Source: Naegleria gruberi (lineage: Eukaryota). Taken from it: 64,000 bases of DNA. Under the pieces are notes generated by a model. It saw only the letters and a list, made by a program, of their open reading frames with translations, made no database searches and was not told where the DNA came from. Of the stretch, positions 1 to 64,000 are shown one piece after another. The stretch lies in NCBI GenBank assembly GCA_000004985.1, contig GG738855.1. One strand, written 5' to 3'. The position numbers were made by a program, and so were the translations under genes. Numbering within the stretch: position 1 is the first letter of the stretch; each line of letters begins with the position of its first letter.

Positions 1-972
1 CTTCCAAAGTTTTTCAAGACCTTTGTCTATCAAAAATCATTAGAACAAGCTCTCTCATCAAACAATGCTCTCCAAAAGGATTCATTGAATGATGTCAAGT
101 ATTCATGGATTAGTACTGTTCCAGAAACTATTAACGAACAAAAGGAACAAACTGTTTATGGATTGGCTCTTTCTAACAAGTTTGAAAACCTCGATTTTGG
201 AATCGTTCGTCGTGTTTACGATGACTCGTATGGTTCTCGCATGTGGGTCTCTTTCAATGAAACTGTTGTTCCACTCTTTAAGGGAGATAGTTTTGATTTG
301 TTGACTAACTTTGTTGTTGCAGACAGCACCAACATTACAGCATTCTACGAATTACTCGATTCCCAAATTCAAAACCCAGCTCTCAAGAACTTGATCTCTC
401 AAAACAATACCAATTTGGTTGTTACCTACACTGATATGAATGCAGAATTAATGTTGCTCAACTTGGCCAGAATTAACTCAAAGGATCGTTCCAATGTTAT
501 GGCTGAATATTCCATGATGCTTGCCAAGTACACTGATGGTACTTATGAGCAAAGAACCAAGTTGACATGGGGCAGCTCTAAGGAACCAACTGATGGTATC
601 TTGCAAAGACTCACTGAAACATCCTTCCAATCCTCATTTGTTCTTCAAGGTTTCTCTAAACAATCAGTCTTTGATCAAGATTTCCTCAATTTTGTTGTAA
701 GAGATGGTTCTGACTACATTTTCTACACAACTGATGTTTATTGCAAGGATAGGGTTGCCAAGACCAATGATGGGGTTCAAGTTTCCAAATGTAATATTCT
801 TAAAAGGGAATTAACCTATTCAACAACTCCAGAATATGGTCAAATTTCTGCACAAGCCATCTTTGATCCAGCCAACCAATTCTATGTTGGATTGAAGCTA
901 GACTCTGATGACGATGACGATGATATCTATGAAGAATTGGCAAATGGTGATGCTGAAGAATTCCACTTTTAA
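1..972 (+). CDS. C-terminal part of a conserved hypothetical protein (5' end lies outside the window); acidic DSDDDDDD tail
   Basis: Frame 1 is open from base 1 through the TAA at 970-972, so the ORF listed at 85 continues upstream. Composition is globular-like; I recognise no family. Confidence 0.45.
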   Translation, partial: LPKFFKTFVYQKSLEQALSSNNALQKDSLNDVKYSWISTVPETINEQKEQTVYGLALSNKFENLDFGIVRRVYDDSYGSRMWVSFNETVVPLFKGDSFDLLTNFVVADSTNITAFYELLDSQIQNPALKNLISQNNTNLVVTYTDMNAELMLLNLARINSKDRSNVMAEYSMMLAKYTDGTYEQRTKLTWGSSKEPTDGILQRLTETSFQSSFVLQGFSKQSVFDQDFLNFVVRDGSDYIFYTTDVYCKDRVAKTNDGVQVSKCNILKRELTYSTTPEYGQISAQAIFDPANQFYVGLKLDSDDDDDDIYEELANGDAEEFHF

Positions 973-993
973 TTTGCATTGTAAATAAAAAAA

Positions 994-2062
994 ATGTTCA
1001 AACAACCAGTTAGAGCCTCCACACATCCATTTGGTTATTCTTTATTCAAGGAATTTGGAAAAAAAGACTCGGAAAATGAAATGAAATTGAAAATTAATTT
1101 TATTGCTCGTGATGATGTACTTTTGTCAGCCTTGTCCAATATTTCCAGTGGTGATGATTTTAATTATTCGGATAGACAAGAAGAATTAAAGGAGGAATCA
1201 GAAGGAATTTATAGATTAAAGATTGGAAGACACAAAACTTGCCCTCTAAAAACTACATCTAATTGGACTGAGGAGGAAAGGATCAAATTAAGAGAATCCT
1301 TGTCAACAGAAAAACGAAAATTCAATCACATGCAAATAGCCACGGCTGTTCTAATTGAGAATGAGGCAACAAATGAAGTTTTAATTACAAAAAGGCCAAA
1401 ACATATGTATGTTTAATCTATTATTAATTTGTAATTGAATGAAATATTATGATTTTTAATATCGTTATTATCATGATTTTCAATGTAGGAGGTAAGTAGA
1501 TTTTAAGTTATATTAATTACATTTTCTCATCAGAGGATTTCCAAATACGTATGTAGTACCGGGTGGGTCGATTGAACCAGTGGACGAAACTATTTTTCAT
1601 GCAGTTATAAGGGAGGCTATGGAGGAAACTGGAATAGTTTTGGAAAAATCATCACTGAAACCAATGTATTGTTGGGAGAGTTGTTTTCCAACCTCAATAG
1701 AATTCGGAACTCCATTAAGGCACCATCTGATTATTTATTTTCATGCCAAAGTCAATTTGTTTGAAAAGAATGCATCAACAGAGGAAAGGTACAAGAATTT
1801 GAAATTGCAGAGAGAGGAAGTTGAATCTGCTAGTTGGATTGATTTGTCAATTGCCAAAAAACTTTCTGAGCATCTTGAAGAACCTGCAGATGAACAGGTT
1901 TATCAGAATCAGTTTTTTGAAACCTATAATATTGATGGAGAGTATTCTCATTCACCTCTAAAGGTATTATTCAGCACTGATTCAACAATAGGAAAGGAAA
2001 GGTTGACAACAGGTACACGATTTCTCATTTCTGATTGGTTCTCAATGCATAAAGATTTGTGA
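994..2062 (+). CDS. Nudix hydrolase, two exons (994..1406, 1534..2062)
   Basis: Exon 1 ends KRPKH + GTATGT donor at 1407. Acceptor is tcatcag at 1533. Exon 2 encodes VVPGGSIEPVDETIFHAVIREAMEETGI, a canonical Nudix box (GX5EX7REVXEEXGI). Confidence 0.7.
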
Positions 2063-2130
2063 GAATTCTTCTTCTTATTTTTTTGTAAATATTTGGTAGA
2101 AAATTGTACATTCGAAACTGCCAAGTTTAT

Positions 2131-3262
2131 TTAAACCTCAATTCTATGGACATTGAAAAAATAGTTGGCCATATATTTAGCTTCTGCTTCATTTTCTGGA
2201 ATGTAGAAAGTTTCAGGAGATACAATTTGAGAGGCTCTTGTTCTTAATTCAGATGAAGAAAGGTTAGTACCGATGGCAATGATTGGACCCTTGGCAATTT
2301 CTTGCTTTGTTGAGGAACAATTTTCAGACTTGTCAAATATTAAATCTATTTCAGGCTTGGAGAATTTGTGTTCCTTAGTGTGAATGACTTCAGAAACAAC
2401 CTTTGGTAAGAATTGTTCTGCATCATTATATCTACCAGGTAAGAAGATAATAACATTGGATGGAACATTTTCTTTGAGTTTTGTTGGAGGAATTGGACAA
2501 GATTTTTCATTTTCAGTTTCTTCATCCTTTGAAATACCAGTTTCTGGCATGGAGCTTAATGGCTTCATCCAATCAGTAATCTTGGATCGGCTGGTTGAGA
2601 ATCTATAGTTTTCTCCACCTTGAGGAGTGAAATCGTGGACAACATTCCAATGGTTATTATATACAGAAAGGCCAGATTCATGGAATTGCTTAGCAAGACC
2701 AATATAATTTGAGGCAAAACAGCTGAAAGTTACATTCGAAGATGATTCAATGACTGGTCGTGTACCACTGAAAATGCTGACTTCCAAATTATGGCAATCT
2801 CTTGTTCTGAATTGTTGGCAAGCAACAATCATCTTGACATTCTTACTTGTTCTGATGAAAATACTTCCTGAACATGGTCCAATGAAGAATCTACAATCAT
2901 CACAAGAATCAATAAATATTTGAGATGAGTTATCCAACAAATAGAAATCACAATTTTTGCACTTGTCAATATTCATAGCTTGTCCCAAAATTTGACTATC
3001 CTCAATGTTATAAGTTGGTTGTTTTCAAAAGAACTTACCCTGATGTTCTCAAAACTACTCTATCTTGGAAACCGCTCAATAAAAAGTCTTCGGCTTTCAA
3101 TTTTGAAAAATCAATTTCCTTTGGAGTTTTTTCTTTTTGTGCTTCATGACTCCAGACATATTGGAGGGGAGCTGAAGATGAATTTTTGTTGGCAGTAAAA
3201 TCTGGAGTGGTTGTCTTTTCAGTGCTCTTTGAAGAGGAGTCTTTTGTTTGTAGGCAGCCCAT
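2131..3262 (-). CDS. RP2: XRP2/RP2 homolog (tubulin cofactor C-like C-CAP domain + NDK-like C-terminal domain), exons 3262..3039 and 2995..2131
   Basis: N-terminal MGCLQTK (myristoylation/palmitoylation motif as in RP2). QYVWSHEAQKEK...FLLSGFQD parallels human RP2 QYSWDQREK...YMFSGLKDE. IACQQFRTRDCHNLEV...RPVIESSSNVTFSCF...HDFTP matches RP2 LACQQFRVRDCRKLEV...QPIIESSSNIKFGCF...HDFTP. Donor GTAAGT at 3038; acceptor gaggatag at 2996-2997. Confidence 0.8.
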
Positions 3263-3318
3263 TTCTGTTGTTTGTTGTAGGGTTATTTTTTTTAAGGTTT
3301 TGAGGTGTTGTTTTAAAA

Positions 3319-3346
3319 TTTTGGCGCCAAAGCATGAAAGGCGCCA
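3319..3346. promoter_or_regulatory. E2F-type palindrome TTTGGCGCCAAA plus adjacent GGCGCCAA half-site in the divergent promoter between RP2 (ATG 3262, minus) and the HAD gene (ATG 3482)
   Basis: tttTTTGGCGCCAAAgcatgaaaGGCGCCAAc. The first site is 57 bp upstream of the RP2 ATG. Confidence 0.4.
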
Positions 3347-3481
3347 ACTACACTTTGAAAATCATTGAGGTTTGCAAAACAGTAAAAAATGTTTCATTGA
3401 CTATCCACTCTGAACTTCGCACTTGATGGTTGATAAGGTGTGATCCAAAATAAATAATTGTAATTAATAATAAATAAAAAA

Positions 3482-4216
3482 ATGATCAACTCGGAACAAA
3501 GAAAGAAGTTTATAATATTTGATATGGGAGGTGTGCTCATCTCCACCGATTTTAACAATTGTATCAAGACAATTTACAATGAGAACAAGGAAGCATTTGG
3601 GTCGGTAACTGTTGATGACTTGCTGGACTTGTTGAAAAAACAATTTGGCCAATACAAGATCGGAGCCATCACAGAAGACGAATTTTGGGGCGTATTCTTT
3701 GAAAAGTATTTTAATGGTAGAAACTTTACATTGTATGGGAATACACTCACTTTGGAATATTTGAAAGATCAGTTCAGAAAGGATTTTATTATTCCTTTCT
3801 ATAATGGATTGGCTTTGGTGGAGGAAATTCGGGATGCTCAAAAGAAACAATTGACCAATGTATCAATTGGAATTATGAGTAATCACTCCAAAGAGTGGTT
3901 TCCATACTGTACCCAACGTTGGAAATTGGACACAATGTTCACTGAAAAATTATTGCTTGTCAACTCTAGTGATGATGATGTTCAATGTGGAAAACCTAAA
4001 TTGAAAATTATGCTACAACTTATGGCAAGAATTGAACAAGCAGGATACAAGGATGTTCAACCATCAGATATTGCATTTATTGATGATAAGCAAGCCAACG
4101 TTGATGCAACAAATGAATATGGAATGAAAGGTATTTGTTGGCATGGAAAGAAGGTACACTTAGATGTGTTGGTAAATGAATTGAAAAAGCTTGGCTTTTT
4201 GGAATGGAAAAAGTAA
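3482..4216 (+). CDS. HAD-superfamily hydrolase
   Basis: IIFDMGGVLI matches HAD motif I (DxDGxL-like); FIDDKQANVDA matches the C-terminal DD motif. Single exon starting at an ATG. Confidence 0.6.
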   Translation: MINSEQRKKFIIFDMGGVLISTDFNNCIKTIYNENKEAFGSVTVDDLLDLLKKQFGQYKIGAITEDEFWGVFFEKYFNGRNFTLYGNTLTLEYLKDQFRKDFIIPFYNGLALVEEIRDAQKKQLTNVSIGIMSNHSKEWFPYCTQRWKLDTMFTEKLLLVNSSDDDVQCGKPKLKIMLQLMARIEQAGYKDVQPSDIAFIDDKQANVDATNEYGMKGICWHGKKVHLDVLVNELKKLGFLEWKK

Positions 4217-4218
4217 AT

Positions 4219-7200
4219 TTACTTCTTTTTGGCTTTCTTTGACTTTCCAGTCTTCTTGGCATTCTTTCTCTTCTTTGATTTAGGTTCCTCTTCCTCTGGT
4301 TCTTCCTCAGAGTATTCTTCAATATCATCATGTTCTTCCTCAGAGCACTCTTCAATATCATCTTCGTCTATTTCTTTCTTTTGAGATTTTTGAGAGAAAA
4401 GAACTGGTGAGCTAGGGGTTGGTGAACGGTCTGTCTTCTTCTTTTTTGAGGTCTTCTTTTTCTTTGGGGAACCCTTCTTATTAGAGAGACCTTGTTTTAA
4501 ATTTCTCAATTCCTCATCAATATTTTCCAATTCACCCTGAATTTCTTCAATTTCGCTCTTGTGTTTTTCAATAGTTTCTTCCTTTTGCTGTTCAGTTTGG
4601 GCATATTCTCCCTTCTCGAAAGCAATTGTTTCTCTGAGTACTTTCTTATACTCTTCAACCTTCTTCTTCTTTTCTAGCAGTAGTTTGACTTCAGGATTTT
4701 CGCTGAGTGGAGTTTGACCAAAACGGAAAACTGGTGGACCTGTAGCCTTAGAACCAGCATATACGATACCAGTTGCTTCAATTCTCTCTCCATCAAGTGT
4801 TAGAATCAATGGGACTGCTAAATTAATTTCCAGTCTCTTTTTTCTGAATGCCAAACCAGTAAGGAATGTTTCAAAAACTAAACTACTACCTAATAAATTC
4901 CAAAATGCATGTCTAATCATTTCTCGTCTAATGTCTATTTCTATCAGATTTACAGAATAGCCAACAAATCCATCTGCGTCAATTGGATCCAATCTCAATC
5001 TACCTTCATTATCCATACCTTTTGAACATTTCTGGATATTATCGAGGGGTAAAACTGGTATCTTGTGAGGGAAATTTTCTAGGAGTCGTCTCACTTTTTC
5101 CATACCATTAGAATCTTGTACAACAATACATTGCATCTTATCTCCCAAGAACCTAGAAATTGTGTCATTGTGCTTTTCATTATCTATATAACCTAGCTCT
5201 CCAAGAATTCCCACAATTCCACTATCTGTTTCCTTTTGGAGTTGTTTTACTTTCTGCAAGGCCTTGTTTTCCGCAAGGCCAACATTGCACTCTTTTTGTT
5301 TTCTACTGTTCTGTGTCTTGATCTCTAACTTCTTTTTAAGAATATTCAATAGTTTGTCAGCATTTTCCATATTTGGCATATCATTTTCGAAGTTCAATTC
5401 ATATTCTTTGATTGTTTTCAGTATATCATTCATTGTGGATCTGAAATTACTAAGCTTGAATTCATTCTCTTGGTGATTTTGCTCGGCTTTCTTAATTTCC
5501 TTCTTCAGATAATCTAGTTCACTGAGACAATTTTGTTTCTTCTCTTGGAGTTCCTTCTCAATTTGTTGAATAGCACTGTTATCAGTAAATCCAAATTCTA
5601 ACTCTTTTGGTGGAAGATTTTTAGTTGTAAAAACTAGCTTATACAAACCAGTTTCACCTGATCCCTCCTTTATGCTAACTCTTGAAAACTTGGCACGACC
5701 ATTCTCAAATTTAGCTACTAAATCCCCTTCTAGCTCAGGAAGTTCACTGTCCATGCTATCTTCTGTTGGTTGAATGGAAAGAGTGACCTTTTTAATTTTA
5801 TCATCGGCAATCACAGTATTGGAATACTTGTCTATCACTTTGAGTGAAAGTTCTTCCCAGAATGATCTTGCATCAATATTTTCTCCCATATTGGTAACTA
5901 CAGGAAGCTGGAATTTATCATTTTCTATTTCCAAAGCTTCCGGATCTCCAGGGGAGACAGCAATATCTAGAGTAGTGTTTATACTCCCATTCAGTCCAAG
6001 AATTGGAACATATGGCAATGAAGAAATGTCCAAAGTAAATCTATATCTGTAAACTCCGGATTTAGTAAATTCTTTTTCACTATTTGCGAATGTATATGTT
6101 AAACTCTTGGAAGCAGATGGGCATGATATGAATTGCCTTTTATCTCCTCCTTGAGGGTTTGCTACTTCCATAATGATTGAATTTGGAGCCTTAACAGGTT
6201 TTCCACTTTCTCCCAAAACTACAACTTCAAAAGGGTCTAAAAAGTCTCCCACCACAAGATTTGTTGTCTTATTGGTAACCTTGAGTTCTGCTGGATGGGA
6301 GCTCTTGATAATATTTACAATAAAGCAAGTCTTGTTTGCCTTTGTTAACTCGTATTCAATCCAGAAAGTATGTCTTCCCTCTGTACCTTTAACCCAAAAT
6401 TGTGGCATATAGGCTCTTCCATTTTCAATTTGTAAATCGATGGACTGATTGACTTCTCCTTGATATTGGATAATTTCAATATCAGTCTCTGGAGGTTCAA
6501 TCTCAAAGTTTCCATGTTGATGTATTACGTTACCAAACTTATCGTGTGTTGTAATGTAAAATGATGGAGTAAGATTATAATTTTCAACATCGAATACTAC
6601 CTCTCCTATCATGTCATTAACTCTCAAAGACACTGGTGGTCCTGGTTCAAGGAGAATATTTTCAATTTTACCCTCTTTGATTTTACCTCCCTTGTCAATA
6701 ATCTTCAAATGGAATTCTCCAGAAGGGCCTATCAAGCTTACATCATTATATTTAAAAAATTTAAAGTGTTCATGGTCATCCAATCCTGTTAGGAGTCGTA
6801 GTTTGTCGAAATCACAAATTTCAATACTTTCTGCTTCACCATTCAATTGAGAAACTATTTCAATTGAAGGTTCAATATTCTCAAGTTCTGGATAATTTTC
6901 ATTACTCTCGTTATCCATCCTATTTCCAAATGCATCCATAATACTGAACTTAACACTGAACTTTTGTTCACATTTAAGTTTTTCAGGTATTGACTTTCTC
7001 TCTATTTTAAATATGCATGGAGGCCCTGTTATGACACGTAAATTAATGGTAAAGTTTGCTATTATCATATCTGTGTCAATATCATCATCGTTCTGTACGG
7101 AATCTCCTGCTGCTTTGGAGAGTATATCGACAAAATATTTAGTAGTTTTAAAAATTTGTGGAACTACTAGAGTTGGTAATTCGCAAATACCTTTTTTAAC

Positions 7201-10200
7201 TTCTAAAAGATTGGCTTTACACCATGAAGCTCTGGCGTATGCATCAATCTCTATCCTTTCGTACATTTCATTGCATAATTCCAAATTCCATCCAACTAGT
7301 TCTGAACTGACTATTGCATTCACTGTTACTTTAAGTGCAGATCTCTCCTTGATCATATTCTTTTCCTCAGTGGTTCTAGTTAGGAGGTTAAATGAAGAAG
7401 GTTTTGCAACTGAAGCTGATTCAATAGTAAGTGGAACATCAATGCAAATATCTTGGTAACTTAGTGTTATATATGCCTCTTTTCGTTGAGAACTACTTTG
7501 AGAGCTTCCTATAGCTATATTTTTGAATTGGAAATAACCAGTTTCAGTATTAAAGGTACCAGAAGCTTCTTCTTTCAAACATTCTCCTTTTACGGTTATG
7601 GTGAGAGGGGTAAAGTCATCTTCACCATCATAAAAACATGGAATGTAGATTTGATTATTTTTCTCATCCAGTAATTTGGCCTCAATATCTGGTAGAATTT
7701 TCTTTACAGAGTTTCCTGACAAGGCAGTAGCTGCATCTTCAGAAAGTTGAATAGTGTGAACGGCTCCAGCAAATATCACCATATCAATTTCAAGAGGTTG
7801 CATAATTAGACCAAATGCTATCACTAATTTTGTTTTTACAAACTTGTTGGAACCTAATGGAGCACTTTTAACAACAAGCTCAGTAATTTCTATTTGATTG
7901 CTATTGTTGAAGGAGGCCTTAAATGAGGATAGTTCTACGGTATCATCAGTTGTTGTAATTTTAAGTTCTTCCGTAATGTTACAAGTTGTCTCTTTGAAAG
8001 GAACAACATTACCATACGTGTCTTGTTGTTCAATGATTAGTGTGGGGAATGGTTTGTCAATAAAGGTTAAAAGGGAATCCTTGAGTTGACTCTTATCTAA
8101 AAGAGATTTGGCACCTTTAACTTTTGGTAAATTGTTGGAAAGTGACAGAGTGGATGGCGCCGCAGCAGTTACATCAATTTTTACCACCTTTGCTTTGATT
8201 CCACTGTCCTCAGAAGAGGATAATTCCAAAATATAAGTACCCACAGATGTAAATTCTGGCTTCAGCTTGTAAGGCTTGAAGCAATGCACTCCTTTTTTAA
8301 AAGCCTTTGTTGAAGTGAGTGACTCATTAAGTTTTTGTTCTTCTTCATTATCACCTTCATAGGTTATGGTCAAAGTAACTGGGTAGAGTTGGTTTGTCAC
8401 AACCTTGTGATCTCCTGTCATTATACAAGCCGACAGGTATTTGAGAGAATATCCAGCTGTAACAGCGTCAGGTGGTGGTCTTCTCTCTCTTGCAGTAACA
8501 TTTGGTGTATCTACAACATCTATATAGCTCGGTAGCTTATTTTTCATTTTGCTGACTTCAGCTTTAAACTCTTGCTTGGTGAGAAGGTTTTGTACTTTTG
8601 ATATTGGAAAGCACTGTCCATTCTTTGAATCATCTGACTCCTTTTCAGGTGACCATTCCTTAACTACAATAGTTACAGAGTATTCTTCTGATGACATGTC
8701 CCTAAACATATCAACAAGAGTTCCAATAATTTTAGGTCTAGTTTTCATGACTAGATAATCTCCAATGGAATAATTTGTTTGTCCGTATTTGATCTTTTTG
8801 TAGAATGTTTTCATACCCTTTCCTTCTTTTTGAGTTCTTTCGAAATCACATTCGTCAAAAATTATTTCTTCATCTAATTTTTTGTGGCATTCCTTAATCC
8901 ATTTTCTATACCTCTGTGTCAAGTTTCTTTCGCTGTAATTTAAAAGTGCTTGACAGAGTGCTGTTTGTTTGCAAAGGTACATTTTGTTGGCCGATACTTC
9001 AAAATTAGAATCAAAAAAGAGCATTCCCTTAATTCTTCTATAGCAATTTTCTGGAATATCCCTATTACTTCTTTCCTTCTCCATAAAAGGTAAATTTTTG
9101 ATTTTTTCATTAGCTAACAGTCTACCATTCCAAAAGCATTCAAATCCAGGATTTCTTTCGCTCAGAGGTACTTCTTGGTCAGTAGGAATATATTTTCCTC
9201 CTTCCAAATATAATTCTTCTGGTATTGGAAGAGTTTCTCTTCCTTGTTTGAAAGGATAGTAATAAATTATTCCTCTCACTGTGCTATTAATTATCGACAC
9301 TCCATATTGGGATGATGTTGGCAGGGTCATTTCAGGCGCGTTCAAATTTTCTCCATTTTTGACACTGAGTTTGATTTCAAAAGTGAACGGTGACTTTCCC
9401 TCCTGAAGATATAATGTTTCCATGTCCTTGTCTTCATTCGATATGGCTGTGCCATCTACTTTCATTATGACATTTTTAGGTTGCTTTAATTGCCATAAAT
9501 CGTCTTCATCAATTGAGGGCATCTTTGTTTTCTTTTGAGACTTGATTGGTGGCATTTCTTCCTCCTCTCCTTCGGAAAGATCATCAATATCACTCATGTT
9601 ATCATTTTCATCAGGATCTTCAATAATATCTCTTCCTTCCTTATTACCATCAGTTCCATGTATATAATAGTGATAGATGTGGCCTAAACGCTTCTTGATA
9701 ATTGCTGGATCATATCTATCGACATAGACCTTCTTAATGTCCGAAATTGTAAAGTGAGTAAAGCTTTCCCATTGTTTTTCTGTATCAGTTGGAGGTCTAG
9801 AAATACAATTGGCTTTCCATTGTTTGTCTTTTCCTGAAGTAAAATCTTGCTCCAACTTTTGCCTTGAAAGGGAAACTTCATAAACAAATCTTGAATCTTT
9901 TGGTTTTGAGACAAGAGTGACTTCATCTCCCAAGTTGAAAATGGCCTTCTTGGAACCTACACCATACCTGGAAAAGTCTGACGTAACAAATTTATCAAAA
10001 AACCTTCTGCGGAGTGGTGCCTTTTCTCTTGTTGGCAACTTGGAATCATCAACTGGGGCTTCAGTAATACCAAGAGTAGCCCAATTGACTAAGGTTTTAA
10101 AATTCATTCCTCTTCCATTATCCCAAATATGGAGCTTGCTTGTAAGTTCATTACTCTGTGTAGGCTTTTCAAATCGAATTTCGATAAGCCTTTCATTCTT

Positions 10201-11127
10201 GTTGAGGACAGTGTTTTGAATAGAATTGTCCAAAATTTCAGCAAGAGCGGTAATGAAGTCATATTCATCTCCTCCGTGAATTAAAATATTTACATGAGGT
10301 ACAATATCTACAGTCAATTGTAAATTAGCCTTAACTTTAGAAGATGATTCAGAAGTATTTTGGCCATTTTTCAATGTCAATATAAAACACCCATGACTCG
10401 AAGTGGGTGGTAAGTTTCTTGTCGAATGAGCACTTTGATTAATGTCGTCTAATATGATAACTTCGTTGGTGTTTGCCTTAGATTTTCCAATTTGAGATGC
10501 ATCTAAATCGGCATCCTTTACATCCTTATCATCCAAATTTCTAATAGATTCAATTTCATTCACAGATTTTAATTTAAAAATCTCACAAATGTAATGTTTC
10601 AATTGATTCACACTTGAAATTTTAGATTTAGGCCCAACAAGTTTTGTTTTTCCAGTGTGGGCATCCACAATCTTGTACATTGTTGGATCTGAATTTTCTT
10701 CGATTTTTGCAGTTGTCTCATCGTTTAATTTGGTTTTTTTTCTTGATGGTTCTATTTCTTTCTTAATTTTAGTTTCTGTCACTGTTGGTGGTTGACTTGC
10801 AAGTTTTGTTGGTTGTGATGATGATTTTGTTGTTTCTTCCGATTCCGATATTTCTTCATATTCGTCAATAATATTACTATCATCTTGGTCTTCCAAATAT
10901 TTACTACTGTTATTGGAGGTACTCTTGTAACCATTTTCCTCATCGTTCTCTGAGGAGGTTCTCTTTTTAGATTTCTTTGCCGTTGTTGATGAAGAATTTT
11001 TGCTGTTCGTCTTTTTGCTTGATGACTTTGGAGGCATTTTATTCTTGTGTTTGTTGGAATACCAACGAGAAATATTTTGGCGCCAAATCTTTAAAGATAA
11101 AAATACAGATCTCGTAACTAATGCCAT
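4219..11127 (-). CDS. SMCHD1-like giant protein: N-terminal GHKL/Bergerat ATPase and C-terminal SMC hinge; Lys/Ser-rich N-terminus and acidic insert
   Basis: EILDNSIQN...IEIRFEK...WDNGRGMN are GHKL N-box and G1-box motifs. The C-terminus has GILGELGYIDNEKHNDTISRFLGDKMQCIVVQDSNGMEKVRRLL, an SMC-hinge-like segment. The ORF is uninterrupted for 6.9 kb. The biological start is probably the second ATG at 11037 (MPPKSSSKK), because an E2F-like palindrome sits at 11075-11087. Confidence 0.75.
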   Translation of the reverse strand: MALVTRSVFLSLKIWRQNISRWYSNKHKNKMPPKSSSKKTNSKNSSSTTAKKSKKRTSSENDEENGYKSTSNNSSKYLEDQDDSNIIDEYEEISESEETTKSSSQPTKLASQPPTVTETKIKKEIEPSRKKTKLNDETTAKIEENSDPTMYKIVDAHTGKTKLVGPKSKISSVNQLKHYICEIFKLKSVNEIESIRNLDDKDVKDADLDASQIGKSKANTNEVIILDDINQSAHSTRNLPPTSSHGCFILTLKNGQNTSESSSKVKANLQLTVDIVPHVNILIHGGDEYDFITALAEILDNSIQNTVLNKNERLIEIRFEKPTQSNELTSKLHIWDNGRGMNFKTLVNWATLGITEAPVDDSKLPTREKAPLRRRFFDKFVTSDFSRYGVGSKKAIFNLGDEVTLVSKPKDSRFVYEVSLSRQKLEQDFTSGKDKQWKANCISRPPTDTEKQWESFTHFTISDIKKVYVDRYDPAIIKKRLGHIYHYYIHGTDGNKEGRDIIEDPDENDNMSDIDDLSEGEEEEMPPIKSQKKTKMPSIDEDDLWQLKQPKNVIMKVDGTAISNEDKDMETLYLQEGKSPFTFEIKLSVKNGENLNAPEMTLPTSSQYGVSIINSTVRGIIYYYPFKQGRETLPIPEELYLEGGKYIPTDQEVPLSERNPGFECFWNGRLLANEKIKNLPFMEKERSNRDIPENCYRRIKGMLFFDSNFEVSANKMYLCKQTALCQALLNYSERNLTQRYRKWIKECHKKLDEEIIFDECDFERTQKEGKGMKTFYKKIKYGQTNYSIGDYLVMKTRPKIIGTLVDMFRDMSSEEYSVTIVVKEWSPEKESDDSKNGQCFPISKVQNLLTKQEFKAEVSKMKNKLPSYIDVVDTPNVTARERRPPPDAVTAGYSLKYLSACIMTGDHKVVTNQLYPVTLTITYEGDNEEEQKLNESLTSTKAFKKGVHCFKPYKLKPEFTSVGTYILELSSSEDSGIKAKVVKIDVTAAAPSTLSLSNNLPKVKGAKSLLDKSQLKDSLLTFIDKPFPTLIIEQQDTYGNVVPFKETTCNITEELKITTTDDTVELSSFKASFNNSNQIEITELVVKSAPLGSNKFVKTKLVIAFGLIMQPLEIDMVIFAGAVHTIQLSEDAATALSGNSVKKILPDIEAKLLDEKNNQIYIPCFYDGEDDFTPLTITVKGECLKEEASGTFNTETGYFQFKNIAIGSSQSSSQRKEAYITLSYQDICIDVPLTIESASVAKPSSFNLLTRTTEEKNMIKERSALKVTVNAIVSSELVGWNLELCNEMYERIEIDAYARASWCKANLLEVKKGICELPTLVVPQIFKTTKYFVDILSKAAGDSVQNDDDIDTDMIIANFTINLRVITGPPCIFKIERKSIPEKLKCEQKFSVKFSIMDAFGNRMDNESNENYPELENIEPSIEIVSQLNGEAESIEICDFDKLRLLTGLDDHEHFKFFKYNDVSLIGPSGEFHLKIIDKGGKIKEGKIENILLEPGPPVSLRVNDMIGEVVFDVENYNLTPSFYITTHDKFGNVIHQHGNFEIEPPETDIEIIQYQGEVNQSIDLQIENGRAYMPQFWVKGTEGRHTFWIEYELTKANKTCFIVNIIKSSHPAELKVTNKTTNLVVGDFLDPFEVVVLGESGKPVKAPNSIIMEVANPQGGDKRQFISCPSASKSLTYTFANSEKEFTKSGVYRYRFTLDISSLPYVPILGLNGSINTTLDIAVSPGDPEALEIENDKFQLPVVTNMGENIDARSFWEELSLKVIDKYSNTVIADDKIKKVTLSIQPTEDSMDSELPELEGDLVAKFENGRAKFSRVSIKEGSGETGLYKLVFTTKNLPPKELEFGFTDNSAIQQIEKELQEKKQNCLSELDYLKKEIKKAEQNHQENEFKLSNFRSTMNDILKTIKEYELNFENDMPNMENADKLLNILKKKLEIKTQNSRKQKECNVGLAENKALQKVKQLQKETDSGIVGILGELGYIDNEKHNDTISRFLGDKMQCIVVQDSNGMEKVRRLLENFPHKIPVLPLDNIQKCSKGMDNEGRLRLDPIDADGFVGYSVNLIEIDIRREMIRHAFWNLLGSSLVFETFLTGLAFRKKRLEINLAVPLILTLDGERIEATGIVYAGSKATGPPVFRFGQTPLSENPEVKLLLEKKKKVEEYKKVLRETIAFEKGEYAQTEQQKEETIEKHKSEIEEIQGELENIDEELRNLKQGLSNKKGSPKKKKTSKKKKTDRSPTPSSPVLFSQKSQKKEIDEDDIEECSEEEHDDIEEYSEEEPEEEEPKSKKRKNAKKTGKSKKAKKK
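11075..11087. promoter_or_regulatory. E2F-type palindrome TTTTGGCGCCAAA upstream of the probable SMCHD1-like start (ATG 11037)
   Basis: Same 12-mer core as at 3319. It lies within the first 30 codons of the maximal ORF but 38 bp upstream of the second ATG. Confidence 0.4.
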
Positions 11128-11142
11128 GTTATTGGAAACACC

Positions 11143-11928
11143 TTATTCATGTCTTGGTGGTTTTTCCACCACTTTGATTTTTGTAATTTGAATATGATCT
11201 TCCAATGGATAAATATTTTCACATTTGGTTCTAATTTCTGCACCCATTCCACATTTGATTGCCATTTGCTCAACAAATTCCAGAATGTTCATCTTACTAA
11301 TATGTTTGGTTAATACTTGAGCCATGACAGTCCTAATCTTATGAATTTGCGACTTACTGGCATAGGATGTCTTTTTCAATTGCAATTCTGTCATTCTCGT
11401 GCTCACAATCATGGCTATTCTAATCTTGTAACCATCCAAACTCTTAAATTCCTGATTAAGAGTTATGGTTGAGCGACCTTTTCCTATCAATGATGCCAAT
11501 TTATCTTGACTCAATCTAAAACCATTAAACTCTGTTTCTGCATGTTTTCGAAGAGCAACATTATTGATCTTCAATTTTACAATATTATGATTCAATTCTT
11601 CCTTCAAAGATGGAATAATATCAGGAGCTGAAACTTCCACTGTTCGATCAAGAATTTTTTCAAACGTTGGAGTTTGATCCACTTTTTTCTTCACTTTTTT
11701 CTTCAATTTTTTCTGCAAGGCGATAGTGTGTTCTGATTTTGTAATGGGTGTCATTAAAGGAGGATAATCTCCCTCAGTATTGGTGACAGTAGCATATTCA
11801 TTGGTATCTGATTTTTCATAGCTCAGGTATGGTGATTCTATTAGAAAGAATTCTTTTCTATCTTGAAAATATTTTGGCAGACGGTACCTTCTTGGTAACA
11901 TACGTTTGTTCCTTCCGAGTCCTCCCAT
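11143..11928 (-). CDS. hypothetical basic protein (MGGLGRNKRMLPRRYR...)
   Basis: The ORF-track start at 11991 is GTG; the first ATG is at 11928. Basic N-terminus. No confident family assignment. Confidence 0.4.
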   Translation of the reverse strand: MGGLGRNKRMLPRRYRLPKYFQDRKEFFLIESPYLSYEKSDTNEYATVTNTEGDYPPLMTPITKSEHTIALQKKLKKKVKKKVDQTPTFEKILDRTVEVSAPDIIPSLKEELNHNIVKLKINNVALRKHAETEFNGFRLSQDKLASLIGKGRSTITLNQEFKSLDGYKIRIAMIVSTRMTELQLKKTSYASKSQIHKIRTVMAQVLTKHISKMNILEFVEQMAIKCGMGAEIRTKCENIYPLEDHIQITKIKVVEKPPRHE

Positions 11929-12154
11929 TTTTTTGCATGAAATTGAAATATTTATTGAAAATGGATTGATGGCTATTGTTAGTAATTTCACAATTCTGAG
12001 ATTGAAATTCCAAAAAATCTACAAGATTTATTACAAAAAAATGAAATTATAACAATTTTAGCAGGTGATGTGAATAATATGTAATTATTAGTTAATTGTT
12101 TAAATTATTTAATTTTTAAATAATTGGGATTTTTGAATTTTTATTTAAAAAAAA

Positions 12155-13399
12155 ATGATTGAAAACGTTCATTCTCTCGGTTGGCTACTCAAACACAACA
12201 CTCCATTACTGAGTAAAATTTTACTATTTTGCGACTGCAAGACAGTGCTCCACTCAATTCCGTACGTTTGTAAGAGTTGGGCCAATTTAATGTATAATTG
12301 TTTTCCATCGGTTGTGGATTCAATGCACTTGGATTCCGTAGTGGAAAATTCCATCATGATGATGATGACGGATGAAAGTCTTAGTGCCAGTAATCATCAC
12401 CATCAAAAGAATTCTACTACTGATGATGACGATGAAGAAATTAAAAACATTTGGGAACTCCTCTTCTATAGAGATTGTACAACTTGTAGAGGAAAACAGA
12501 ATAGTTTTTGTTCCTTGTTGGAGAAAATTGAATTTAATCAAGTTTTTATTCCCGATGATTATGCTGATGGACATAGGGAGAGGAAGTGTTTTGAAAATTT
12601 GTATAAACACTTGATGAGGGATTGGGTTCTCGAGAATGCCATTAAGCCAAACGATGCACTCAGATCAGTAGCTGCCAATTATTCGGAAATTATTTCAATG
12701 AAGGATAGAGTTTCTCTCTTCCGAGAATTTATTGCAGAACAAGAGGAATATGCAACATTGGATAAACATCTCAAAATTAATGAAGGAGACATTGAAAATC
12801 TCACAAGGGATCTATCTCTTATAGAAGATACTTTTAAATTTACCAAGTTTGTCCAATGTATTGAAGTTGAGGATGAAGACGAGACCATTGTAGAGGATGT
12901 TATTGAGAGGAGGAGTATGCAAGTTGAAGGAAGCTTTTTAAACTGGAATGGAGATATTGTACACATGACTTTCGTATTGGATTTTCCATATAGTGAATTT
13001 AATCCAGAGGCAGATGTGGACATGGATGTATTTTTCAATCTTGGTGACATGATATCATTGGCAGCAGGAGAAGTTAATTTACCAGATTTAAATGTAATTC
13101 TAGGAAAGGACATTGGAGCTGCCTATCCATGGATTTTGGACACTAGTGGTTGTAAAGTTGAGAGCGAGGAAGACATGTTGCATGTCTTGTTGAATAACTA
13201 TTTAATTACCATTCTAATTGGCGCCATTTCAATGCAAGTCATACCAATTAAGGAGTATAATGATTTAACATTTTCAAGAACTGATGACTTGCTATACTTT
13301 TTAAAGTTTGGCACAATAGACATTATGAGTGATTGTATACCTGAAGTGAAACCTCAAGTTGGCACTAATGATTTGATGGATGATTCCTTGAATGATTAG
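12155..13399 (+). CDS. F-box domain protein
   Basis: LLSKILLFCDCKTVLHSIPYVCKSWANL fits the F-box consensus (LP.EIL..IF..L....L.....VCK.W). Acidic and His-rich tracts follow. Confidence 0.55.
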   Translation: MIENVHSLGWLLKHNTPLLSKILLFCDCKTVLHSIPYVCKSWANLMYNCFPSVVDSMHLDSVVENSIMMMMTDESLSASNHHHQKNSTTDDDDEEIKNIWELLFYRDCTTCRGKQNSFCSLLEKIEFNQVFIPDDYADGHRERKCFENLYKHLMRDWVLENAIKPNDALRSVAANYSEIISMKDRVSLFREFIAEQEEYATLDKHLKINEGDIENLTRDLSLIEDTFKFTKFVQCIEVEDEDETIVEDVIERRSMQVEGSFLNWNGDIVHMTFVLDFPYSEFNPEADVDMDVFFNLGDMISLAAGEVNLPDLNVILGKDIGAAYPWILDTSGCKVESEEDMLHVLLNNYLITILIGAISMQVIPIKEYNDLTFSRTDDLLYFLKFGTIDIMSDCIPEVKPQVGTNDLMDDSLND

Positions 13400-13599
13400 T
13401 TACTGGTTCAATTCAATTATTAAGATTTACCTTAATAATCAGGAGGAGTTGGTATATTTTAATTGTTCTAATCAAGTTTCGATATGATTACTTTGGATAG
13501 AATGATAAATTTCAAAATGTAATATTTCCATTCCTGGTAAATAATCAAGTCGATTATAACAGCCAAGCAACAGATAAATAACATTTCCAAATCAAAAAA

Positions 13600-14697
13600 A
13601 TGATTGGACAAGCTATCAATTTGACGAATTTATTGGCAGTTGTTGCTGTGGTTTCTTTCGGTTTCCTCTATTCAGAATTTACTGTATCCACATTGAAATA
13701 TGTAACAACCAACAGCTTGAACTATGTATTTGCCTTTCTTCCTCGTGGACAATTCTCCTCCATTGAAAATAGCATCCTTTCTAATGTTCGTTCAATGAAA
13801 TCCATTGCTGAAATCTCTTCCAAGTATGATACTCAATTCGTCCCTTCACAATATACCTTCTCCGTTTGGGCACTCATTTACTTTTCCTTGTCCTTGTTTG
13901 GAATTCTATCCTTACTAACCAATAAGGAAGAAAAGGAAAGGATTGGTCGAAACATTGGCCCATTATTCTTTGTAACAAATTTATTGAATATTGCCTGGAT
14001 GGTTTCATTCAGTTTGGAATATATTTTCCTTTCACACTTGATCATTGTTGGATTGTGGTGGACCTTATTCACACTCTATGCTCGAATCATTGATGTGAGA
14101 TATGGATATACAGTGAGCAAGTATCCTCTCTGGGTCAAATTACCATTCTCAATCTATCTTGCCTGGATATCATGTGCAGCAGTTGCCTCCACAATGATGG
14201 TTCTCAAACACGATATTATGAAACCATTCATTGATTCATTTTCTAATACTGCTGAAAAGGAAAAGATGTTTGTTTATAATTTGGATTTCACCAGTCCAGT
14301 TCTTGCTGTTGTTTCCTTGGTTGGAGTATTGTCAAACATGTTGGATGAGCAACAGTGGGTTGCTGCATTTGTTACCCTTACCTCTGTTATTGGATTATGG
14401 TTCTCAAAGTTTAAGAGAGATTCATTATTCGTGTTGGTTTTGCTTTGGTCATTGGCAGGAATTGTCTTGAAGAATTGGTACAATCCAGATCCACTTGTAA
14501 GGATCGTCTCTCAAGTGAACATGGTCATTATGTTCTTTGAGTTTTTATTCTCATTGTATCATGTGTTGACTCAACCTGGACAAAGATTAATGATGGAACC
14601 AAGTATCATTGAAAAGAGAGATGTTGTTAGTAGCGGTGGTGGTGTATTGGAAATTGACTTTAAGGGAAATCAAAAAGGAAATAAGAAAAGGAAATAA
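13600..14697 (+). CDS. multi-pass membrane protein with an N-terminal TspO/MBR-like region
   Basis: At least 8 hydrophobic helices. QYTFSVWALIYFSLSL and LLNIAWMVSFSL resemble TspO/MBR conserved segments. Weak assignment. Confidence 0.4.
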   Translation: MIGQAINLTNLLAVVAVVSFGFLYSEFTVSTLKYVTTNSLNYVFAFLPRGQFSSIENSILSNVRSMKSIAEISSKYDTQFVPSQYTFSVWALIYFSLSLFGILSLLTNKEEKERIGRNIGPLFFVTNLLNIAWMVSFSLEYIFLSHLIIVGLWWTLFTLYARIIDVRYGYTVSKYPLWVKLPFSIYLAWISCAAVASTMMVLKHDIMKPFIDSFSNTAEKEKMFVYNLDFTSPVLAVVSLVGVLSNMLDEQQWVAAFVTLTSVIGLWFSKFKRDSLFVLVLLWSLAGIVLKNWYNPDPLVRIVSQVNMVIMFFEFLFSLYHVLTQPGQRLMMEPSIIEKRDVVSSGGGVLEIDFKGNQKGNKKRK

Positions 14698-14713
14698 TTT
14701 AATAAAGGTAGGA

Positions 14714-16501
14714 TTACAGTTCAAAGGTGGTAATTAAAGGTTTGTGGTGTTGGGATTCGGTGCTAGTATTTGTTTCCAACAATTGGAAGTCCAATGTTTT
14801 AACACAAGGGGAAATGAAGACATAGTCGAGGGTAGAAGATTCTTTGGTTTCTTGATCAACAAAGGTTGGTTCAAAGGCAACATTATGATACCATGTTCCT
14901 GAATATGATTCAGATTCACTGGATTCATCTTCATCATTATCTTCATCGTGATGATCTTCAGAGGAGGCAGTCGATTGGCGAGAGTCTGTCTTTTCAAAGA
15001 CCATCAAGGAAGCAGATAATTGTTTTTGACATGGAATAATTAAGCTTTCTCTATCGTATGGTGTTGGGAAATCATCAGAGTCAGAGTCACTATCAATAGG
15101 TTTAGTTTGGTCATCATTATTGTGAGCACCAAGGTCAGTTCCAGTAACCAGAATACTCAGAGCATTTGATTTTGGTAAACTGTTAAAATTACCAACAGTA
15201 ATGGTTGGTGTAATTGTTGTCTTGTTTGTAATTGAATTGTAATTTGACATTTTACCAACAATTTCTTGTCTCATAGAATGAGCAGCATATCTTCTAGCTT
15301 CCACTCCTTGATCCCAATGAGTGTTAAAAACAATAAAGTCCTTGTACTCTTCCTCTGCCTCCTCATCATATGGTTTAAAAACAAAGGCTGCCCAATTACA
15401 GAAACGAGGCACAAGTGAGTCCCAGGATTTAGTACCTGCTTCCTTGTGGTTCTTACTAAACCAATAGACGCCACAATCTACACACTTCAATCTTTCGGAA
15501 TTATAAATTATTGGCAAGTATTCAGTGACAAAGTCATCAGGATCCCTATCTTCGGTTTCTCTATTTCTGACTTCATTCTGTAAAAATCTTGTTATTATAC
15601 TGGTGGTGGAGGTAGATTGAATCATTGGTGTATCTTCGTCTCTTTCCTCACTACTTTCTATAGTTTCGTCAAGTTTACTTGGTTCATAACTATTCTTGTG
15701 TCCACAACAGAACCATTTATAAACTGGTGGCTCATTATCCTCGCTGTCAGTCATGGTTTCTTCATGCTTCATTTCCAAGTGTTCTTCAGCCTTTTTCAAG
15801 CATTTCAATGATTTAATTAATTGTCCATAATTGACATCTTGCAACAAGATTAAATCAGGTGCTTGTTCACCAATCTGTTGAATGGTTGACTTGTTATTAT
15901 CATCATCTTCATCAATGTTTTCTCCTTCAACACTTGATGCACTCCATGAAGCAACAGTAAGCTTTTTCTTTGATGTCTTCCTACTACTCGTTGCCTTTTC
16001 GAATTGTTCATCAAATTGTGCATCAATCAATGATGAAGACATGTGATGATGATGTGAAGAATGTGATTTTTCTAAAATTTCCAACTTGACTTCATGACGT
16101 TCATCCACAACAATAACATTATTAATTGGTGATGATGCTGGAGAAAAGTCTTGCTCATCAACCCATCTCGATGTCACGGCAGACCTTCTTGTATAGAGGG
16201 AGGTATCTGCATTACCTGATGATAATATTGGAATACTATTGGAGGATGAGGAAATAGCAACATTGTTGAGGAGAGAATTTGTTTGTTGTTGTGGTTGTTG
16301 ATCATCAACATTCCGAATAAGATTAAAATTCATCATATTACCGTTATTTTCCAATGGAGAATCGTGTTGTTGCTCCAAAATTGATGATGAGTGAGCTGAA
16401 TCGGTACTGCTCAAACTAGTTGTGCTCTGTGATAAATTCGACTTGTCCTTGCTTGCCTTTCTGCGGTTCTTTTTATTCTTACTGTTCCTCTTTCTGGCCA
16501 T
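14714..16501 (-). CDS. endonuclease/exonuclease/phosphatase (EEP) family protein with a long Ser/Asn-rich N-terminal region
   Basis: The C-terminal half has FIVFNTHWDQG, TVGNFNS and LDYVFIS, resembling EEP motifs (NTHLD, GDFN, DYIF). ATG at 16501. Confidence 0.5.
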   Translation of the reverse strand: MARKRNSKNKKNRRKASKDKSNLSQSTTSLSSTDSAHSSSILEQQHDSPLENNGNMMNFNLIRNVDDQQPQQQTNSLLNNVAISSSSNSIPILSSGNADTSLYTRRSAVTSRWVDEQDFSPASSPINNVIVVDERHEVKLEILEKSHSSHHHHMSSSLIDAQFDEQFEKATSSRKTSKKKLTVASWSASSVEGENIDEDDDNNKSTIQQIGEQAPDLILLQDVNYGQLIKSLKCLKKAEEHLEMKHEETMTDSEDNEPPVYKWFCCGHKNSYEPSKLDETIESSEERDEDTPMIQSTSTTSIITRFLQNEVRNRETEDRDPDDFVTEYLPIIYNSERLKCVDCGVYWFSKNHKEAGTKSWDSLVPRFCNWAAFVFKPYDEEAEEEYKDFIVFNTHWDQGVEARRYAAHSMRQEIVGKMSNYNSITNKTTITPTITVGNFNSLPKSNALSILVTGTDLGAHNNDDQTKPIDSDSDSDDFPTPYDRESLIIPCQKQLSASLMVFEKTDSRQSTASSEDHHDEDNDEDESSESESYSGTWYHNVAFEPTFVDQETKESSTLDYVFISPCVKTLDFQLLETNTSTESQHHKPLITTFEL

Positions 16502-16708
16502 TTTTTTAATTGTTGTCTTATCTGCATAGAGAATTTAATAATTGATGTGATGATGGGCGAATCATTATTACCGGTTGAGTTGTTATTCAGCCGAGAGTAG
16601 ATAGCATGTAAATAATATCTTTGTAAATATTGTAACAATATAGTGGTATTGGTGTGAAGGATTAAAAACAAATTTCATGGTTAATTTTGTTGCAACAAAC
16701 AATTCTTG

Positions 16709-16719
16709 TTCCCGCCAAG
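16709..16719. promoter_or_regulatory. E2F-like site TTCCCGCCAAG 36 bp upstream of the BRCT-gene ATG (16755)
   Basis: Matches the TTTSSCGC consensus in 7 of 8 positions, followed by CAA as in the palindromic sites. Confidence 0.3.
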
Positions 16720-16754
16720 TTTTGGTGGCCATTTCCAAAAAATTCTAGAAAAAA

Positions 16755-19700
16755 ATGTCTACAAACCCATCACGTAGATCAAACTTTCATTCTAGAGGCT
16801 CCATCTCGAGCAGCAGCCCAACACTAGATGAATTTACTATCGGTAGGTGTTATCAACACTAGTTGATGGGCTAATATCATATTATTCTTATGTAATATTT
16901 TCAACATTTATTATGTGGAACAAATATTTGTGTGGATTAATAATAACAATAATAGAAAATTATAAAAGAAAGATCAAGGAGCAAGAATCGGAAATAAGTG
17001 ATCTCCAAAAGGAACTCCATAATTTTCGTATGAAGGAAAGTGATTTTATGTTTAATTCTTTGTTGATGAAGTTTTCATCAGAAAAGAAGAGGAAGAGAGA
17101 TGAGTTCGATGAAGATTCTTGCAATGACACCAGTCAAAGTGTAGCAAAAGCCGAGCAACAAAACACCCACCAAAGCACTCATCTTGCAAATGGAAAACCA
17201 CAAATCACTTTGGAAGAACACGAAAAAAAGATTTCCGAATATACTGCTCAAGTAGAAAACCTAGAGAAGGAAAATTCCGATTGGAAAACCCAAATAACCT
17301 CCTTGAAGGAATTACATGGAAAATTAGAACATCAATTCAATCAGCTTACAGAACAATTAGAAAAGTCTCTCACTGAAAACAAAAGAATTACTGAGGTTTG
17401 TGCTCAAAACGAACAAGCTGTCAAGAAGGCAGAAAGTGAAATCGAATCTTTAAGAAATGAGTTGAAACAAAAAGAAAATATCCTAAACCAATCTAATCAA
17501 GAGTTGGAAACCAGAAAGAATGAGTTGGAAAATGTGAAGAAAGAGTTAGATAGTGTAAAGAGCGAGATGGAATCACAAATCAAACAATTGACCACTCAGC
17601 TCGAACAAAATCGACAACCTGTAACTCAAATTGCTAACAATGACGAGAAGGAAAAGGAGCTCACTCAACAAGTTAAGAATCTTGAGGAAGTTAATTCTAA
17701 ACTTCAACAAGAAATTGTCAGTCTCAACAAGGAAAAGGCCTCATTGGAGCAATTAAATGTTACTCTCAACAGTGATTTGATTAATTCACATGAACAAGAA
17801 AAGGAAAGAGCCAAGAAGGTCAATGAGCTGGAATCGACATTGTCCCTACTTGATGATGACAAGAAGAGACTCGAACTTCTCATCAAGGAAAATGAAACAC
17901 TCTCCGAGGAACGTGTTCGTACTGCTTTGAATGAATCCGAGAGTAAGGATGCTCGTATCACAGAGTTGGAACAACAAAAACAAGATCTCACTACTCATGT
18001 GGAAGAGTTAAAGACTAAAATCAGTGATATTACCAATAACCAATCCAATTATGATCAACAACTTGTGTCTGAAATTGAAAATCAAAAACAATTAATCACA
18101 CAAAAAACACAAGAATTGGAAGAGAGAAATGCTAAAATTGTGGAATTGGATAGCCATGTCCAAAAATTACAACAAGACCTCTCTAATGAAAAGGAACAAA
18201 GCACTAAGAGTATGAATGAAATCACATCACAAATTGAAGCACTCAAATCAGAATTATCTGCAGCCACTGAGAGTCATGCTATAGTTTTGAATGAAAAGAC
18301 CACACTCCAGAATGATATTCAAATTCTTGAAAATGATAAGAATCAATTAAGTATCCAACTTAAAGAAATTCAAGGACACCACGAAAGCCTTCAAGCTTCT
18401 ATTTTGGAAAATGAAAAACAAAAACAAGGTTTGCAAACATCTCTATCAGAATACGAAATCAAAATCGCTCAAAACTCTGAACAAATTAACTTGTTACAGG
18501 CACAAATCGAAAGTCTCAAACAAGTTGAAACACAACTCCAAAACTTGAAATCTGAAAATGAACAATTACAACAACAAGCCACCTCTTATACCGAGTTATT
18601 AAAGAAGAGAGAGGGCGAACTTACCAATCAACAAGAAAAAGAACAACAATTGTTACACCAAAAGGAAGAGGAGATTAAAAGTATTCAAACCAAATATCAA
18701 GAAAGTATCAAAAAGAGAGATGTCAAATTGAATAACATGGAAAGCGAAATCCAAGAATTGAAGAAAGCCTTGGAATCTGCCACCTCTGAAAAGAATCTTC
18801 TTAATACAACTATTGAACAACAAAAGAAGACATTTGAAGACAAACTTGACGATATTAATACACGACACCAAGAAGAAAAGAAGAATCAAGAAAAGCTAGC
18901 AGCATCTCTTACAGAAACATTGAACGAAAAGAATACTTTGGTGGAAAAACTCAAGAGTGAAAAGAATGCCCTAGTTGAAGAAAGATCTCAATTGAAAGCT
19001 AAAGAGGAACTTTTACAAACAACCATTGAACGCTATCGTGCCGAAACAGAGGTGGAATCCAATAATAATAAGAAGAAGGGTGTTAAGCGTGATTCTCAAG
19101 ATGATACTGCACCAACATCTTCCTCAACAATGGACCCTCCAAAGAAGAAGGTAAAGAATGACACACCTGCTAAGAAAGAATTCAAAGTTATATTTTCTGG
19201 TTTTAATGACAAGATTGCCAAGTATACTAATGCTTTCAAGAAGACTTTGGAGGATTATGTTAAGGAATTAGGAGGAGTTATTGTTGACGATGTAGATATG
19301 GGAGCAACACATGTTGTAGCACCACCTGGTGTCAGAAGTAAGTACTATTGATTACCTAAATTATTAACAAGTGTCAGCAATCAAGGTTCTCCAGGCAGCA
19401 GTTGCACACATTTGGATCATGAATCCTGAATGGCTTGAGGAATGTAAGAAACATTCCAAGCTTGTTGGTATGTTGTTGTAAACATTTAAATTCTAATTTT
19501 TCCAAGACGAATCTTCTTTTGGTAAACTGAGAGAGGAAGAATTATTTAAGGGAAAGAATGTCGGTTTTACTGACGCATTTAAAAAGGAATGTGATAATTC
19601 AAAGTATAAGGCTCAAAAAAGAATGACCAATGCCAAAACTCTTGTGGAAGGAGGGTCAGGAGCTGTTACTGAAATGGAAGAAGCTGAATTGATTTTAGTG

Positions 19701-19769
19701 TCTGCTGAGGAAAGTCTTTCTGCAAACGGTAAAACAAAGAGAGTTTTTACTTGGGAAGGATTCCTTGAT
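16755..19769 (+). CDS. long coiled-coil protein with a C-terminal BRCT domain; 4 exons (16755..16842, 16956..19337, 19372..19467, 19507..19769)
   Basis: ATG at 16755, then GTAGGT donor at 16843 and acceptor aataatag at 16955. About 790 aa of heptad-rich E/K/Q/L sequence. BRCT-like end ...GATHVVAPPGVR|MSAIKVLQAAVAHIWIMNPEWLEECKK is split by GTAAGT (19338) and GTATGT (19468) introns. TGA at 19767-19769. Confidence 0.55.
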
Positions 19770-19928
19770 TACATTTTCCCAAAGAATTAATATTTTTCTA
19801 GCTTGTAAATAAATAATTTATTTTGATTCCTCCTTAATAATTTCACATCACAAAAAGTACTTGGGTATCCTTATCAACAATACTTGTTTTTTTAATGGTT
19901 TGTTGATGAAAATATTCAAACTGTTGGC

Positions 19929-22289
19929 TTAAAGGAAGAATGGGTTATTACGAAGTTTTGTTGATGGGTATTCTTGTGTCAAGTCAACTGATTCAATTGA
20001 TTTTTTGGCGTAGAGTAAACATGCTGGCATTCTTACAGAACCATTCCAATTATAGTAGAGATGTGTTTGTCTGAAAGTAATTTTGATAATCTCATCAACT
20101 GAGAACATGGTATTGTTGAACAAAACTTGGTATCTGACTGGTTTGCTGTATCCAATATTACTATTAATAAAGCACGAGTTCATGTAAAATTCTTGAGTTT
20201 GGTATCTTGACATACTGGTAACAACAGTACCAATTGGTGGATTCTGATTATCCATATTAAATCTGGCATTAGAGTCCTTGTTTACACTAACCAGGCAAAC
20301 TTTGGTATATTCCATTTCAGCTTCAAGACAAAAGTCATGAATAAGTTGAGAAATATCAATACAATCATGTCCACTATTGTACAAAATCAAAGCACTAGGC
20401 ATTCCTCCACTGTTTCTATTACGAAAAGCTTGCAAGGCCTCCTTAATACTTGACAATAACTTGTTACGAATGTTTGTTTCATCACTCTCTCTGAAGGGAA
20501 CTGTATAATACAGAGTAGTACTAGTATTTAGTGAGAGTGAAATGGAGCCTTTAAAGTTTCTTCCCTTTCTCTGAATATCAATACCACAAACTGATACAAA
20601 CTCTTGATAGGATCTTTCGACAGACCAAATAAGACCACCAATCTTGGCTGACATTTGTATCAAACAATTAGGAAGTCTCTTAAACCAATCTCCATTACAA
20701 ACAATACATTGTGAAGGAATACCAACAGTACAATTGTAAAACTGTTTCAATGCACTGTAAATATGCTTATTTTCATTAGCCATGAGGAAAAAGACATAGT
20801 CCAGGTCATTCCAATTTTTGTAACCTTCAATATCATGCATAAAATCTCTACCACGATCATCCAAATCAAATACAAGAGGCTTTCCCAAATCGTACCTTCT
20901 AATGGCATCCATAAATCCTTTAACAAGGAATTGTGGTGATACAAGCGCCCAATTTTTTCCTTGCAAACTGTTAATGACAGTATCCATAGAAACAGTCCAT
21001 TTGTCATTTTTCATGCCTTCAATTCCAGAGACTTGTGGTTGTGGAACAACAGTAAAGCTAGTTTCAAGTGCTCTGTCGATTTGCAATCCAACCGAATCAA
21101 GGAATTGTCTTGACTCTCCACTATTCATTTTGTTAGAAATTCTGGTTATGTAGTCTTCCTTTTGTGTAACTGATTTCTTTGGAATTTTCCTCAAATCCTT
21201 CTTGTTAATACCAGAAATGTAACAAAGTTCTGGAATCAGATAGTTAACTTGTTTTTTCTGATTTCTCATCTTGACCATAACACAAATCAAAGGCTGATTC
21301 TTATCTCTAACATTGATATTGTATCTTTCCTTATAGTATTCAAAGTAAGGAACATCTTTTCCATCTTTTTTAAAGGTCGATGAAGGTGTTTGGTTGAAAT
21401 CAATATCCTTAATGACAAATGATCTATTATTGTAGACGATACTGAGACCCTTATATCTTTCTGCTATGGATAAATAGTTATCTCTTTGCATATCATTCTT
21501 CAAATCTTCAATCATGGAATATCTGCTAGTGATCTTTTGTTTGAATGTTAAGGAGAGACACAAACCACTTCCAAGGAAGGCTAAAGCAGGAATAACACCA
21601 TCTCTCACAGAGTATCTATCAACGATAGCGCCTTCTTTTTCAACTTCAGCAAATCCCAATCTATCCATCTTTAAGTATTTAAAAACCTTGGTCAGACAAA
21701 ATGAAATAGCCTGTTCTAATCTAGTATCTTGAATATTATTGTTAATGGAAACTTCAGTCTTTCCTTCAATTTTCACTAAGAATGGAATCTTGACACCATT
21801 CTTTTCGTATGGCATAACAATTTCTAAGGATGGAACCTTCTCAACAGAAACAATTAATGAGCCATCAAACATTGGCAATCCAGGAATTTGTGAGGTCCAA
21901 TTATAAGTCTTTTTTATCATGAAAAACAACTTGAATTTGAATGGAACTATATTCAACATGGATTCAGCCCATCTCTTACTTTCTTCTGGAATTTCAGCCC
22001 ATTCGGTTGTTTTGGATGCACAAGTCACAGAAAATGATGATAATTCGAAAATTCTATTCGGAAGCATTCTGATTGGAAAGAAGTTTGTTTTAATTCTATC
22101 GGATGATGTTCTTTGCCCTCCGTGGCCTCCTTGATAGCCTCCTCCACGACCACCAAAGCCTCCATGTCCTCCTTGATAACCTCCTCCACGGTGGTGACCA
22201 CCACCCTGGTGATGTGATGGTCTTCCAGAGTTGTCCTCCTTGAAACGTTTGTTATAGTCTTGATTTCCTTCGAAGCCTCTCTTGCTCAT
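19929..22289 (-). CDS. Argonaute/Piwi family protein with an RGG/GGY-rich N-terminus
   Basis: N-terminus GGGHHRGGGYQGGHGGFGGRGGGYQGG. PAZ-like segment VPYFEYYKERYNINVRDKNQPLICV. Piwi C-terminus VRMPACLLYAKKSIE resembles IPAPVYYA..A.R. The track start at 22337 is TTG; first ATG is at 22289. Confidence 0.85.
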   Translation of the reverse strand: MSKRGFEGNQDYNKRFKEDNSGRPSHHQGGGHHRGGGYQGGHGGFGGRGGGYQGGHGGQRTSSDRIKTNFFPIRMLPNRIFELSSFSVTCASKTTEWAEIPEESKRWAESMLNIVPFKFKLFFMIKKTYNWTSQIPGLPMFDGSLIVSVEKVPSLEIVMPYEKNGVKIPFLVKIEGKTEVSINNNIQDTRLEQAISFCLTKVFKYLKMDRLGFAEVEKEGAIVDRYSVRDGVIPALAFLGSGLCLSLTFKQKITSRYSMIEDLKNDMQRDNYLSIAERYKGLSIVYNNRSFVIKDIDFNQTPSSTFKKDGKDVPYFEYYKERYNINVRDKNQPLICVMVKMRNQKKQVNYLIPELCYISGINKKDLRKIPKKSVTQKEDYITRISNKMNSGESRQFLDSVGLQIDRALETSFTVVPQPQVSGIEGMKNDKWTVSMDTVINSLQGKNWALVSPQFLVKGFMDAIRRYDLGKPLVFDLDDRGRDFMHDIEGYKNWNDLDYVFFLMANENKHIYSALKQFYNCTVGIPSQCIVCNGDWFKRLPNCLIQMSAKIGGLIWSVERSYQEFVSVCGIDIQRKGRNFKGSISLSLNTSTTLYYTVPFRESDETNIRNKLLSSIKEALQAFRNRNSGGMPSALILYNSGHDCIDISQLIHDFCLEAEMEYTKVCLVSVNKDSNARFNMDNQNPPIGTVVTSMSRYQTQEFYMNSCFINSNIGYSKPVRYQVLFNNTMFSVDEIIKITFRQTHLYYNWNGSVRMPACLLYAKKSIESVDLTQEYPSTKLRNNPFFL

Positions 22290-22787
22290 TTCGTGTGTGG
22301 CTTTGTGATTTGTGTTGGTCGAAGGAAAAACTGGCAATATGTTGTTTGCTTATTTTTTTGATTAACTGAAGAGAAATTGAATGATTGAAAAAGGCTGGAA
22401 AGTTTGTTCAAAATATTTGTTTCTAAACAAAAGGCTTCTTGTTCAAAGTCAAGAAATTATGTTTAACTCAAATCTCAAACATGATACATCAGCTGGAGTA
22501 CAGTTTATAGTGATTAATTAAAGCTGGCATTTAGTGAGGTATCTCAACAATTATTCATTATTGTAAAGAAAGCTAAAAACATAAAAGTATCTCCCATTGA
22601 TGATGGGTTACAATTACCTTGTTGTTAAAAGTTCAGATCTTCCAAACACTTTCAAAGTATTCTTTCAGATGAATGATTCTTCCAACATGAGCACAACCCA
22701 TTAAATAAGTTGAGAGAATTCATGAGACCTTCATGATTTTATCTTTCTGGGTTCAATTCACAACATGGGAGAATTATTTTGCTTTTA

Positions 22788-22904
22788 TCAACTACGGCCA
22801 TATCACGATGAATGCATCTCATCCCGTCCGATTTGAGAAGCATCGTCGAGCCACATCAGTACTGAGGTTGGAGACAACTTGGGAACCTGTGGTGCTGTAG
22901 TCTT
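22788..22904 (+). rRNA. 5S ribosomal RNA gene (dispersed copy)
   Basis: ACTACGGCCATATCACG...CATCCCGTCCGATTTGAGAAGC...AGTACTGAGGTTGGAGACAAC...GGTGCTGTAGT matches the 5S consensus (GCCTACGGCCATACCAC...CCCGATCTCGTCTGATC...AGTACTTGGATGGGAGACC...GGTGCTGTAGGC). It closely resembles the Dictyostelium 5S. Helix I pairs ACTACGGC with GCTGTAGT. Followed by TTTGTTTTTT. Confidence 0.75.
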
Positions 22905-22912
22905 TGTTTTTT
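22904..22912 (+). terminator. oligo-T Pol III terminator after 5S
   Basis: tttgtttttt lies immediately 3' of the 5S helix I. Confidence 0.5.
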
Positions 22913-22920
22913 CACAATAT

Positions 22921-23073
22921 TTACGAACATTTTGACATACTATCATTAAAGGAAACGCGCATTGCTGTGCAAAAGAAAAAAGGTAATCTCCCCCTGGTGG
23001 GCTCGAACCACCGACCTGCAGATTAACAGTCTGACGCTCTACCGACTGAGCTAAGGGGGATTACGAACATTTT
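22921..23073. repeat. 13-bp direct repeats TTACGAACATTTT (22921-22933 and 23061-23073) bracketing the tRNA-Asn unit
   Basis: Exact 13/13 match. On the tRNA strand the upstream copy abuts the tRNA 5' end. The unit comprises tRNA + terminator + 55 bp. Confidence 0.5.
22989..23060 (-). tRNA. tRNA-Asn (anticodon GTT)
   Basis: The reverse complement is TCCCCCTTAGCTCAGTCGGTAGAGCGTCAGACTGTTAATCTGCAGGTCGGTGGTTCGAGCCCACCAGGGGGA. It has a 7-bp acceptor stem, A box TAGCTCAGTCGG, B box GGTTCGAGCC, anticodon loop CTGTTAA, and no encoded CCA. A T7 terminator on the minus strand lies 7 nt downstream (22975..22981). Confidence 0.85.
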
Positions 23074-23110
23074 TCCATTGTAAAAAGAACATTTTTCCAT
23101 TGTAAAAAGA
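23067..23110. repeat. perfect 2 x 22-bp tandem duplication (ACATTTTTCCATTGTAAAAAGA)
   Basis: Two identical consecutive 22-mers that overlap the right-hand direct repeat. Confidence 0.7.
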
Positions 23111-23269
23111 ACAATCGTTTATTGAAATCAATTTTTAATTTTGTGCTGAGTTCTTTCACTAATAATCATTGATTCAGTCTAAAAAACATTAGAAACAATT
23201 AATCATATGAGAATAAAGGTAATAGAATATCAAATTACAAGATTAAAAACAATTCATTAAACAAAAAAA

Positions 23270-24505
23270 ATGGAAAATCAAATCGAACCAATTTCTCTCA
23301 TTCTTTCCGATTCTCCCTCATCAACACTTCTCAAACAACATTTTCACTCACAAACTCGATCCCTCCTCCAAAGATACAATCAAAACCGTAAATATCTCAA
23401 ACAAGTAAAAGACAGTGCTGGTCGATGTTTAGAATTCTTTCCCGGAACAATCAAATCAAGAGAATTAGCAATCTATGGTCTTTCTCAGTGTGGTAGTTAT
23501 TTGAGTAAATGTTCCGAGGTGTTGAGGAATGATGAATTGGTTGTCTCGATTGCTGTTCGACAGGATGGTCTCTCACTCCAATTTGCCAGTGATTTATTGA
23601 GGAGTAGGAGGGAGATTGTTATGCAAGCTGTTCAACAGAATGGAATGGCATTGAAGTATGTTGAAAAGAAATCGGAAATGTTGAAGGAGAGGGAAATTGT
23701 TATGAAAGCCATTCTCACTACTCCGATGGTGTTGATGGAATTTAATGAAAAGGATTTGATTTCTGATAGGGAAATGGCATTGACTCTCATCAGACAAAAT
23801 CCTACAATATTCAAATTTCTGAATAGTCAATTAAAATCAGAGAGGGATATACAATTGGAAATTCTATCATTGGATGGGAAATATTTGGAATTTTTCAATG
23901 AGGACATGTTATTGTGTAGTGATAGGAAATTGGCATTCCTTGCTGCAAGAAATAGTAAATTGGCTTATCCTTTCATTGAGAAATCACTGAGGGATGAAAT
24001 TGCTTTGGAAAAGGGTGATTTGACATTTGTGGAGAAGGTTTCAAGAATTCAAATAGGAGAGTATGCTCTCCTGACAAGCAATCAAATTCCATGTCAGATT
24101 GAAAGTATTGAAAAGGATTATAGTTCATCAAAGTGTGGGCCTTCATTCAAAATTAATATTTCAGGAAGAGCTCTATTTGCTCAATTAACTATTAATAATT
24201 CAAATCCAATACATATGACCTATTTTGCCAGTGTCAGTAATTTATCTGCACTGGTGTGCCCTTTCGTTTACAGAATCAAGTGTCAACTAATTGGAATTTC
24301 AGAAAATGAGACCCTTCTAATGAATATAATTTCAAGTGATTCAAATGCAAAGCTCTCACAATTTCACAAAAATCTCCTACCTGACTCAATTATTAATTGT
24401 TTAACAGACTCAAACACAATTTTAGAAATTATTCAAGTAATGGGTGAGCAAAAGATTGTGAGCATTACTCAAAACAATATCACCACATTACTTTCATATC
24501 AGTAA
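23270..24505 (+). CDS. DUF4116-type repeat protein
   Basis: Repeated ~30-aa units of the form ...(R/E)EIVM(Q/K)AV.QNG.AL.Y......D(R/E)E.AL.... Single exon, ATG at 23270. Confidence 0.45.
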   Translation: MENQIEPISLILSDSPSSTLLKQHFHSQTRSLLQRYNQNRKYLKQVKDSAGRCLEFFPGTIKSRELAIYGLSQCGSYLSKCSEVLRNDELVVSIAVRQDGLSLQFASDLLRSRREIVMQAVQQNGMALKYVEKKSEMLKEREIVMKAILTTPMVLMEFNEKDLISDREMALTLIRQNPTIFKFLNSQLKSERDIQLEILSLDGKYLEFFNEDMLLCSDRKLAFLAARNSKLAYPFIEKSLRDEIALEKGDLTFVEKVSRIQIGEYALLTSNQIPCQIESIEKDYSSSKCGPSFKINISGRALFAQLTINNSNPIHMTYFASVSNLSALVCPFVYRIKCQLIGISENETLLMNIISSDSNAKLSQFHKNLLPDSIINCLTDSNTILEIIQVMGEQKIVSITQNNITTLLSYQ

Positions 24506-24701
24506 CATTATTAATTTGGAAAGTTGGCTGTTTTATTCAAATATGGAAACTGGATAGCTCTTCACCACACATTGATAAGGAGATATCCAGCAACACCCAC
24601 ACAATTTAGTGATAATATTCAACTCTACTGTTTCCCTATACACTCACAACACATCTATAAAAATTGGCTCTACAAAACAAACAGATATCACAACCCAGGG
24701 A

Positions 24702-26129
24702 ATGGAAAGCATCATGAACAAACAATTACTTGTCTCTGGATTTAATTTATTTCATCAGATTGACTTTTCAGATTCAACAAGAAGATTTGGCTTTGAGAAT
24801 TTCTCACCACTCAAAAAGAATGAATTGTCATCATCTCCCTCCATGGCAATGACACTCAATAATAGTCGTTCGAGTTTAATGTCAATGATGTATGGGGAGA
24901 ATATTGTAAATGCTTGTGGAAGTTTATTTTACAACATGTATTTGACTAATTTTGGAAGATTGTTTGTGTTGGGGAATTTTCATATAACTGATCATGAATA
25001 TGTAGAGTTTCAGAAAGAATCGAATAATGGCTTCTTTTTGGATGATAGTGCTAGAGATTTTGATAATAGAATGATTGTTGCTACCACTAGTTATAAGAGA
25101 TTTTACGAGTTGTCCAATCATTCATCACTAATTGATTCAAAGATAGTACAGATGGCATGTGGAAGAGATTTCTCACTCCTCCTCACACAAGAAGGCACAG
25201 TTCTTGCCTTTGGAAATAATATGAATAATCAATGTGCATTTCCACTGTCGAAAACATTAAGTGGAAGGGCCTATTTTCCAAATCAAATTCAATCTCCTGT
25301 TCAGGTACTCTCTAGAGCTGTTTCTGTTTCATGTGGACAGAAACATTCAATTGTATTGATGAATGATAGAAAGACACTTATTACTTTTGGAGATAATAGT
25401 TATGGACAGTTGGGAATTGGTCATTTGGATTCAGATCCAGACCGACATTTCATTTCGTTGGGAGAATATATGGATAGTGATGATTATATTGAAAAGATTG
25501 AATGTGGTGGATTTCATAACATTGTGCTAACAAGGAAAGGAACAGTCATTCTATTTGGTAGAGGTATAGAAGGTCAATTGGGATTGAAACATTCAAGTTC
25601 AATAAGTAAGCCAACCATTCTCAACACGTTCAGAGAAAACAATCTAAAGGTCAAATCTGTAGCTTGTGGAGAAATGCATACATTGTTTCTAACCTATTGT
25701 GGACAAGTGTTTGCCTGTGGAAGTAATTATAAGGGAGAGTTGGGACTTGGAAAGCACAACTCACTTGTTCAACATGTGACAGAGCCAACCAAGATTAATT
25801 TTGAAAAGAGCATAGAGACAATAAGCTGTGGATCGTGTCATTCATTAGCAGTGAGTCGAGATGGGAGCCATTTTGCATTTGGCCAGAATCAAGAAGGTCA
25901 ACTCGCCATGAAGGGAGGCAATAGATTTGAGTTTCTTCCCAAGAATATTTCCATTGAATCGACGGAACATCTTTCAACATCTTCCTTATTTTCTAATAGC
26001 TCTTGTTTTTGTTCATTCTTGGTTAGAGGAACAGCCAATACACGGTTGACAGAGTTTTTCACCAAGTTGACAACTTCACTTAATTCACACAAAGCCTTTG
26101 CAGATTGCACCTTTACTTTTGAAGAATAA
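24702..26129 (+). CDS. RCC1-repeat (beta-propeller) protein
   Basis: Multiple repeats: ACGRDFSLLLTQEGTVLAFGNN, SCGQKHSIVLMNDRKTLITFGDNSYGQLGIG, ECGGFHNIVLTRKGTVILFGRGIEGQLGL, ACGEMHTLFLTYCGQVFACGSNYKGELGLG, SCGSCHSLAVSRDGSHFAFGQNQEGQL. The in-frame ATG is at 24702; the track start upstream is a non-ATG codon. Confidence 0.7.
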   Translation: MESIMNKQLLVSGFNLFHQIDFSDSTRRFGFENFSPLKKNELSSSPSMAMTLNNSRSSLMSMMYGENIVNACGSLFYNMYLTNFGRLFVLGNFHITDHEYVEFQKESNNGFFLDDSARDFDNRMIVATTSYKRFYELSNHSSLIDSKIVQMACGRDFSLLLTQEGTVLAFGNNMNNQCAFPLSKTLSGRAYFPNQIQSPVQVLSRAVSVSCGQKHSIVLMNDRKTLITFGDNSYGQLGIGHLDSDPDRHFISLGEYMDSDDYIEKIECGGFHNIVLTRKGTVILFGRGIEGQLGLKHSSSISKPTILNTFRENNLKVKSVACGEMHTLFLTYCGQVFACGSNYKGELGLGKHNSLVQHVTEPTKINFEKSIETISCGSCHSLAVSRDGSHFAFGQNQEGQLAMKGGNRFEFLPKNISIESTEHLSTSSLFSNSSCFCSFLVRGTANTRLTEFFTKLTTSLNSHKAFADCTFTFEE

Positions 26130-26291
26130 AATTATTAACATTTGAATATATTTGAAATTTTACAAAATATGTTCACTGAAGAACGTTTTTTAATCAATAA
26201 ATTACTTTTAGGGAAGAATTAATACAAAAGAAAGGTAAAACTCAACACAATAAATGTGTTACTTGCTTGACGAAATGAAAACTTGGATGGT

Positions 26292-27560
26292 TTAAACAAA
26301 GTTTTGGAAGACTTGGGATCTACGAGCAATAGATGGACCCATTTCATCATATTGAGCCTTGGTATAACAGACTCTCTTGAATTCGTTCATAGTACCCAAC
26401 ATGGAACCACCAAACCAAACAGCAAAACGTTGGTGATTGTGAGCAATAACGTTACATTCCAAAGGACTTGGCTTTGGCTTACCACTTGAAGTCATGGAAA
26501 CAGCTCTTTCATAACGTTCATCCAATTTCTTCTTCATGTCACGTTGTAAACGTCTATCAAAGTGTTCAAACATTGTTGAACCACCAGAAAGGACAATATT
26601 CTTGTACAAAGCTCTACGAGCATCAATTGGTGATGAGAGAATACATTGATCAACAACGTCTGGGAGTGGAGTGCTGAAAGTTTCAGTGAAAATTTCTGGA
26701 TTGAAAAAGACTTCTGGAGCCAAGAATCTTTCATAGGCAACATCAATTTCCCATTTACCAGATCTCTTATTTTCTTGAGAGTACTTGAGAATATTTTCTG
26801 CTGGATTTTGGTCAAATTTACCAAATTCCTTTGCCAAATCGGAACAGACATAACAATACTTTTCCTTGATCTTTTGGACAGCCAATTTGATATCTTCAGA
26901 TGGCATATTCTTTTCACGATCCATAACGAAACGCATCAAGAATTCAGTGACATCTCTACCAGCCAATGGGATGTGTTTAATACTAGAACCAATGACATAA
27001 CCTTCAACAACAGGAATGACGTGAGTAACACCATCACCAGAGTCAATAACAGTACCAGACAATGTACCACCCAAACCAAGCTTTTTAGATTTGGATGATG
27101 TCCAAGAAGCACACAAAGCCAAAACAGCTTGGACAGCAATGTACAAACCAGAAACGTTGAATGTTTCGAACATAATTTCAGCTGTTTGTTCACGATTTTC
27201 TGGTGGATTGAGTGGAGGTTCAGTCAACATCAAGTAGTGATCCTCAGGTTCACATTTCAAATAGTTAAAGAAGCATTGTTCCCACAACATTTCCATCTTG
27301 CTCCAATCTTCAATAAGACCGTGTCTCATTGGATATACCAAATCATAGTTTCCACCAGTTTTTTCTTGTGCTTCATAACCAATGTAGAAATCGAGATCTT
27401 CCAAACCCTTTTCTGCTGATTTTGGATTGTGTGAAATACAGGTTGGAATGATATAGTTTGGTTCACTGTTACCAGCATAACCCATCTTGGTAAAACCAGT
27501 ACCATTGTCAATAACAAGGACTGGATTGTTTCTAGCAATAACGTCGTTGGAATAACTCAT
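26292..27560 (-). CDS. ARP3: actin-related protein 3 (Arp2/3 complex subunit)
   Basis: VLVIDNGTGFTKMGYAGNSEPNYIIPTCI, PEDHYLMLTEPPLNPPENREQTAEIMFETFNVSGLYIAVQAVLAL and the C-terminus VWFGGSMLGTMNEFKRVCYTKAQYDEMGPSIARRSQVF match Arp3 rather than Arp2 or actin. 422 aa, single exon. Confidence 0.9.
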   Translation of the reverse strand: MSYSNDVIARNNPVLVIDNGTGFTKMGYAGNSEPNYIIPTCISHNPKSAEKGLEDLDFYIGYEAQEKTGGNYDLVYPMRHGLIEDWSKMEMLWEQCFFNYLKCEPEDHYLMLTEPPLNPPENREQTAEIMFETFNVSGLYIAVQAVLALCASWTSSKSKKLGLGGTLSGTVIDSGDGVTHVIPVVEGYVIGSSIKHIPLAGRDVTEFLMRFVMDREKNMPSEDIKLAVQKIKEKYCYVCSDLAKEFGKFDQNPAENILKYSQENKRSGKWEIDVAYERFLAPEVFFNPEIFTETFSTPLPDVVDQCILSSPIDARRALYKNIVLSGGSTMFEHFDRRLQRDMKKKLDERYERAVSMTSSGKPKPSPLECNVIAHNHQRFAVWFGGSMLGTMNEFKRVCYTKAQYDEMGPSIARRSQVFQNFV

Positions 27561-28408
27561 CTTGTGTATCTGTGTTTGTGTTTTAAAATCACATTAGAAC
27601 ACAAAAAGATTTTTGTTGTTGTTGTTGGTCATTAAGATTGATGGATGGTTATTAATAACAATATAAACCATTCAAAGTGTTTAGAGAGGATATACACAAT
27701 AATAGCAATGTTACCATCATCAATTTGAAGGCAGAGTAGATTTGTTGATGATTGATGGATACATAGTATATATATTGTTATTGTTAAGCAAGGCAACAAG
27801 AAAGTTGATAACCATCAATACCGGATCAGTAGATTGCATCAATAGGATGATCATTGTCCAAACAATACCAAAAAGCACCAAATGATCATCATCATTACCA
27901 TCATATATTATCAAATATGTTATTATTGTTGTTGTAAGATGTTATTATTCATCATTATTATACATTGTTGTTGTTATATATTTAATACCATCAATCATTA
28001 CATTGTTCGATACATCATCATTATCATTATGATTAATATTATATTATTAGACAAATGATTTTTTAAATAAAAAACGTACAATCAACAGTCAGCACGGGAT
28101 GGAAGAGTGGACGTATTTTTTTTGTTGATGACTTGTGTTACAACACTCGGCTGATAGATGGGCGTGTTTAACTGTCAGCAGCATGTGAAAATCTGTTAAT
28201 CTGTCTCGATGATTGGTGATGAGAGTGTTGGTGAAAAGAGAATATTATTGATTTAAAATGTTCGATGATTTGGTTTTGCAATGGTATTATGATTATGTGA
28301 GGTATGAAGGAGGATCCACGATTGAATGTGTGATCATGTGTTGTAATAATTTATTTTTAAAGATATTTAAGGATCATGTGGGGATTTCAGTAAAAAAATT
28401 AATCCATG

Positions 28409-30902
28409 TTAAGCTTGGAAGATGAGGAAGAGTAAGAATCTGAAAATACCTCCTGTGAAAACTGAAATTGGTGCAGGAATTGTGTAGACAGAGTGCATGC
28501 AAACTGAAAGCAAAACAGCAATGGTTGCGTAAACATTGGTATTCACAGCAGATTTCCACAATAATAAAATTGCTGCATAGACAAAACCAATGGCTGTAGC
28601 ATTAATACCAGCTAAAATCTTTTGAGCCATTGCATTTTCTCTGTACTTTCTCCAAAGAGGAAGTAATCCCCAAATGAAAAAGAAACCTGGTAAGAAGAGA
28701 CCCATCCAAGCGAGGAGAGCTCCTTGCCAACCACCAATACATGCTCCAACAAAGGCAGAGAAATTAAATAGTGGTCCAGGGAGTGAGCTAATAAGAGAGA
28801 ATCCATTCAAAAATTGTCTTTCAGTAATCAATTGATGTTTGATACCAAATTCATTATAAATGAGAGGAATGACTGTTGTTCCACCTCCAAATACTGTCGA
28901 GCCCATTCTGAAGAATCCTTCAAATAGTAAAAGATACTTCCACTTTGTAAATTGTTTCACAACAAAGAGTATCAGGTATAAAATACAGAAAGAGCAAAGC
29001 ATGATAACACCTGAAATTGGTTTGTCATTTCCAAACTTTTTAAAGAACTTTTTAACACGTTCCTTAAAGGAGAGACGAGGTTGAATAGCTTCTTCAAAGG
29101 AGTTTTGCAAATCGACTGATGACGGAGTATCTACAGACACATTGTTCGTATTGATAATAATTCGTTGTGCATTATTTTCTTCCAATTCCTCCTCTTGGGT
29201 ATTTACAGTGGAGAAGGTTTCATCAGTTTCATTGTCGTTTTGAATTGTGGCAGGAAGAGGCTTTTTCCATAAGGTTGAAACGAAGAGGTAGTATTTTTTC
29301 AATAATTTCTTCCAATTTGGTGCATTAGGATTTGATTGAAGGGTTTCAAGTTTTCTCAATTCTTCCTCAGGTATTCTTTCTTTCATTCTAGAGCTAATCA
29401 AGTTTGTTTCCAAGTAGGAGTAGAAAATGGTCGAGAGAGCACCAGTAAACATGAGAATGACGAGCATCCAATTTTGTTGGACCATCAAGAAGCACGTGCA
29501 GGAAGCAATCATCAATACCTTGAAGAGTGTGGTACTGACGTGGAGCTTTGCCTCAGGAGAGATAGCAGAGCATGTCAGCTTCCAAGCTGCATTTATGACA
29601 ATGGCAAGAGCACCACATGAAAAACCATTGATAAGCTTGTTAGCCCAGAGTGGAAGTTGAGCAACAATATCTACCTGACTGGCAATATATCCAGCCATAG
29701 TGAGCACAGAAACACTAGGCAGGGAGTAGAGAATGAAGGCAATAAGTCCACCCAAATATGAATTCAAATACAGAGTACCAATAGAGACAATAATTTGAGT
29801 AGAGGTTGTTCCTGGTAAAGCTTGAGCCAAGGCAAAAAGTTCTGTAAATTCCTTATCAGAAATCCATCTCTTGGAAAAGACAAATTGTTCCTCTATTATA
29901 TTAAGATAAATTATGATAAATAATGTAAAGGTTGCAATATTGTAAAAATTATATAACAATTTCGTAACAACAAAACTTACCCAATAAACCCACATTGGCT
30001 ACAGGACCTCCAAATGAAATAAAACCAAATGGGAAGAAGGCAATGAAGAGATCGAATATTTTCAATCCAAAACTACGATTTTCCAAAGTATTCAATGGCT
30101 GTCTAGCAGTTTCGATATGCAAGACATCATTACTAGGCACTTGTTCAGCATTAGGTGTAGAGGAAAGAATTGAATTATTCATCACTGATTCATTTCTAGG
30201 AATTGACAAAGTATCAACAATTGGTTCTTCAATTTCCTCACTATGATGTGCTATTATTCTATTTGATGTTTCCATTTCAGAATCACTATCATATGGATTA
30301 ATATACTTTCTATGAGTTGTTAACGAGGTTTGTTGAACAGGAAGGAATGATGAATCTCTCTTCTCCACTCTATGATTCAATTCATCATCTTCAGCAAAAT
30401 ATGAATTTGATTTTTCTGTTTGATGATGATCATCGGAAGAGAAGAATTCACTTTGTTCAAATGTTGTTGATGGTCCTGGAACAATTTCATCATCGTATGG
30501 ATTTTTCCATTTTACACCACCATTATTATCAATTGTACTATTAAATGTATTATCAATATGATTATCAATATTAGTAGTAATAGTCGTTGTAGTATTGCTG
30601 TTGCTGTTGTTATTGTATTCAATAAAATCTTCCGTATTGATAATTGTACTTGTTGTATTGTTATTATTAGTTTCATCATTAAAAGACGACACTGATTGTT
30701 CTTCCATTGATTCATTAATTCCCTCATCATTAGCACTGATAATATCCACTAATTGTTGTTCATTGTTATTATTATTATTATTACTAGTAGCATCAAACTC
30801 TTCATCTTCTTGATTTCCTCCTTCGGTATTATTACTATTATTTGCAACAATGGAATTTTCTGGTGTTGGATTAGATTTTTTCTTACGATTCTTTTTGGCC
30901 AT
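28409..30902 (-). CDS. chromate ion transporter (ChrA/CHR family) with an Asn-rich N-terminal extension; exons 30902..29981 and 29892..28409
   Basis: FGFISFGGPVANVGLL|E|EQFVFSKRWISDKEFTELFALAQALPGTTSTQ matches the ChrA motif (FGGPAAHIA...W....EF..L.AL.Q.LPGP.STQ). GTAAGT donor at 29980 and acceptor aatatag at 29893 give an in-frame junction (phase 1). Two CHR halves and more than 10 TM helices. Confidence 0.7.
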
Positions 30903-31079
30903 TTTTTTAATGTTGTTGTTTTTGAATTATCCATGAATTGGATTTTGTTATTGAGAATTGTGAATATTATGTAAGTATTTAATGATTACAATAAAAAAAT
31001 TACTAACATTGATGGATGTTGATGAAATGGTATGGTATGTTGTGAGCTTTGTTGATGTGAACTTATTTCGAAAAAAAAA

Positions 31080-34019
31080 ATGATATACAAGAACACAATT
31101 CAGCCAACCGTCGACATTAATTCAAAATGTTGGCAAGCCGTTTCCATCATCATTTTACTTCTTTTCACAATTTCACAACTTTTAACTAATCTTGCCGAAT
31201 GTTCTGATATTCTCCGCAGTAAATCAGTTTACACATTCGGTCAGAATAATGATAAACAAACTGGTAGAATGACATCTTCTGCAGCAGGTTATTCAATTTC
31301 GTATAACACACTGTTGGATAAAGTACTTTCGAATGGAAGTTTATCTTGGCAAATTGCCAATGAAGGACTTATTGGACTCGATCCGAATGTTTCCGTAAAA
31401 TTGAAAAAAATTGTCAAGGGATTTAGTGCCGTCTTCTTCCTAGTAGAATATTCGAATCTCAATACAAGTCAATCATTGGGAGAATACATCTATGCAATTG
31501 GTAGTAACCAGAATGGTCAAGCATCAATGCTCTATCCACCATTTCTAATATCAGAACCTACATTAATTTACATTTACACAAGTGTTGGAAAGAGTGAAAA
31601 TCCATTTCTTGGAAAGACTTCCATAAAACAAATGGAATGTGTTTATTCATGTTTGATTTTGACATCAGATGGAATTGTTTATAGACATGCAGGTGAGAAT
31701 TACAATCACTATGCAACTGGTCGATGGTATGATAATACATTTCTTCCACTTTCTTATCAAGATCCAGATACAATGCAAACTTTGAATAATGTGAAATATG
31801 AAATGGTAGCAGTGGGTGGTGGTTATGGATATGAAACGTTTTTTGCCTTGACAAATTATGGACATGTGTTTAGTTTTGGTGAATATACTTTTGGTTTGAG
31901 AGGAACATCGAGTTCAATTAGTAGAGATGTTCCAACTTTGATTCCTGGATTGAGAAATATTACATTTATTGCTGCAGGAATGTATACGGATGTAAATTCA
32001 TATCAGCCAACAGCTGGTGCCGTTACAGAAACTGGAATGTTATGGACATGGGGATCGAATGGTTTTGGTCAAATGGGTGTGAATAATGCAACATTGACAA
32101 GTAGTGAAACACCACAACAGGCAATCATTTCAAATGTTAAGAGTATTGTATTTGGATTTGGACATTTGTTAATTATTTTGAAGGATGGTCAAATGTATGG
32201 ATGTGGTGATGGTTCCATGAGTGAAATTACTGGAATACCAGGTTCAACTTATTTCATTCCAACATTAATCAACGTTCCACAAACACCTATTGACTGCTCT
32301 CTATCCTTGAGATATACAGCATGTATTATGAATGATGGTAAATTGTACACTTGGGGAGATAGTACTAAACTAGCTCACTCAGATTCAGCATACTACTTAC
32401 CAGCTGATGTTCCAAATAATGAAAACACAACCCACATTCAAATCCTTGCAGAGAATGCAGTTGCATACACCTCAGAGGGTCATTCAGTTGTTTGGGGATC
32501 ATCCAATTCTGATTCACTTGGAGCTCTAGGTGATGAGAAACAAGTGAGATATCCAACTAAATTGCCCACTCCTTCCTTCACTGCCAATGAAAACATTACA
32601 GTTTTGAGGGTGGTTTCCTCCAGTACATGTACTTACCTCCTATCACACCCAAATGAGAATGGATTGAAGAATACTTTGGAATATTGGGGACCTTGTAGTA
32701 ATGGATTGTCCTTTTCAGAGCCAAATTACAGTCCCTATCCAGCTCCAAGTACATTAACTGATTCGGGTGTTGTGGATGTGAGCTATAATATTGATTTTGC
32801 TATTGGATTGACCAGTGATGGATCAGTTTATGGTTGGGGACAGTCTTCTAACTCAAATATGGGACAACCTGATGCAACTTTAACAAGTGCAACATTGCTC
32901 TACACAGGAGATGTCCAATTAATATGTGCTGGATCGTCAACAAGCTTTATTCTCTTGAATAATGGAACATTGTTGGGCGTTGGATTGAATAGTTTGGGAG
33001 AGTTGGGATTAGGTCATACCTTATTGGTTAGCTCATACACTCCAGTGAATACTTCCTTCCTCTCCAGTGGTGAAACAATTGTCGACATGAAAACAGGTGA
33101 AAAAACAACCTACATATTAACAAGTATGGGAAATGTTTACGGAGCTGGATCAAATACTGATGGATATATTTCATCGAGTGGTGATTCAAATTTTGATCAT
33201 TTTGTACTTGTGAGCTCACCAGTGAAAATTAAGAAAATCTTTGTGGGATACTATAACAATCTTATGACCATCTCAACAAGTGGCGATGCTTACTATTTTT
33301 CTGGAGCCATGTATAAGATTTCATTTCCATCCAACGATTCATACATTATCGATTTGTTTGGCTATTCCAGATCTTACTATTTCATTACCAAGAGAGGAAG
33401 TGTCTATACCAGTGGAACCAATCAATACTATCAGATATCTTCACAGAATGGATTAGATGAAATTATGATTACCTCTCCAAAACTCTATGTCAGTAGAAAT
33501 GACTTGGATGGAATTCCATATACAGGAGCAGCTGGTGAAGGAAGAGCCATTCTCATTACCAGATATGAATATACATGTGGAGGAATCAACTCAACTGATG
33601 AAAATGTCTGTTCTTCAAAAGGACATTGTAAAAGTCCTGATGTGTGTGAATGTTTTGATGAGTATTCAGGATCCAATTGTGAAACGTTCTATTGTAATGG
33701 AATTGCAAAGAGTAATACTTCATTCGTTTGCTCTGGAAGAGGAACATGCAATGCTCCAAATCAGTGCACTTCATGTCAGAATTCTATTGGAAACTATTGT
33801 GAGATTAATCTCTGTTATGGAATTGCACAGAATGATACAATGAATGTTTGTTCTGGAAGAGGTCAATGTGTTGGATTTAACACCTGTCAATGCTCTCAGG
33901 GATTTTATGGAAATAATTGTCAATTTTTTTCATGTTTCGACTCACTTTCGAATTCAGTATTGAAACAAACAAGTATTGCAAATAGATTTTGTCAAAAAAT
34001 CAACAAGTATTTAAAATGA
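31080..34019 (+). CDS. secreted/membrane protein with an N-terminal signal-anchor, RCC1-like beta-propeller repeats and C-terminal Cys-rich EGF-like repeats
   Basis: N-terminal hydrophobic AVSIIILLLFTISQLLTNLA. Many ...GxNxxGQ(L/M)G... blades (YAIGSNQNGQ, TWGSNGFGQMGV, GWGQSSNSNMGQ, GLNSLGELGLG). C-terminal CSSKGHCKSPDVCECFDEYSGSNCE / CSGRGTCNAPNQCTSC / CSGRGQCVGFNTCQCSQGFYGNNC. Confidence 0.6.
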   Translation: MIYKNTIQPTVDINSKCWQAVSIIILLLFTISQLLTNLAECSDILRSKSVYTFGQNNDKQTGRMTSSAAGYSISYNTLLDKVLSNGSLSWQIANEGLIGLDPNVSVKLKKIVKGFSAVFFLVEYSNLNTSQSLGEYIYAIGSNQNGQASMLYPPFLISEPTLIYIYTSVGKSENPFLGKTSIKQMECVYSCLILTSDGIVYRHAGENYNHYATGRWYDNTFLPLSYQDPDTMQTLNNVKYEMVAVGGGYGYETFFALTNYGHVFSFGEYTFGLRGTSSSISRDVPTLIPGLRNITFIAAGMYTDVNSYQPTAGAVTETGMLWTWGSNGFGQMGVNNATLTSSETPQQAIISNVKSIVFGFGHLLIILKDGQMYGCGDGSMSEITGIPGSTYFIPTLINVPQTPIDCSLSLRYTACIMNDGKLYTWGDSTKLAHSDSAYYLPADVPNNENTTHIQILAENAVAYTSEGHSVVWGSSNSDSLGALGDEKQVRYPTKLPTPSFTANENITVLRVVSSSTCTYLLSHPNENGLKNTLEYWGPCSNGLSFSEPNYSPYPAPSTLTDSGVVDVSYNIDFAIGLTSDGSVYGWGQSSNSNMGQPDATLTSATLLYTGDVQLICAGSSTSFILLNNGTLLGVGLNSLGELGLGHTLLVSSYTPVNTSFLSSGETIVDMKTGEKTTYILTSMGNVYGAGSNTDGYISSSGDSNFDHFVLVSSPVKIKKIFVGYYNNLMTISTSGDAYYFSGAMYKISFPSNDSYIIDLFGYSRSYYFITKRGSVYTSGTNQYYQISSQNGLDEIMITSPKLYVSRNDLDGIPYTGAAGEGRAILITRYEYTCGGINSTDENVCSSKGHCKSPDVCECFDEYSGSNCETFYCNGIAKSNTSFVCSGRGTCNAPNQCTSCQNSIGNYCEINLCYGIAQNDTMNVCSGRGQCVGFNTCQCSQGFYGNNCQFFSCFDSLSNSVLKQTSIANRFCQKINKYLK

Positions 34020-34032
34020 TAATATTTTTAAT

Positions 34033-34620
34033 TTATTCAGAAAGTAATTTTACAATATCTTGTTCAATTTCGGAAGGTTCTGTATTTGGAGAATATCTTT
34101 TTAGTACTTTTCCTGTTTTGGAAACTAAAAATTTAGTGAAATTCCATTTAATTGCTTTGAATAGTTTGCCTTCTCCTTCCTTTTTAAGATATTTATAGAG
34201 AGGAATAGTTTCACTGCCATTGACATGTGTTTTGGCGAATATTTTGAAAGAAACTTTAAATTTGTTTCTTGCGAATGCACAAATTTCATCATTCGATCCT
34301 CTTTCCTACACAGAATATATTAATAGATTAATTTAATTAGTAGAATAAAAATAATAAAAATTATTAGAAACTTATTCGAAATTCAAATTCTATTAGAAAC
34401 TTACTTGGAAAGCAAACTGATTACAAGGGAATGCAATAATTTCAAATCCTTGATCTTTATACTTATCATATAAAGCTTGCAAACCTTCATACTGCGGAGT
34501 CAACCCACAACTACTTGCGACATTCACTACCATCACAACTTTTCCCTTGTAATCGGAGAGGGAAACTTCATTACCTTGAGCATCAGGAACGGTGAAACTG
34601 TAAAATTCGGATTCTGTCAT
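34033..34620 (-). CDS. glutathione peroxidase, two exons (34620..34405, 34305..34033)
   Basis: [45 protein letters not shown] carries the GPx active-site region (Cys at the SeCys position; FPCNQF). GTAAGT donor at 34404, acceptor tgtgtag at 34306. Exon 2 has [13 protein letters not shown]...[15 protein letters not shown], the GPx WNF motif. Confidence 0.8.
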
Positions 34621-35110
34621 TAGAATGTACTCTATGTTTGATATTTTTTTATAATTGAGTTTAGTTAAGTTTCGTTAATTGAATATTTAGTGTCGTGTGT
34701 TAATTTGGTCAACTGACTTTCGCAGTATGCGGTCGTACTTGGAGGTAGTCCTTGTACCAACTATCAACTTTGGTAAGTCATTTAGGATAGTGGTGGACGT
34801 ACTTGTTAGAAACTATTCGAGAAATAGTTTAAAAATTCACCTTAATTAAACACCACATAGTTTTTAAGTCAAAAACCTAAAACATTGTTCAGTTGACCAA
34901 AATGAATTTTAAGTTTAATTTTTCAATCTGTGAATGGACTTGAAAAGCTCATGTGACTTTCAAAATCTATTTTTATTCTTCAAATTCTGAGATGAAACTG
35001 TTTCACACAATAAAATCCATCAAAATTTCAATGATTTCCAAATGAAAAAACAAAAAAACCAAACAATCAGATCTATTGATCGCTAATCTATTGCTAACTG
35101 TGTAAAAATC

Positions 35111-35737
35111 ATGACTGTCAAAACTCTCACTGTAAATAATACTGCCACCAATCAAACTAAATCTTTCCTTTCTAAGAACGATCAAATTGCTGAAGAAGAA
35201 ACAATTTGGCTTAAGAAGAAGGAACGCTTTCTAACTTGTAAAGAAGCAATTAATAGAATCATGTGGGATTCTGATTTAAATGATGCTTACCTTCACTTGT
35301 CAATGATTTACAAAGACAGATTTGAAGGTGACACTTTTATTTCATATGAAGAATTCTTAAATAGTGATTTGGCTGAAGAACTTCCACAACATCGAATCCA
35401 ACAATTGATTTATAGAGATGAATATGTATTTTGGGATAAAAATAACAGAATTGACTTGTTGTCAAATGGTCAATTGGGAGAATTGATTTCCAAATTCAAA
35501 AAGAAAGATCAAGAAAGATTTGCTAGAGAACAAGCTGAATTTACAACTGTTTTACAACCAATTCCTAAAGTTTCCAACTCTAATTCTTCACAAAAGAAGA
35601 ATAAGAAAAATAAGAAAATTATGAAGGAATTTGTAAGAAATCAAGAAACATGTAAACAAACAACTTCATCTGATGATGAATATGAACAATATATGGAAGA
35701 ATATGATGAACAATATTCAATCTATTCAAAATATTAA
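35111..35737 (+). CDS. conserved hypothetical protein with a Lys-rich C-terminus
   Basis: ATG at 35111, 208 aa. RIMWDSDLN...YKDRFEGDTFISYEEF...IQQLIYRDEYVFWDK looks like a small conserved domain. Family not assigned. Confidence 0.4.
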   Translation: MTVKTLTVNNTATNQTKSFLSKNDQIAEEETIWLKKKERFLTCKEAINRIMWDSDLNDAYLHLSMIYKDRFEGDTFISYEEFLNSDLAEELPQHRIQQLIYRDEYVFWDKNNRIDLLSNGQLGELISKFKKKDQERFAREQAEFTTVLQPIPKVSNSNSSQKKNKKNKKIMKEFVRNQETCKQTTSSDDEYEQYMEEYDEQYSIYSKY

Positions 35738-35796
35738 ATAAAACTATTCAGAACTTTATTTACACAATAAATTACAAAATTGAAATGTATGATTGA

Positions 35797-36726
35797 CTAT
35801 TTAAATTGATCTGCATGATCAACAAAGAATTGCAATGCAGAACGAGGATTCTTACCAGTTACAATCTTGAAATCTCCACAAATATTTGCAGTAATTCCCT
35901 CAATCTTATACATTTGATATAATTTAACTAACATCCAAATGACAAATGATGGAACTTGCTTAAAGTTTTCTGCGAATTGATCTTCACTAATTGGAACATG
36001 TTTAACTTCCTTACCAATGGCTTGTGTTAAAACTTGTGCCAATTGATCGTAGGTGAATGTATCTGGTCCAGTAATATTGTACGATTGACCTGCATGTTTT
36101 TCTGGATTTTCTGTCAAGACAACTGCACTCAAATCACCAATATCTCTAACATCTACATGACTAATATGATAACCATCCCCTAAATCATGTTTAACTCTAT
36201 AGAAACAACCTTGAGATTTGATTGTTTGTAAATCTTGTGTGAGGAAATTTTGTAAAAACAAATTAGGTCTCAAAATTGTCAATTTCACTTTCGAATGTTC
36301 GACCAATCTCTGAACTGCTCTCTCAGAATCATTGTGCCATCTCATCAAACAATTGATATCTCTTTCTGGACTATTTCCCAATGCTGAAACTCTTACAATT
36401 TGTTGTAAATGTTTACAATATTTAACAGCAAGATTTACAAATCCGTGTTCACTTCTAGCTTGAAATGGTGATGAAATGGTCAATAAAAACATTCTCTCCA
36501 CATTCTCATATAATTCATCAATATTAACAGTTTCCAAATCATTCAAATCTCCTTCCACTATTTTTCCCTCCAAATTTTCGTATAATTTCAAAACTTCACT
36601 TGCCTTGTCTTTGTTTCTTGTTAGGAGTTTGACTGAAATCTTGGAAGAGGGAGATGCCTTTTCATTCAATGCACGGAGAACTTCCTTACCAACTGTTCCT
36701 GTTGAACCAACGATGAGTATTGACAT
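35797..36726 (-). CDS. NmrA-like NAD(P)-binding protein (atypical SDR)
   Basis: MSILIVGSTGTVGKEVLRAL is a Rossmann GxxGxxG in NmrA/isoflavone-reductase style; ~309 aa. Confidence 0.7.
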   Translation of the reverse strand: MSILIVGSTGTVGKEVLRALNEKASPSSKISVKLLTRNKDKASEVLKLYENLEGKIVEGDLNDLETVNIDELYENVERMFLLTISSPFQARSEHGFVNLAVKYCKHLQQIVRVSALGNSPERDINCLMRWHNDSERAVQRLVEHSKVKLTILRPNLFLQNFLTQDLQTIKSQGCFYRVKHDLGDGYHISHVDVRDIGDLSAVVLTENPEKHAGQSYNITGPDTFTYDQLAQVLTQAIGKEVKHVPISEDQFAENFKQVPSFVIWMLVKLYQMYKIEGITANICGDFKIVTGKNPRSALQFFVDHADQFK

Positions 36727-37163
36727 TTTATAAAATAATTCAATGATCTGTGTTGTTTTCGTTGTTGCTTTTTTTGTGTCTTGATCAAATTATAACAACA
36801 CCAATGAGCAATGTGGAACCAATATTTGATTAAAATATGAACTTGGCTGAGTGAGGTGGTTGTTGGGATCTATAAAAGAGTCCGAGTTGTGTCGACACAA
36901 CTGGAAATTGTTTAAATTTGGTAAATTAAAAATGTTTATTATCCATATCTCTCCATTTGAGCCTCATCTCTTGCATGATTTATTGAAATAATTTACAATA
37001 TTTCTGAATGTAATAGTATTAGTAATTTTATTATTCACATTATTTTGACCTAGATTGTTGCTGTTGATGATGTTGATGATGCTGATGATTGGTTTTTAAA
37101 GAGTTTGCTGTGTGTGTGGGAGGATTTTCACACACTCAATAATCTATATTGTATGTACACACA

Positions 37164-38294
37164 TTAAATTTTCTGATAATTTGGATTCAATGGATGGAAA
37201 TTATTGTAATCGAAATGATAATTTTTCAATTCACTTGGGAAGAATGGATTTTGAGATTCAACACTTCCAGCCAATTGTTCAACATCTGAGAAATTTCTCT
37301 TGAACATTGCAACAGGAGTTGAAGGAGTGGTTGAATTTCTTTGAGTATTTCTGATAAAATCCATGAGATAGGCACTCTTTCTATTATCGGTAATGAATTT
37401 GATGGATGGAATGCATTCTTCTTGGAATATATCTAAAATTCTCTTCTTTGAAGATTGAATTGAAATGATTGGAAGATTATCTTGCTGTGTTGTGGATGTG
37501 GAAACATTTGGATGATTATTCGAAACATGTGAAGAACCATTCTTCTTTTTAAAGAATCCTAATACCTGACTTTTAGTCAATTCACTCTTATTTCTCTTTA
37601 AAATATAACTTCCATCATTGTAATCTTCTTCTGTTTGATTTAATTTATGATTTTTTTCATTTTCCTCTTCATCCATCATTTCCATTTCGTCTCGTTTCTC
37701 TTCTGTCATTTCTTCTTCAATAGATTCTTCATAAATTGGATATTTCAAAGGTCCAAAAGTTAATTCCATTTGAATTTCATACTTCTTCATATTCAAATTT
37801 TCATTCTGAATCAAATCAATTAATTCTGCTTTACATTTCTCTCTCAATTTAATAATTCTCTGTTCATGTTTCTTTTTTATAATTTTTGGCCACAATTTGT
37901 AAATCATTAGAGAAATTCCAAAAGTTGGAACCAATGAAACAATTGCTAAAATTAGTAATATCTTTTTTCTGTTCATTTCTTTTAATTTATCGGAATTTGT
38001 TAATTGTTTATCATCTAAATCTCTGTCGGATGTTGAATGGACATGACTTGTTGTTGGAGAATTGATTGGTGACATTAAAATTGCTTCCTTGTCAATTAAT
38101 TCTTGATAATTCATGAGTATTGTATTGGCCTTCTTTAGTATTCTATTAAAATCATCTTGTTCTAATTGAAAACTTTTAAATTGTGGGAAATAACGTGAAG
38201 GAACAAAACATCCACAAGTTTGAAATGATGTTTCGGTTTGATGTTTGGCAGCCGTGGCAGTTGGCACGAATTGCACAGTATGGAAGTTGTGCAT
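37164..38294 (-). CDS. hypothetical single-pass membrane protein
   Basis: ATG at 38294. One hydrophobic helix (ILLILAIVSLVPTFGISLMIY), followed by an acidic region. Confidence 0.35.
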   Translation of the reverse strand: MHNFHTVQFVPTATAAKHQTETSFQTCGCFVPSRYFPQFKSFQLEQDDFNRILKKANTILMNYQELIDKEAILMSPINSPTTSHVHSTSDRDLDDKQLTNSDKLKEMNRKKILLILAIVSLVPTFGISLMIYKLWPKIIKKKHEQRIIKLREKCKAELIDLIQNENLNMKKYEIQMELTFGPLKYPIYEESIEEEMTEEKRDEMEMMDEEENEKNHKLNQTEEDYNDGSYILKRNKSELTKSQVLGFFKKKNGSSHVSNNHPNVSTSTTQQDNLPIISIQSSKKRILDIFQEECIPSIKFITDNRKSAYLMDFIRNTQRNSTTPSTPVAMFKRNFSDVEQLAGSVESQNPFFPSELKNYHFDYNNFHPLNPNYQKI

Positions 38295-38749
38295 GGTAGA
38301 GAGAGGAAGGTGGGTGCTTGTGAGGCAATTTTTTTGGTGATTTTAAAGGGAATTTGCGTTTGCCGTTGAAGTTTTTATTTTTACTTGACAAGAGACATGC
38401 ACAAGTGGAAGGAAAATGTGGACGATTCGATTGCATTTTCATGAAGATGGATAATGAAAGTTATCCATTAGATCAAAGTTATTGCGAAGATGATTATTTT
38501 TCATTCTTACTGTCTGTGCATGTACTGAAACTAATGAGGTTTGTTGATTGGTGAGAATCATGAAGAATCTTGGACGATTCGAAACTCAAAATTCCTTGTT
38601 GATATAGAAGAAGTATTTCCTTAATAATTTGCAATTAATTGATTTGCTCAATCAGATGAATAAGTTGCTTTTTTAATGTTTTGAATAAGTTCACATGTGG
38701 AAATCTCTCGTTTATTCTCTTCTCAAAAAATCTTTTGAAAACGAAAAAT

Positions 38750-39622
38750 TCAAAATTTAAATTTGTAATAATAATCATTGGAATCTTCCTTTTCCACAAA
38801 TACAAATCCCTTCGATCCAATATTTAATTCTGGTTTCTCCTCTTCTTGATGAATGATAGTGGTCAGGTTTTGTTCAATCTCTTCATTTCGAATAGAATTT
38901 TTTTGATTGTCCGCTTGTTTGGAATTACAATTAGATGAGAAAGGAATTGGAGGGAGAGGCTTTCTTATTGGTGGATTGACCACATTGTCTGATGATTTCT
39001 TTTCAATGGCTACCACTGGATCCAAGTCAATTAGTTGTGTTGACAATTTTAGTGAATTTCCATCAGAGAGAGATTTTCCAAAAAGTCCGACCATTGAGGA
39101 AACTGAAGTAATCTTCAATGGAGAATTACTAATCAAGTCCTCACTCGATAAATTATTGAAAAATTTAAAATATTCTAAGAAATGCAATGTTAATTTTTCA
39201 AAATTTAAACAATCCTTATACGAATCCAATTTAAACTGTGAATATTCATAATGAGATTTCATTTCTAGAGTGGAATGAGCCAATTGCCACACCAATTCAC
39301 ATTCCTTCTCAATATTGACACTTGCATTATCTGGATTCTTGATGTGTTTTGGAAAATAATGATGCATGATACATATGAGTAATAGTCCACTCTTGATGCA
39401 GAAGGAATCTTGTTTGTACAATAGAGAAAGTAAATGTTGAATTTCTAACAGTTGGTGATGAGGAGTTGAGAAGGAAATATCGGAAACTTGTTCTTGCTGA
39501 AGAATTTTCAATTGATGAGTGGGTGTGCAATTTTCACGAATGTAGAGAAGATGAGAGACACTGGAAAAGTGAGTGCATATTTGAGTGATCCATTCGGTAA
39601 ACAATGTGATGAGAGTTGTCAT
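38750..39622 (-). CDS. hypothetical protein
   Basis: ATG at 39622, 290 aa. No recognisable domain. Confidence 0.3.
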   Translation of the reverse strand: MTTLITLFTEWITQICTHFSSVSHLLYIRENCTPTHQLKILQQEQVSDISFSTPHHQLLEIQHLLSLLYKQDSFCIKSGLLLICIMHHYFPKHIKNPDNASVNIEKECELVWQLAHSTLEMKSHYEYSQFKLDSYKDCLNFEKLTLHFLEYFKFFNNLSSEDLISNSPLKITSVSSMVGLFGKSLSDGNSLKLSTQLIDLDPVVAIEKKSSDNVVNPPIRKPLPPIPFSSNCNSKQADNQKNSIRNEEIEQNLTTIIHQEEEKPELNIGSKGFVFVEKEDSNDYYYKFKF

Positions 39623-39802
39623 GTAGTTCAGTTGGGTTGAATTTTTTTTTGTGATTGGTTTCTGTCTTGGATGTTTGACAATCGGATGTGGAATGACTCC
39701 ATTTAAGAGTATTGCTAATTGTTGGCATGTTAAAATGATAATTGAATAAATAAAGAAAATATTATTTTAAATTTGTAAAATGTTATTCGTACAATTAAAT
39801 AA

Positions 39803-41413
39803 TTATTGCCTAATCTCATATCCACCACTTGTTGTGATATATCTGACCCATGGTAAGGCATTGTAACCAGACTTGTCCATAATTTTCAGATAACGAACTT
39901 GAAGACCAGAAACAGTAAAGTATGGAATCTCAAAAGTGATACGGATTGGACGCTTACGTGATTCGACAAAGCTCTTTCTTGTTTTTGAACTATTGGATGA
40001 GGAGTCTTCGTCTTGGTTTTGATCCTTGTGGAGAGCTTCAGCAAAACGAGTTGATGTAGATCCAGCTGGTTCCAAATCTTCATTGGAAACAGTTGGCAGA
40101 CCAACTTCTGCATGGAAAGTAAATTCCTTTCCACCTGGGAATTGTTTGATATTCCAACAAATACAATCCTCTTCAGGTACATATTCGCCATTACCAATCA
40201 TACTACTAAATGTTGGAGAATCAGCATCTTTTGGTACAGGTATAAAGATTTTTACATTATTGGCTGCTGATTTCTTCTTAAATTGAGCTTTGGCTTTGAT
40301 ATTATATTCTACACGAGTCAATCCATGCATAGTGGCATGACATTCAATTAAAAATAGTGGCTTGATTCTAGTTGATAATCTATAACTCATTAATACAAAT
40401 TCTCCATCAGGAGGAACGAATGAAATTATTCTATCAGTTTCGAATTTGTTCAAACGAACACATTGGTGGAACTTTACATCTTCTAAATCTACAGAGTGAC
40501 CTTTCTTGTTGGCCTTTCCAAAATTTTCAAATAAAACCTTATCATTGAGACCCAATTTCAACTCAGGCATACCAGTCAAAAAAACTCTCATATTTAAATT
40601 ACCTTCAATTTGTGATCTTAATGTTGTACCTGTGTTTGAAACGAGAAGACTCACACTCTCAACAACATCAAGGAAACATTCATTCTTCTTATAGACAATA
40701 CCTTCCTTACGCCAGGAAATTGTTTGTGTGAAATTTCTTGGAATTGTAAGTTTTGATGAATTTTCTTCAACATCATTATTACCTTTGGTAATACTTCCTA
40801 AATTTGATGTTAATTGTTTTGTAAGAATTGAAAAACCTGTTTGTAAACCTGCTGTGAATTGTTGAAGATTGATGCCTTGTCCTCCATTTCCATTGTCGGC
40901 AGAAATTCCCATCAATTCGGTCCAAAATTTCAAGTTATCAAGTTGTTGTAATTTGTGAGATTCATTCTTGATGAATTCTTGAAGGATCTTTGGTTCCGTT
41001 GATTGTGGATAGCCAAAATCCATCATTTCATCAAGTAATTCATAAACAACAACAAAGTTGTCTTTTATACTTTCTTCTTCAACTTCTTTAAAGTAGTCTT
41101 CAAATACCTTGTATGATTCATAGAGGAAACAGATCATTTCCATGGCATTACAATTTGATGCTGCAACCAGCACGACTATCCTATGTTAATCCTCATAGTA
41201 CTAAATGTACTTACAGTACAAATCCTTCTTTTGAATAAAACAAAATGAATATCCATCCTCCTCAAAAACAGGTGTAATATTCTCATCCTCTTCCTTGATT
41301 ACTCTTCGAACAAATTTTTCTATAATGTTTCTAGGTAAATTACCCCTAAAATCACGATGAATAATATTCTTTCCTTTCAAATCAAGGATAAAGTAGGCGC
41401 TTGGACCTGACAT
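39803..41413 (-). CDS. AP2M1: AP-2 adaptor complex mu subunit, exons 41413..41215 and 41175..39803, with a lineage-specific insert
   Basis: Exon 1 MSGPSAYFILDLKGKNIIHRDFRG...YSFCFIQKKDLY, then GTAAGT donor at 41214 and acceptor gatag at 41176. Exon 2 has NFVVVYELLDEMMDFGYPQ, ISWRKEGIVYKKNECFLDVVESV, FHQCVRLNKFETDRIISFVPPDGEF and the C-terminus PWVRYITTSGGYEIRQ. These match AP2M1 ([46 protein letters not shown]). Confidence 0.85.
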
Positions 41414-41665
41414 TTTTTTATGTGATTGCTATTAAAAAATAATTGAATTAACGTTGCTGATGATGTAATTACGTCATTTGATTATTATTTTGATTTTTAC
41501 AGTTTTAAAAATTATTATCATCAATTGCCGTTTTTTTAATGAGCAAAGATGAATAGTATCCACTAGTGTGGAAGAGCATTTGATCACCTTGTTGCACTCA
41601 GGAACAGAATGGATGATTATTTAATATTTGATTCAAGCCAATCGGATCAAGAAAACCGTATTGTG

Positions 41666-41676
41666 TTTTTCGCGCC
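41666..41676. promoter_or_regulatory. E2F-like site TTTTTCGCGCC 30 bp upstream of the ATG at 41706 (divergent promoter shared with AP-2 mu)
   Basis: gtgtTTTTCGCGCCtttttt. TTTCGCGC is the canonical E2F octamer. Confidence 0.35.
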
Positions 41677-41705
41677 TTTTTTAAAAACAAAAACAGCTTG
41701 AAAAA

Positions 41706-44342
41706 ATGCAACGATACCAACAGAGGATGGACAACAGGCAACAACCTTCTAAGGGACAACAACATCGCCGAACTCTGTATGAGGATGATGAGGAAAACAG
41801 TAGTAGTGCTGATGAGGATATTTATGATCGTATTGCCATTTTGGCCAAAGAATATGGAGAGGAATATGAAGATGATGAGGAAGAAGAGAATTCCTCCCTT
41901 ACTATGAGACGAAATTATCCAAAACACAAGAACATACCCGAAGATACTCCAACTTCAGAAACCAATGACCCTTTCTCGGAAGATGATAAAGAAGATTCTG
42001 AAGACCAACAGGAAATTCAAATGAAAGTTCAAACCAGAAAGGCATTAAAAGACTCTAAAAAGTTTCTCCATACCACGACCAGAAAAATGGAAAACAAGAT
42101 GAATATTTCTCATAACCAATCTGTATTATCAAATGCTCTATCAAAAGAAAAGAATGATCTTTATGAAGCAACAATTAATCAAATTACTAGTAAGGATAAT
42201 TGGATTTTGAGTACGAGTTTTGATAAGTGTTTTGAAAAGATTAGGAAACAAGTCATGTCCGATGTTTACAGTAGAGAGAAATCAAAGAACAGACCTATGG
42301 AAACATATTCAAGGAAACCTGTTGTTAGAACATCCCAAACCTCAAAAGGAAAAACAATCGAAAAGAAACCTGTTATACAACTTGTCACCAATTATGATGA
42401 CAAGCCTCTTCCTACAAATAATAGAAGAAATTATGATGATATTCCAATAAGACAACCAAAGCAACAAGAGCAACAGCCAATAGAATCAAAAGAGCCTCCA
42501 AAAAAGAAGCAACAAGAGCAAGCTCCCATTCCAACAACTCAAAAAGACAAGTCGAGAAGACAATCAAAACAAAAACCTATTAGTATTGAGCCATATGAAG
42601 CAACTGAATCGGAATTGAATGCTTTGGAAGGATTTTTTGGAAGTAAGAAGACTTTGAAAATTGTTAGTGTTGGTTCAGTATTTGTAAGGGTACAAAAGTT
42701 TTGGAGAGCCAACAGAAAGTACAACCGAAATAAGGCTGTCCTTGATTTGAGAGAAATGTGGAGAACTACAGTTTTTGAAATGGAACGAGCACAATATGAC
42801 CATTTAGACACCTCAGAGTACAAGAGACAATTGAAATACTTTGCTGCCCAATTCTGTAAGGAAATGCATCCTCAAAAACCTTTTACACCAGGTGGAAAGA
42901 AACCATCTTCAAAAGATAAGCATACCTTCCTACATAGAAAGCAACAGCCTGCATTCCTTAAGAATGTTAACAAGAAGAGGTCCCATTCTAAATCTTCTAC
43001 ACCTGCCACCCCACCTGATACACCAACACAACTAACACCAACAAATATTTCTCCTCCATCAAATGCATTCTCCACCCCCCTTAGATCTCCACCAACAAGA
43101 CCAAAAGAGGAGATTGAATTTACTCCTCCAATAAGCCAATCTCCTCGAAAAGATCCACAACAAAAACGACCTGTAGCTTCTAACGACGAAACACAATTTA
43201 CAACCCCTAAAAAGTCCAACGGTATGAGACGATCCTTATCTAGCAGAGTGTTCAGGTTGGAAACAAGAGCCAACATTGAAAATACTCCCCTCTCTGAACA
43301 AGAGGCCACCCCATTCAAAGAAGGACCAGAGCTTAATTTGACTTCAAATAGTGATTCAACTTCCATTCAACCTCTTCAACAGACCCCAAATAATATGAAA
43401 TCTAGCCCTAGAAATAGCCCAAGGAAGATGACACAAAAGCAAGTCTCCTCCCCAAACACTACCCTCAATCAATCTGAAAATAATACTACCATCATGTCAG
43501 AAGAAAAACAACCAAACAATAGCGTTCTCTCAACCCCAACTAAAAGTGTAACAAATGAAATTTCCCAAAACACATCATTGAATAATATAACAGTTTCCCC
43601 AATATTGAGAAAAGCACCACCACCACCTATTGAGGTAAAATTTTTGAATAGCAATGATAATGAGCAAGAGGATCCATATGAAGAAGACGATGAAATGGAA
43701 GGTTATAATGACAATCATGAAAATGATTATTCTGAACATTCAGACTCATTAATAGAGGATAACCAATTTGATAATGAGGATTCTGAGTTGATTGAAGAAT
43801 TAGAGCAAAGTTCCACACCTGAAAGAAGTACTGAGACAAAAAAGGCGGAAGAAACATCAGCCTCCTTGAATCGAGCAGAAGAGAATACAAACAACAACTC
43901 TAGCTCCCTCAACAATAATATTGAAAGATTCAGTCTTACCTACAGAGAAGAGGAAGTGAAGAAAAAAGCCGAAGCTCTCTACAATAGGACAACTGGAACC
44001 CTTAGCGATTTACTAAGTCCCAGAGGTCGACAATCCACGGAAATTGTTCAACCTGTCCCATCTAAGCAGCCAGAGGAAGACCCAAAACAAAGTGAAGTAA
44101 AGAGTGTGGAAAGAATCCTGGTGGAGGAAACCAATTTGTCCATTTCCTCACATGGAAGTAGTGTAGAAAAGGTACCGAAACCACCTTCCCGAAAGCCACC
44201 ACAACCAACTCTTTCCTTAGAAGAATCTATGGAAAGAGATAGAACAAGATTTGCCGAGTTGGAAAACTTATGTTTTTCAGTAGATGAATCTTCTATTATT
44301 TATCAATTCGATAAGGAGTTTGTGTATAATGGATTACAATAG
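41706..44342 (+). CDS. large low-complexity Ser/Pro/Thr/Lys-rich protein
   Basis: Uninterrupted 878-aa ORF from the ATG at 41706. A possible IQ-like basic-hydrophobic segment (IVSVGSVFVRVQKFWRANRKY). Otherwise disordered composition. Confidence 0.45.
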   Translation: MQRYQQRMDNRQQPSKGQQHRRTLYEDDEENSSSADEDIYDRIAILAKEYGEEYEDDEEEENSSLTMRRNYPKHKNIPEDTPTSETNDPFSEDDKEDSEDQQEIQMKVQTRKALKDSKKFLHTTTRKMENKMNISHNQSVLSNALSKEKNDLYEATINQITSKDNWILSTSFDKCFEKIRKQVMSDVYSREKSKNRPMETYSRKPVVRTSQTSKGKTIEKKPVIQLVTNYDDKPLPTNNRRNYDDIPIRQPKQQEQQPIESKEPPKKKQQEQAPIPTTQKDKSRRQSKQKPISIEPYEATESELNALEGFFGSKKTLKIVSVGSVFVRVQKFWRANRKYNRNKAVLDLREMWRTTVFEMERAQYDHLDTSEYKRQLKYFAAQFCKEMHPQKPFTPGGKKPSSKDKHTFLHRKQQPAFLKNVNKKRSHSKSSTPATPPDTPTQLTPTNISPPSNAFSTPLRSPPTRPKEEIEFTPPISQSPRKDPQQKRPVASNDETQFTTPKKSNGMRRSLSSRVFRLETRANIENTPLSEQEATPFKEGPELNLTSNSDSTSIQPLQQTPNNMKSSPRNSPRKMTQKQVSSPNTTLNQSENNTTIMSEEKQPNNSVLSTPTKSVTNEISQNTSLNNITVSPILRKAPPPPIEVKFLNSNDNEQEDPYEEDDEMEGYNDNHENDYSEHSDSLIEDNQFDNEDSELIEELEQSSTPERSTETKKAEETSASLNRAEENTNNNSSSLNNNIERFSLTYREEEVKKKAEALYNRTTGTLSDLLSPRGRQSTEIVQPVPSKQPEEDPKQSEVKSVERILVEETNLSISSHGSSVEKVPKPPSRKPPQPTLSLEESMERDRTRFAELENLCFSVDESSIIYQFDKEFVYNGLQ

Positions 44343-45178
44343 TTCAACAACTTGTTTCTTCAATTACATTATCTATTTAAACAGATAAACTGCAGAAAAG
44401 ATTATGTGCCTCTTTAATAGCGCGGTTTACAATACAAAACAGAGAACTACAACACCAAAACTTGAAATATCCACCTCAAAAACGAAACTGACTAAAAAAC
44501 ATGGTAATATTTCTGTTTGACTAATTCAAGGTATTTTCCTCCCTTCTTAATTCTCGCATCAACTCATTATGCTTGATTCTCTTTCCATAATTTGAATCGT
44601 ACAATGAGCCATCTAGATTTTCATGATTTGCAATTGATACTCGCTAATGCTGTGCCCAAATGCAAAACCTAGTTGTTCTATTTAACTGACTCATTATTGT
44701 TTTTGAACACGATTTATCATGTAAAGAAACAATGCCGGTTCAATTGTACCCAATCCTCTTCTACAAAGTCAACTCTTTACTCCATCCATCATTGGTATTA
44801 AAAACAAATAACGCCAAAGAGGTAAGTCAATCCCCGATCCAATACAAAACACTCAACGGCCATTCACCAAATAAGAAAATGGTAAGGCATTTTTGATACC
44901 CTCTCAACATTTTCAGAGAGCAAACCTATAGAGTTAGCATGAATATCACAAAACATTCTCTCCCAATACAACACATCAAAAAAAACAAAATTCATTACGA
45001 CGATTGTTGCTGCTTCTTTGCTGAGATACGTTCACTAGTCTGTACCTGTATTTCTGCTGCGCGCTCACCACCTTGTAATACTGCTCAACCAAATTTTGCG
45101 TCATACATATTTCATTACTACTAGTGCCAAATATCAGATAATTCAAATATCATTATCCAAGTCCTCCATATATTGAAA

Positions 45179-48100
45179 ATGGTGCGTCAGATAAATAACT
45201 CTAAAGTATATACCAGCAATGATTCCTCCTCCTCTTCATTGTCGTCGTCATCATCATCTCTAAAGAAACTGCTCATTGCAATGTTTCAAATCCTTCTAGT
45301 ACTCTTTCTCATCACACAACACGAAGAAGTGAAAGGACAAATCTTTCCTCTGGTTGCCGAATCATCAATTTATAAGAATGCCATTATTATGCCTCCTCCT
45401 ACATCAAAGTTTGAACCTAAATTTGCTTTACAATGGGAAGAAATAACAAGTGCTTCAACAATTTCCACCAATTATTTAAATTTCCACTCCCAGTGTGCTC
45501 TAGGTACTGATAAAATTGTAAAAACATCAGATATTGACAATATCAATAATAATTTAAATAATGGGTTAAAGGTAATCAAATGGAAATTAACAGTTGGTGT
45601 GGGTAGCAATTTTCATAATGCATTGTTCGGATTTTCTGATGGTTCTGCAAATGGTTGGACTAAAATGAAGAATGTCATGTCAAACAATGCTGCCTATTCC
45701 TCTACAGTTAATGGTAAATGGAGTACTAGCAGTTCAACTACCAGTTTCAAGACAAATTTCTATTCCTCTCTTGTTTATCCACCACAGGTTTATAGATTTG
45801 ATAAGGGAGAAGTTAATACTAGACCAAATTTACAAGGATATGCTTCAATGTCATCACTCAACATGACTTTCTATGACATGTTCTCAGGATCAAAACTCTT
45901 GTATAACAATCAAGCTTTCCTATCTAGTAATAGTAAGAATGCGTTGCCATTAGTAATTTCGGGAGATCTTATTGATGCTATGTATAATTCTGATCCAAGT
46001 AATGCGACCATTGCTAAAATAGCTTCTATTCGTGAAGGTTTTAGAAATGAAGATGACCTTTCCTATCTATATGGACCTGATGGTACTAGTTCTATTGGTG
46101 GTTTTTTAAGAAGTCGTTCTCAATCTAATTGGACAGATATGTCTTCTACACCTTCTGATTTTGTTGTTCTATCCAGTTATGAGAATTATGTTTATGGTAC
46201 TGACTTTTATTTCACAACCACTAATTGCTTTAATGATTTGGTCAATAGCAATTCAACAAGTGGAAATGAATTATACTTTTTCGTTTCCCTTTTCAATTAT
46301 TACACACTTCTTAGTAGCAAGTTTAGTTCTAGAATTGACAATTCCTACAATAACAATGTCTTGAAGATGTTCCTTGCTTTTAACATGACACAATTATTGA
46401 CTACTCCAAATGGAAACAAAATGTTTCCAACCATGATGCAAAGTTCATCATCTGCTACTACTCCTTCATTCAAGGATTCTACAGCAAGATATTTCATTTC
46501 AGAATTCCATTACAATACTCTTACTACTTATCAACAATTGAGATATTTGAGAACTACTCACGTTTTCTTCTATGGTTTGATTATTATGACCATTCTCTTC
46601 ATGTTTAGAAAGCAACAACCTGTCAAGTCCAGATTTATGATCAACGCTTCTGTATGTGGTGTTGCTATTTTCTATGGTCTCTTTGGTATTATCATGGCTG
46701 CTGCAGTTCCAGATTATGACGGTATTGTAAGTGCTGCTGAAGTTTTATTCTACTTGGTCTTGGGTTTCTTATACGTCTTGTCTGCTGTTAGATATTTCTT
46801 CTCCAGAAATTTGTATAGAACTATGAGAATTAACTTCTCAAAGGAAAAGAAAAAGAAGGAAAAGAAAGATTCTGATACTTTTGAAGAAAAGCAATTGAAA
46901 TTGCTTAGATTGTTGGCTAATTTGGCTTCATGGAAAGTTTTCCTTGTTGGTGTTATTGCAGTAGTAGTTTTAATTGCTGGTCTTTCCATTTTCATTTTGG
47001 TTTCTATTTTGACTGGTGCTGCTGATAATTTCACTGTTTCAATTTCACAAGTCGCTACCTATGTCAAGTTGGCTGGTTTGTTGGGCTTGGTCTTTCCTAC
47101 TGCTATTATTTCTATCATTCTTGATGCTAGTATCAATTTTAAGAGAATCTTCAGAAAGGGTGGTCTTAAATGGTATCTCATTCAAGATGACCCTCTCTTA
47201 TTTAGAGCCGAATTTGCTGTCTTTATACCAACTGTTTGTTTGGGTGTTTTACTCTTTGGATTGGATCAATTTTACAATGGTTTACCTTGGTGGGATTTGG
47301 AGCAAAAAGCTGCCACTTATCTTGGTCACGGTTTAGTCTATACTGTATTTGAAGTTTCACTTCTCTTGTTAGGTTGTGGTGGTTTCATTGTCATTGTCCA
47401 AACAATTCAAACAGTTCGTATCGCCATCCGTAGAGGTTCACTTTTTGATAAGTCTGATACCGATGTCAGTAAATCCAAATCAGGAGGATTAGGTCTTGGT
47501 GAGAAGACTGAATTTGAACTCTTTATGGAAAGTGTTGAAGCAAGAGCCGTCTTGAAACAATATTGTGAAAGCGAATTTTCATTGGAAAATTACTTGCTTT
47601 TCGAATTGGTAGAAGATTTGCACAAACTTGTGCTCATTGAACAGACTCAAGGTGTTTTACAGGAACCTGTCGCCAAACCAAAACCAAAGCAATTATTAAC
47701 TGTTCAACATTCAAATTCTTTCAGAATGAGTGGTGATTTCAATGGGGCATCTCCTTCTGGTCTTCAACCTAACACTACCACAAATAGTGGAGCTCCAACA
47801 ACTATTACCCCAAATGGATTGTTAAATCCAGCTGATAACACTTCAATGACTACATCATTTACTTCATCTGGTTCAGAGGTTGTCTTTTTGAATAATGAAG
47901 ATCCAACTTCACCAACCAGTCCATCGACAATTTCAGAGCCATACTCTCCTTCTAAATTATCAACAAACGGACCAAACAAGGAAAAGGATAAGAATAAGGG
48001 ACCAGGTGATGTAACCCTCCAAATTGATAGAATGATTGTCAAGATTTTAAAGACATACTTGAGTGAAAACTCTGTTTTGGAAGTCAACTTACCAAACACA

Positions 48101-48382
48101 ACTCGTAAACAAGTTTTACATGCCTTCCGTAAACGTGTCTATCCAGATGACATGTCTAAGACAGGAAGTGCTTCTGGCTCAAAGAATTTTGATAAATCAC
48201 CAAGATCTCAAAGACCAGATACAGACAAGAAACCAGAATCAATTGACGTTGAAATTTTGGCAATTTTGAAACAAGATGTATGGTTGAATTTGAAAGATAC
48301 TTTTGGTAGATTGCAATTGACAAACGAATATCAATTGTTAAAGAAGAAACAAGCTTTGGAAAAGGAATTGAACGTTGTATAA
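45179..48382 (+). CDS. signal peptide + ~420-aa ectodomain + 7 TM helices + cytoplasmic RGS domain (7TM-RGS receptor-like protein)
   Basis: First ATG at 45179. Hydrophobic LLIAMFQILLVLFLI. Seven helices between FFYGLIIMTILFMF and GGFIVIVQTI. RGS box FELFMESVEARAVLKQYCESEFSLENYLLFELVEDLHKL...VLEVNLPNTTRKQVLHAF. C-terminal LKDTFGRLQLTNEY is shared with the paralog at 54818..57847. Confidence 0.65.
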   Translation: MVRQINNSKVYTSNDSSSSSLSSSSSSLKKLLIAMFQILLVLFLITQHEEVKGQIFPLVAESSIYKNAIIMPPPTSKFEPKFALQWEEITSASTISTNYLNFHSQCALGTDKIVKTSDIDNINNNLNNGLKVIKWKLTVGVGSNFHNALFGFSDGSANGWTKMKNVMSNNAAYSSTVNGKWSTSSSTTSFKTNFYSSLVYPPQVYRFDKGEVNTRPNLQGYASMSSLNMTFYDMFSGSKLLYNNQAFLSSNSKNALPLVISGDLIDAMYNSDPSNATIAKIASIREGFRNEDDLSYLYGPDGTSSIGGFLRSRSQSNWTDMSSTPSDFVVLSSYENYVYGTDFYFTTTNCFNDLVNSNSTSGNELYFFVSLFNYYTLLSSKFSSRIDNSYNNNVLKMFLAFNMTQLLTTPNGNKMFPTMMQSSSSATTPSFKDSTARYFISEFHYNTLTTYQQLRYLRTTHVFFYGLIIMTILFMFRKQQPVKSRFMINASVCGVAIFYGLFGIIMAAAVPDYDGIVSAAEVLFYLVLGFLYVLSAVRYFFSRNLYRTMRINFSKEKKKKEKKDSDTFEEKQLKLLRLLANLASWKVFLVGVIAVVVLIAGLSIFILVSILTGAADNFTVSISQVATYVKLAGLLGLVFPTAIISIILDASINFKRIFRKGGLKWYLIQDDPLLFRAEFAVFIPTVCLGVLLFGLDQFYNGLPWWDLEQKAATYLGHGLVYTVFEVSLLLLGCGGFIVIVQTIQTVRIAIRRGSLFDKSDTDVSKSKSGGLGLGEKTEFELFMESVEARAVLKQYCESEFSLENYLLFELVEDLHKLVLIEQTQGVLQEPVAKPKPKQLLTVQHSNSFRMSGDFNGASPSGLQPNTTTNSGAPTTITPNGLLNPADNTSMTTSFTSSGSEVVFLNNEDPTSPTSPSTISEPYSPSKLSTNGPNKEKDKNKGPGDVTLQIDRMIVKILKTYLSENSVLEVNLPNTTRKQVLHAFRKRVYPDDMSKTGSASGSKNFDKSPRSQRPDTDKKPESIDVEILAILKQDVWLNLKDTFGRLQLTNEYQLLKKKQALEKELNVV

Positions 48383-48510
48383 TTTTTTGCAAATTTCATA
48401 AAGTTTCATTTTGTTAAATTTGTGTCTTAATAGTAATTAATGAAACGAATTTGGCAATTAAATAATAAATTTATTTTCAAATTACCAATTTTAAGAAATC
48501 TTTTAAAAAA

Positions 48511-49825
48511 TTATTTACAAGAATTCTTAATATAAGGTCCAGAATATTCAATAGTTGGTTGTCTCAACATTTGAGAAGTGGATCCAACAACATATAAATA
48601 ATATTCAATAAAACATTGAATCATGCTCAATGCACCACAATCCAATGGATCAACCTTGATTGAAATTTCATATTGAACTGGTCCCATACTCAATTGATCC
48701 TTTGTAACAAGGAATTGAACCCAAGGAGTGAAAGAAATTGATTTACCAGTCTCTGCAACAATATGCTTGGTCTTTTTCTCTCTAACTTGCAAGATGAAAT
48801 TCTTGGCATAGATGGCAGGAGAGGCCAAAATTGTGACATATTGAGGTTCAGCAACATTGACAGTATAAACATCAGCTTGCAATGAACCAATACTAGCAAC
48901 CATGAAACTAGTATCCAATTTACCAGCAGCAGATAATTCCATAGCTCTTGACTTGGAATAATCTTCAAAAAGTGGCCATTGAACAGTTGTTTTAGAATCC
49001 CAAGCAACTTTGAGTGAAGTTTGAATATTACCCTTGGAATCAACATAATCTCCATTATCATTCTTTTGATAATTATGAATACCCATCATACCAAGAGGAC
49101 CCAAAGGACCTAATGGACCCAAAGGACTGTAATTGTACAATTATAATTATATTGTAAAAATTTCAATATAGTTACAATATCAACTTACCCCAAAGGACCC
49201 AAAACAGACCAAACACCCAAACCTTGCATGTGCTTGGTAAGATCATTAATCAAAGGCATTACCTTATAGTAAGCATCACCCAAAGGTCCAGCATTTGAAA
49301 GTGGATTTTGAACATTGTCAGTCATTAAAAATTTAAAACTATCCAAACTTGAACTACCCATGATTTGTTTAGTAAAATCTTGCATAATTTTAACAACACC
49401 GTTAGGACTAGGAATCTCGTGTGAAAGTGGTCCCAAAGAAGCCAATGGTCTATCAAAATTAATTTTAAATTTAATTTTTAAAAATGGTCAATTCACACAC
49501 ATTTCAATAATTTAATTCCACCCGATTGTAATCCACAAAGATAAACTTACCCAGATGCACCCAAAGGACCAGCCCATCCCAAACAACTCATAGCATTAAT
49601 ATATAAATCACATGTTCCAGTAGGTCCTGGACAAACCTTTGGTGCAGGTGAAACAAAACTTCCATAAAAAGTTCCAGAAAGTGAGGCAATAGAATCGGAA
49701 GAAGTGTAACGGTAACATGTTTTAGATGCGGACAAGGGGTTTCTTGATCTTGCTTGATGACTTGGAAGTGTCAAGCAAGCTATCAATAAGAAAACTGCTA
49801 AAATGTAGACAGTGGCAGTTGACAT
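48511..49825 (-). CDS. secreted protein with PLG/GPLG repeats and a ~190-aa C-terminal globular domain; 3 exons (49825..49551, 49449..49189, 49126..48511)
   Basis: Signal peptide MSTATVYILAVFLLIACLTLPS. Exon 1 ends ...WAGPLGASG|G and exon 2 ends ...SVLGPLG|G; both use GTAAGT donors and phase-2 introns that split Gly codons. Exon 3 starts PLGPLGPLGPLGMMGIH. The reading frame is maintained across both junctions. Confidence 0.55.
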
Positions 49826-50096
49826 TTTTTTTTAAGATGATGTTTCAGGTTTGACATGAAGTAGCCACCTTCATTTGGAGCGATTTCCATTACAGAAATT
49901 GGTTTTTTCGCGTTTTTTCAAAGTGTGTCACCAACAACAAAGCGAATAACCCTTTCGAACAGTAAATACGAATCATTCTGTTGTAAAGTGAATTTGATTC
50001 CTCTGATGTGCACTCTCAACTGTTACCCCTGTTGTATCGAATATTAATATTGGACTATACATATTGTTTAATTATTTGTAAAGGAGTATTAAAAAA

Positions 50097-53050
50097 ATGC
50101 GAAATCTTCTCTTCATTCCATTAGCATCAAAACAAGGCACAGTTAGTGATAGTGATCAGAAGAACAATGAATTCATCATTCAATCATGTGAATGGTCGCT
50201 CTCCCTTGTAAATTATCGGAACGGAAGAGATTTGATGAAAAATCATATTGATCAAGAATTAATTCCCGAATTTACAAATGATGAAACTCTTGAGGTAAGC
50301 TTAATAAAATTTAAGTATATATGTAATGATGGTTGTATGGTGATGATGATGATGGTGGTTAGAAAAGTCAATATGAAAATATTAAATTTAATCATGATGG
50401 AATTTCAAATACGGTTCATATGATTTTGTATGATGATCATCATAACCATGATGTTGATCATCGGATTGGAAATCCATATTATAGATTTGAAGAGTTGAAA
50501 CAATTGTGGATTGGAAATTCCGATTGGAAGATGGAATGTAAGATTAAAGTAAATAGTAAGAATCAGAGAGCAATGTTTTTGGTATTTGAAGGTGTGGACA
50601 CAGTCGCAGATATCAAGATAAAAAGAAATGATAATGGACAAGTAGTTGTATTGGAAAAACAGGTAGATAATATGTTTCAATACTATGCATTGGATGTTTC
50701 TAAATGCTTGAGTGGATGTGATGAGTTTTCCATTGAGGTTTTATTGAAATCAGCTCTACAGGAATGCAGGGAACGATTGCAAAGACATTATGAAGAGGAA
50801 CAGTATGAAATTCCTTGCCCTTCCTACACTCGAGATTTCCACACAAGAGGAAGGAATTTTCTGAGAAAGGAGGGATGTTCATTTGGATGGGATTGGGCTC
50901 CTTGTTTTGCCACTTCTGGCCTTCACAGACCTTGTTACTTGGTTGTTTCATCCAATGAAGTGGAATATTCCTCTTTCATTAAGGATGTGGCTGTATTTCA
51001 GAGGGATTTTAAATTTAATAGAGTTGGATCTGTGACTTGTGAATCTCTGAATGCAAATGTAAAAGTTTACTTGCACGGAAATTATTTGAATTATCAGGAT
51101 TTGAGAAAGGATATCAATTCCATTCAATGGAAATTGCATAAGGAAGGTTTCGAATTAACTAATACAGTAACTGAATGGATGATTTCAAAAGATGAAGAGT
51201 TGGAAAATACTTTTATTATAACCTTTGCAATTGAATCTTTGAAAGATGTTGAATTGTGGTATCCTAATGGTTATGGATCTCAAGCACTGTACAATTTTGA
51301 AATAATAATTGATGGACCAAATGCTCAATCCAAATCCACCAATCTCGGATTTAGAAAAGTAGAGTTGGATACTTCTAAAGATGAATTTGGAGAGAAATTC
51401 CAATTCAAAGTAAATGAAATTCCCATCTATGCCAAGGGAAGTAACTGGATTCCTACCGACTGTTTCTCTTCACGTTCCATGAAAGGAAAAGATCACCTGG
51501 AATTCCTCTTGAAGAGTGCACACGATTGCCACATGAATTGTATGAGAGTTTGGGGAGGTGGTCAATATGAATCAGAGCATTTCTATAACTTGTGCGATAA
51601 GTATGGTATTCTGTTGTGGCATGACTTGATGTTTGCATGTTCTCTGTATCCATCTTCTCCTGAGTTTCTGGAGACTTGTCGTGTAGAGGCAGTTCAACAA
51701 TTGAGAAGATTACAGCATCATCCATGCATTGCTCTGTATGCAGGAAATAACGAGAATGAGGAAGCTCTCCTTTCTTGGCCAGAATGTATTGAATCTCCTC
51801 ACAAACAACGACTCTTTGTCGATTATCATAAGCTCTATTATGATACTCTGCATAGAGTAGTATCGAAGGAGGATAACTCGAGACCTTATTGGCCTAGCAG
51901 CCCATCGAATGGTATCATGAAGTATGGCAATCCTCAAGATCTCACTAGAGGTGACGCTCATTATTGGAGGGTGTGGCACGGAGGAAAATCATTTGATAAT
52001 TATCTCACTGTAACTCCAAGATTTAGTTCAGAATTTGGATTTCAATCATTGCCAAGTTATGAATCTTTAATTCCATTCATTAATGATCCCAACTCGCTAG
52101 ATCAATCACAAGATGCTAACATCTCCTCTCCAGTGATGGAATTCAGACAGAGAAGCTATATGGTAGGAAATAAGTGTATTTTGGAACATGTATCTAGAGA
52201 ATTTAGATTCCCAAAGAGCTTCAAAGAACTGGTGTACATTTCTCAAATCTTACAAGGTCTCTCTATCAAGACAGCATGTGAACACTGGAGAAGACAAAGC
52301 AAGATTTGTTCTGGTGTCTTGTATTGGCAATTGAATGATGCTTGGGTTGGAAACTCTTGGTCAAGTTTGGAGTGGAACGGAAAGTGGAAACTTTTACAAT
52401 ATTATGCAAGAGATTTTCTAGCACCTTCACTATTGTCTTGTGTGGAAAATAAGGAGAATGCTTGTCTGGATATTTGGTTCACTACAGATTCATTACAATC
52501 CCTGAAATTGAGCAAGTTAACAATTGAATTGATTTCCTTTGGGAATGGTACACAATTACTCAAAAAGGTAATTGATATTGAGAAGCAAGTTGCAGAAGCA
52601 TCTAGCCAAATAATTTATTCGCTAGACATTAAGGAAGTTGAAAAGAGTAGAACTAAAGGATTTTTGAAATTCAAATTGGATGTAACAGGTCAAGAATCAA
52701 TTGCCAATTACCATTTCCTGACAGAGTTGAAAAAGGCCACTCTCAACTATAGTCCTGTGCGTGTTGCATCTCTTGTGGAGGACGATACCAATACCTTTCT
52801 GGAAATGGAATTGGAATGTGGATCTACTGCACCATCGTTATTTACCTACATTGTTATTGAGAATGACAGTCAAGATACCACCTCTAAAACCTCTCTCGAA
52901 TTTGATTTGGATCATTTGAGTGATAATGGTTTCCATCTTATGCCAGGAGAAGTGAAGAAGATTACCATTCACAAGAGACCTAGTTGGAGAGGCACCTCGT
53001 CTCAATACGCACCACTCATTCATATTATGAATTTGAGAGATAGTTATTAA
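50097..53050 (+). CDS. beta-mannosidase (glycoside hydrolase family 2), with at least one intron near the 5' end (exon 1 ~50097..50294; exon 2 from ~50363)
   Basis: RIGNPYYRFEELKQLWIGNSDWKME parallels human MANBA [38 protein letters not shown] resembles the GH2 sugar-binding domain. Catalytic-region motifs follow (WHDLMFA, YAGNNENE, SEFGFQS). Donor GTAAGC at 50295. The acceptor choice is uncertain (ttag at 50362 keeps the frame through NTVHMILYDD). Confidence 0.75.
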
Positions 53051-53101
53051 CAGACTGTCATGTATGTACATTACAAATAAATTTAAATGAATAAATTAAA
53101 T

Positions 53102-54376
53102 TTATTCCTTTTCAGCAGCTGCTTTTTGTTGAGATTCAAACCAAATATCTGTTAAATTTTGTGAAACAAATTCAAAAACTGAAAACATGATACCAGTTGA
53201 TAGTGTCACCCACATAACTCTAGGAGTGATACCTTTGAAAAATCCTCTCCAACCATCATCTTGTTTAATCTTTCTGAACATGGCAACAAAGCCACCCTTA
53301 AATGTTGTCGAGGTTTGTAATCTAGTCTTGATGACATCAATTGGATTACTCAGTGAGGCAGCCATAGCACCTGCAGTACCACCAACAACTATCGACTCTG
53401 AAAAGGTTAATTTCTGAGCAGATTTTAAGGATTCTTGTGGGTCTTTAAGTGTTGAATTTTTCAAATCATCTCTGTATTGATCCATCTTTCTATTTAAAAT
53501 TGAATTTTTCAATACTTCATAAATTAAAAATTGAGTCATACTGTATGGAATATCTCTGACCATTGTTGCAGAATAACCTCTAAATAATCCACGAATTCCC
53601 TCACTCCTAGCAACTTGATAAAAAGTTTTAAGTGTAGATTGTGAATATTGTGCAGATGAAAGTGAATTTGTTTGAAATCTACATTTTATCAATTCAGATG
53701 GCACAAAAACCAAAGATCCCATAAACTCTGCTGAACTACCTGCCAACATGTACGCAAAATTTTTATGTTCTCTCAAGAATTCTGAATTCTCCAAAAGTAA
53801 TCTCTTCATTGATTCATAAGTTCCAAAATAGATAGCTCCTGCAGGTAAACTCCCATAAAGCGTTGGTACCCATCCTCTAAAAAGTCCTCTCCTTCCCTCA
53901 GTCTTTGCAATTGTAATAAAAGCATCCAAAGTATTCTTATAAACAAATCTATTAGAAGTTGATAAATCTCCAACAAATTGTTGTCTAGTTTTCACTGTAT
54001 CCAATGGTTGTAACAATGTATCTGAAACTATAGATGCAATAGATCCAGAAATAAAATCAATAGCACGTAATCTCTCTCTCTTGGTTGTTGATTGTAAATT
54101 ACTTAATTCCTTATCATCTTGTTCATCTAAATCCGATTGTTCTTGTTGTTGAATCATGTAGGGATGAGGTGGAAGAAATGCATGATGTTGAGCATGATGA
54201 TGATGTGGATTATTTGAATTATTAGGATTATTAGGATTTGATAATAATGAATTATTATTAATATTATTTGTAATATTCATATTATTAATATTATTAATAT
54301 TATTATTGGTAGTGGTGGAGGAGGAGGTATTAGGAGAAGAGGAAGGAGAAGATAATTGGGAATTTGTGGTGGTCAT
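53102..54376 (-). CDS. mitochondrial carrier family protein with an Asn/Ser/His-rich N-terminal extension
   Basis: Three Mito_carr repeats with PLDTVKTRQQ, PSELIKCRFQ and PIDVIKTRLQ signatures. The track start is GTG; the first ATG is at 54376. Confidence 0.8.
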   Translation of the reverse strand: MTTTNSQLSSPSSSPNTSSSTTTNNNINNINNMNITNNINNNSLLSNPNNPNNSNNPHHHHAQHHAFLPPHPYMIQQQEQSDLDEQDDKELSNLQSTTKRERLRAIDFISGSIASIVSDTLLQPLDTVKTRQQFVGDLSTSNRFVYKNTLDAFITIAKTEGRRGLFRGWVPTLYGSLPAGAIYFGTYESMKRLLLENSEFLREHKNFAYMLAGSSAEFMGSLVFVPSELIKCRFQTNSLSSAQYSQSTLKTFYQVARSEGIRGLFRGYSATMVRDIPYSMTQFLIYEVLKNSILNRKMDQYRDDLKNSTLKDPQESLKSAQKLTFSESIVVGGTAGAMAASLSNPIDVIKTRLQTSTTFKGGFVAMFRKIKQDDGWRGFFKGITPRVMWVTLSTGIMFSVFEFVSQNLTDIWFESQQKAAAEKE

Positions 54377-54817
54377 TGGAGAATTAGGCACTAAAGATGA
54401 TAATTTAGAATTTAATATAATATTTAAATTAAATGATGATGTAATAGATAGTATAATAATATTATATCAATGATTATTATAAATTATATATTGTTATTAT
54501 TATATGAAACTCTATTCGGGACGACGGCTTTTACTTTCGGAGGAGTTTTTTCCTCTTTTTTTGGATTCAATGAAAATAACGACTCGAAATTCACACACTC
54601 TCTAGAAAGAGATTGGAATTGATTGGGTTAGAGGGAGAAACAGAAGGTGAATAGATAATGGAAGAAATTAATAATGAATGTATGAATATATATTGAATGA
54701 ATGTGTTAAACTTTATTGTCGGATGGAGTTTCATAGAGGGATGATGATGAGGAATCAACAATTCCCATGGCAGTAGCATCTTCTTGAGTTGAATTGGAGT
54801 TTTGATGATGATTTTCA

Positions 54818-57800
54818 TCAAGTATTTGAATGCTCTGGGAAGAACCAATGTTGTTGGTAGTGTAGTGGCTGTGTGGTGGTGATATTGGAATTGTTTGTTG
54901 TTGGAATGGTATTAAGCTCAGTGTCCTTATCATTATCTGCTGCTGGAGTGACAACAATGATTGGAGTGCCACCTGGTGAGGTGTTATGGAGTGGTGTTGG
55001 AGTGGTTGGAGTTTGAGAGGGTTGGACTGTGTGTCCATTGATGTGACCATGACCATTTAAGGTTGTAGATGGTGGAATAGTTGCTAAATTACTATTCGAG
55101 GATTTGGTAAGGGCCTTTGCTTTTTGAATGGCCTGAAGTGAAACTGAATTCTTCTTAACAATCTCAAACCATTCCTTATATTCGGCAGTGAGCTGGAGAC
55201 GACGGAAGGTATCTCTCAAATTCTTCACAACCTCTGAAATGACAATATCCAAATCATTGACAAAATATTCGCTCTTGAGATAGTCATCAGTGAAGAAATC
55301 CTTGGCAGCCCACTTGTTGAAAATAGTCTTAGAAAAACTTGACAAATTGACAGTCATTGGAGCATTATCAGGAATGTATGTGTTGTAAATGTTTTCTCTG
55401 AGTTCTGTTGTGGCCTTGGCAATTTCTTCCTCTGTTAAATTTTGTTTCAATAGTGGACGATAGAATGGGCGATCTGAGGATGGTGATTTACCAGTTATGG
55501 ATCTAGGACGAGCTACAGCCATGAATAATTGAGTATAGACCTTTTCCATATCACTGATAAATGCAAGATTTTCAATGGAGAATTCAGTTTTAGCGTATTG
55601 TCTAATGAGTTCAAATCCCTTCTCATCAATGAATAATCTGGCCAATTCATCTCCCAACAAGTCAAGATATGGAGAGTTTCTAATTGTTCTAAATTTGATA
55701 ATTTCACCTGCATCAAGTTCAATACTTGTTTCTTTAAGGTTATCATCATTGTGATCGGCATATCTATCGAACAAAAATCCAATTCCTTCAGCACACTGAT
55801 TACTCAAACGAATTCTCTCATAGAGTGTCATGAGACAAATGAATCCACCACCAGAGGCCATCAGTTCCAAAAAGATGGCGATCAATTCAAGTGGCAATGC
55901 AACAAATGTGGCCAAAATGACAGAAGGAGCATAGGTATTGGAGAGGAGAACGACCATATCGTCAGTTCTGGACATGGCAATGGATCTAACCACACCCATA
56001 GAAACATAAAAGACAATTGAAATGATGTGAACAAGCATTTCCAATCTATAGTAGAGTCTGTCATTTCTCACAAAGTATGCCTTCAATTTACAGCCTAATA
56101 TGAGTTTCTTATTGGCCACTATATCAATACTAAAGGCAACAATTACCAAGAAGACTGCAAATGCAACCAATAAGCCACCAATTGCTTGAATGGCAATCAA
56201 AACATTCGGAGCTGGAACAGTAAAAAGGAGAGGAATAATGATCGAGTAGATAATAATCAAGACAATAGCCATAAAGGTTACTGTGAAAATCTTGACCTTC
56301 TTGGATCTAGCCCAACGGAATGTTAACTGCTTAGCTTTTTCTGAAGTATTGAGTGAGCTGGCATCGGATCCCTTTCTCTCTCCAATTGGTTTGTCATTAG
56401 ACCCTGAACTTGAAGGAGAGTTATTGAGTTGAGCAAGGGATGAAGATCCACTTGATTGATTCTTCCTCTCAAATGATTCACGTTTCAGTTTGTTGTACAT
56501 TTCAGCATAGACCTTTCTCTTATAAAAGAAGAAGAGAGTATTCATAAAATAGATCAGATAAGATCCACTGAGTAAACCAAATGTTATGAATGTAAATATC
56601 ATGAGCAAGTATTCTTCTCCCCAAAACGATTGCAACAAAACTCTACAAAAATTAATAACAACCTGGAAGAGTACAAGGTATGGCAAATATCCTCTCGAAG
56701 CTCTAGGTTCAGTTTTCCTGAAATAAATTAAAAAGAAGAGAATAATCAATCCAGTGATTCCATTCACAACTACAACCAATGTAGAGATGGCATAGTTGGC
56801 ACTGACAACTCTTCTCTGCATGGTCAGTGTTGGATCTTCAAGATCAGAATTTAGGGAAACAGTATCTTCAAAAAATACATTGCTATCTCCAAAGATTACA
56901 TTCGTTGGAAGTGGAAATTGAACTTGAGAATTTTTAGAAGCATAAACCTTGAATTCGAATTGAGTTCCCAAATTCGAAACCAATAATTCACTTAGCGTTG
57001 GAACACTTTCAACCCTATCACCCTCATCCATTGGATGTTCCAATGCAGAACGAAGTAAATCCTCCAATTTCGCCTGCACAGTAAACTCAGTACCAAAGAA
57101 TGCCTTTCTTATTCTCACCGGTTTAATATAGACATAGTCAGTGAGTGGATTTTTCATTTGTGGTTCATTAATAATAATACCATCATTCATTCCAATATTT
57201 GTTGTGGAATTGATAACCAATTGCTGACCTACGAGGGCAATTCTTCTGACCTCTCCTGCCTCAACATTGACTGTACTACTATCTTCAGCAATACCTCTAA
57301 TACCTCTACTATTATTATTAGTATTATTATCATTATTAGATGTATTATTCATGGTGAGAGAAGTAGAAGTAGATGATTCTGTCGTATTAAAATCAATATC
57401 TGTAAATAATTCAAAATAGAGTGGAGCCAATCGAGGTTGATAAGCCATTGCCCACAAATTAGTTTCATAAAAAGTCGAATTATTAATGATATTGATGGAC
57501 AATCCAAAGAGTGTTTGTCTCAGAATGTTGGCTGTAACTGTAATCATTGTAACTTCAATGCTGGTTGGACAATCAACGATGGTACCTGCTGGAGTGGTCC
57601 TTTTTTGCATATCCGTGAGTGAACCTAATAGTTTCCAATTTCCGTAAACATTTGGAAGAAACTTGTATTCGTGGCTTGAGGTGAGTTTGTTGTATGTTTC
57701 TATTGGCATTCGACAATTACTCGCAAAATTGGTCAGTGGAGAAGCCTGTATTATTATTGTTTGATGCCATACTATTAAAAGAAGAAGAAGAAATAATGAT

Positions 57801-57847
57801 GATGAAAATGTATTCGAAATGTTTCGAACAAAATTATGCCTGCTCAT
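54818..57847 (-). CDS. signal peptide + ~330-aa ectodomain + 7 TM helices + cytoplasmic RGS domain (7TM-RGS receptor-like protein), paralog of 45179..48382
   Basis: ATG at 57847. Signal FSSSLFLLLLLIVWHQTIIIQA. Seven helices from YAISTLVVVVNGITGLIILFFLIYF to GGGFICLMTL. RGS box FELIRQYAKTEFSIENLAFISDMEKVY...TVNLSSFSKTIFNKWAAKDFF. Shared tail motif LRDTFRRLQLTAEY. The 3' end may contain an unmodelled intron (an overlapping ORF in another frame at 54706..55056). Confidence 0.6.
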   Translation of the reverse strand: MSRHNFVRNISNTFSSSLFLLLLLIVWHQTIIIQASPLTNFASNCRMPIETYNKLTSSHEYKFLPNVYGNWKLLGSLTDMQKRTTPAGTIVDCPTSIEVTMITVTANILRQTLFGLSINIINNSTFYETNLWAMAYQPRLAPLYFELFTDIDFNTTESSTSTSLTMNNTSNNDNNTNNNSRGIRGIAEDSSTVNVEAGEVRRIALVGQQLVINSTTNIGMNDGIIINEPQMKNPLTDYVYIKPVRIRKAFFGTEFTVQAKLEDLLRSALEHPMDEGDRVESVPTLSELLVSNLGTQFEFKVYASKNSQVQFPLPTNVIFGDSNVFFEDTVSLNSDLEDPTLTMQRRVVSANYAISTLVVVVNGITGLIILFFLIYFRKTEPRASRGYLPYLVLFQVVINFCRVLLQSFWGEEYLLMIFTFITFGLLSGSYLIYFMNTLFFFYKRKVYAEMYNKLKRESFERKNQSSGSSSLAQLNNSPSSSGSNDKPIGERKGSDASSLNTSEKAKQLTFRWARSKKVKIFTVTFMAIVLIIIYSIIIPLLFTVPAPNVLIAIQAIGGLLVAFAVFLVIVAFSIDIVANKKLILGCKLKAYFVRNDRLYYRLEMLVHIISIVFYVSMGVVRSIAMSRTDDMVVLLSNTYAPSVILATFVALPLELIAIFLELMASGGGFICLMTLYERIRLSNQCAEGIGFLFDRYADHNDDNLKETSIELDAGEIIKFRTIRNSPYLDLLGDELARLFIDEKGFELIRQYAKTEFSIENLAFISDMEKVYTQLFMAVARPRSITGKSPSSDRPFYRPLLKQNLTEEEIAKATTELRENIYNTYIPDNAPMTVNLSSFSKTIFNKWAAKDFFTDDYLKSEYFVNDLDIVISEVVKNLRDTFRRLQLTAEYKEWFEIVKKNSVSLQAIQKAKALTKSSNSNLATIPPSTTLNGHGHINGHTVQPSQTPTTPTPLHNTSPGGTPIIVVTPAADNDKDTELNTIPTTNNSNITTTQPLHYQQHWFFPEHSNT

Positions 57848-58563
57848 TGTATGTGCTGGCTTGTGGGGCGTGAACTATTTTGATGATAACGTTTTTTTAA
57901 AGTGAGACTTGAAAGGTGGATAACAAGTCTTGATGGTTGGACGAAAACGTATGAAATTGGTATGTATCGAATAAAACTCCTTATTAAAAATACAAGTCTT
58001 CGTATCCGATGGCCGATGTTATTCTTGTTGTTAAATTTAACCACAGTTACTTTAATTACTCAAACAGTAAAGTTATTGTTTATCTGCTGTTTTGCAAAGG
58101 TTAATTGTTGATGATGAGAAATGAGAGCTTTCGAATATCTTGTGGGATTTTTTAATTAATGCATGCAGGGTTTCGGCAAAGTTGCTATTATATTTCAACA
58201 CATGACAAGAATAAAGTTGTATTGTGCCCAACAACATAAATATTAAAATGGAACCTATTCACGTTTTCTGAAACATTTAAAATTAGGTTGTTGCCATATT
58301 CGAAATGAAAGGAAAATAGTGTTGAACGGTGAACGACTAAGAATCATGTTTGGTCTTTGTTAAGTTATTATCTCAAATATTCAAATAAATTGTAAATATT
58401 TAAATTTTTAACCTTTCTTTAATATTGAACTTTAGAATTAATATTATCCTGAAAGATGACATTTTGTTGAAATTGACACAATGAAACTGAACTCTTTTGA
58501 ACAGTGGCAAAAAAGAAGAACTGGTTCCTTTTGTAAAGATTACATGTAAATATTTCAATTTAT

Positions 58564-59244
58564 TTAAACATTACAAGTATACTTGAAATCAGAATATCTC
58601 TCACATCTCAACAAACCAGTACTGCTGCCATAATATCCTCCAACAGGTTTCTTACAACCAGAATCCTTATAAGTAGTGGTTGTAAAATAGGAATTAGTAC
58701 AAGTGGTAGTTGAGTATTCACCAGAGAATGAATTTGCAACTGGACCACATGAATTAATTCGTTGACCCTTAGCACTGACAACATTAATTGGAGCAAGTTT
58801 ATCAACATCACAACTGGAAGCATAATCACCCCATGGATAGCTGAGTCTCCACAACATGTCATCTGGAATATCAATAACCAATGGTCCACAAGCTGTCAAG
58901 GTAGATTCAGTGGCAGTGTTAACACATCCCTTAACTTTGACATTTCTAGTGGAATCACATCTTCCACATCCCTTAGTACAGAGTGATTGGACTATTCCAT
59001 AATCACCATTACAAACTGAGTTTGACCAACCATACTTTTCCCTGTAACACATACTGGTAGCATGGAACAATTCGACAGTATTCAAATCTTTAATGAGACA
59101 GCCAGGACGAAGGAATTTATAGATCTGAACAAAGTTTCCCTTTCTATTGACTGGAACAGCCAATGAAAAGCTGCTCAAACAAATAATGCAACAGAGGAGA
59201 GCAAGGAGAGAAATTGCCTTGTGGATGCTATTGGAGGTGAACAT
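58564..59244 (-). CDS. secreted cysteine-rich protein
   Basis: Signal peptide MFTSNSIHKAISLLALLCCIICLSSFSLA, then about 20 Cys in 200 aa. No family recognised. Confidence 0.45.
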   Translation of the reverse strand: MFTSNSIHKAISLLALLCCIICLSSFSLAVPVNRKGNFVQIYKFLRPGCLIKDLNTVELFHATSMCYREKYGWSNSVCNGDYGIVQSLCTKGCGRCDSTRNVKVKGCVNTATESTLTACGPLVIDIPDDMLWRLSYPWGDYASSCDVDKLAPINVVSAKGQRINSCGPVANSFSGEYSTTTCTNSYFTTTTYKDSGCKKPVGGYYGSSTGLLRCERYSDFKYTCNV

Positions 59245-59446
59245 TTTTTAGAGATGATATGGTGGGATATTTGCAGTAAATTCGCTTAAAATCTATTTTG
59301 ATACAGTAGTGGGCAGTTTGTTACAATGAATTGTTGTTGTTCCGTACCTTCCTTTGAAATTATCCAATAAATTGTTTCACAATTTCACAAACATTTCTAT
59401 GTTACTCTTGAATGAAATGATTGAGACGATACATCTCAATTCAAAT

Positions 59447-59519
59447 ATCAAGCAATCAGATAACATATATCAAATAACTGGCATCCAATAAGTGAAGATA
59501 TTCTATCTGATTGCTTGAT
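59447..59519. repeat. perfect 16-bp inverted repeat ATCAAGCAATCAGATA / TATCTGATTGCTTGAT with a 41-bp spacer; a third copy of AAGCAATCAGA at 59609-59619
   Basis: Located in the divergent promoter between the Cys-rich secreted-protein gene (ATG 59244, minus) and the thioesterase gene (ATG 60078, plus). Confidence 0.5.
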
Positions 59520-60077
59520 TGTGGAGCGCAAGTTTTTTAGAAGAGATAAGTAGTGCCATTACTGTGTCTTGTACGGTATCGATTTGTATTACTCACACCT
59601 TACTATAAAGCAATCAGAACTTTGGCTCAATGCCCTTAATAATTTTCATCAATCGATCGTGAGTAACATGATAAAGTTTGGAAGAAAAAGAAAATTTGTC
59701 TTTTTACCCATCAATGAGTAAACTTTGAAGTAAACATATGAATCAAAGAATTTCTTACACACTAATTATACCGGCCCAATTAACCCGAACCTCTTGATCT
59801 AAGGCATCGAACATATTTAAGATATTTATAATACTATTAATATATTATCATGTACCATTTAAATTCAATAAACAATAGTGCTATCGTTCGCACTCTTAGG
59901 ACAAAAAAAAATTCTGTACATTTGCTATCCGTCCGTAATGATTCTTCATCGGATACACAAACTAGCGAAAAGTGGATGTCGAGTAATTGGCGATGATGAT
60001 AGTGTCATTGAAGTAGACACAAAATTTGGAGAATTATAATTCATCAAAAAAACAACAATATACCTATATAATACAAT

Positions 60078-60751
60078 ATGATTTATTGGATCCGAACATT
60101 ATATGTGCTCATCATGGCATTCCTGTTTGATGATTATTATGAAAAGAATAGTCTTCCATATGATGCCGACCACATTTATGAAATGAGAGTTTTACCATAC
60201 GATTTGGATATGAACTTTCACCTTAACAATGCTCAATATCTTTCCTTCATGGAACACGCCAGATTTGATATGATTTTGAAACATGCCAATGTTTTTAATA
60301 GATGTAGAAGAAAGGGCTATGGATGGGTTGTTGCTGGAGTTAGTTTCCAATTTAGAAGAAGTGCCAATTTATTTGATAAGGTCAGAATTGTAACCAATGT
60401 GTAAGTATTCATAATTCATTGTTTATTCATTGTTTATTAAGCTGTGGTGCCGATGAGAAATGGTTATACGTACAACAAAACTTTTATGTTGGTAAGAGAT
60501 TTATCGGCAGAGGTATTGTGAGAATGTGCACATTTGATAAGAATGGTGCTGTTTCGACTGCCAGATACTTTAAGGACATTTTACATGTTGATATTGAAAC
60601 TGCTGATCCAAAATTCAGAATGACTAAGGATGATTATGCCAAATTTGTTAATGCTGATTATTCAATTTCTGCCAGTGGTGACACTAGAGATGATATCATG
60701 ACCAGAGTCAGCAGTTTTGTTTTCCATGACGAAACTTTGAAGGAAAAATAA
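60078..60751 (+). CDS. hotdog-fold thioesterase-superfamily protein (THEM6-like), exons 60078..60400 and 60442..60751
   Basis: VLPYDLDMNFHLNNAQYLSFMEHARFDMI is 4HBT_2-like. GTAAGT donor at 60401 and acceptor ttattaag at 60441 give an in-frame junction (...IVTNV|CGADEKW...). Confidence 0.6.
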
Positions 60752-60816
60752 ATTGAATATTAAAATATTCAATATGTAAAGGAGCAATTTTATACAAGGA
60801 AATAAAGTTACAATTT

Positions 60817-62040
60817 CTACTTTTTATAGTAATTGGAATAAAAGTGGAGGGCAAGAATTAATTTAGCATCTGGCGTGATTCTTGGTGCCTCATCAATTGG
60901 AATAACTCTCAGAGTTATAAACTCGTTTTCATTCTCTGAACCTGTGAATTTACCTTTGAGTGAATTCAATTCCTCTCTAGAGATTGAAGTCTTGTAAAGG
61001 AAGAATCTCATAAATTCATCACTACCACCAGGACTCAAATAATGACCTGGGAATGGAGAGCCACTTCCAAAGCATAATTCTGTCAAATCTACAAGTTCAG
61101 TATCTTTAATTTCAATTCCAGTTTCTAATAAATTAATTAATAATACATTCACCAGTGAAATTGAAAATATTTGAATAATTATTTAAATAGTTGGGATTAA
61201 TTTAACACATACCTTCTTTTACTTCCTTTGCAGCAACACCAGAAAAATTTCCATTATCATCAAGAGAACCAGCTGGTAATTCAACAGATTTCAAAGTACC
61301 AATCGGAATTCTTGGTTGTTGCACTAACAGTAAATATTCCTTTCCTTCACATTCCAACACTATAAGAATTCCAACAGATCCTCCTCTATGTAAATCATTT
61401 CGAATGGTTCATAAATATTTACGGATTAAACCTACCTAGCAAATACAATTCCTGGTAATGGAACTAACTCTTCTTCATTTTGTGTAACAATTTTGGTATA
61501 GGTAGCTGATGTATTACTGGATCCATGTTTGGAGAGTGGTGTTCCAACTTGAACAGTCTTTTGAACTGTTCTAATTACCTTGATGAAAATATTAACTTTA
61601 AACTTTACAAAACCAATTTGAAATCTTGTTCCGAATGTATCAATAGATTGTATTTCAATGTCCTTAATGAAGAGATCTTTCCACTCTGCACCTGGAGCAA
61701 TTAATTCGGGATTAGGTGTCGAATGTAAAGATCTGTAATCTTCAATTGATTTCTTCATATTGACGAGCCAATTATTAAATTGTGGACTCGCAATGATATT
61801 CTCAATTTTTGTACATGCTTTAACTTCTAATTGACTGTCCATTTTCACCATTACTCTTTGATCATTAATATCCACATATTGTGCTACATTGTAATTTCTT
61901 CTAATGTTAGAAAATCCACCCATCCCATGTTGTGATGATGAAAATAATTTGCAATATGAAGATTTAATTAATGATGATGTATTCTTTGATAGATTGTGAA
62001 TAACGGATGCACAACTTGTTCTGGAAAGAAAACGAGACAT
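60817..62040 (-). CDS. Nudix hydrolase, ADP-sugar pyrophosphatase-like; 3 exons (62040..61436, 61385..61213, 61124..60817)
   Basis: Exon A has an N-terminal presequence-like region and FGTRFQIGFVKFK. Exon B has GGSVGILIVLECEGKEYLLLVQQPRIPIG...ELPAGSLDDNGNFSGVAAKEVKE|E and exon C has TGIEIKDTELV, together forming the Nudix box REVxEETGI. Donors are GTAGGT at 61435 and GTATGT at 61212; acceptors are tacatag and ttagaaac. Frame checked across both junctions. Confidence 0.65.
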
Positions 62041-62145
62041 TTTTTATGATGAGTGAAACATGATAAACAGTTGATACAATGTAGTGTGGATAGGAATGTG
62101 CGATTTGTTATTGTAATAATAATGAATACATTACAGATTGGATTA

Positions 62146-63324
62146 TTACCAATCAAAAAAGCCATTCAATAGAGGATATTCCAATTGTTGAGACTGAGAA
62201 GTAAATTGATTAATTTGAGAATAATCCAATGGCTTCATGGTTTGGTTTCTGAGCTGATACCCTCTTAGATAGGAATCAATGCAACAATCAATTTCATTAA
62301 CGTGCTCGAGTTCTTCTGTTTCAAAGGTTGTGGATTTCTTATGGGAATCAAATAGGTTGTGTAGTAATTTCAATTGGTTCAGATTGTTTACAATGAATTC
62401 TAAATATTCTTGGTTTGGAGTACAAGATACTACAATACCATTATCTTTAACTGTTTTGATGAAATCCATTCGTGCACCATTATCTGATTGAAATTTCCAT
62501 GGTATAATTCTTTCATGCTTTACCAATTTCATCCTATCGAGAATATAGACAAGAGTTGGATGTGTTTGAGTGAAATCATCTTCAATACTCAACTCTTTCA
62601 ATAAATACTTGATAAAGTGATGACAATTACAGGAGAGCTTGGCAAATTGTTTGTAGCTGTTCCAATAAGTACACACTGTTGCAATAGTTGTGATTGCATT
62701 CTTTACATTTTCTCTGCCTCTAATTGTATGATATTGGTAACACATTACAGCGGATGCAGCTCTAAACATGTCACATTTTAATTTGACAAAACTTGAATCG
62801 TTCCAATCTATCTTGTAAGGTCCAATAATAATAAAAGGATGATTGACTCCTATTAAATTCCCTCTAAACAAAGTATTGGTAATTAACTTTTTACAAGGAT
62901 ATTCTAATTGTGAAACTCCTATCCAAATATTTAAAAAATAGGCTTCATCAGTTGCAGAACAGGAATGTTCGATGACACTGTCAGCCATATCAATTTTCAC
63001 TTGTTCTTCCATCATCATTATGTTATTTTCAATATTTGACGAAGGACTATTTACTAGATTCAAATTATTGTTATTATTTTCACAATTCCGTAATTGATGA
63101 TTACTTGTAATATGAATATCCACCATTTGTTTTCCAATACTCTCCACATTCATCACATGTTTTAGAAATAATTCTTCATTCACCAAATATTCAATAATTT
63201 GCAAATTGGATGATGGTAATGTTTTCCTCTTCTTCCTCCTAATATTTTCCATTCTCTTCTTTACCTCTTCCGACATTTTATCTTCTCCTCTCGAAGAATC
63301 CAATTGTTCGCGTCGTTCTTCCAT
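62146..63324 (-). CDS. hypothetical protein, possible PPPDE/DeSI-like thiol peptidase fold
   Basis: First ATG at 63324 (track start is TTG). LSCNCHHFIKYLLKEL resembles the PPPDE NCNHF catalytic-Cys motif, with candidate upstream His in GVNHPFIIIGPY. Weak assignment. Confidence 0.35.
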   Translation of the reverse strand: MEERREQLDSSRGEDKMSEEVKKRMENIRRKKRKTLPSSNLQIIEYLVNEELFLKHVMNVESIGKQMVDIHITSNHQLRNCENNNNNLNLVNSPSSNIENNIMMMEEQVKIDMADSVIEHSCSATDEAYFLNIWIGVSQLEYPCKKLITNTLFRGNLIGVNHPFIIIGPYKIDWNDSSFVKLKCDMFRAASAVMCYQYHTIRGRENVKNAITTIATVCTYWNSYKQFAKLSCNCHHFIKYLLKELSIEDDFTQTHPTLVYILDRMKLVKHERIIPWKFQSDNGARMDFIKTVKDNGIVVSCTPNQEYLEFIVNNLNQLKLLHNLFDSHKKSTTFETEELEHVNEIDCCIDSYLRGYQLRNQTMKPLDYSQINQFTSQSQQLEYPLLNGFFDW

Positions 63325-63422
63325 CAATACATTTTTTTAAATAATTATTTAAATTATCATCAAATGATGTTGAAATAATTCATTAGGCCATTACGCATAA
63401 GAGGTTGAACTTGTAGATGAAA

Positions 63423-63434
63423 TTGGCGCCAAAA
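63423..63434. promoter_or_regulatory. E2F-type palindrome TTGGCGCCAAAA 27 bp upstream of the ATG at 63461
   Basis: gaaaTTGGCGCCAAAAattgg. Confidence 0.35.
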
Positions 63435-63460
63435 ATTGGAACCAACAACAACCTTAAAAA

Positions 63461-64000
63461 ATGGAACAACCCGAATGTTCCATCCCGACCTCAGCTACAA
63501 CAATTCAACAGTTACCGAGACCACCATCGGTTATGGACGATGATGAGGATATAGAGTTTGAGGTTTTTAATGTACCTAAAAAAACAAGTAATGAAAATTT
63601 AGGGACATTTAATGATAATAACAATATATCGGAACAAGTAATAGTGGATAGGATACCTAGGAGTAATAGTAAAAGTTCATATTCTTCTTCACAACCTCCT
63701 GTGGATGGTGTTGCTGACGATGTTGAAAATGAGGATCAAATTGAAATTGAAACAACAGGAAGCAGTACCGGGAGTCATGCAAGTACGATTAAATATGAAA
63801 ATGATAAACATGCACAAGTAATGGCTCACAGTGAGCAACAATTCATGACTGCCTCAGCAACAATTATAAAAACAAATGAATTCGATCATTTATTCGAACA
63901 TTCGGCTCGAGAAACGGAAAAGGAAAGAAAAAAAAAAGACAGAAGAATTATTGGACATTTAGTGAGGAAGAGAGTTGAAAATTTTTTAAAGATATTTGAT
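63461..64000 (+). CDS. 5' part of a hypothetical protein, open to the window end
   Basis: ATG at 63461 (MEQPECSIPTSATTIQQLPRPPSV...). The frame stays open for 180 codons to base 64000. Preceded by an E2F-like palindrome at 63423-63434. Confidence 0.35.
   Translation, partial: MEQPECSIPTSATTIQQLPRPPSVMDDDEDIEFEVFNVPKKTSNENLGTFNDNNNISEQVIVDRIPRSNSKSSYSSSQPPVDGVADDVENEDQIEIETTGSSTGSHASTIKYENDKHAQVMAHSEQQFMTASATIIKTNEFDHLFEHSARETEKERKKKDRRIIGHLVRKRVENFLKIFD

Follow-up and report, generated by a model that had tools for sequence, protein, structure and literature searches.

An SMCHD1 orthologue and a putatively slicer-dead PIWI-clade Argonaute as probable chance neighbors in Naegleria gruberi

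A gene for an SMCHD1-type ATPase and an Argonaute gene lie 8.8 kb apart on the minus strand of the window analyzed here, a stretch of 64,000 nucleotides, raising the question of whether the two act together in small-RNA-directed silencing or share a locus by chance. A sequence-only reading of this DNA had flagged a candidate chromatin-level small-RNA silencing module in an amoebozoan. However, the source is Naegleria gruberi, a member of the Heterolobosea within the Discoba, as indicated by 100% matches to N. gruberi database proteins and by the taxonomy record. As to the remark that an SMCHD1-type ATPase is not a standard annotation in amoebozoa, dictyostelid amoebozoans do carry the same family. 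SMCHD1-type proteins of ~2,000 aa are found in diplonemids as well as in dictyostelids, where UniProt automatically names the family members 'SMCHD1 ribosomal S5 domain-containing protein'. The gene ends had likewise been confused in that reading, which measured from a 3' end at 4219 to an Argonaute start at 19929: the pair is encoded on the minus strand, so that the SMCHD1 gene has its 5' end at 11127 (11037 in the database model) and 19929 is the 3' end of the Argonaute gene.

The SMCHD1-type gene extends over 4219..11127 (-) as one unbroken ORF of 2302 codons, the length reported previously, and its domains are given below with coordinates on the same strand. By BLASTP the ORF is 100% identical to an NCBI model of 2272 aa, 'predicted protein [Naegleria gruberi]' (P0001), whose start corresponds to M31 of the ORF at nucleotide 11037. 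The N-terminal tail (aa 31-150, 10678..11037), delimited by composition, is of low complexity, rich in Ser, Lys and Glu and contains KKSKKR-type basic patches; it is presumably disordered and might possibly include a nuclear localization signal. The sole piece of it that was modeled by AF2, aa 140-147, has a low pLDDT. The tail is followed by a UBL-like beta-grasp domain (aa ~151-228, 10444..10677), which was assigned from the AF2 model, Foldseek and profile searches and sits where SMCHD1 has its ubiquitin-like domain. Residues 12-89 of the model show a beta-beta-alpha-beta...beta pattern with a pLDDT of ~68-81, the Foldseek alignment to 6MW7 covers 663 columns, and the alignment of a protist-only profile starts at residue 34 of 6mw7. 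A GHKL (Bergerat-fold) ATPase domain (aa ~272-506, 9610..10314), identified by Pfam and PDB matches and by alignment, contains the catalytic E297 (nucleotides 10237-10239), the Mg-binding N301, the G1 box D336-NGRGM and the G2 box YGVGSKK (G389). The adjoining SMCHD1-type ribosomal-S5-fold transducer (aa 567-750, 8878..9429) matches the full Pfam profile PF22899 (1-168/168, 6.1e-45) and holds the family-wide motif FECFWNGRL in the alignment.

The central ~1,050 residues (aa ~800-1848, 5584..8730) consist nearly entirely of beta strands in the AF2 model and appear to form about ten Ig-like beta-sandwich domains, some of which carry a DxxGN motif. Foldseek matches of this region are arrays of Ig domains (NUP210, hydin-type proteins, DSCAM and alpha2-macroglobulin), and the Pfam family Ig_SMCHD1_8th is precomputed on P0001-P0004. 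Both the UBL-like and the Ig-array assignments are based on AF2 models from shallow alignments of 15-17 sequences, with mean pLDDT values of 68 and 81, respectively. A coiled coil of inferred extent (aa ~1851-1960, 5248..5577; AF2 and sequence), in which model residues 1052-1090 (aa 1851-1889) form a long helix, precedes the SMC hinge domain (aa ~1964-2134, 4726..5238), which was assigned by Pfam and PDB matches and by alignment. The hinge has R2115 (nucleotides 4783-4785) as the equivalent of mouse R1867 and a Gly motif ATG...YAG. The protein ends with a second coiled coil and a tail in which Lys-rich and acidic stretches alternate (aa ~2140-2302, 4219..4710). A 33-bp tandem duplication is present at 4299-4362 within the C-terminal tail region.

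Database and structure matches agree that the protein is a full-length SMCHD1 orthologue, with the catalytic Glu/Asn pair and the G1 and G2 boxes intact as judged by alignment. Apart from the transducer family SMCHD1_S5, Pfam returned significant matches to HATPase_c_3 (5.4e-10, aa 289-424) and SMC_hinge (1.7e-08, aa 1969-2092). In phmmer searches of the PDB the human SMCHD1 ATPase module 6mw7 was matched at 6.4e-36, and the protist-only profile raised this to 2.8e-74; the AF2 model of aa 140-800 had 6MW7 as its best Foldseek match (1.2e-29), followed by Hsp90 and MORC at ~1e-10. For the hinge, the single-sequence search placed the protein equally close to bacterial SMC hinges (T. maritima, 1.5e-08) and to the mammalian SMCHD1 hinge, while the protist-only profile ranked the mouse SMCHD1 hinge 6n64 (8.1e-16) above the DMS3 hinge (2e-14) and bacterial SMC hinges. 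The motifs EILDNS and DNGRGM, on which the sequence-only reading had based its assignment, align with human SMCHD1, and the architecture it proposed is present as a complete domain set by Pfam, PDB and AF2 evidence.

Vertebrate SMCHD1, compared through the structures 6MW7 (human ATPase module) and 6N64 (mouse hinge), shows the same order over ~2,000 aa: UBL, GHKL, S5 transducer, Ig-like array, coiled coil, hinge and coiled coil, the Ig-like region corresponding to the vertebrate 'linker'. Between Naegleria and vertebrates the catalytic Glu/Asn, the G1 and G2 boxes and FECFWNGRL have been retained; E297 is the counterpart of human E147, which is replaced by Ala in the 6mw7 crystal construct E147A (PMC7458401). 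The hinge Arg is also shared, as are the first and third dimerization Gly positions, whereas the second is Ala in Naegleria (PMC7458401, PMC4628070). The similarity is limited: BLASTP aligns roughly one quarter of the length at only ~26% identity, and long Ser/Lys/Glu-rich tails are present at both ends of the Naegleria protein. Members of the family form hinge-mediated homodimers, undergo ATP-dependent dimerization of the GHKL domain and directly bridge and compact DNA (PMC4628070, PMC7458401, bioRxiv 10.1101/2025.07.08.663435). By homology, two Naegleria chains would be permanently joined through the C-terminal hinge, their UBL-GHKL-transducer modules would dimerize upon ATP binding and hydrolyze ATP slowly, and nucleic-acid binding by the hinge and the basic tails would allow the dimer to bridge and compact chromatin. 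The sequence itself shows that the domains are present, together with their catalytic and contact residues; the steps of this scheme are inferred. The vertebrate SMCHD1 recruiters (LRIF1/HP1, Xist pathway) are not known to occur in Naegleria.

The Argonaute gene (19929..22289, (-), a single exon encoding 786 aa) is identical to XP_002680133.1, 'argonaute [Naegleria gruberi]'. Its N-terminus is, as had been noted, of the RGG type: a low-complexity tail of 40 residues (aa 21-60, 22110..22229 (-)) consists of 50% Gly, 15% His, 10% Arg, 10% Gln and 5% Tyr and contains the RGG motif twice (R34 and R48). Such tails are not a hallmark of PIWI proteins, as they also occur in Trypanosoma brucei AGO1 and plant AGO1/AGO2. 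The gene is intact, not truncated, with a PAZ domain (aa ~260-368, 21186..21512 (-); Pfam PAZ 3e-21), which matches the PAZ structures of PIWIL1/PIWIL2 at 3e-15 to 9e-13, and a MID pocket with PIWI domain (aa ~499-764, 19998..20795 (-); Pfam Piwi 8.2e-35). The residues of the guide 5'-phosphate pocket, Y511/K515/Q527/Q545/K549, are invariant in the PIWI alignment, and the C-terminal motif is FFL here and xFL/xYL in the other proteins, with an invariant last Leu. PDB matches of the PIWI clade range from 2e-45 to 1e-27, with Drosophila Piwi at 2e-45, while those of the AGO clade reach 3e-11 (human AGO1) or weaker. By these sequence comparisons the protein is a PIWI-clade Argonaute.

In both HMMER pairwise and MAFFT alignments the columns of the canonical DEDH tetrad are occupied by D571 (20577-20579), N606 (20472-20474), S639 (20373-20375) and K762 (20004-20006), giving D-N-S-K. 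S639 lies opposite the canonical second Asp (YNSG vs YRDG) and K762 opposite the canonical His (LYAKK vs QYAHK). Of the three catalytic candidates proposed earlier, the Asp of GIDIQ (D571) stands, but neither D642 nor H743 is the homologue of a catalytic residue. The second position (N606) is uncertain, because there is a gap in the alignment at the glutamate-finger loop and a Glu, E604, is found two residues before the aligned position, whereas Ser at the third and Lys at the fourth position are unambiguous in the two independent alignments. The same columns read D/E/D/H in animal PIWIs, E/V/S/K in N. lovaniensis and N. fowleri, and D/Q/S/K in the metagenomic protein P0026; Ser and Lys are thus common to three other sources besides N. 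gruberi. Slicing by Siwi requires His874, and Drosophila Piwi, whose tetrad is DVDK, has no slicer activity (PMC7015924). The N. gruberi protein is accordingly predicted not to slice, and from its tetrad it is therefore predicted to be a recruiting platform and not a target cutter.

It is highly improbable that slicing is nevertheless accomplished by E604, D642 and H743 in a non-canonical arrangement. E604 is two residues off the aligned glutamate-finger position in a flexible loop (PMC7015924) and D642 is three residues past S639, but both alignments set S639 at the YRDG Asp and K762 at the catalytic His. Moreover, H743 belongs to the CH/THLYYNW motif, where animal PIWIs have a His in addition to a separate catalytic His, the fourth-position His is essential in Siwi while a Lys there accompanies the loss of slicing in Drosophila Piwi (PMC7015924), and the first Asp is replaced by Glu in N. 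lovaniensis and N. fowleri. Even less credible is a decaying, non-functional gene copy. Although the loss of catalytic residues, the variable genomic position and the low identity to other Naegleria homologues (41-46%) could point in this direction, the 786-codon ORF is unbroken, PAZ and Piwi score well over the Pfam thresholds, and the 5'-phosphate pocket and the C-terminal motif are conserved across PIWIs. The recurrence of Ser and Lys in four sources including N. gruberi argues for long-term retention under constraint, and an identity of 44% falls inside the 29% to 65% range of syntenic neighbors between the same species.

The best solved-structure match of the Argonaute is the slicer-inactive, nuclear Drosophila Piwi (6KR6, 2.1e-45), with which it shares the PIWI clade, a tetrad that has Lys in fourth place and a residue other than Glu in second, and an intact guide-binding pocket (PMC7015924). 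Unlike Drosophila Piwi, which keeps both catalytic Asp residues, the Naegleria protein is without the second; the records of the Naegleria Argonautes do not list PF23278, the N-domain family of animal Piwi, and Naegleria is unicellular and has no germline. Protist homologues retrieved include PIWI-clade Argonautes of ciliates (Tetrahymena Twi9p etc., 3.4e-36, 25-27% identity); the Twi9p tetrad is likewise degenerate (E/.../Q/E in the aligned columns). Ciliate Twi proteins function in programmed DNA elimination, a process that is not known from Naegleria. As its 5'-phosphate pocket is intact, the N. gruberi protein should load a small guide RNA by means of PAZ, MID and PIWI, and it may then serve as an RNA-guided platform that recruits other factors in the manner of Drosophila Piwi.

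If the two proteins formed a functional module, the slicer-dead PIWI protein would find nascent repeat transcripts by means of small RNAs and recruit SMCHD1 to compact the locus, and their proximity would reflect co-regulation. A PIWI protein without slicer residues must silence through recruitment, the genes lie on the same strand within 8.8 kb of each other, and C. elegans MORC-1 is a GHKL-type protein acting downstream of small RNAs. Drosophila Piwi silences co-transcriptionally by recruitment (PMC7015924), and the plant SMC-hinge protein DMS3 and the GHKL ATPase MORC6 act downstream of siRNAs, so that hinge/GHKL chemistry can serve small-RNA-directed silencing (PMC5651269). Yet not two genes, as had been counted, but five ORFs >280 aa in mixed orientations separate the pair: an S3Ae-like ORF (11143-11991, (-)), two conserved unknowns (12155-13399 and 13600-14697, both (+)), an EEP-family gene (14714-16501, (-); PDB 3g6s, 1.6e-09) and ORF 16847-19351, part of a coiled-coil/BRCT gene for which the earlier intron-bearing model is plausible (~16755-19769, (+)). 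No match obtained places any of the five (11143..19769) in a silencing pathway. Counterparts of four were found by tblastn in other Naegleria genomes, where the S3Ae-like ORF had no counterpart adjoining SMCHD1. N. lovaniensis (L001) and another Naegleria assembly (L002) both retain the two conserved unknowns and the EEP and BRCT genes beside SMCHD1, L002 together with an actin-family gene, but no Argonaute lies within 10 kb in either, nor near SMCHD1 in Willaertia (L003). The Argonaute homologue of N. lovaniensis is on a different contig, adjoining a ZNFX1-type helicase, and that of N. fowleri is in a third, unrelated context. The adjacency is therefore lineage-specific and was probably produced when this region rearranged locally on the N. 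gruberi branch. In compact eukaryotic genomes of this kind, gene order is rarely a guide to pathway membership. Since the module has adjacency in one species in its favor and nothing further, we regard it as very unlikely, and comparative synteny supports the earlier suspicion that the proximity was probably a coincidence.

A main role of the SMCHD1 orthologue in DNA repair or recombination instead of heritable silencing is less far-fetched, but still unlikely. The earlier comparison to plant RdDM (GMI1/DMS11-like) merged three distinct proteins: GMI1, with GHKL plus hinge, is implicated in somatic homologous recombination and not in RdDM, DMS11 is AtMORC6, which has GHKL but lacks a hinge, and DMS3 is the RdDM hinge protein without an ATPase (PMC5651269). 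The design of GMI1, set beside the Naegleria protein by description, is the same fusion, in contrast to RdDM, where hinge and ATPase are on two polypeptides, and GMI1 is the only characterized non-animal protein of this kind (PMC5651269). In all three Naegleria assemblies a BRCT-domain gene also stays no more than a few kb from SMCHD1, a weak argument given that the whole neighborhood is syntenic. On the other hand, the Naegleria protein has the full vertebrate architecture including UBL, Ig array and Ig_SMCHD1 Pfam families, vertebrate SMCHD1 is a repressor, and the two roles are not mutually exclusive.

Taken together, the locus quite probably contains two independent and intact N. gruberi genes, an SMCHD1 orthologue and a putatively slicer-dead PIWI, that are functionally unlinked and neighbors by chance. 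Both proteins are ordinary, uncharacterized members of known families, and chance accounts for their pairing better than a linked silencing module would. The missing conserved synteny may still be compatible with a cooperation of SMCHD1 and PIWI in trans.

The region is gene-dense, has a GC content of ~35% and carries long open reading frames (ORFs) that mostly lack introns. The SMCHD1-like ORF (4219..11127, minus strand, 2302 codons) is 100% identical to an NCBI entry named 'predicted protein [Naegleria gruberi]' (P0001, 2272 aa), the first residue of which is Met31 of the ORF. Because the database model begins at M31, the 2302-aa sequence gave no match in an exact look-up, and the correspondence was resolved by a homology search. 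Naegleria is a heterolobosean and belongs to Discoba; therefore, the 'amoebozoa' of an earlier sequence-only reading was wrong.

A phmmer search against PDB sequences matched the protein to the human SMCHD1 ATPase module (6MW7; E = 6.4e-36). The SMCHD1 architecture proposed from the sequence alone was borne out by the HMM searches, in which all three core domains were matched: a GHKL (Bergerat) ATPase (HATPase_c_3, 5.4e-10), followed by the SMCHD1-specific transducer of ribosomal S5 fold (SMCHD1_S5, PF22899, 6.1e-45 across the whole profile; aligned with 6MW7 residues 403-558), and a C-terminal SMC hinge flanked by short coiled coils (SMC_hinge, 1.7e-08; 1.5e-08 against 1gxj). In the phmmer alignment, E297 of ALAE-ILDNS lies opposite human E147, the mutation of which abolishes ATPase activity (PMC7458401). 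Together with N301, it forms the N box (catalytic Glu and Mg-binding Asn), and both residues align with human and vertebrate SMCHD1. The G1 box (DxGxG), DNGRGM, is identical in the Naegleria and human proteins, and YGVGSKK of the G2 box matches human FGVGGKQ. An alignment of 13 sequences showed that the ATPase motifs and the transducer motif FECFWNGRL are conserved from Naegleria to vertebrates.

When vertebrate SMCHD1 was part of the search profile, 6MW7 and the mouse hinge structure 6N64 were matched trivially; this profile was discarded because of its circularity, and the search was repeated with protist sequences only. The protist-only profile matched 6MW7 at 2.8e-74 over chain residues 34-558, so that the ubiquitin-like domain (UBL) is included, and 6N64 at 8.1e-16; plant DMS3 (2e-14) and the Thermotoga SMC hinge (2.9e-14) followed closely behind. 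Within the hinge, R2115 is the equivalent of mouse R1867. At the three Gly positions that were mutated in mouse SMCHD1 to break dimerisation (PMC7458401, PMC4628070), the Naegleria hinge has Gly at the first and third and Ala at the second. The part of the SMCHD1-like gene that encodes the acidic C-terminal tail contains a 33-bp tandem duplication (window 4299-4362; 1.9 copies, 93% match) encoding DDIEECSEEEH/DDIEEYSEEEP.

Structure models were obtained for two segments of the protein before the hinge. The AlphaFold2 model of aa 140-800 (661 aa, pTM 0.66) starts with a beta-grasp unit at aa ~151-228 (pLDDT ~68-81), and the assignment of an N-terminal ubiquitin-like domain before the ATPase is, on this model, moderately secure. 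Foldseek returned 6MW7 as the best match (1.2e-29, ~660 columns, covering the whole model), followed by Hsp90 and MORC ATPases at ~1e-10. The model of aa 800-1890 (pLDDT 81) consists nearly entirely of beta strands and ends in a long helix (aa 1851-1889) that precedes the hinge. Its Foldseek matches were arrays of Ig-like domains, e.g., in NUP210, hydin-type proteins, DSCAM and alpha2-macroglobulin. In agreement with this Ig array, precomputed Pfam annotations place Ig_SMCHD1_8th on the Naegleria proteins, with matches to PF26199 and, in Willaertia, also to PF26198. The Ig region is thus present, with no more than one or two of the eight vertebrate families (Ig_SMCHD1_1st to 8th) being detected by sequence. 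Taken together, every defining feature that can be read at the sequence level identifies the large protein as a full-length SMCHD1 orthologue, and the N. gruberi gene, so far labelled only 'predicted protein', can be named accordingly.

The mode of action of the orthologue is most likely that of mammalian SMCHD1, by analogy with the hinge homodimer, the ATPase and the chromatin compaction and silencing, which are known only for the mammalian protein (PMC4628070, PMC7458401, bioRxiv 10.1101/2025.07.08.663435). Naegleria SMCHD1 would form a constitutive dimer through the hinge, its GHKL heads would undergo ATP-gated dimerisation with slow hydrolysis, and nucleic-acid binding would lead to bridging and compaction of chromatin. 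The outcome may be silencing or repair; the plant relative GMI1 has been linked to repair (PMC5651269). The comparison to 'GMI1/DMS11-like' RNA-directed DNA methylation (RdDM) in the sequence-only reading conflated three proteins, as DMS11 is MORC6, which has no hinge, whereas the RdDM hinge protein is DMS3, which has no ATPase (PMC5651269).

Close full-length relatives were found in N. lovaniensis, a further Naegleria assembly and Willaertia magna, with identities of 64%, 62% and 44%, respectively. When the ATPase-transducer module served as the query of an exhaustive phmmer search, 330 cluster representatives were retrieved at E<=1e-3, of which 45 also passed E<=1e-30; many have a length of ~2,000 aa. 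This search and the accompanying cluster look-ups revealed members in dictyostelids (Polysphondylium, Cavenderia, Heterostelium, Dictyostelium citrinum and Synstelium) and diplonemids (Rhynchopus and Artemidia), while a second, word-indexed homology search with the protist profile added only one vertebrate SMCHD1 and no new taxa. Several of these proteins carry automatic UniProt names, either 'SMCHD1 ribosomal S5 domain-containing protein' or 'SMC hinge domain-containing protein'. In our literature searches, SMCHD1 was never mentioned together with Naegleria, and together with Dictyostelium in a single listed paper, which deals with an unrelated subject. The SMCHD1 architecture of these protists has been picked up by automatic annotation, yet it is not taken up in the literature that was searched.

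Our results show that the whole ~2,000-aa architecture is common to Discoba, Amoebozoa and animals. This sharing points to an origin that predates the split of these groups and is far older than X-inactivation or imprinting; horizontal transfer may account for the distribution instead. If the origin is indeed ancient, the ancestral job of SMCHD1 can be argued to have been something general, such as compaction of repeats or heterochromatin, or repair.

The Argonaute ORF (19929..22289, minus strand) is exactly XP_002680133.1, 'argonaute [Naegleria gruberi]', from the same 613,270-bp scaffold. The possibility that this gene is unannotated or a pseudogene was rejected on the basis of this exact match and the intact ORF. 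The domain check proposed earlier returned significant Pfam matches to PAZ (3e-21) and Piwi (8.2e-35). Among proteins of solved structure, those of the PIWI clade matched best (Drosophila Piwi 2.1e-45, PIWIL1 4.6e-39, Siwi 1.4e-27), compared with 3.4e-11 for human AGO1 and weaker values for other AGO-clade structures. With its PAZ, MID and PIWI domains and a similarity to PIWI that exceeds that to AGO, the protein is assigned to the PIWI clade. In the PIWI alignment (A1), the residues of the 5'-phosphate pocket, Y511, K515, Q527, Q545 and K549 (Y-K-Q-Q-K), are invariant across animal, ciliate and Naegleria proteins. The C-terminal motif is FFL in the window protein and xFL or xYL in the others, and the last Leu is invariant.

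The catalytic tetrad departs from the DEDH or DEDD required of a slicer. Its columns, which the MAFFT alignment showed as clearly as the HMMER pairwise alignments did, read D571/N606/S639/K762. The first canonical Asp is retained as D571 in GIDIQ. The position of the Glu finger is occupied by N606, with a Glu (E604) two residues earlier across a gap, the second Asp is replaced by S639 (YNSG vs YRDG) and the His by K762 (LYAKK vs QYAHK). The catalytic candidates named in the sequence-only reading thus held for the Asp of GIDIQ and failed for the other two: the Asp of YNSGHD is D642, three residues off, and the His of FRQTHLYY is that of the (C/T)HLYYNW motif, a position where several animal PIWIs with a separate catalytic His have a His as well. 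Ser and Lys at the third and fourth positions are shared by homologues from three other sources, with tetrads of E/V/S/K in N. lovaniensis and N. fowleri and D/Q/S/K in a metagenomic relative (P0026).

Slicing by Siwi requires the His at the fourth position, and Drosophila Piwi, which carries DVDK, does not slice and serves as an RNA-guided binding platform (PMC7015924). By these two precedents, the window Argonaute is predicted to be a non-slicing, guide-binding effector. In at least three species, the slicer residues have been lost from the PIWI-type Argonaute of Naegleria, whereas the guide pocket has been kept. Drosophila Piwi thus has a parallel in a protist, which offers a lead to those who wish to establish RNAi in Naegleria.

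The N-terminal tail of the Argonaute (aa 21-60) consists of 50% Gly and contains two RGG motifs and one GRG. The PIWIs of the animal piRNA pathway are marked by N-terminal Arg-Gly/Arg-Ala repeats, which undergo symmetrical dimethylation and are recognised by Tudor proteins, and by 2'-O-methylated guides made independently of Dicer. RGG-type tails are also found on AGO-clade proteins of trypanosomes and plants, and the tail therefore does not argue for a Tudor pathway of the animal type. In N. fowleri, an AGO-clade Argonaute (NfTy_031470) exists in addition to the PIWI-type protein (PMC13315211).

Five ORFs of >280 aa, rather than the two genes counted earlier, separate the SMCHD1 gene from the Argonaute gene: an S3Ae-like ORF (11143-11991, minus strand), two unknown ORFs (12155-13399 and 13600-14697), an EEP-family gene (14714-16501) and a coiled-coil/BRCT gene. 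The EEP call was backed by a PDB sequence search, while no local Pfam match was obtained at E<0.1. Other Naegleria genomes contain counterparts of four of these five ORFs; none was found for the S3Ae-like ORF beside SMCHD1 in N. lovaniensis or in the second Naegleria assembly. This divergent Ribosomal_S3Ae-family ORF matches Pfam at 6.1e-31 (108 bits) over profile positions 38-191 only; its end and the first ATG of the SMCHD1-like ORF are 16 bp apart. It looks like a diverged RPS3A paralogue rather than a housekeeping ribosomal protein.

We compared the SMCHD1 loci of N. lovaniensis (L001), the second Naegleria assembly (L002) and Willaertia (L003), each with 10-kb flanks. L001 and L002 keep the two unknown ORFs and the EEP gene as upstream neighbours of SMCHD1. 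The BRCT gene is also kept in both, but on the opposite side of SMCHD1, and an actin-family gene (window 26292-27560) is present in L002 at 93% identity. This arrangement is consistent with an inversion: compared with the other Naegleria assemblies, the N. gruberi block formed by SMCHD1, the two unknown ORFs and the EEP gene appears flipped with respect to the BRCT and actin-family genes. The segment 19929-26129, comprising the Argonaute, tRNA-Asn, DUF4116 and RCC1 genes, has no counterpart in L002 and appears at this site only in N. gruberi.

Several further features lie in this part of the window and beyond. The tRNA-Asn(GTT) gene (22988-23060, minus strand) is located ~700 bp upstream of the Argonaute start; directly after it comes a perfect 22-bp tandem repeat (23065-23113, 2.2 copies). 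The plus-strand ORFs 23270-24505, 24609-26129 and 31080-34019 encode a protein with six DUF4116 repeats (3.3e-53) and two proteins with RCC1 repeats, one of which is fused to EGF-like domains. A small protein with an MJ1316 'RNA cyclic group end recognition' domain (2.8e-07) is encoded at 35111-35737 (plus strand), and two plus-strand ORFs, 41706-44342 (878 aa) and 45173-48382 (1069 aa), had no Pfam match at E<=0.001.

No Argonaute was found by tblastn within 10 kb of SMCHD1 in L001, L002 or L003, and the adjacency of the two genes is hence not conserved. The closest N. lovaniensis Argonaute (44% identity) lies on another contig, directly upstream of a ZNFX1-type helicase, and the N. fowleri Argonaute is surrounded by kinase, LRR and ApoL genes. 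Three contexts in three species indicate that the SMCHD1-Argonaute adjacency is specific to N. gruberi. ZNFX1-type helicases partner with small-RNA pathways in other eukaryotes. The N. lovaniensis helicase (1906 aa; PYSW02000030.1, L004 12799-18570; ZNFX1, AAA_11, AAA_12 and ZnF_RZ domains) starts ~190 bp downstream of the PIWI-type Argonaute; at the same locus, a DDE transposase gene is located 4.4 kb upstream. A conserved partnership of the two was nevertheless rejected, as the helicase is absent beside the N. fowleri Argonaute (L005), and no ZNFX1-like sequence was found in the window. This adjacency is also species-specific, showing that suggestive neighbours arise easily by chance.

The synteny agrees with the earlier remark that the proximity is 'probably coincidental' and speaks against the candidate silencing module raised alongside it, since the adjacency is not conserved and the Argonaute homologues sit elsewhere. 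We conclude that the two genes are independent, uncharacterised members of known families that lie near each other by chance, and positional grounds do not warrant pursuing the pair as a module. The two proteins could still act together in trans, with the slicer-dead PIWI of this free-living excavate guiding co-transcriptional silencing and the SMCHD1 orthologue compacting its targets, but we consider such a pathway very improbable. If it existed, an axis leading from small RNAs to GHKL/SMC-hinge chromatin proteins would be ancestral to eukaryotes and not invented in each lineage. Plant RdDM has this axis in a split form, with DMS3 acting with MORC6, and C. elegans MORC-1 is a further instance of a link from small RNAs to GHKL chromatin proteins. 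With the two genes taken as chance neighbours, the main value of our findings lies in how deeply the complete SMCHD1 architecture is conserved and in a PIWI protein, predicted to be slicer-dead, that is conserved in Naegleria.

What the first reader, a model, noticed from the sequence alone, without database searches (positions are those of the whole stretch)
45179..57847. Two divergent paralogs with signal peptide + large ectodomain + 7TM + RGS domain, 6.4 kb apart
Both proteins (45179..48382 plus, 54818..57847 minus) carry a cleavable or anchor N-terminal hydrophobic segment. Each then has a 330-420-aa ectodomain with little similarity to the other, seven predicted TM helices, and a clear RGS box (EFS[IL]EN core). 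They also share a C-terminal motif, L(K/R)DTF(G/R)RLQLT.EY. A GPCR-like 7TM fused to its own G-alpha GAP domain is the architecture of plant AtRGS1 and has been found only sporadically in protists. A clustered pair with divergent ectodomains suggests lineage-specific ligand-sensing receptors that self-terminate G-protein signalling. The intervening genes (PLG-repeat secreted protein, beta-mannosidase, mitochondrial carrier) are unrelated, so this is a local duplication and not an operon-like unit.
Basis: partly seen in the sequence, partly recalled or inferred. Interest (0 to 1): 0.6.

Follow-up and report, generated by a model that had tools for sequence, protein, structure and literature searches.

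The report
Two Naegleria 7TM-RGS receptor genes
The window, from the amoeba Naegleria gruberi, holds two real genes for membrane receptors that carry their own G-protein "off-switch" (RGS) domain, but they are uncharacterised members of a large receptor family already described in Naegleria, and the data do not support the idea that one arose as a nearby copy of the other.

Summary

Three parts of the interpretation need correcting.
- **Family already known.** N. fowleri has 28 7TM-RGS proteins, and the RGS domains of three of them showed GAP activity on Galpha subunits (PMC9283941).
- **The "shared C-terminal motif".** It appears to be the last helices of the same RGS box, carrying the RGS4 Asp163/Arg167 equivalents. 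Disordered inserts split the box, which explains why raw Pfam scores fall below threshold.
- **"Local duplication".** This is not supported. A and B are separate ancient orthogroups. They are no closer to each other than to other family members (A+B clade in 2% of bootstraps), and their ectodomains are unrelated.

N. fowleri keeps the A ... beta-mannosidase ... B arrangement in the same convergent orientation. It was not seen within 10 kb in N. lovaniensis or Willaertia.

Most likely function, by inference: receptor-GAPs acting on Galpha subunits. Interest is low to moderate.

The parts
45179..48382 (+). Gene A: A-type 7TM-RGS protein, 1067 aa (NAEGRDRAFT_78910)
   Evidence: ORF; 100% identity and coverage to P0005; orthologs in N. 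fowleri FDP41_008317 (48% identity over 1067 aa), Willaertia magna and an unnamed ENA contig.
45260..45316 (+). A: N-terminal hydrophobic segment (aa 28-46), a signal peptide or signal anchor after a long Ser-rich n-region
   Evidence: Kyte-Doolittle peak 2.19. The long n-region is also present in the N. fowleri ortholog P0007. Cleavage was not tested.
45338..46546 (+). A: ectodomain (aa ~54-456), A-type-specific, fold unknown
   Evidence: Conserved only in A-type orthologs (phmmer); 42% identity to N. fowleri; no Pfam hit; AF2 pLDDT 30-50, so no fold call; 5 N-x-S/T sequons.
46547..47458 (+). A: seven-helix GPCR-fold core plus post-TM7 helix (aa ~457-760)
   Evidence: AF2 pLDDT 85-95; Foldseek PDB hits are all GPCRs; 68% identity to N. 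fowleri; family motifs FRKQQPVKSR (ICL1) and DDPLLFRAE (before TM6).
47501..47674 (+). A: RGS helices alpha1-alpha4 (aa ~775-832) with the ESEFSLEN motif
   Evidence: Pfam RGS match aa 783-817; AF2 helices 778-827; E/S/E/N invariant or nearly so in the family.
47675..47986 (+). A: disordered low-complexity insert inside the RGS box (aa ~833-936)
   Evidence: AF2 pLDDT ~30; 28% identity to N. fowleri. Removing it and the second insert lifts the Pfam RGS score above the cut-off.
47987..48148 (+). A: RGS helices alpha5-alpha6 (aa ~937-990) with LEVNL (RGS4 Asn128 equivalent)
   Evidence: AF2 helices 942-961 and 973-987; alignment to RGS3/RGS2/RGS18 'EVNL'; Asn nearly invariant in the family.
48236..48379 (+).
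   Evidence: AF2 helices 1024-1045 and 1049-1066; N, D and R of NL.DTF.R invariant or nearly so across 54-55 family members.
54818..57847 (-). Gene B: B-type 7TM-RGS protein, 1009 aa; the public model (930 aa) lacks the first 79 aa
   Evidence: ORF; P0001 100% identity, 92% coverage. The N-terminus, including the signal peptide, aligns with ortholog P0003. Orthologs: N. fowleri FDP41_008323 and N. lovaniensis C9374_010641.
57743..57847 (-). B: signal peptide (aa 1-35; possible cleavage after IIQA, judged by eye)
   Evidence: Hydropathy peak aa 15-33; a similar N-terminal hydrophobic segment in P0003. No signal-peptide predictor was available.
56795..57742 (-). B: ectodomain (aa ~36-351), B-type-specific, fold unknown
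   Evidence: Conserved only in B-type proteins; hhalign against the A ectodomain gives probability 0.1%; no Pfam hit; 8 N-x-S/T sequons.
55748..56794 (-). B: seven-helix GPCR-fold core with long K/R-rich ICL2 and post-TM7 helix (aa ~352-700)
55148..55672 (-). B: RGS box (aa ~726-900) with a ~26-aa insert after alpha4; contains TEFSIEN, TVNL and LRDTFRRLQLTAEY
   Evidence: Pfam RGS 22.6 bits raw and 30.4 bits with the insert removed; Foldseek RGS16/17/8 TM-score 0.64-0.72; PDB profile hits.
54821..55147 (-). B: Ser/Thr/Pro/Asn-rich C-terminal tail (aa 901-1009)
   Evidence: Read from the sequence; poorly conserved, 27% identity. A role as a phosphorylation or endocytosis tail like that of AtRGS1 is speculation.
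50420..53050 (+). Intervening GH2 beta-mannosidase gene (context; also lies between the two orthologs in N. fowleri)
   Evidence: Pfam Glyco_hydro_2_N2 1.5e-29; 48% identity to the N. fowleri gene lying between FDP41_008317 and FDP41_008323.
53102..54391 (-). Intervening mitochondrial carrier gene (context; no match in the N. fowleri loci fetched)
   Evidence: Pfam Mito_carr 3.4e-74; no tblastn match in the N. fowleri loci.

Best explanation
The two genes are uncharacterised members of the heterolobosean 7TM-RGS receptor family. That family was described in Naegleria fowleri, and its architecture resembles plant AtRGS1.

Each protein is inserted with its N-terminal ectodomain outside the cell. 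It has a GPCR-fold seven-helix core and a cytoplasmic RGS domain held at the membrane by a long post-TM7 helix. The RGS box is one domain interrupted by disordered inserts, and it keeps all the residues that RGS4 uses to contact Galpha.

Inferred mechanism: the RGS domain accelerates GTP hydrolysis on one or more of Naegleria's many Galpha subunits, some of which are self-activating. Ligand or contact at the subfamily-specific ectodomain or 7TM core would then modulate that GAP activity, or the receptor's location, and so set the level of Galpha-GTP.

A and B belong to two different, ancient subfamilies with unrelated ectodomains. N. fowleri shares their convergent arrangement around a beta-mannosidase gene, so their linkage is old. 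It is not a recent local duplication.

Shown here: architecture, fold, topology, conservation, family membership, synteny. Inferred: GAP activity, ligand regulation, plasma-membrane location.
For: Organism and identity.

N-out/C-in topology: positive-inside counts of 25 vs 0 and 20 vs 1, plus N-terminal signal segments.

RGS domain: PDB profile hits; insert-excised Pfam scores of 26.6 and 30.4 against a cut-off of 23.9; 47 of 55 relatives match PF00615. Family-wide invariance of E..S.EN, EVN and NL.DTF.R corresponds, by my mapping, to RGS4 Glu83/Ser85/Glu87/Asn88, Asn128 and Asp163/Arg167. The RGS4 numbering comes from my knowledge of the RGS4-Gi-alpha1 structure literature.

Family: an exhaustive profile search found 315 relatives. 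75 of the 159 sequences I held carry the whole 7TM+RGS core. All named ones are Naegleria, Willaertia or Acrasis. Nf 7TM RGS1 of Bosch et al. is a member.

Experimental precedent: the RGS domains of Nf 7TM RGS2-4 showed GAP activity on Nf Galpha subunits (PMC9283941).

Orthogroups: A and B clades each at 100% bootstrap.

Synteny with N. fowleri.
Against: No experiment exists on these two proteins or their direct N. fowleri orthologs; neither ortholog was among the four RGS domains tested.

Raw Pfam RGS scores are below the gathering threshold.

Foldseek E-values are weak, 0.05-1.

No fold or ligand could be assigned to either ectodomain.

In A, Gly replaces the RGS4 Arg166 equivalent (DTFGR).

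Large inserts lie in the RGS box, and their effect on Galpha binding is unknown.

Signal-peptide cleavage and surface localisation were not tested.
Confidence: 0.85

Rival explanations
1. One reading: A and B are products of a local (tandem) duplication whose ectodomains then diverged.
For: They belong to the same family, lie 6.4 kb apart and are the only two members in the 64-kb window. They share 'RLQLT' after DTF.R, which the few other members I inspected by eye lack. P0009 (A-type) is the best non-B hit of the B-type HMM. A very old tandem duplication, now saturated by divergence, cannot be excluded.
Against: An A+B clade appears in only 2% of NJ bootstraps, and the A-B distance (2.2) equals the distance to any other member. 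B-types rank 3rd to 25th among non-A hits of the A-type HMM, and the other A-types rank well below P0009 for the B-type HMM, all within the same 40-70-bit range. The ectodomains are unrelated. Both subfamilies already exist as separate orthogroups in N. fowleri and N. lovaniensis, and A-type also in Willaertia. The Willaertia A-type gene has no B-type neighbour within 10 kb. With about 28 or more family genes in a ~41-Mb genome, my rough estimate is that a chance pair within 10 kb somewhere in the genome has a probability of about 0.2-0.6.
Confidence: 0.15
2. The proteins are conventional GPCRs (ligand-activated exchange factors for Galpha) whose built-in RGS domain merely shortens their own signal ('self-terminating receptor'). 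In this reading they are not receptor-GAPs for self-activating Galpha.
For: The core has a true GPCR fold. Naegleria has both slow-exchanging and self-activating Galpha subunits, and both kinds interact with 7TM RGS proteins (PMC9283941).
Against: By inspection of the sequences, I saw no DRY or NPxxY-type class A activation motifs. The conserved cytoplasmic motifs (FR..QP.KSR, DPL.FR.E) are family-specific. No 7TM-RGS protein has been shown to have GEF activity in the papers I read (PMC3865004, PMC9283941).
Confidence: 0.12
3. The RGS boxes are degenerate, non-catalytic scaffolding (RH-like) domains, as in GRKs or axin. The proteins would then signal or adhere independently of Galpha GAP activity.
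For: Raw Pfam scores are below threshold. There are large inserts inside the box. The literature notes that some RGS domains have lost GAP activity (PMC3971589).
Against: All canonical Galpha-contact positions (E..S.EN, EVN, D..R) are conserved in both proteins and nearly invariant across the family. The inserts fall between helices and are predicted to be disordered. The helical segments are the best-conserved parts of the proteins, at 66-79% identity between N. gruberi and N. fowleri for A.
Confidence: 0.08

Closest known systems
Naegleria fowleri 7TM RGS proteins (28 genes; Nf 7TM RGS1-4 studied by Bosch, Jeck & Siderovski 2022, PMC9283941)
   Same: Same genus and the same profile family. 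Nf 7TM RGS1 (FDP41_005437) carries the whole 7TM+RGS core found by the profile built from A and B. The architecture is the same: large variable ectodomain, 7TM, C-terminal RGS. Direct orthologs of A and B exist in N. fowleri (FDP41_008317, FDP41_008323).
   Different: Per Bosch et al., the studied proteins are longer (about 1200-2500 aa) with EGF-like, lectin-like and GPS modules outside. A and B have neither GPS nor EGF; they have two different subfamily-specific ectodomains with no Pfam match. Neither A, B nor their orthologs were tested biochemically.
Arabidopsis AtRGS1 (plant 7TM-RGS receptor-GAP)
   Same: 7TM core followed by a cytoplasmic RGS box, with a proposed role as a membrane GAP that holds self-activating Galpha in the GDP state (PMC3865004, PMC9283941).
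   Different: From my knowledge, AtRGS1 is about 459 aa with only a short extracellular N-terminus. A and B have 320-400-aa ectodomains, a long K/R-rich ICL2 and inserts inside the RGS box. I could not test homology of the 7TM cores here (no AtRGS1 sequence in hand, afdb50 unavailable), so the architecture may be convergent.
R4-type RGS domains (RGS4, RGS16, RGS17, RGS8, RGS3; Pfam PF00615)
   Same: Helical RGS fold (Foldseek TM-score 0.64-0.72), collinear sequence matches and conserved Galpha-contact residues.
   Different: About 16-19% identity. The box is split by a 26-aa (B) or 104-aa (A) disordered insert after alpha4, and A has a second 29-aa insert before alpha7. It is tethered to a 7TM core.
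GPCR superfamily 7TM fold (classes A, B, C, F, T)
   Different: 6-15% identity and no preference for any class: class C mGlu2/GPR156 score 16.0-16.4 and class A 15-16. No Pfam 7tm family matches; 1 of 55 members has a weak 7tm_3 hit. The family has its own cytoplasmic signature motifs.
Adhesion GPCRs (GAIN/GPS + 7TM)
   Same: Large extracellular region in front of a 7TM core. Some members of the same Naegleria family do carry a GPS motif (P0012/P0156, P0036).
   Different: A and B have no GPS/GAIN match and only two Cys in each ectodomain.

Membership tests
RGS domain (Pfam PF00615) | Sequence score above the Pfam gathering threshold (23.9 bits) | tested here: inconclusive
   Native sequences: A 17.8, B 22.6-23.6 bits, below the cut-off. 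With the predicted disordered inserts excised: A 26.6, B 30.4 bits, above it. 47 of 55 homologs match, best 8.4e-17.
RGS domain (Pfam PF00615) | All-helical RGS fold | tested here: met
   The AF2 B-core model has pLDDT ~90 over the box. Foldseek hits RGS16, RGS17 and RGS8 with TM-score 0.64-0.72 normalised to the target and probability 1.00. The helices of A are modelled at pLDDT 85-95.
RGS domain (Pfam PF00615) | Conserved Galpha-contact residues (RGS4 Ser85/Glu87/Asn88, Asn128, Asp163/Arg167) | tested here: met
   EFS(I/L)EN, (T/E)VNL and DTF(R/G)R are present in both proteins. E, S, E, N, N, D and R are invariant or at least 90% conserved in 54-55 family members. EFSxEN and EVNL align to RGS3/RGS2/RGS18. 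RGS4 numbering is from my own knowledge.
RGS domain (Pfam PF00615) | GTPase-accelerating activity on Galpha | not testable with these tools
   Reported only for other Naegleria family members (Nf 7TM RGS2-4; PMC9283941).
7TM-RGS receptor architecture (AtRGS1-like) | Seven TM helices with N-terminus outside and a C-terminal RGS box in the cytoplasm | tested here: met
   Seven helices in both AF2 models; GPCR fold; positive-inside counts of 25 vs 0 and 20 vs 1; N-terminal signal segment.
7TM-RGS receptor architecture (AtRGS1-like) | Common descent of the 7TM core with AtRGS1 | not tested
   No AtRGS1 sequence or model was available; afdb50 library was unavailable.
Heterolobosean (Naegleria) 7TM RGS family | Full-length homology of the 7TM+RGS core to family members, including an experimentally studied one | tested here: met
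   The profile search recovered 315 relatives. 75 of the 159 sequences held cover the whole core, including P0122 = Nf 7TM RGS1. Shared motifs: FR..QP.KSR, DPL.FR.E, GG in TM7.
Heterolobosean (Naegleria) 7TM RGS family | Orthologs in other Naegleria species | tested here: met
   A: FDP41_008317 (48% identity over 1067 aa). B: FDP41_008323 and C9374_010641 (36-41%)..
Canonical GPCR (G-protein-activating receptor) | GPCR 7TM fold | tested here: met
Canonical GPCR (G-protein-activating receptor) | Membership of a defined class by sequence (Pfam 7tm_1/2/3, Frizzled, Dicty_CAR and so on) | tested here: not met
   No 7tm Pfam family matches A or B. One of 55 relatives has a weak 7tm_3 hit at 1.3e-4.
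Canonical GPCR (G-protein-activating receptor) | Ligand-dependent guanine-nucleotide exchange activity | not testable with these tools
   Needs biochemistry.
Adhesion GPCR | GAIN domain with GPS autoproteolysis motif next to TM1 | tested here: not met
   No GPS hit in A or B at E<=1. Other family members do have one (P0012 sequence).

The most novel reading that the evidence does not exclude
The family's seven-helix core has no Pfam model and carries its own invariant cytoplasmic motifs (FR..QP.KSR in ICL1, DPL.FR.E before TM6). It could be a distinct, Heterolobosea-centred GPCR class whose cytoplasmic face is built to present the tethered RGS box to Galpha.

N. gruberi and N. fowleri also share the convergent A -> beta-mannosidase <- B arrangement. 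That arrangement might mark a functionally coupled glycan- or sugar-sensing module, echoing AtRGS1's role in sugar sensing.
Probability: 0.06. Interest if true: 0.55.

Novelty: new member of a known kind. Interest (0 to 1): 0.25.

Why it matters
The main result is a clarification.

What the re-analysis adds:
- **Two conserved subfamilies.** Each has its own ectodomain of unknown fold. Both have orthologs in the pathogen N. fowleri (FDP41_008317 and FDP41_008323), which could be candidate surface sensors.
- **Split RGS boxes.** Disordered inserts split the RGS boxes of these proteins, so standard Pfam thresholds miss or under-score them. Counts of 7TM-RGS genes based on gathering thresholds may therefore be too low.
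- **Gene-model correction.** The public N. gruberi model for B lacks its signal peptide.
- **Signature motifs.** The family-wide cytoplasmic motifs could guide mutagenesis on how a 7TM core controls a tethered GAP.

Tried and rejected
1. Single-sequence database searches found only orthologs for B and only A itself for A. The word-index candidate step is probably swamped by low-complexity words.

2. The third homologous-protein search, with a gap-trimmed 26-sequence family alignment meant to count N. gruberi paralogs and map taxonomic spread, returned one protein. This was a dead end, so the number of N. gruberi paralogs remains unknown here.

3. Ectodomains. There are no Pfam hits and no similarity between A and B by profile comparison. 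Homologs occur only within each orthogroup. The AF2 model of the A ectodomain is low-confidence (pLDDT 30-50), so I attempted no fold assignment.

4. An afdb50 fold search, to compare with AtRGS1 and other AFDB 7TM-RGS proteins, was unavailable.

5. A GPS/adhesion-GPCR reading for A and B is rejected, since there is no GPS match.

6. Synteny beyond N. fowleri. N. lovaniensis (+-10 kb around the B-type gene) has Cas1_AcylT as in N. fowleri, but no GH2 or A-type gene. Willaertia (+-10 kb around the A-type gene) has none of the neighbours. A deep conserved 'module' is therefore not supported.

7. The NJ tree and clade-specific HMMs were meant to test sisterhood of A and B. Distances are saturated (~2.2), so the result is 'no support', not firm rejection.

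8. I tried to map the N. fowleri orthologs onto Nf 7TM RGS1-4 through the primer-encoded peptides. Only RGS1 (= P0122) could be identified. A C-terminal VVYGI match to P0033 belongs to N. lovaniensis, so it is at most an ortholog of Nf 7TM RGS4. The A and B orthologs are not among the four.

Full report
**What is there.** The window is Naegleria gruberi. ORF A (45179-48382, +, 1067 aa) is identical over its full length to NAEGRDRAFT_78910, which UniProt labels 'RGS domain-containing protein'. ORF B (54818-57847, -, 1009 aa) is identical to an N. gruberi 'predicted protein' of 930 aa that starts at an internal Met. The extra 79 N-terminal residues of the ORF include a hydrophobic signal segment and align with the N-terminus of an environmental ortholog, P0003. 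The public model therefore appears truncated. The genes are convergent and 6436 bp apart. Between them lie a small ORF with a PLG repeat, a GH2 beta-mannosidase and a mitochondrial carrier. A family HMM finds no third member in the 64-kb window.

**Architecture.** Hydropathy gives one N-terminal hydrophobic segment and seven later ones in each protein. An AlphaFold2 model of B residues 340-900, built with a 55-sequence family alignment, is confident (mean pLDDT 84.1, pTM 0.80). It shows seven membrane helices, a long post-TM7 helix, a short disordered linker and a helical C-terminal domain. A full-length model of A gives the same core at pLDDT 85-95.

Lys+Arg counts are 25 (B) and 20 (A) in the three loops predicted to be cytoplasmic, against 0 and 1 in the outer loops. 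Together with the N-terminal signal, this fixes the ectodomain outside and the RGS box inside.

**The RGS box.** Raw Pfam scores are below the gathering threshold: A 17.8, B 22.6, cut-off 23.9. The reason is structural. The box is interrupted after helix alpha4 by an insert of about 26 aa in B and about 104 aa in A. A has a second insert of about 29 aa before alpha7. The long insert in A is modelled as disordered (pLDDT ~30). The inserts are among the least conserved parts of the proteins (28% identity for the long one).

With the inserts removed, both boxes pass the threshold (26.6 and 30.4 bits). A profile of the box hits RGS domains in 24 of 27 PDB matches, in two collinear pieces that cover EFSxEN and EVNL. 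In addition, 47 of 55 relatives match PF00615, down to 8.4e-17.

In family alignments, the residues E..S.EN, the Asn of EVN, and N, D and R of NL.DTF.R are invariant or at least 90% conserved. By my mapping to RGS4 (numbering from my knowledge of the RGS4-Gi-alpha1 structure literature), these are Glu83/Ser85/Glu87/Asn88, Asn128 and Asp163/Arg167, the Galpha-contact set.

**Family.** An exhaustive HMMER search with a profile of the 7TM+RGS core found 315 representatives at E<=1e-3. Of the 159 sequences I held, 75 carry the complete core. Every one that has a name comes from Naegleria gruberi, N. fowleri, N. lovaniensis, Willaertia magna or Acrasis kona; the rest come from metagenomes or read assemblies.

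N-terminal regions vary widely. They range from almost nothing (430-570-aa proteins) to more than 2000 aa, with GPS, EGF-like or alpha/beta-hydrolase modules. The 7TM core matches no Pfam family. It has its own signature: FR..QP.KSR right after TM1, DPL.FR.E before TM6, and GG in TM7.

**Literature.** De Mendoza et al. counted 229 RGS proteins in N. gruberi and noted 7TM-RGS architectures in many bikonts (PMC3971589). Bosch, Jeck and Siderovski reported 28 7TM RGS proteins in N. fowleri. They reported that the isolated RGS domains of Nf 7TM RGS2-4 act as GAPs for several Nf Galpha subunits, including self-activating ones, through a canonical interface, although they regarded one RGS3/Galpha3 result as a probable fluorescence artefact (PMC9283941). 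The peptides encoded by their cloning primers identify Nf 7TM RGS1 as P0122/FDP41_005437, a full-core member of the family I recovered. The kind of protein is therefore already known in this genus. The orthologs of A and B were not among the four tested.

**Relationship between A and B.** They align over the 7TM core and RGS box at about 23% identity. Their ectodomains show no similarity (hhalign probability 0.1%), and each ectodomain is found only in its own orthogroup.
- A-type: N. fowleri FDP41_008317 (48% identity overall; 42% ectodomain, 68% 7TM, 66-79% RGS helices), Willaertia magna ABK040_006883 and an unnamed ENA protein.
- B-type: N. fowleri FDP41_008323 and a second paralog FDP41_005195, N. 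lovaniensis C9374_010641 and an unnamed ENA protein.

In a neighbour-joining tree of 66 cores (407 columns), both groups have 100% bootstrap support, but A+B form a clade in only 2% of replicates. The A-B distance equals the distance to any other member. HMMs built from one group do not rank the other group above unrelated members. 'Local duplication' is thus unsupported. Because distances are saturated, a very old tandem origin cannot be excluded. My rough estimate is that, with about 28 or more such genes in a ~41-Mb genome, one chance pair within 10 kb somewhere in the genome is not unlikely.

**Synteny.** In N. fowleri the gene order is:
- the ortholog of the 878-aa upstream ORF,
- the A-type gene (+),
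- three other genes,
- the GH2 beta-mannosidase (+),
- a small gene,
- the B-type gene (-).

The two receptor genes are about 12.5 kb apart and have the same convergent orientation as in the window. The linkage therefore predates the N. gruberi/N. fowleri split. In N. lovaniensis no A-type or GH2 gene lies within 10 kb of the B-type gene. In Willaertia no neighbour is shared. I read this as ordinary, decaying synteny rather than a functional cluster.

**Mechanism.** This step is inferred. The proteins most likely act as receptor-GAPs. The membrane-tethered RGS box accelerates GTP hydrolysis on Naegleria Galpha subunits, and the ectodomain/7TM part couples an extracellular cue to that activity or to receptor trafficking, as proposed for AtRGS1 and for the Naegleria family (PMC3865004, PMC9283941). 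A conventional exchange-factor GPCR with a built-in terminator, or a non-catalytic RGS scaffold, are less likely alternatives. Only biochemistry can exclude them.

**Verdict.** The rarity claim, the separate C-terminal motif and the local-duplication inference are not. These are two new, uncharacterised members (two subfamilies) of a known receptor family, and interest is low to moderate.

Noticed in passing
window 54818-57847 (-): The public N. gruberi gene model for B (P0001, 930 aa, 'predicted protein', no Pfam annotation) starts at internal Met80 and lacks the signal peptide and the first conserved part of the ectodomain. The 1009-aa ORF start at 57847 is supported by alignment to ortholog P0003.
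   Followed up: yes
window 4219-11127 (-): A 2302-aa ORF with GHKL ATPase (HATPase_c_3), SMCHD1 S5-like and SMC-hinge domains, i.e. an SMCHD1-like protein in a heterolobosean.
   Followed up: no
window 19929-22337 (-): Argonaute/Piwi-family ORF (PAZ + Piwi domains).
   Followed up: no
window 31080-34019 (+) and 24609-26129 (+): Two RCC1-repeat proteins. The larger (979 aa) combines an RCC1-like propeller with C-terminal EGF-like domains, an unusual pairing that suggests a secreted or surface protein.
   Followed up: no
window 41706-44342 (+): An 878-aa low-complexity ORF with no Pfam match lies directly upstream of A. It has a 31%-identical counterpart in the same position upstream of the N. 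fowleri A-type gene.
   Followed up: partly
window 48511-49140 (-) and 49140-50420: A small ORF with an N-terminal PLGPLGPLGPLG repeat and no Pfam match; its true start and exon structure are unclear. The N. gruberi GH2 ORF (876 aa) is shorter than the N. fowleri gene product (1050 aa), so an upstream exon may lie in 49.2-50.4 kb.
   Followed up: no
L002 1327-3618 (N. fowleri) and FDP41_008291 on the same contig: In N. fowleri another RGS protein (763 aa, PF00615) lies ~6.4 kb from the B-type gene, and a further 1782-aa family member (FDP41_008291) is ~26 locus tags from the A-type gene. RGS genes may be locally enriched on this chromosome segment.
   Followed up: no
family members P0026, P0047, P0075 (metagenome-derived): Some family members carry an N-terminal alpha/beta-hydrolase domain in front of the 7TM-RGS core (source names 'pimeloyl-ACP methyl ester carboxylesterase'; Pfam Abhydrolase_1 in 4 of 55). 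An enzyme-7TM-RGS fusion did not come up in the passages I read of the four papers I consulted.
   Followed up: partly
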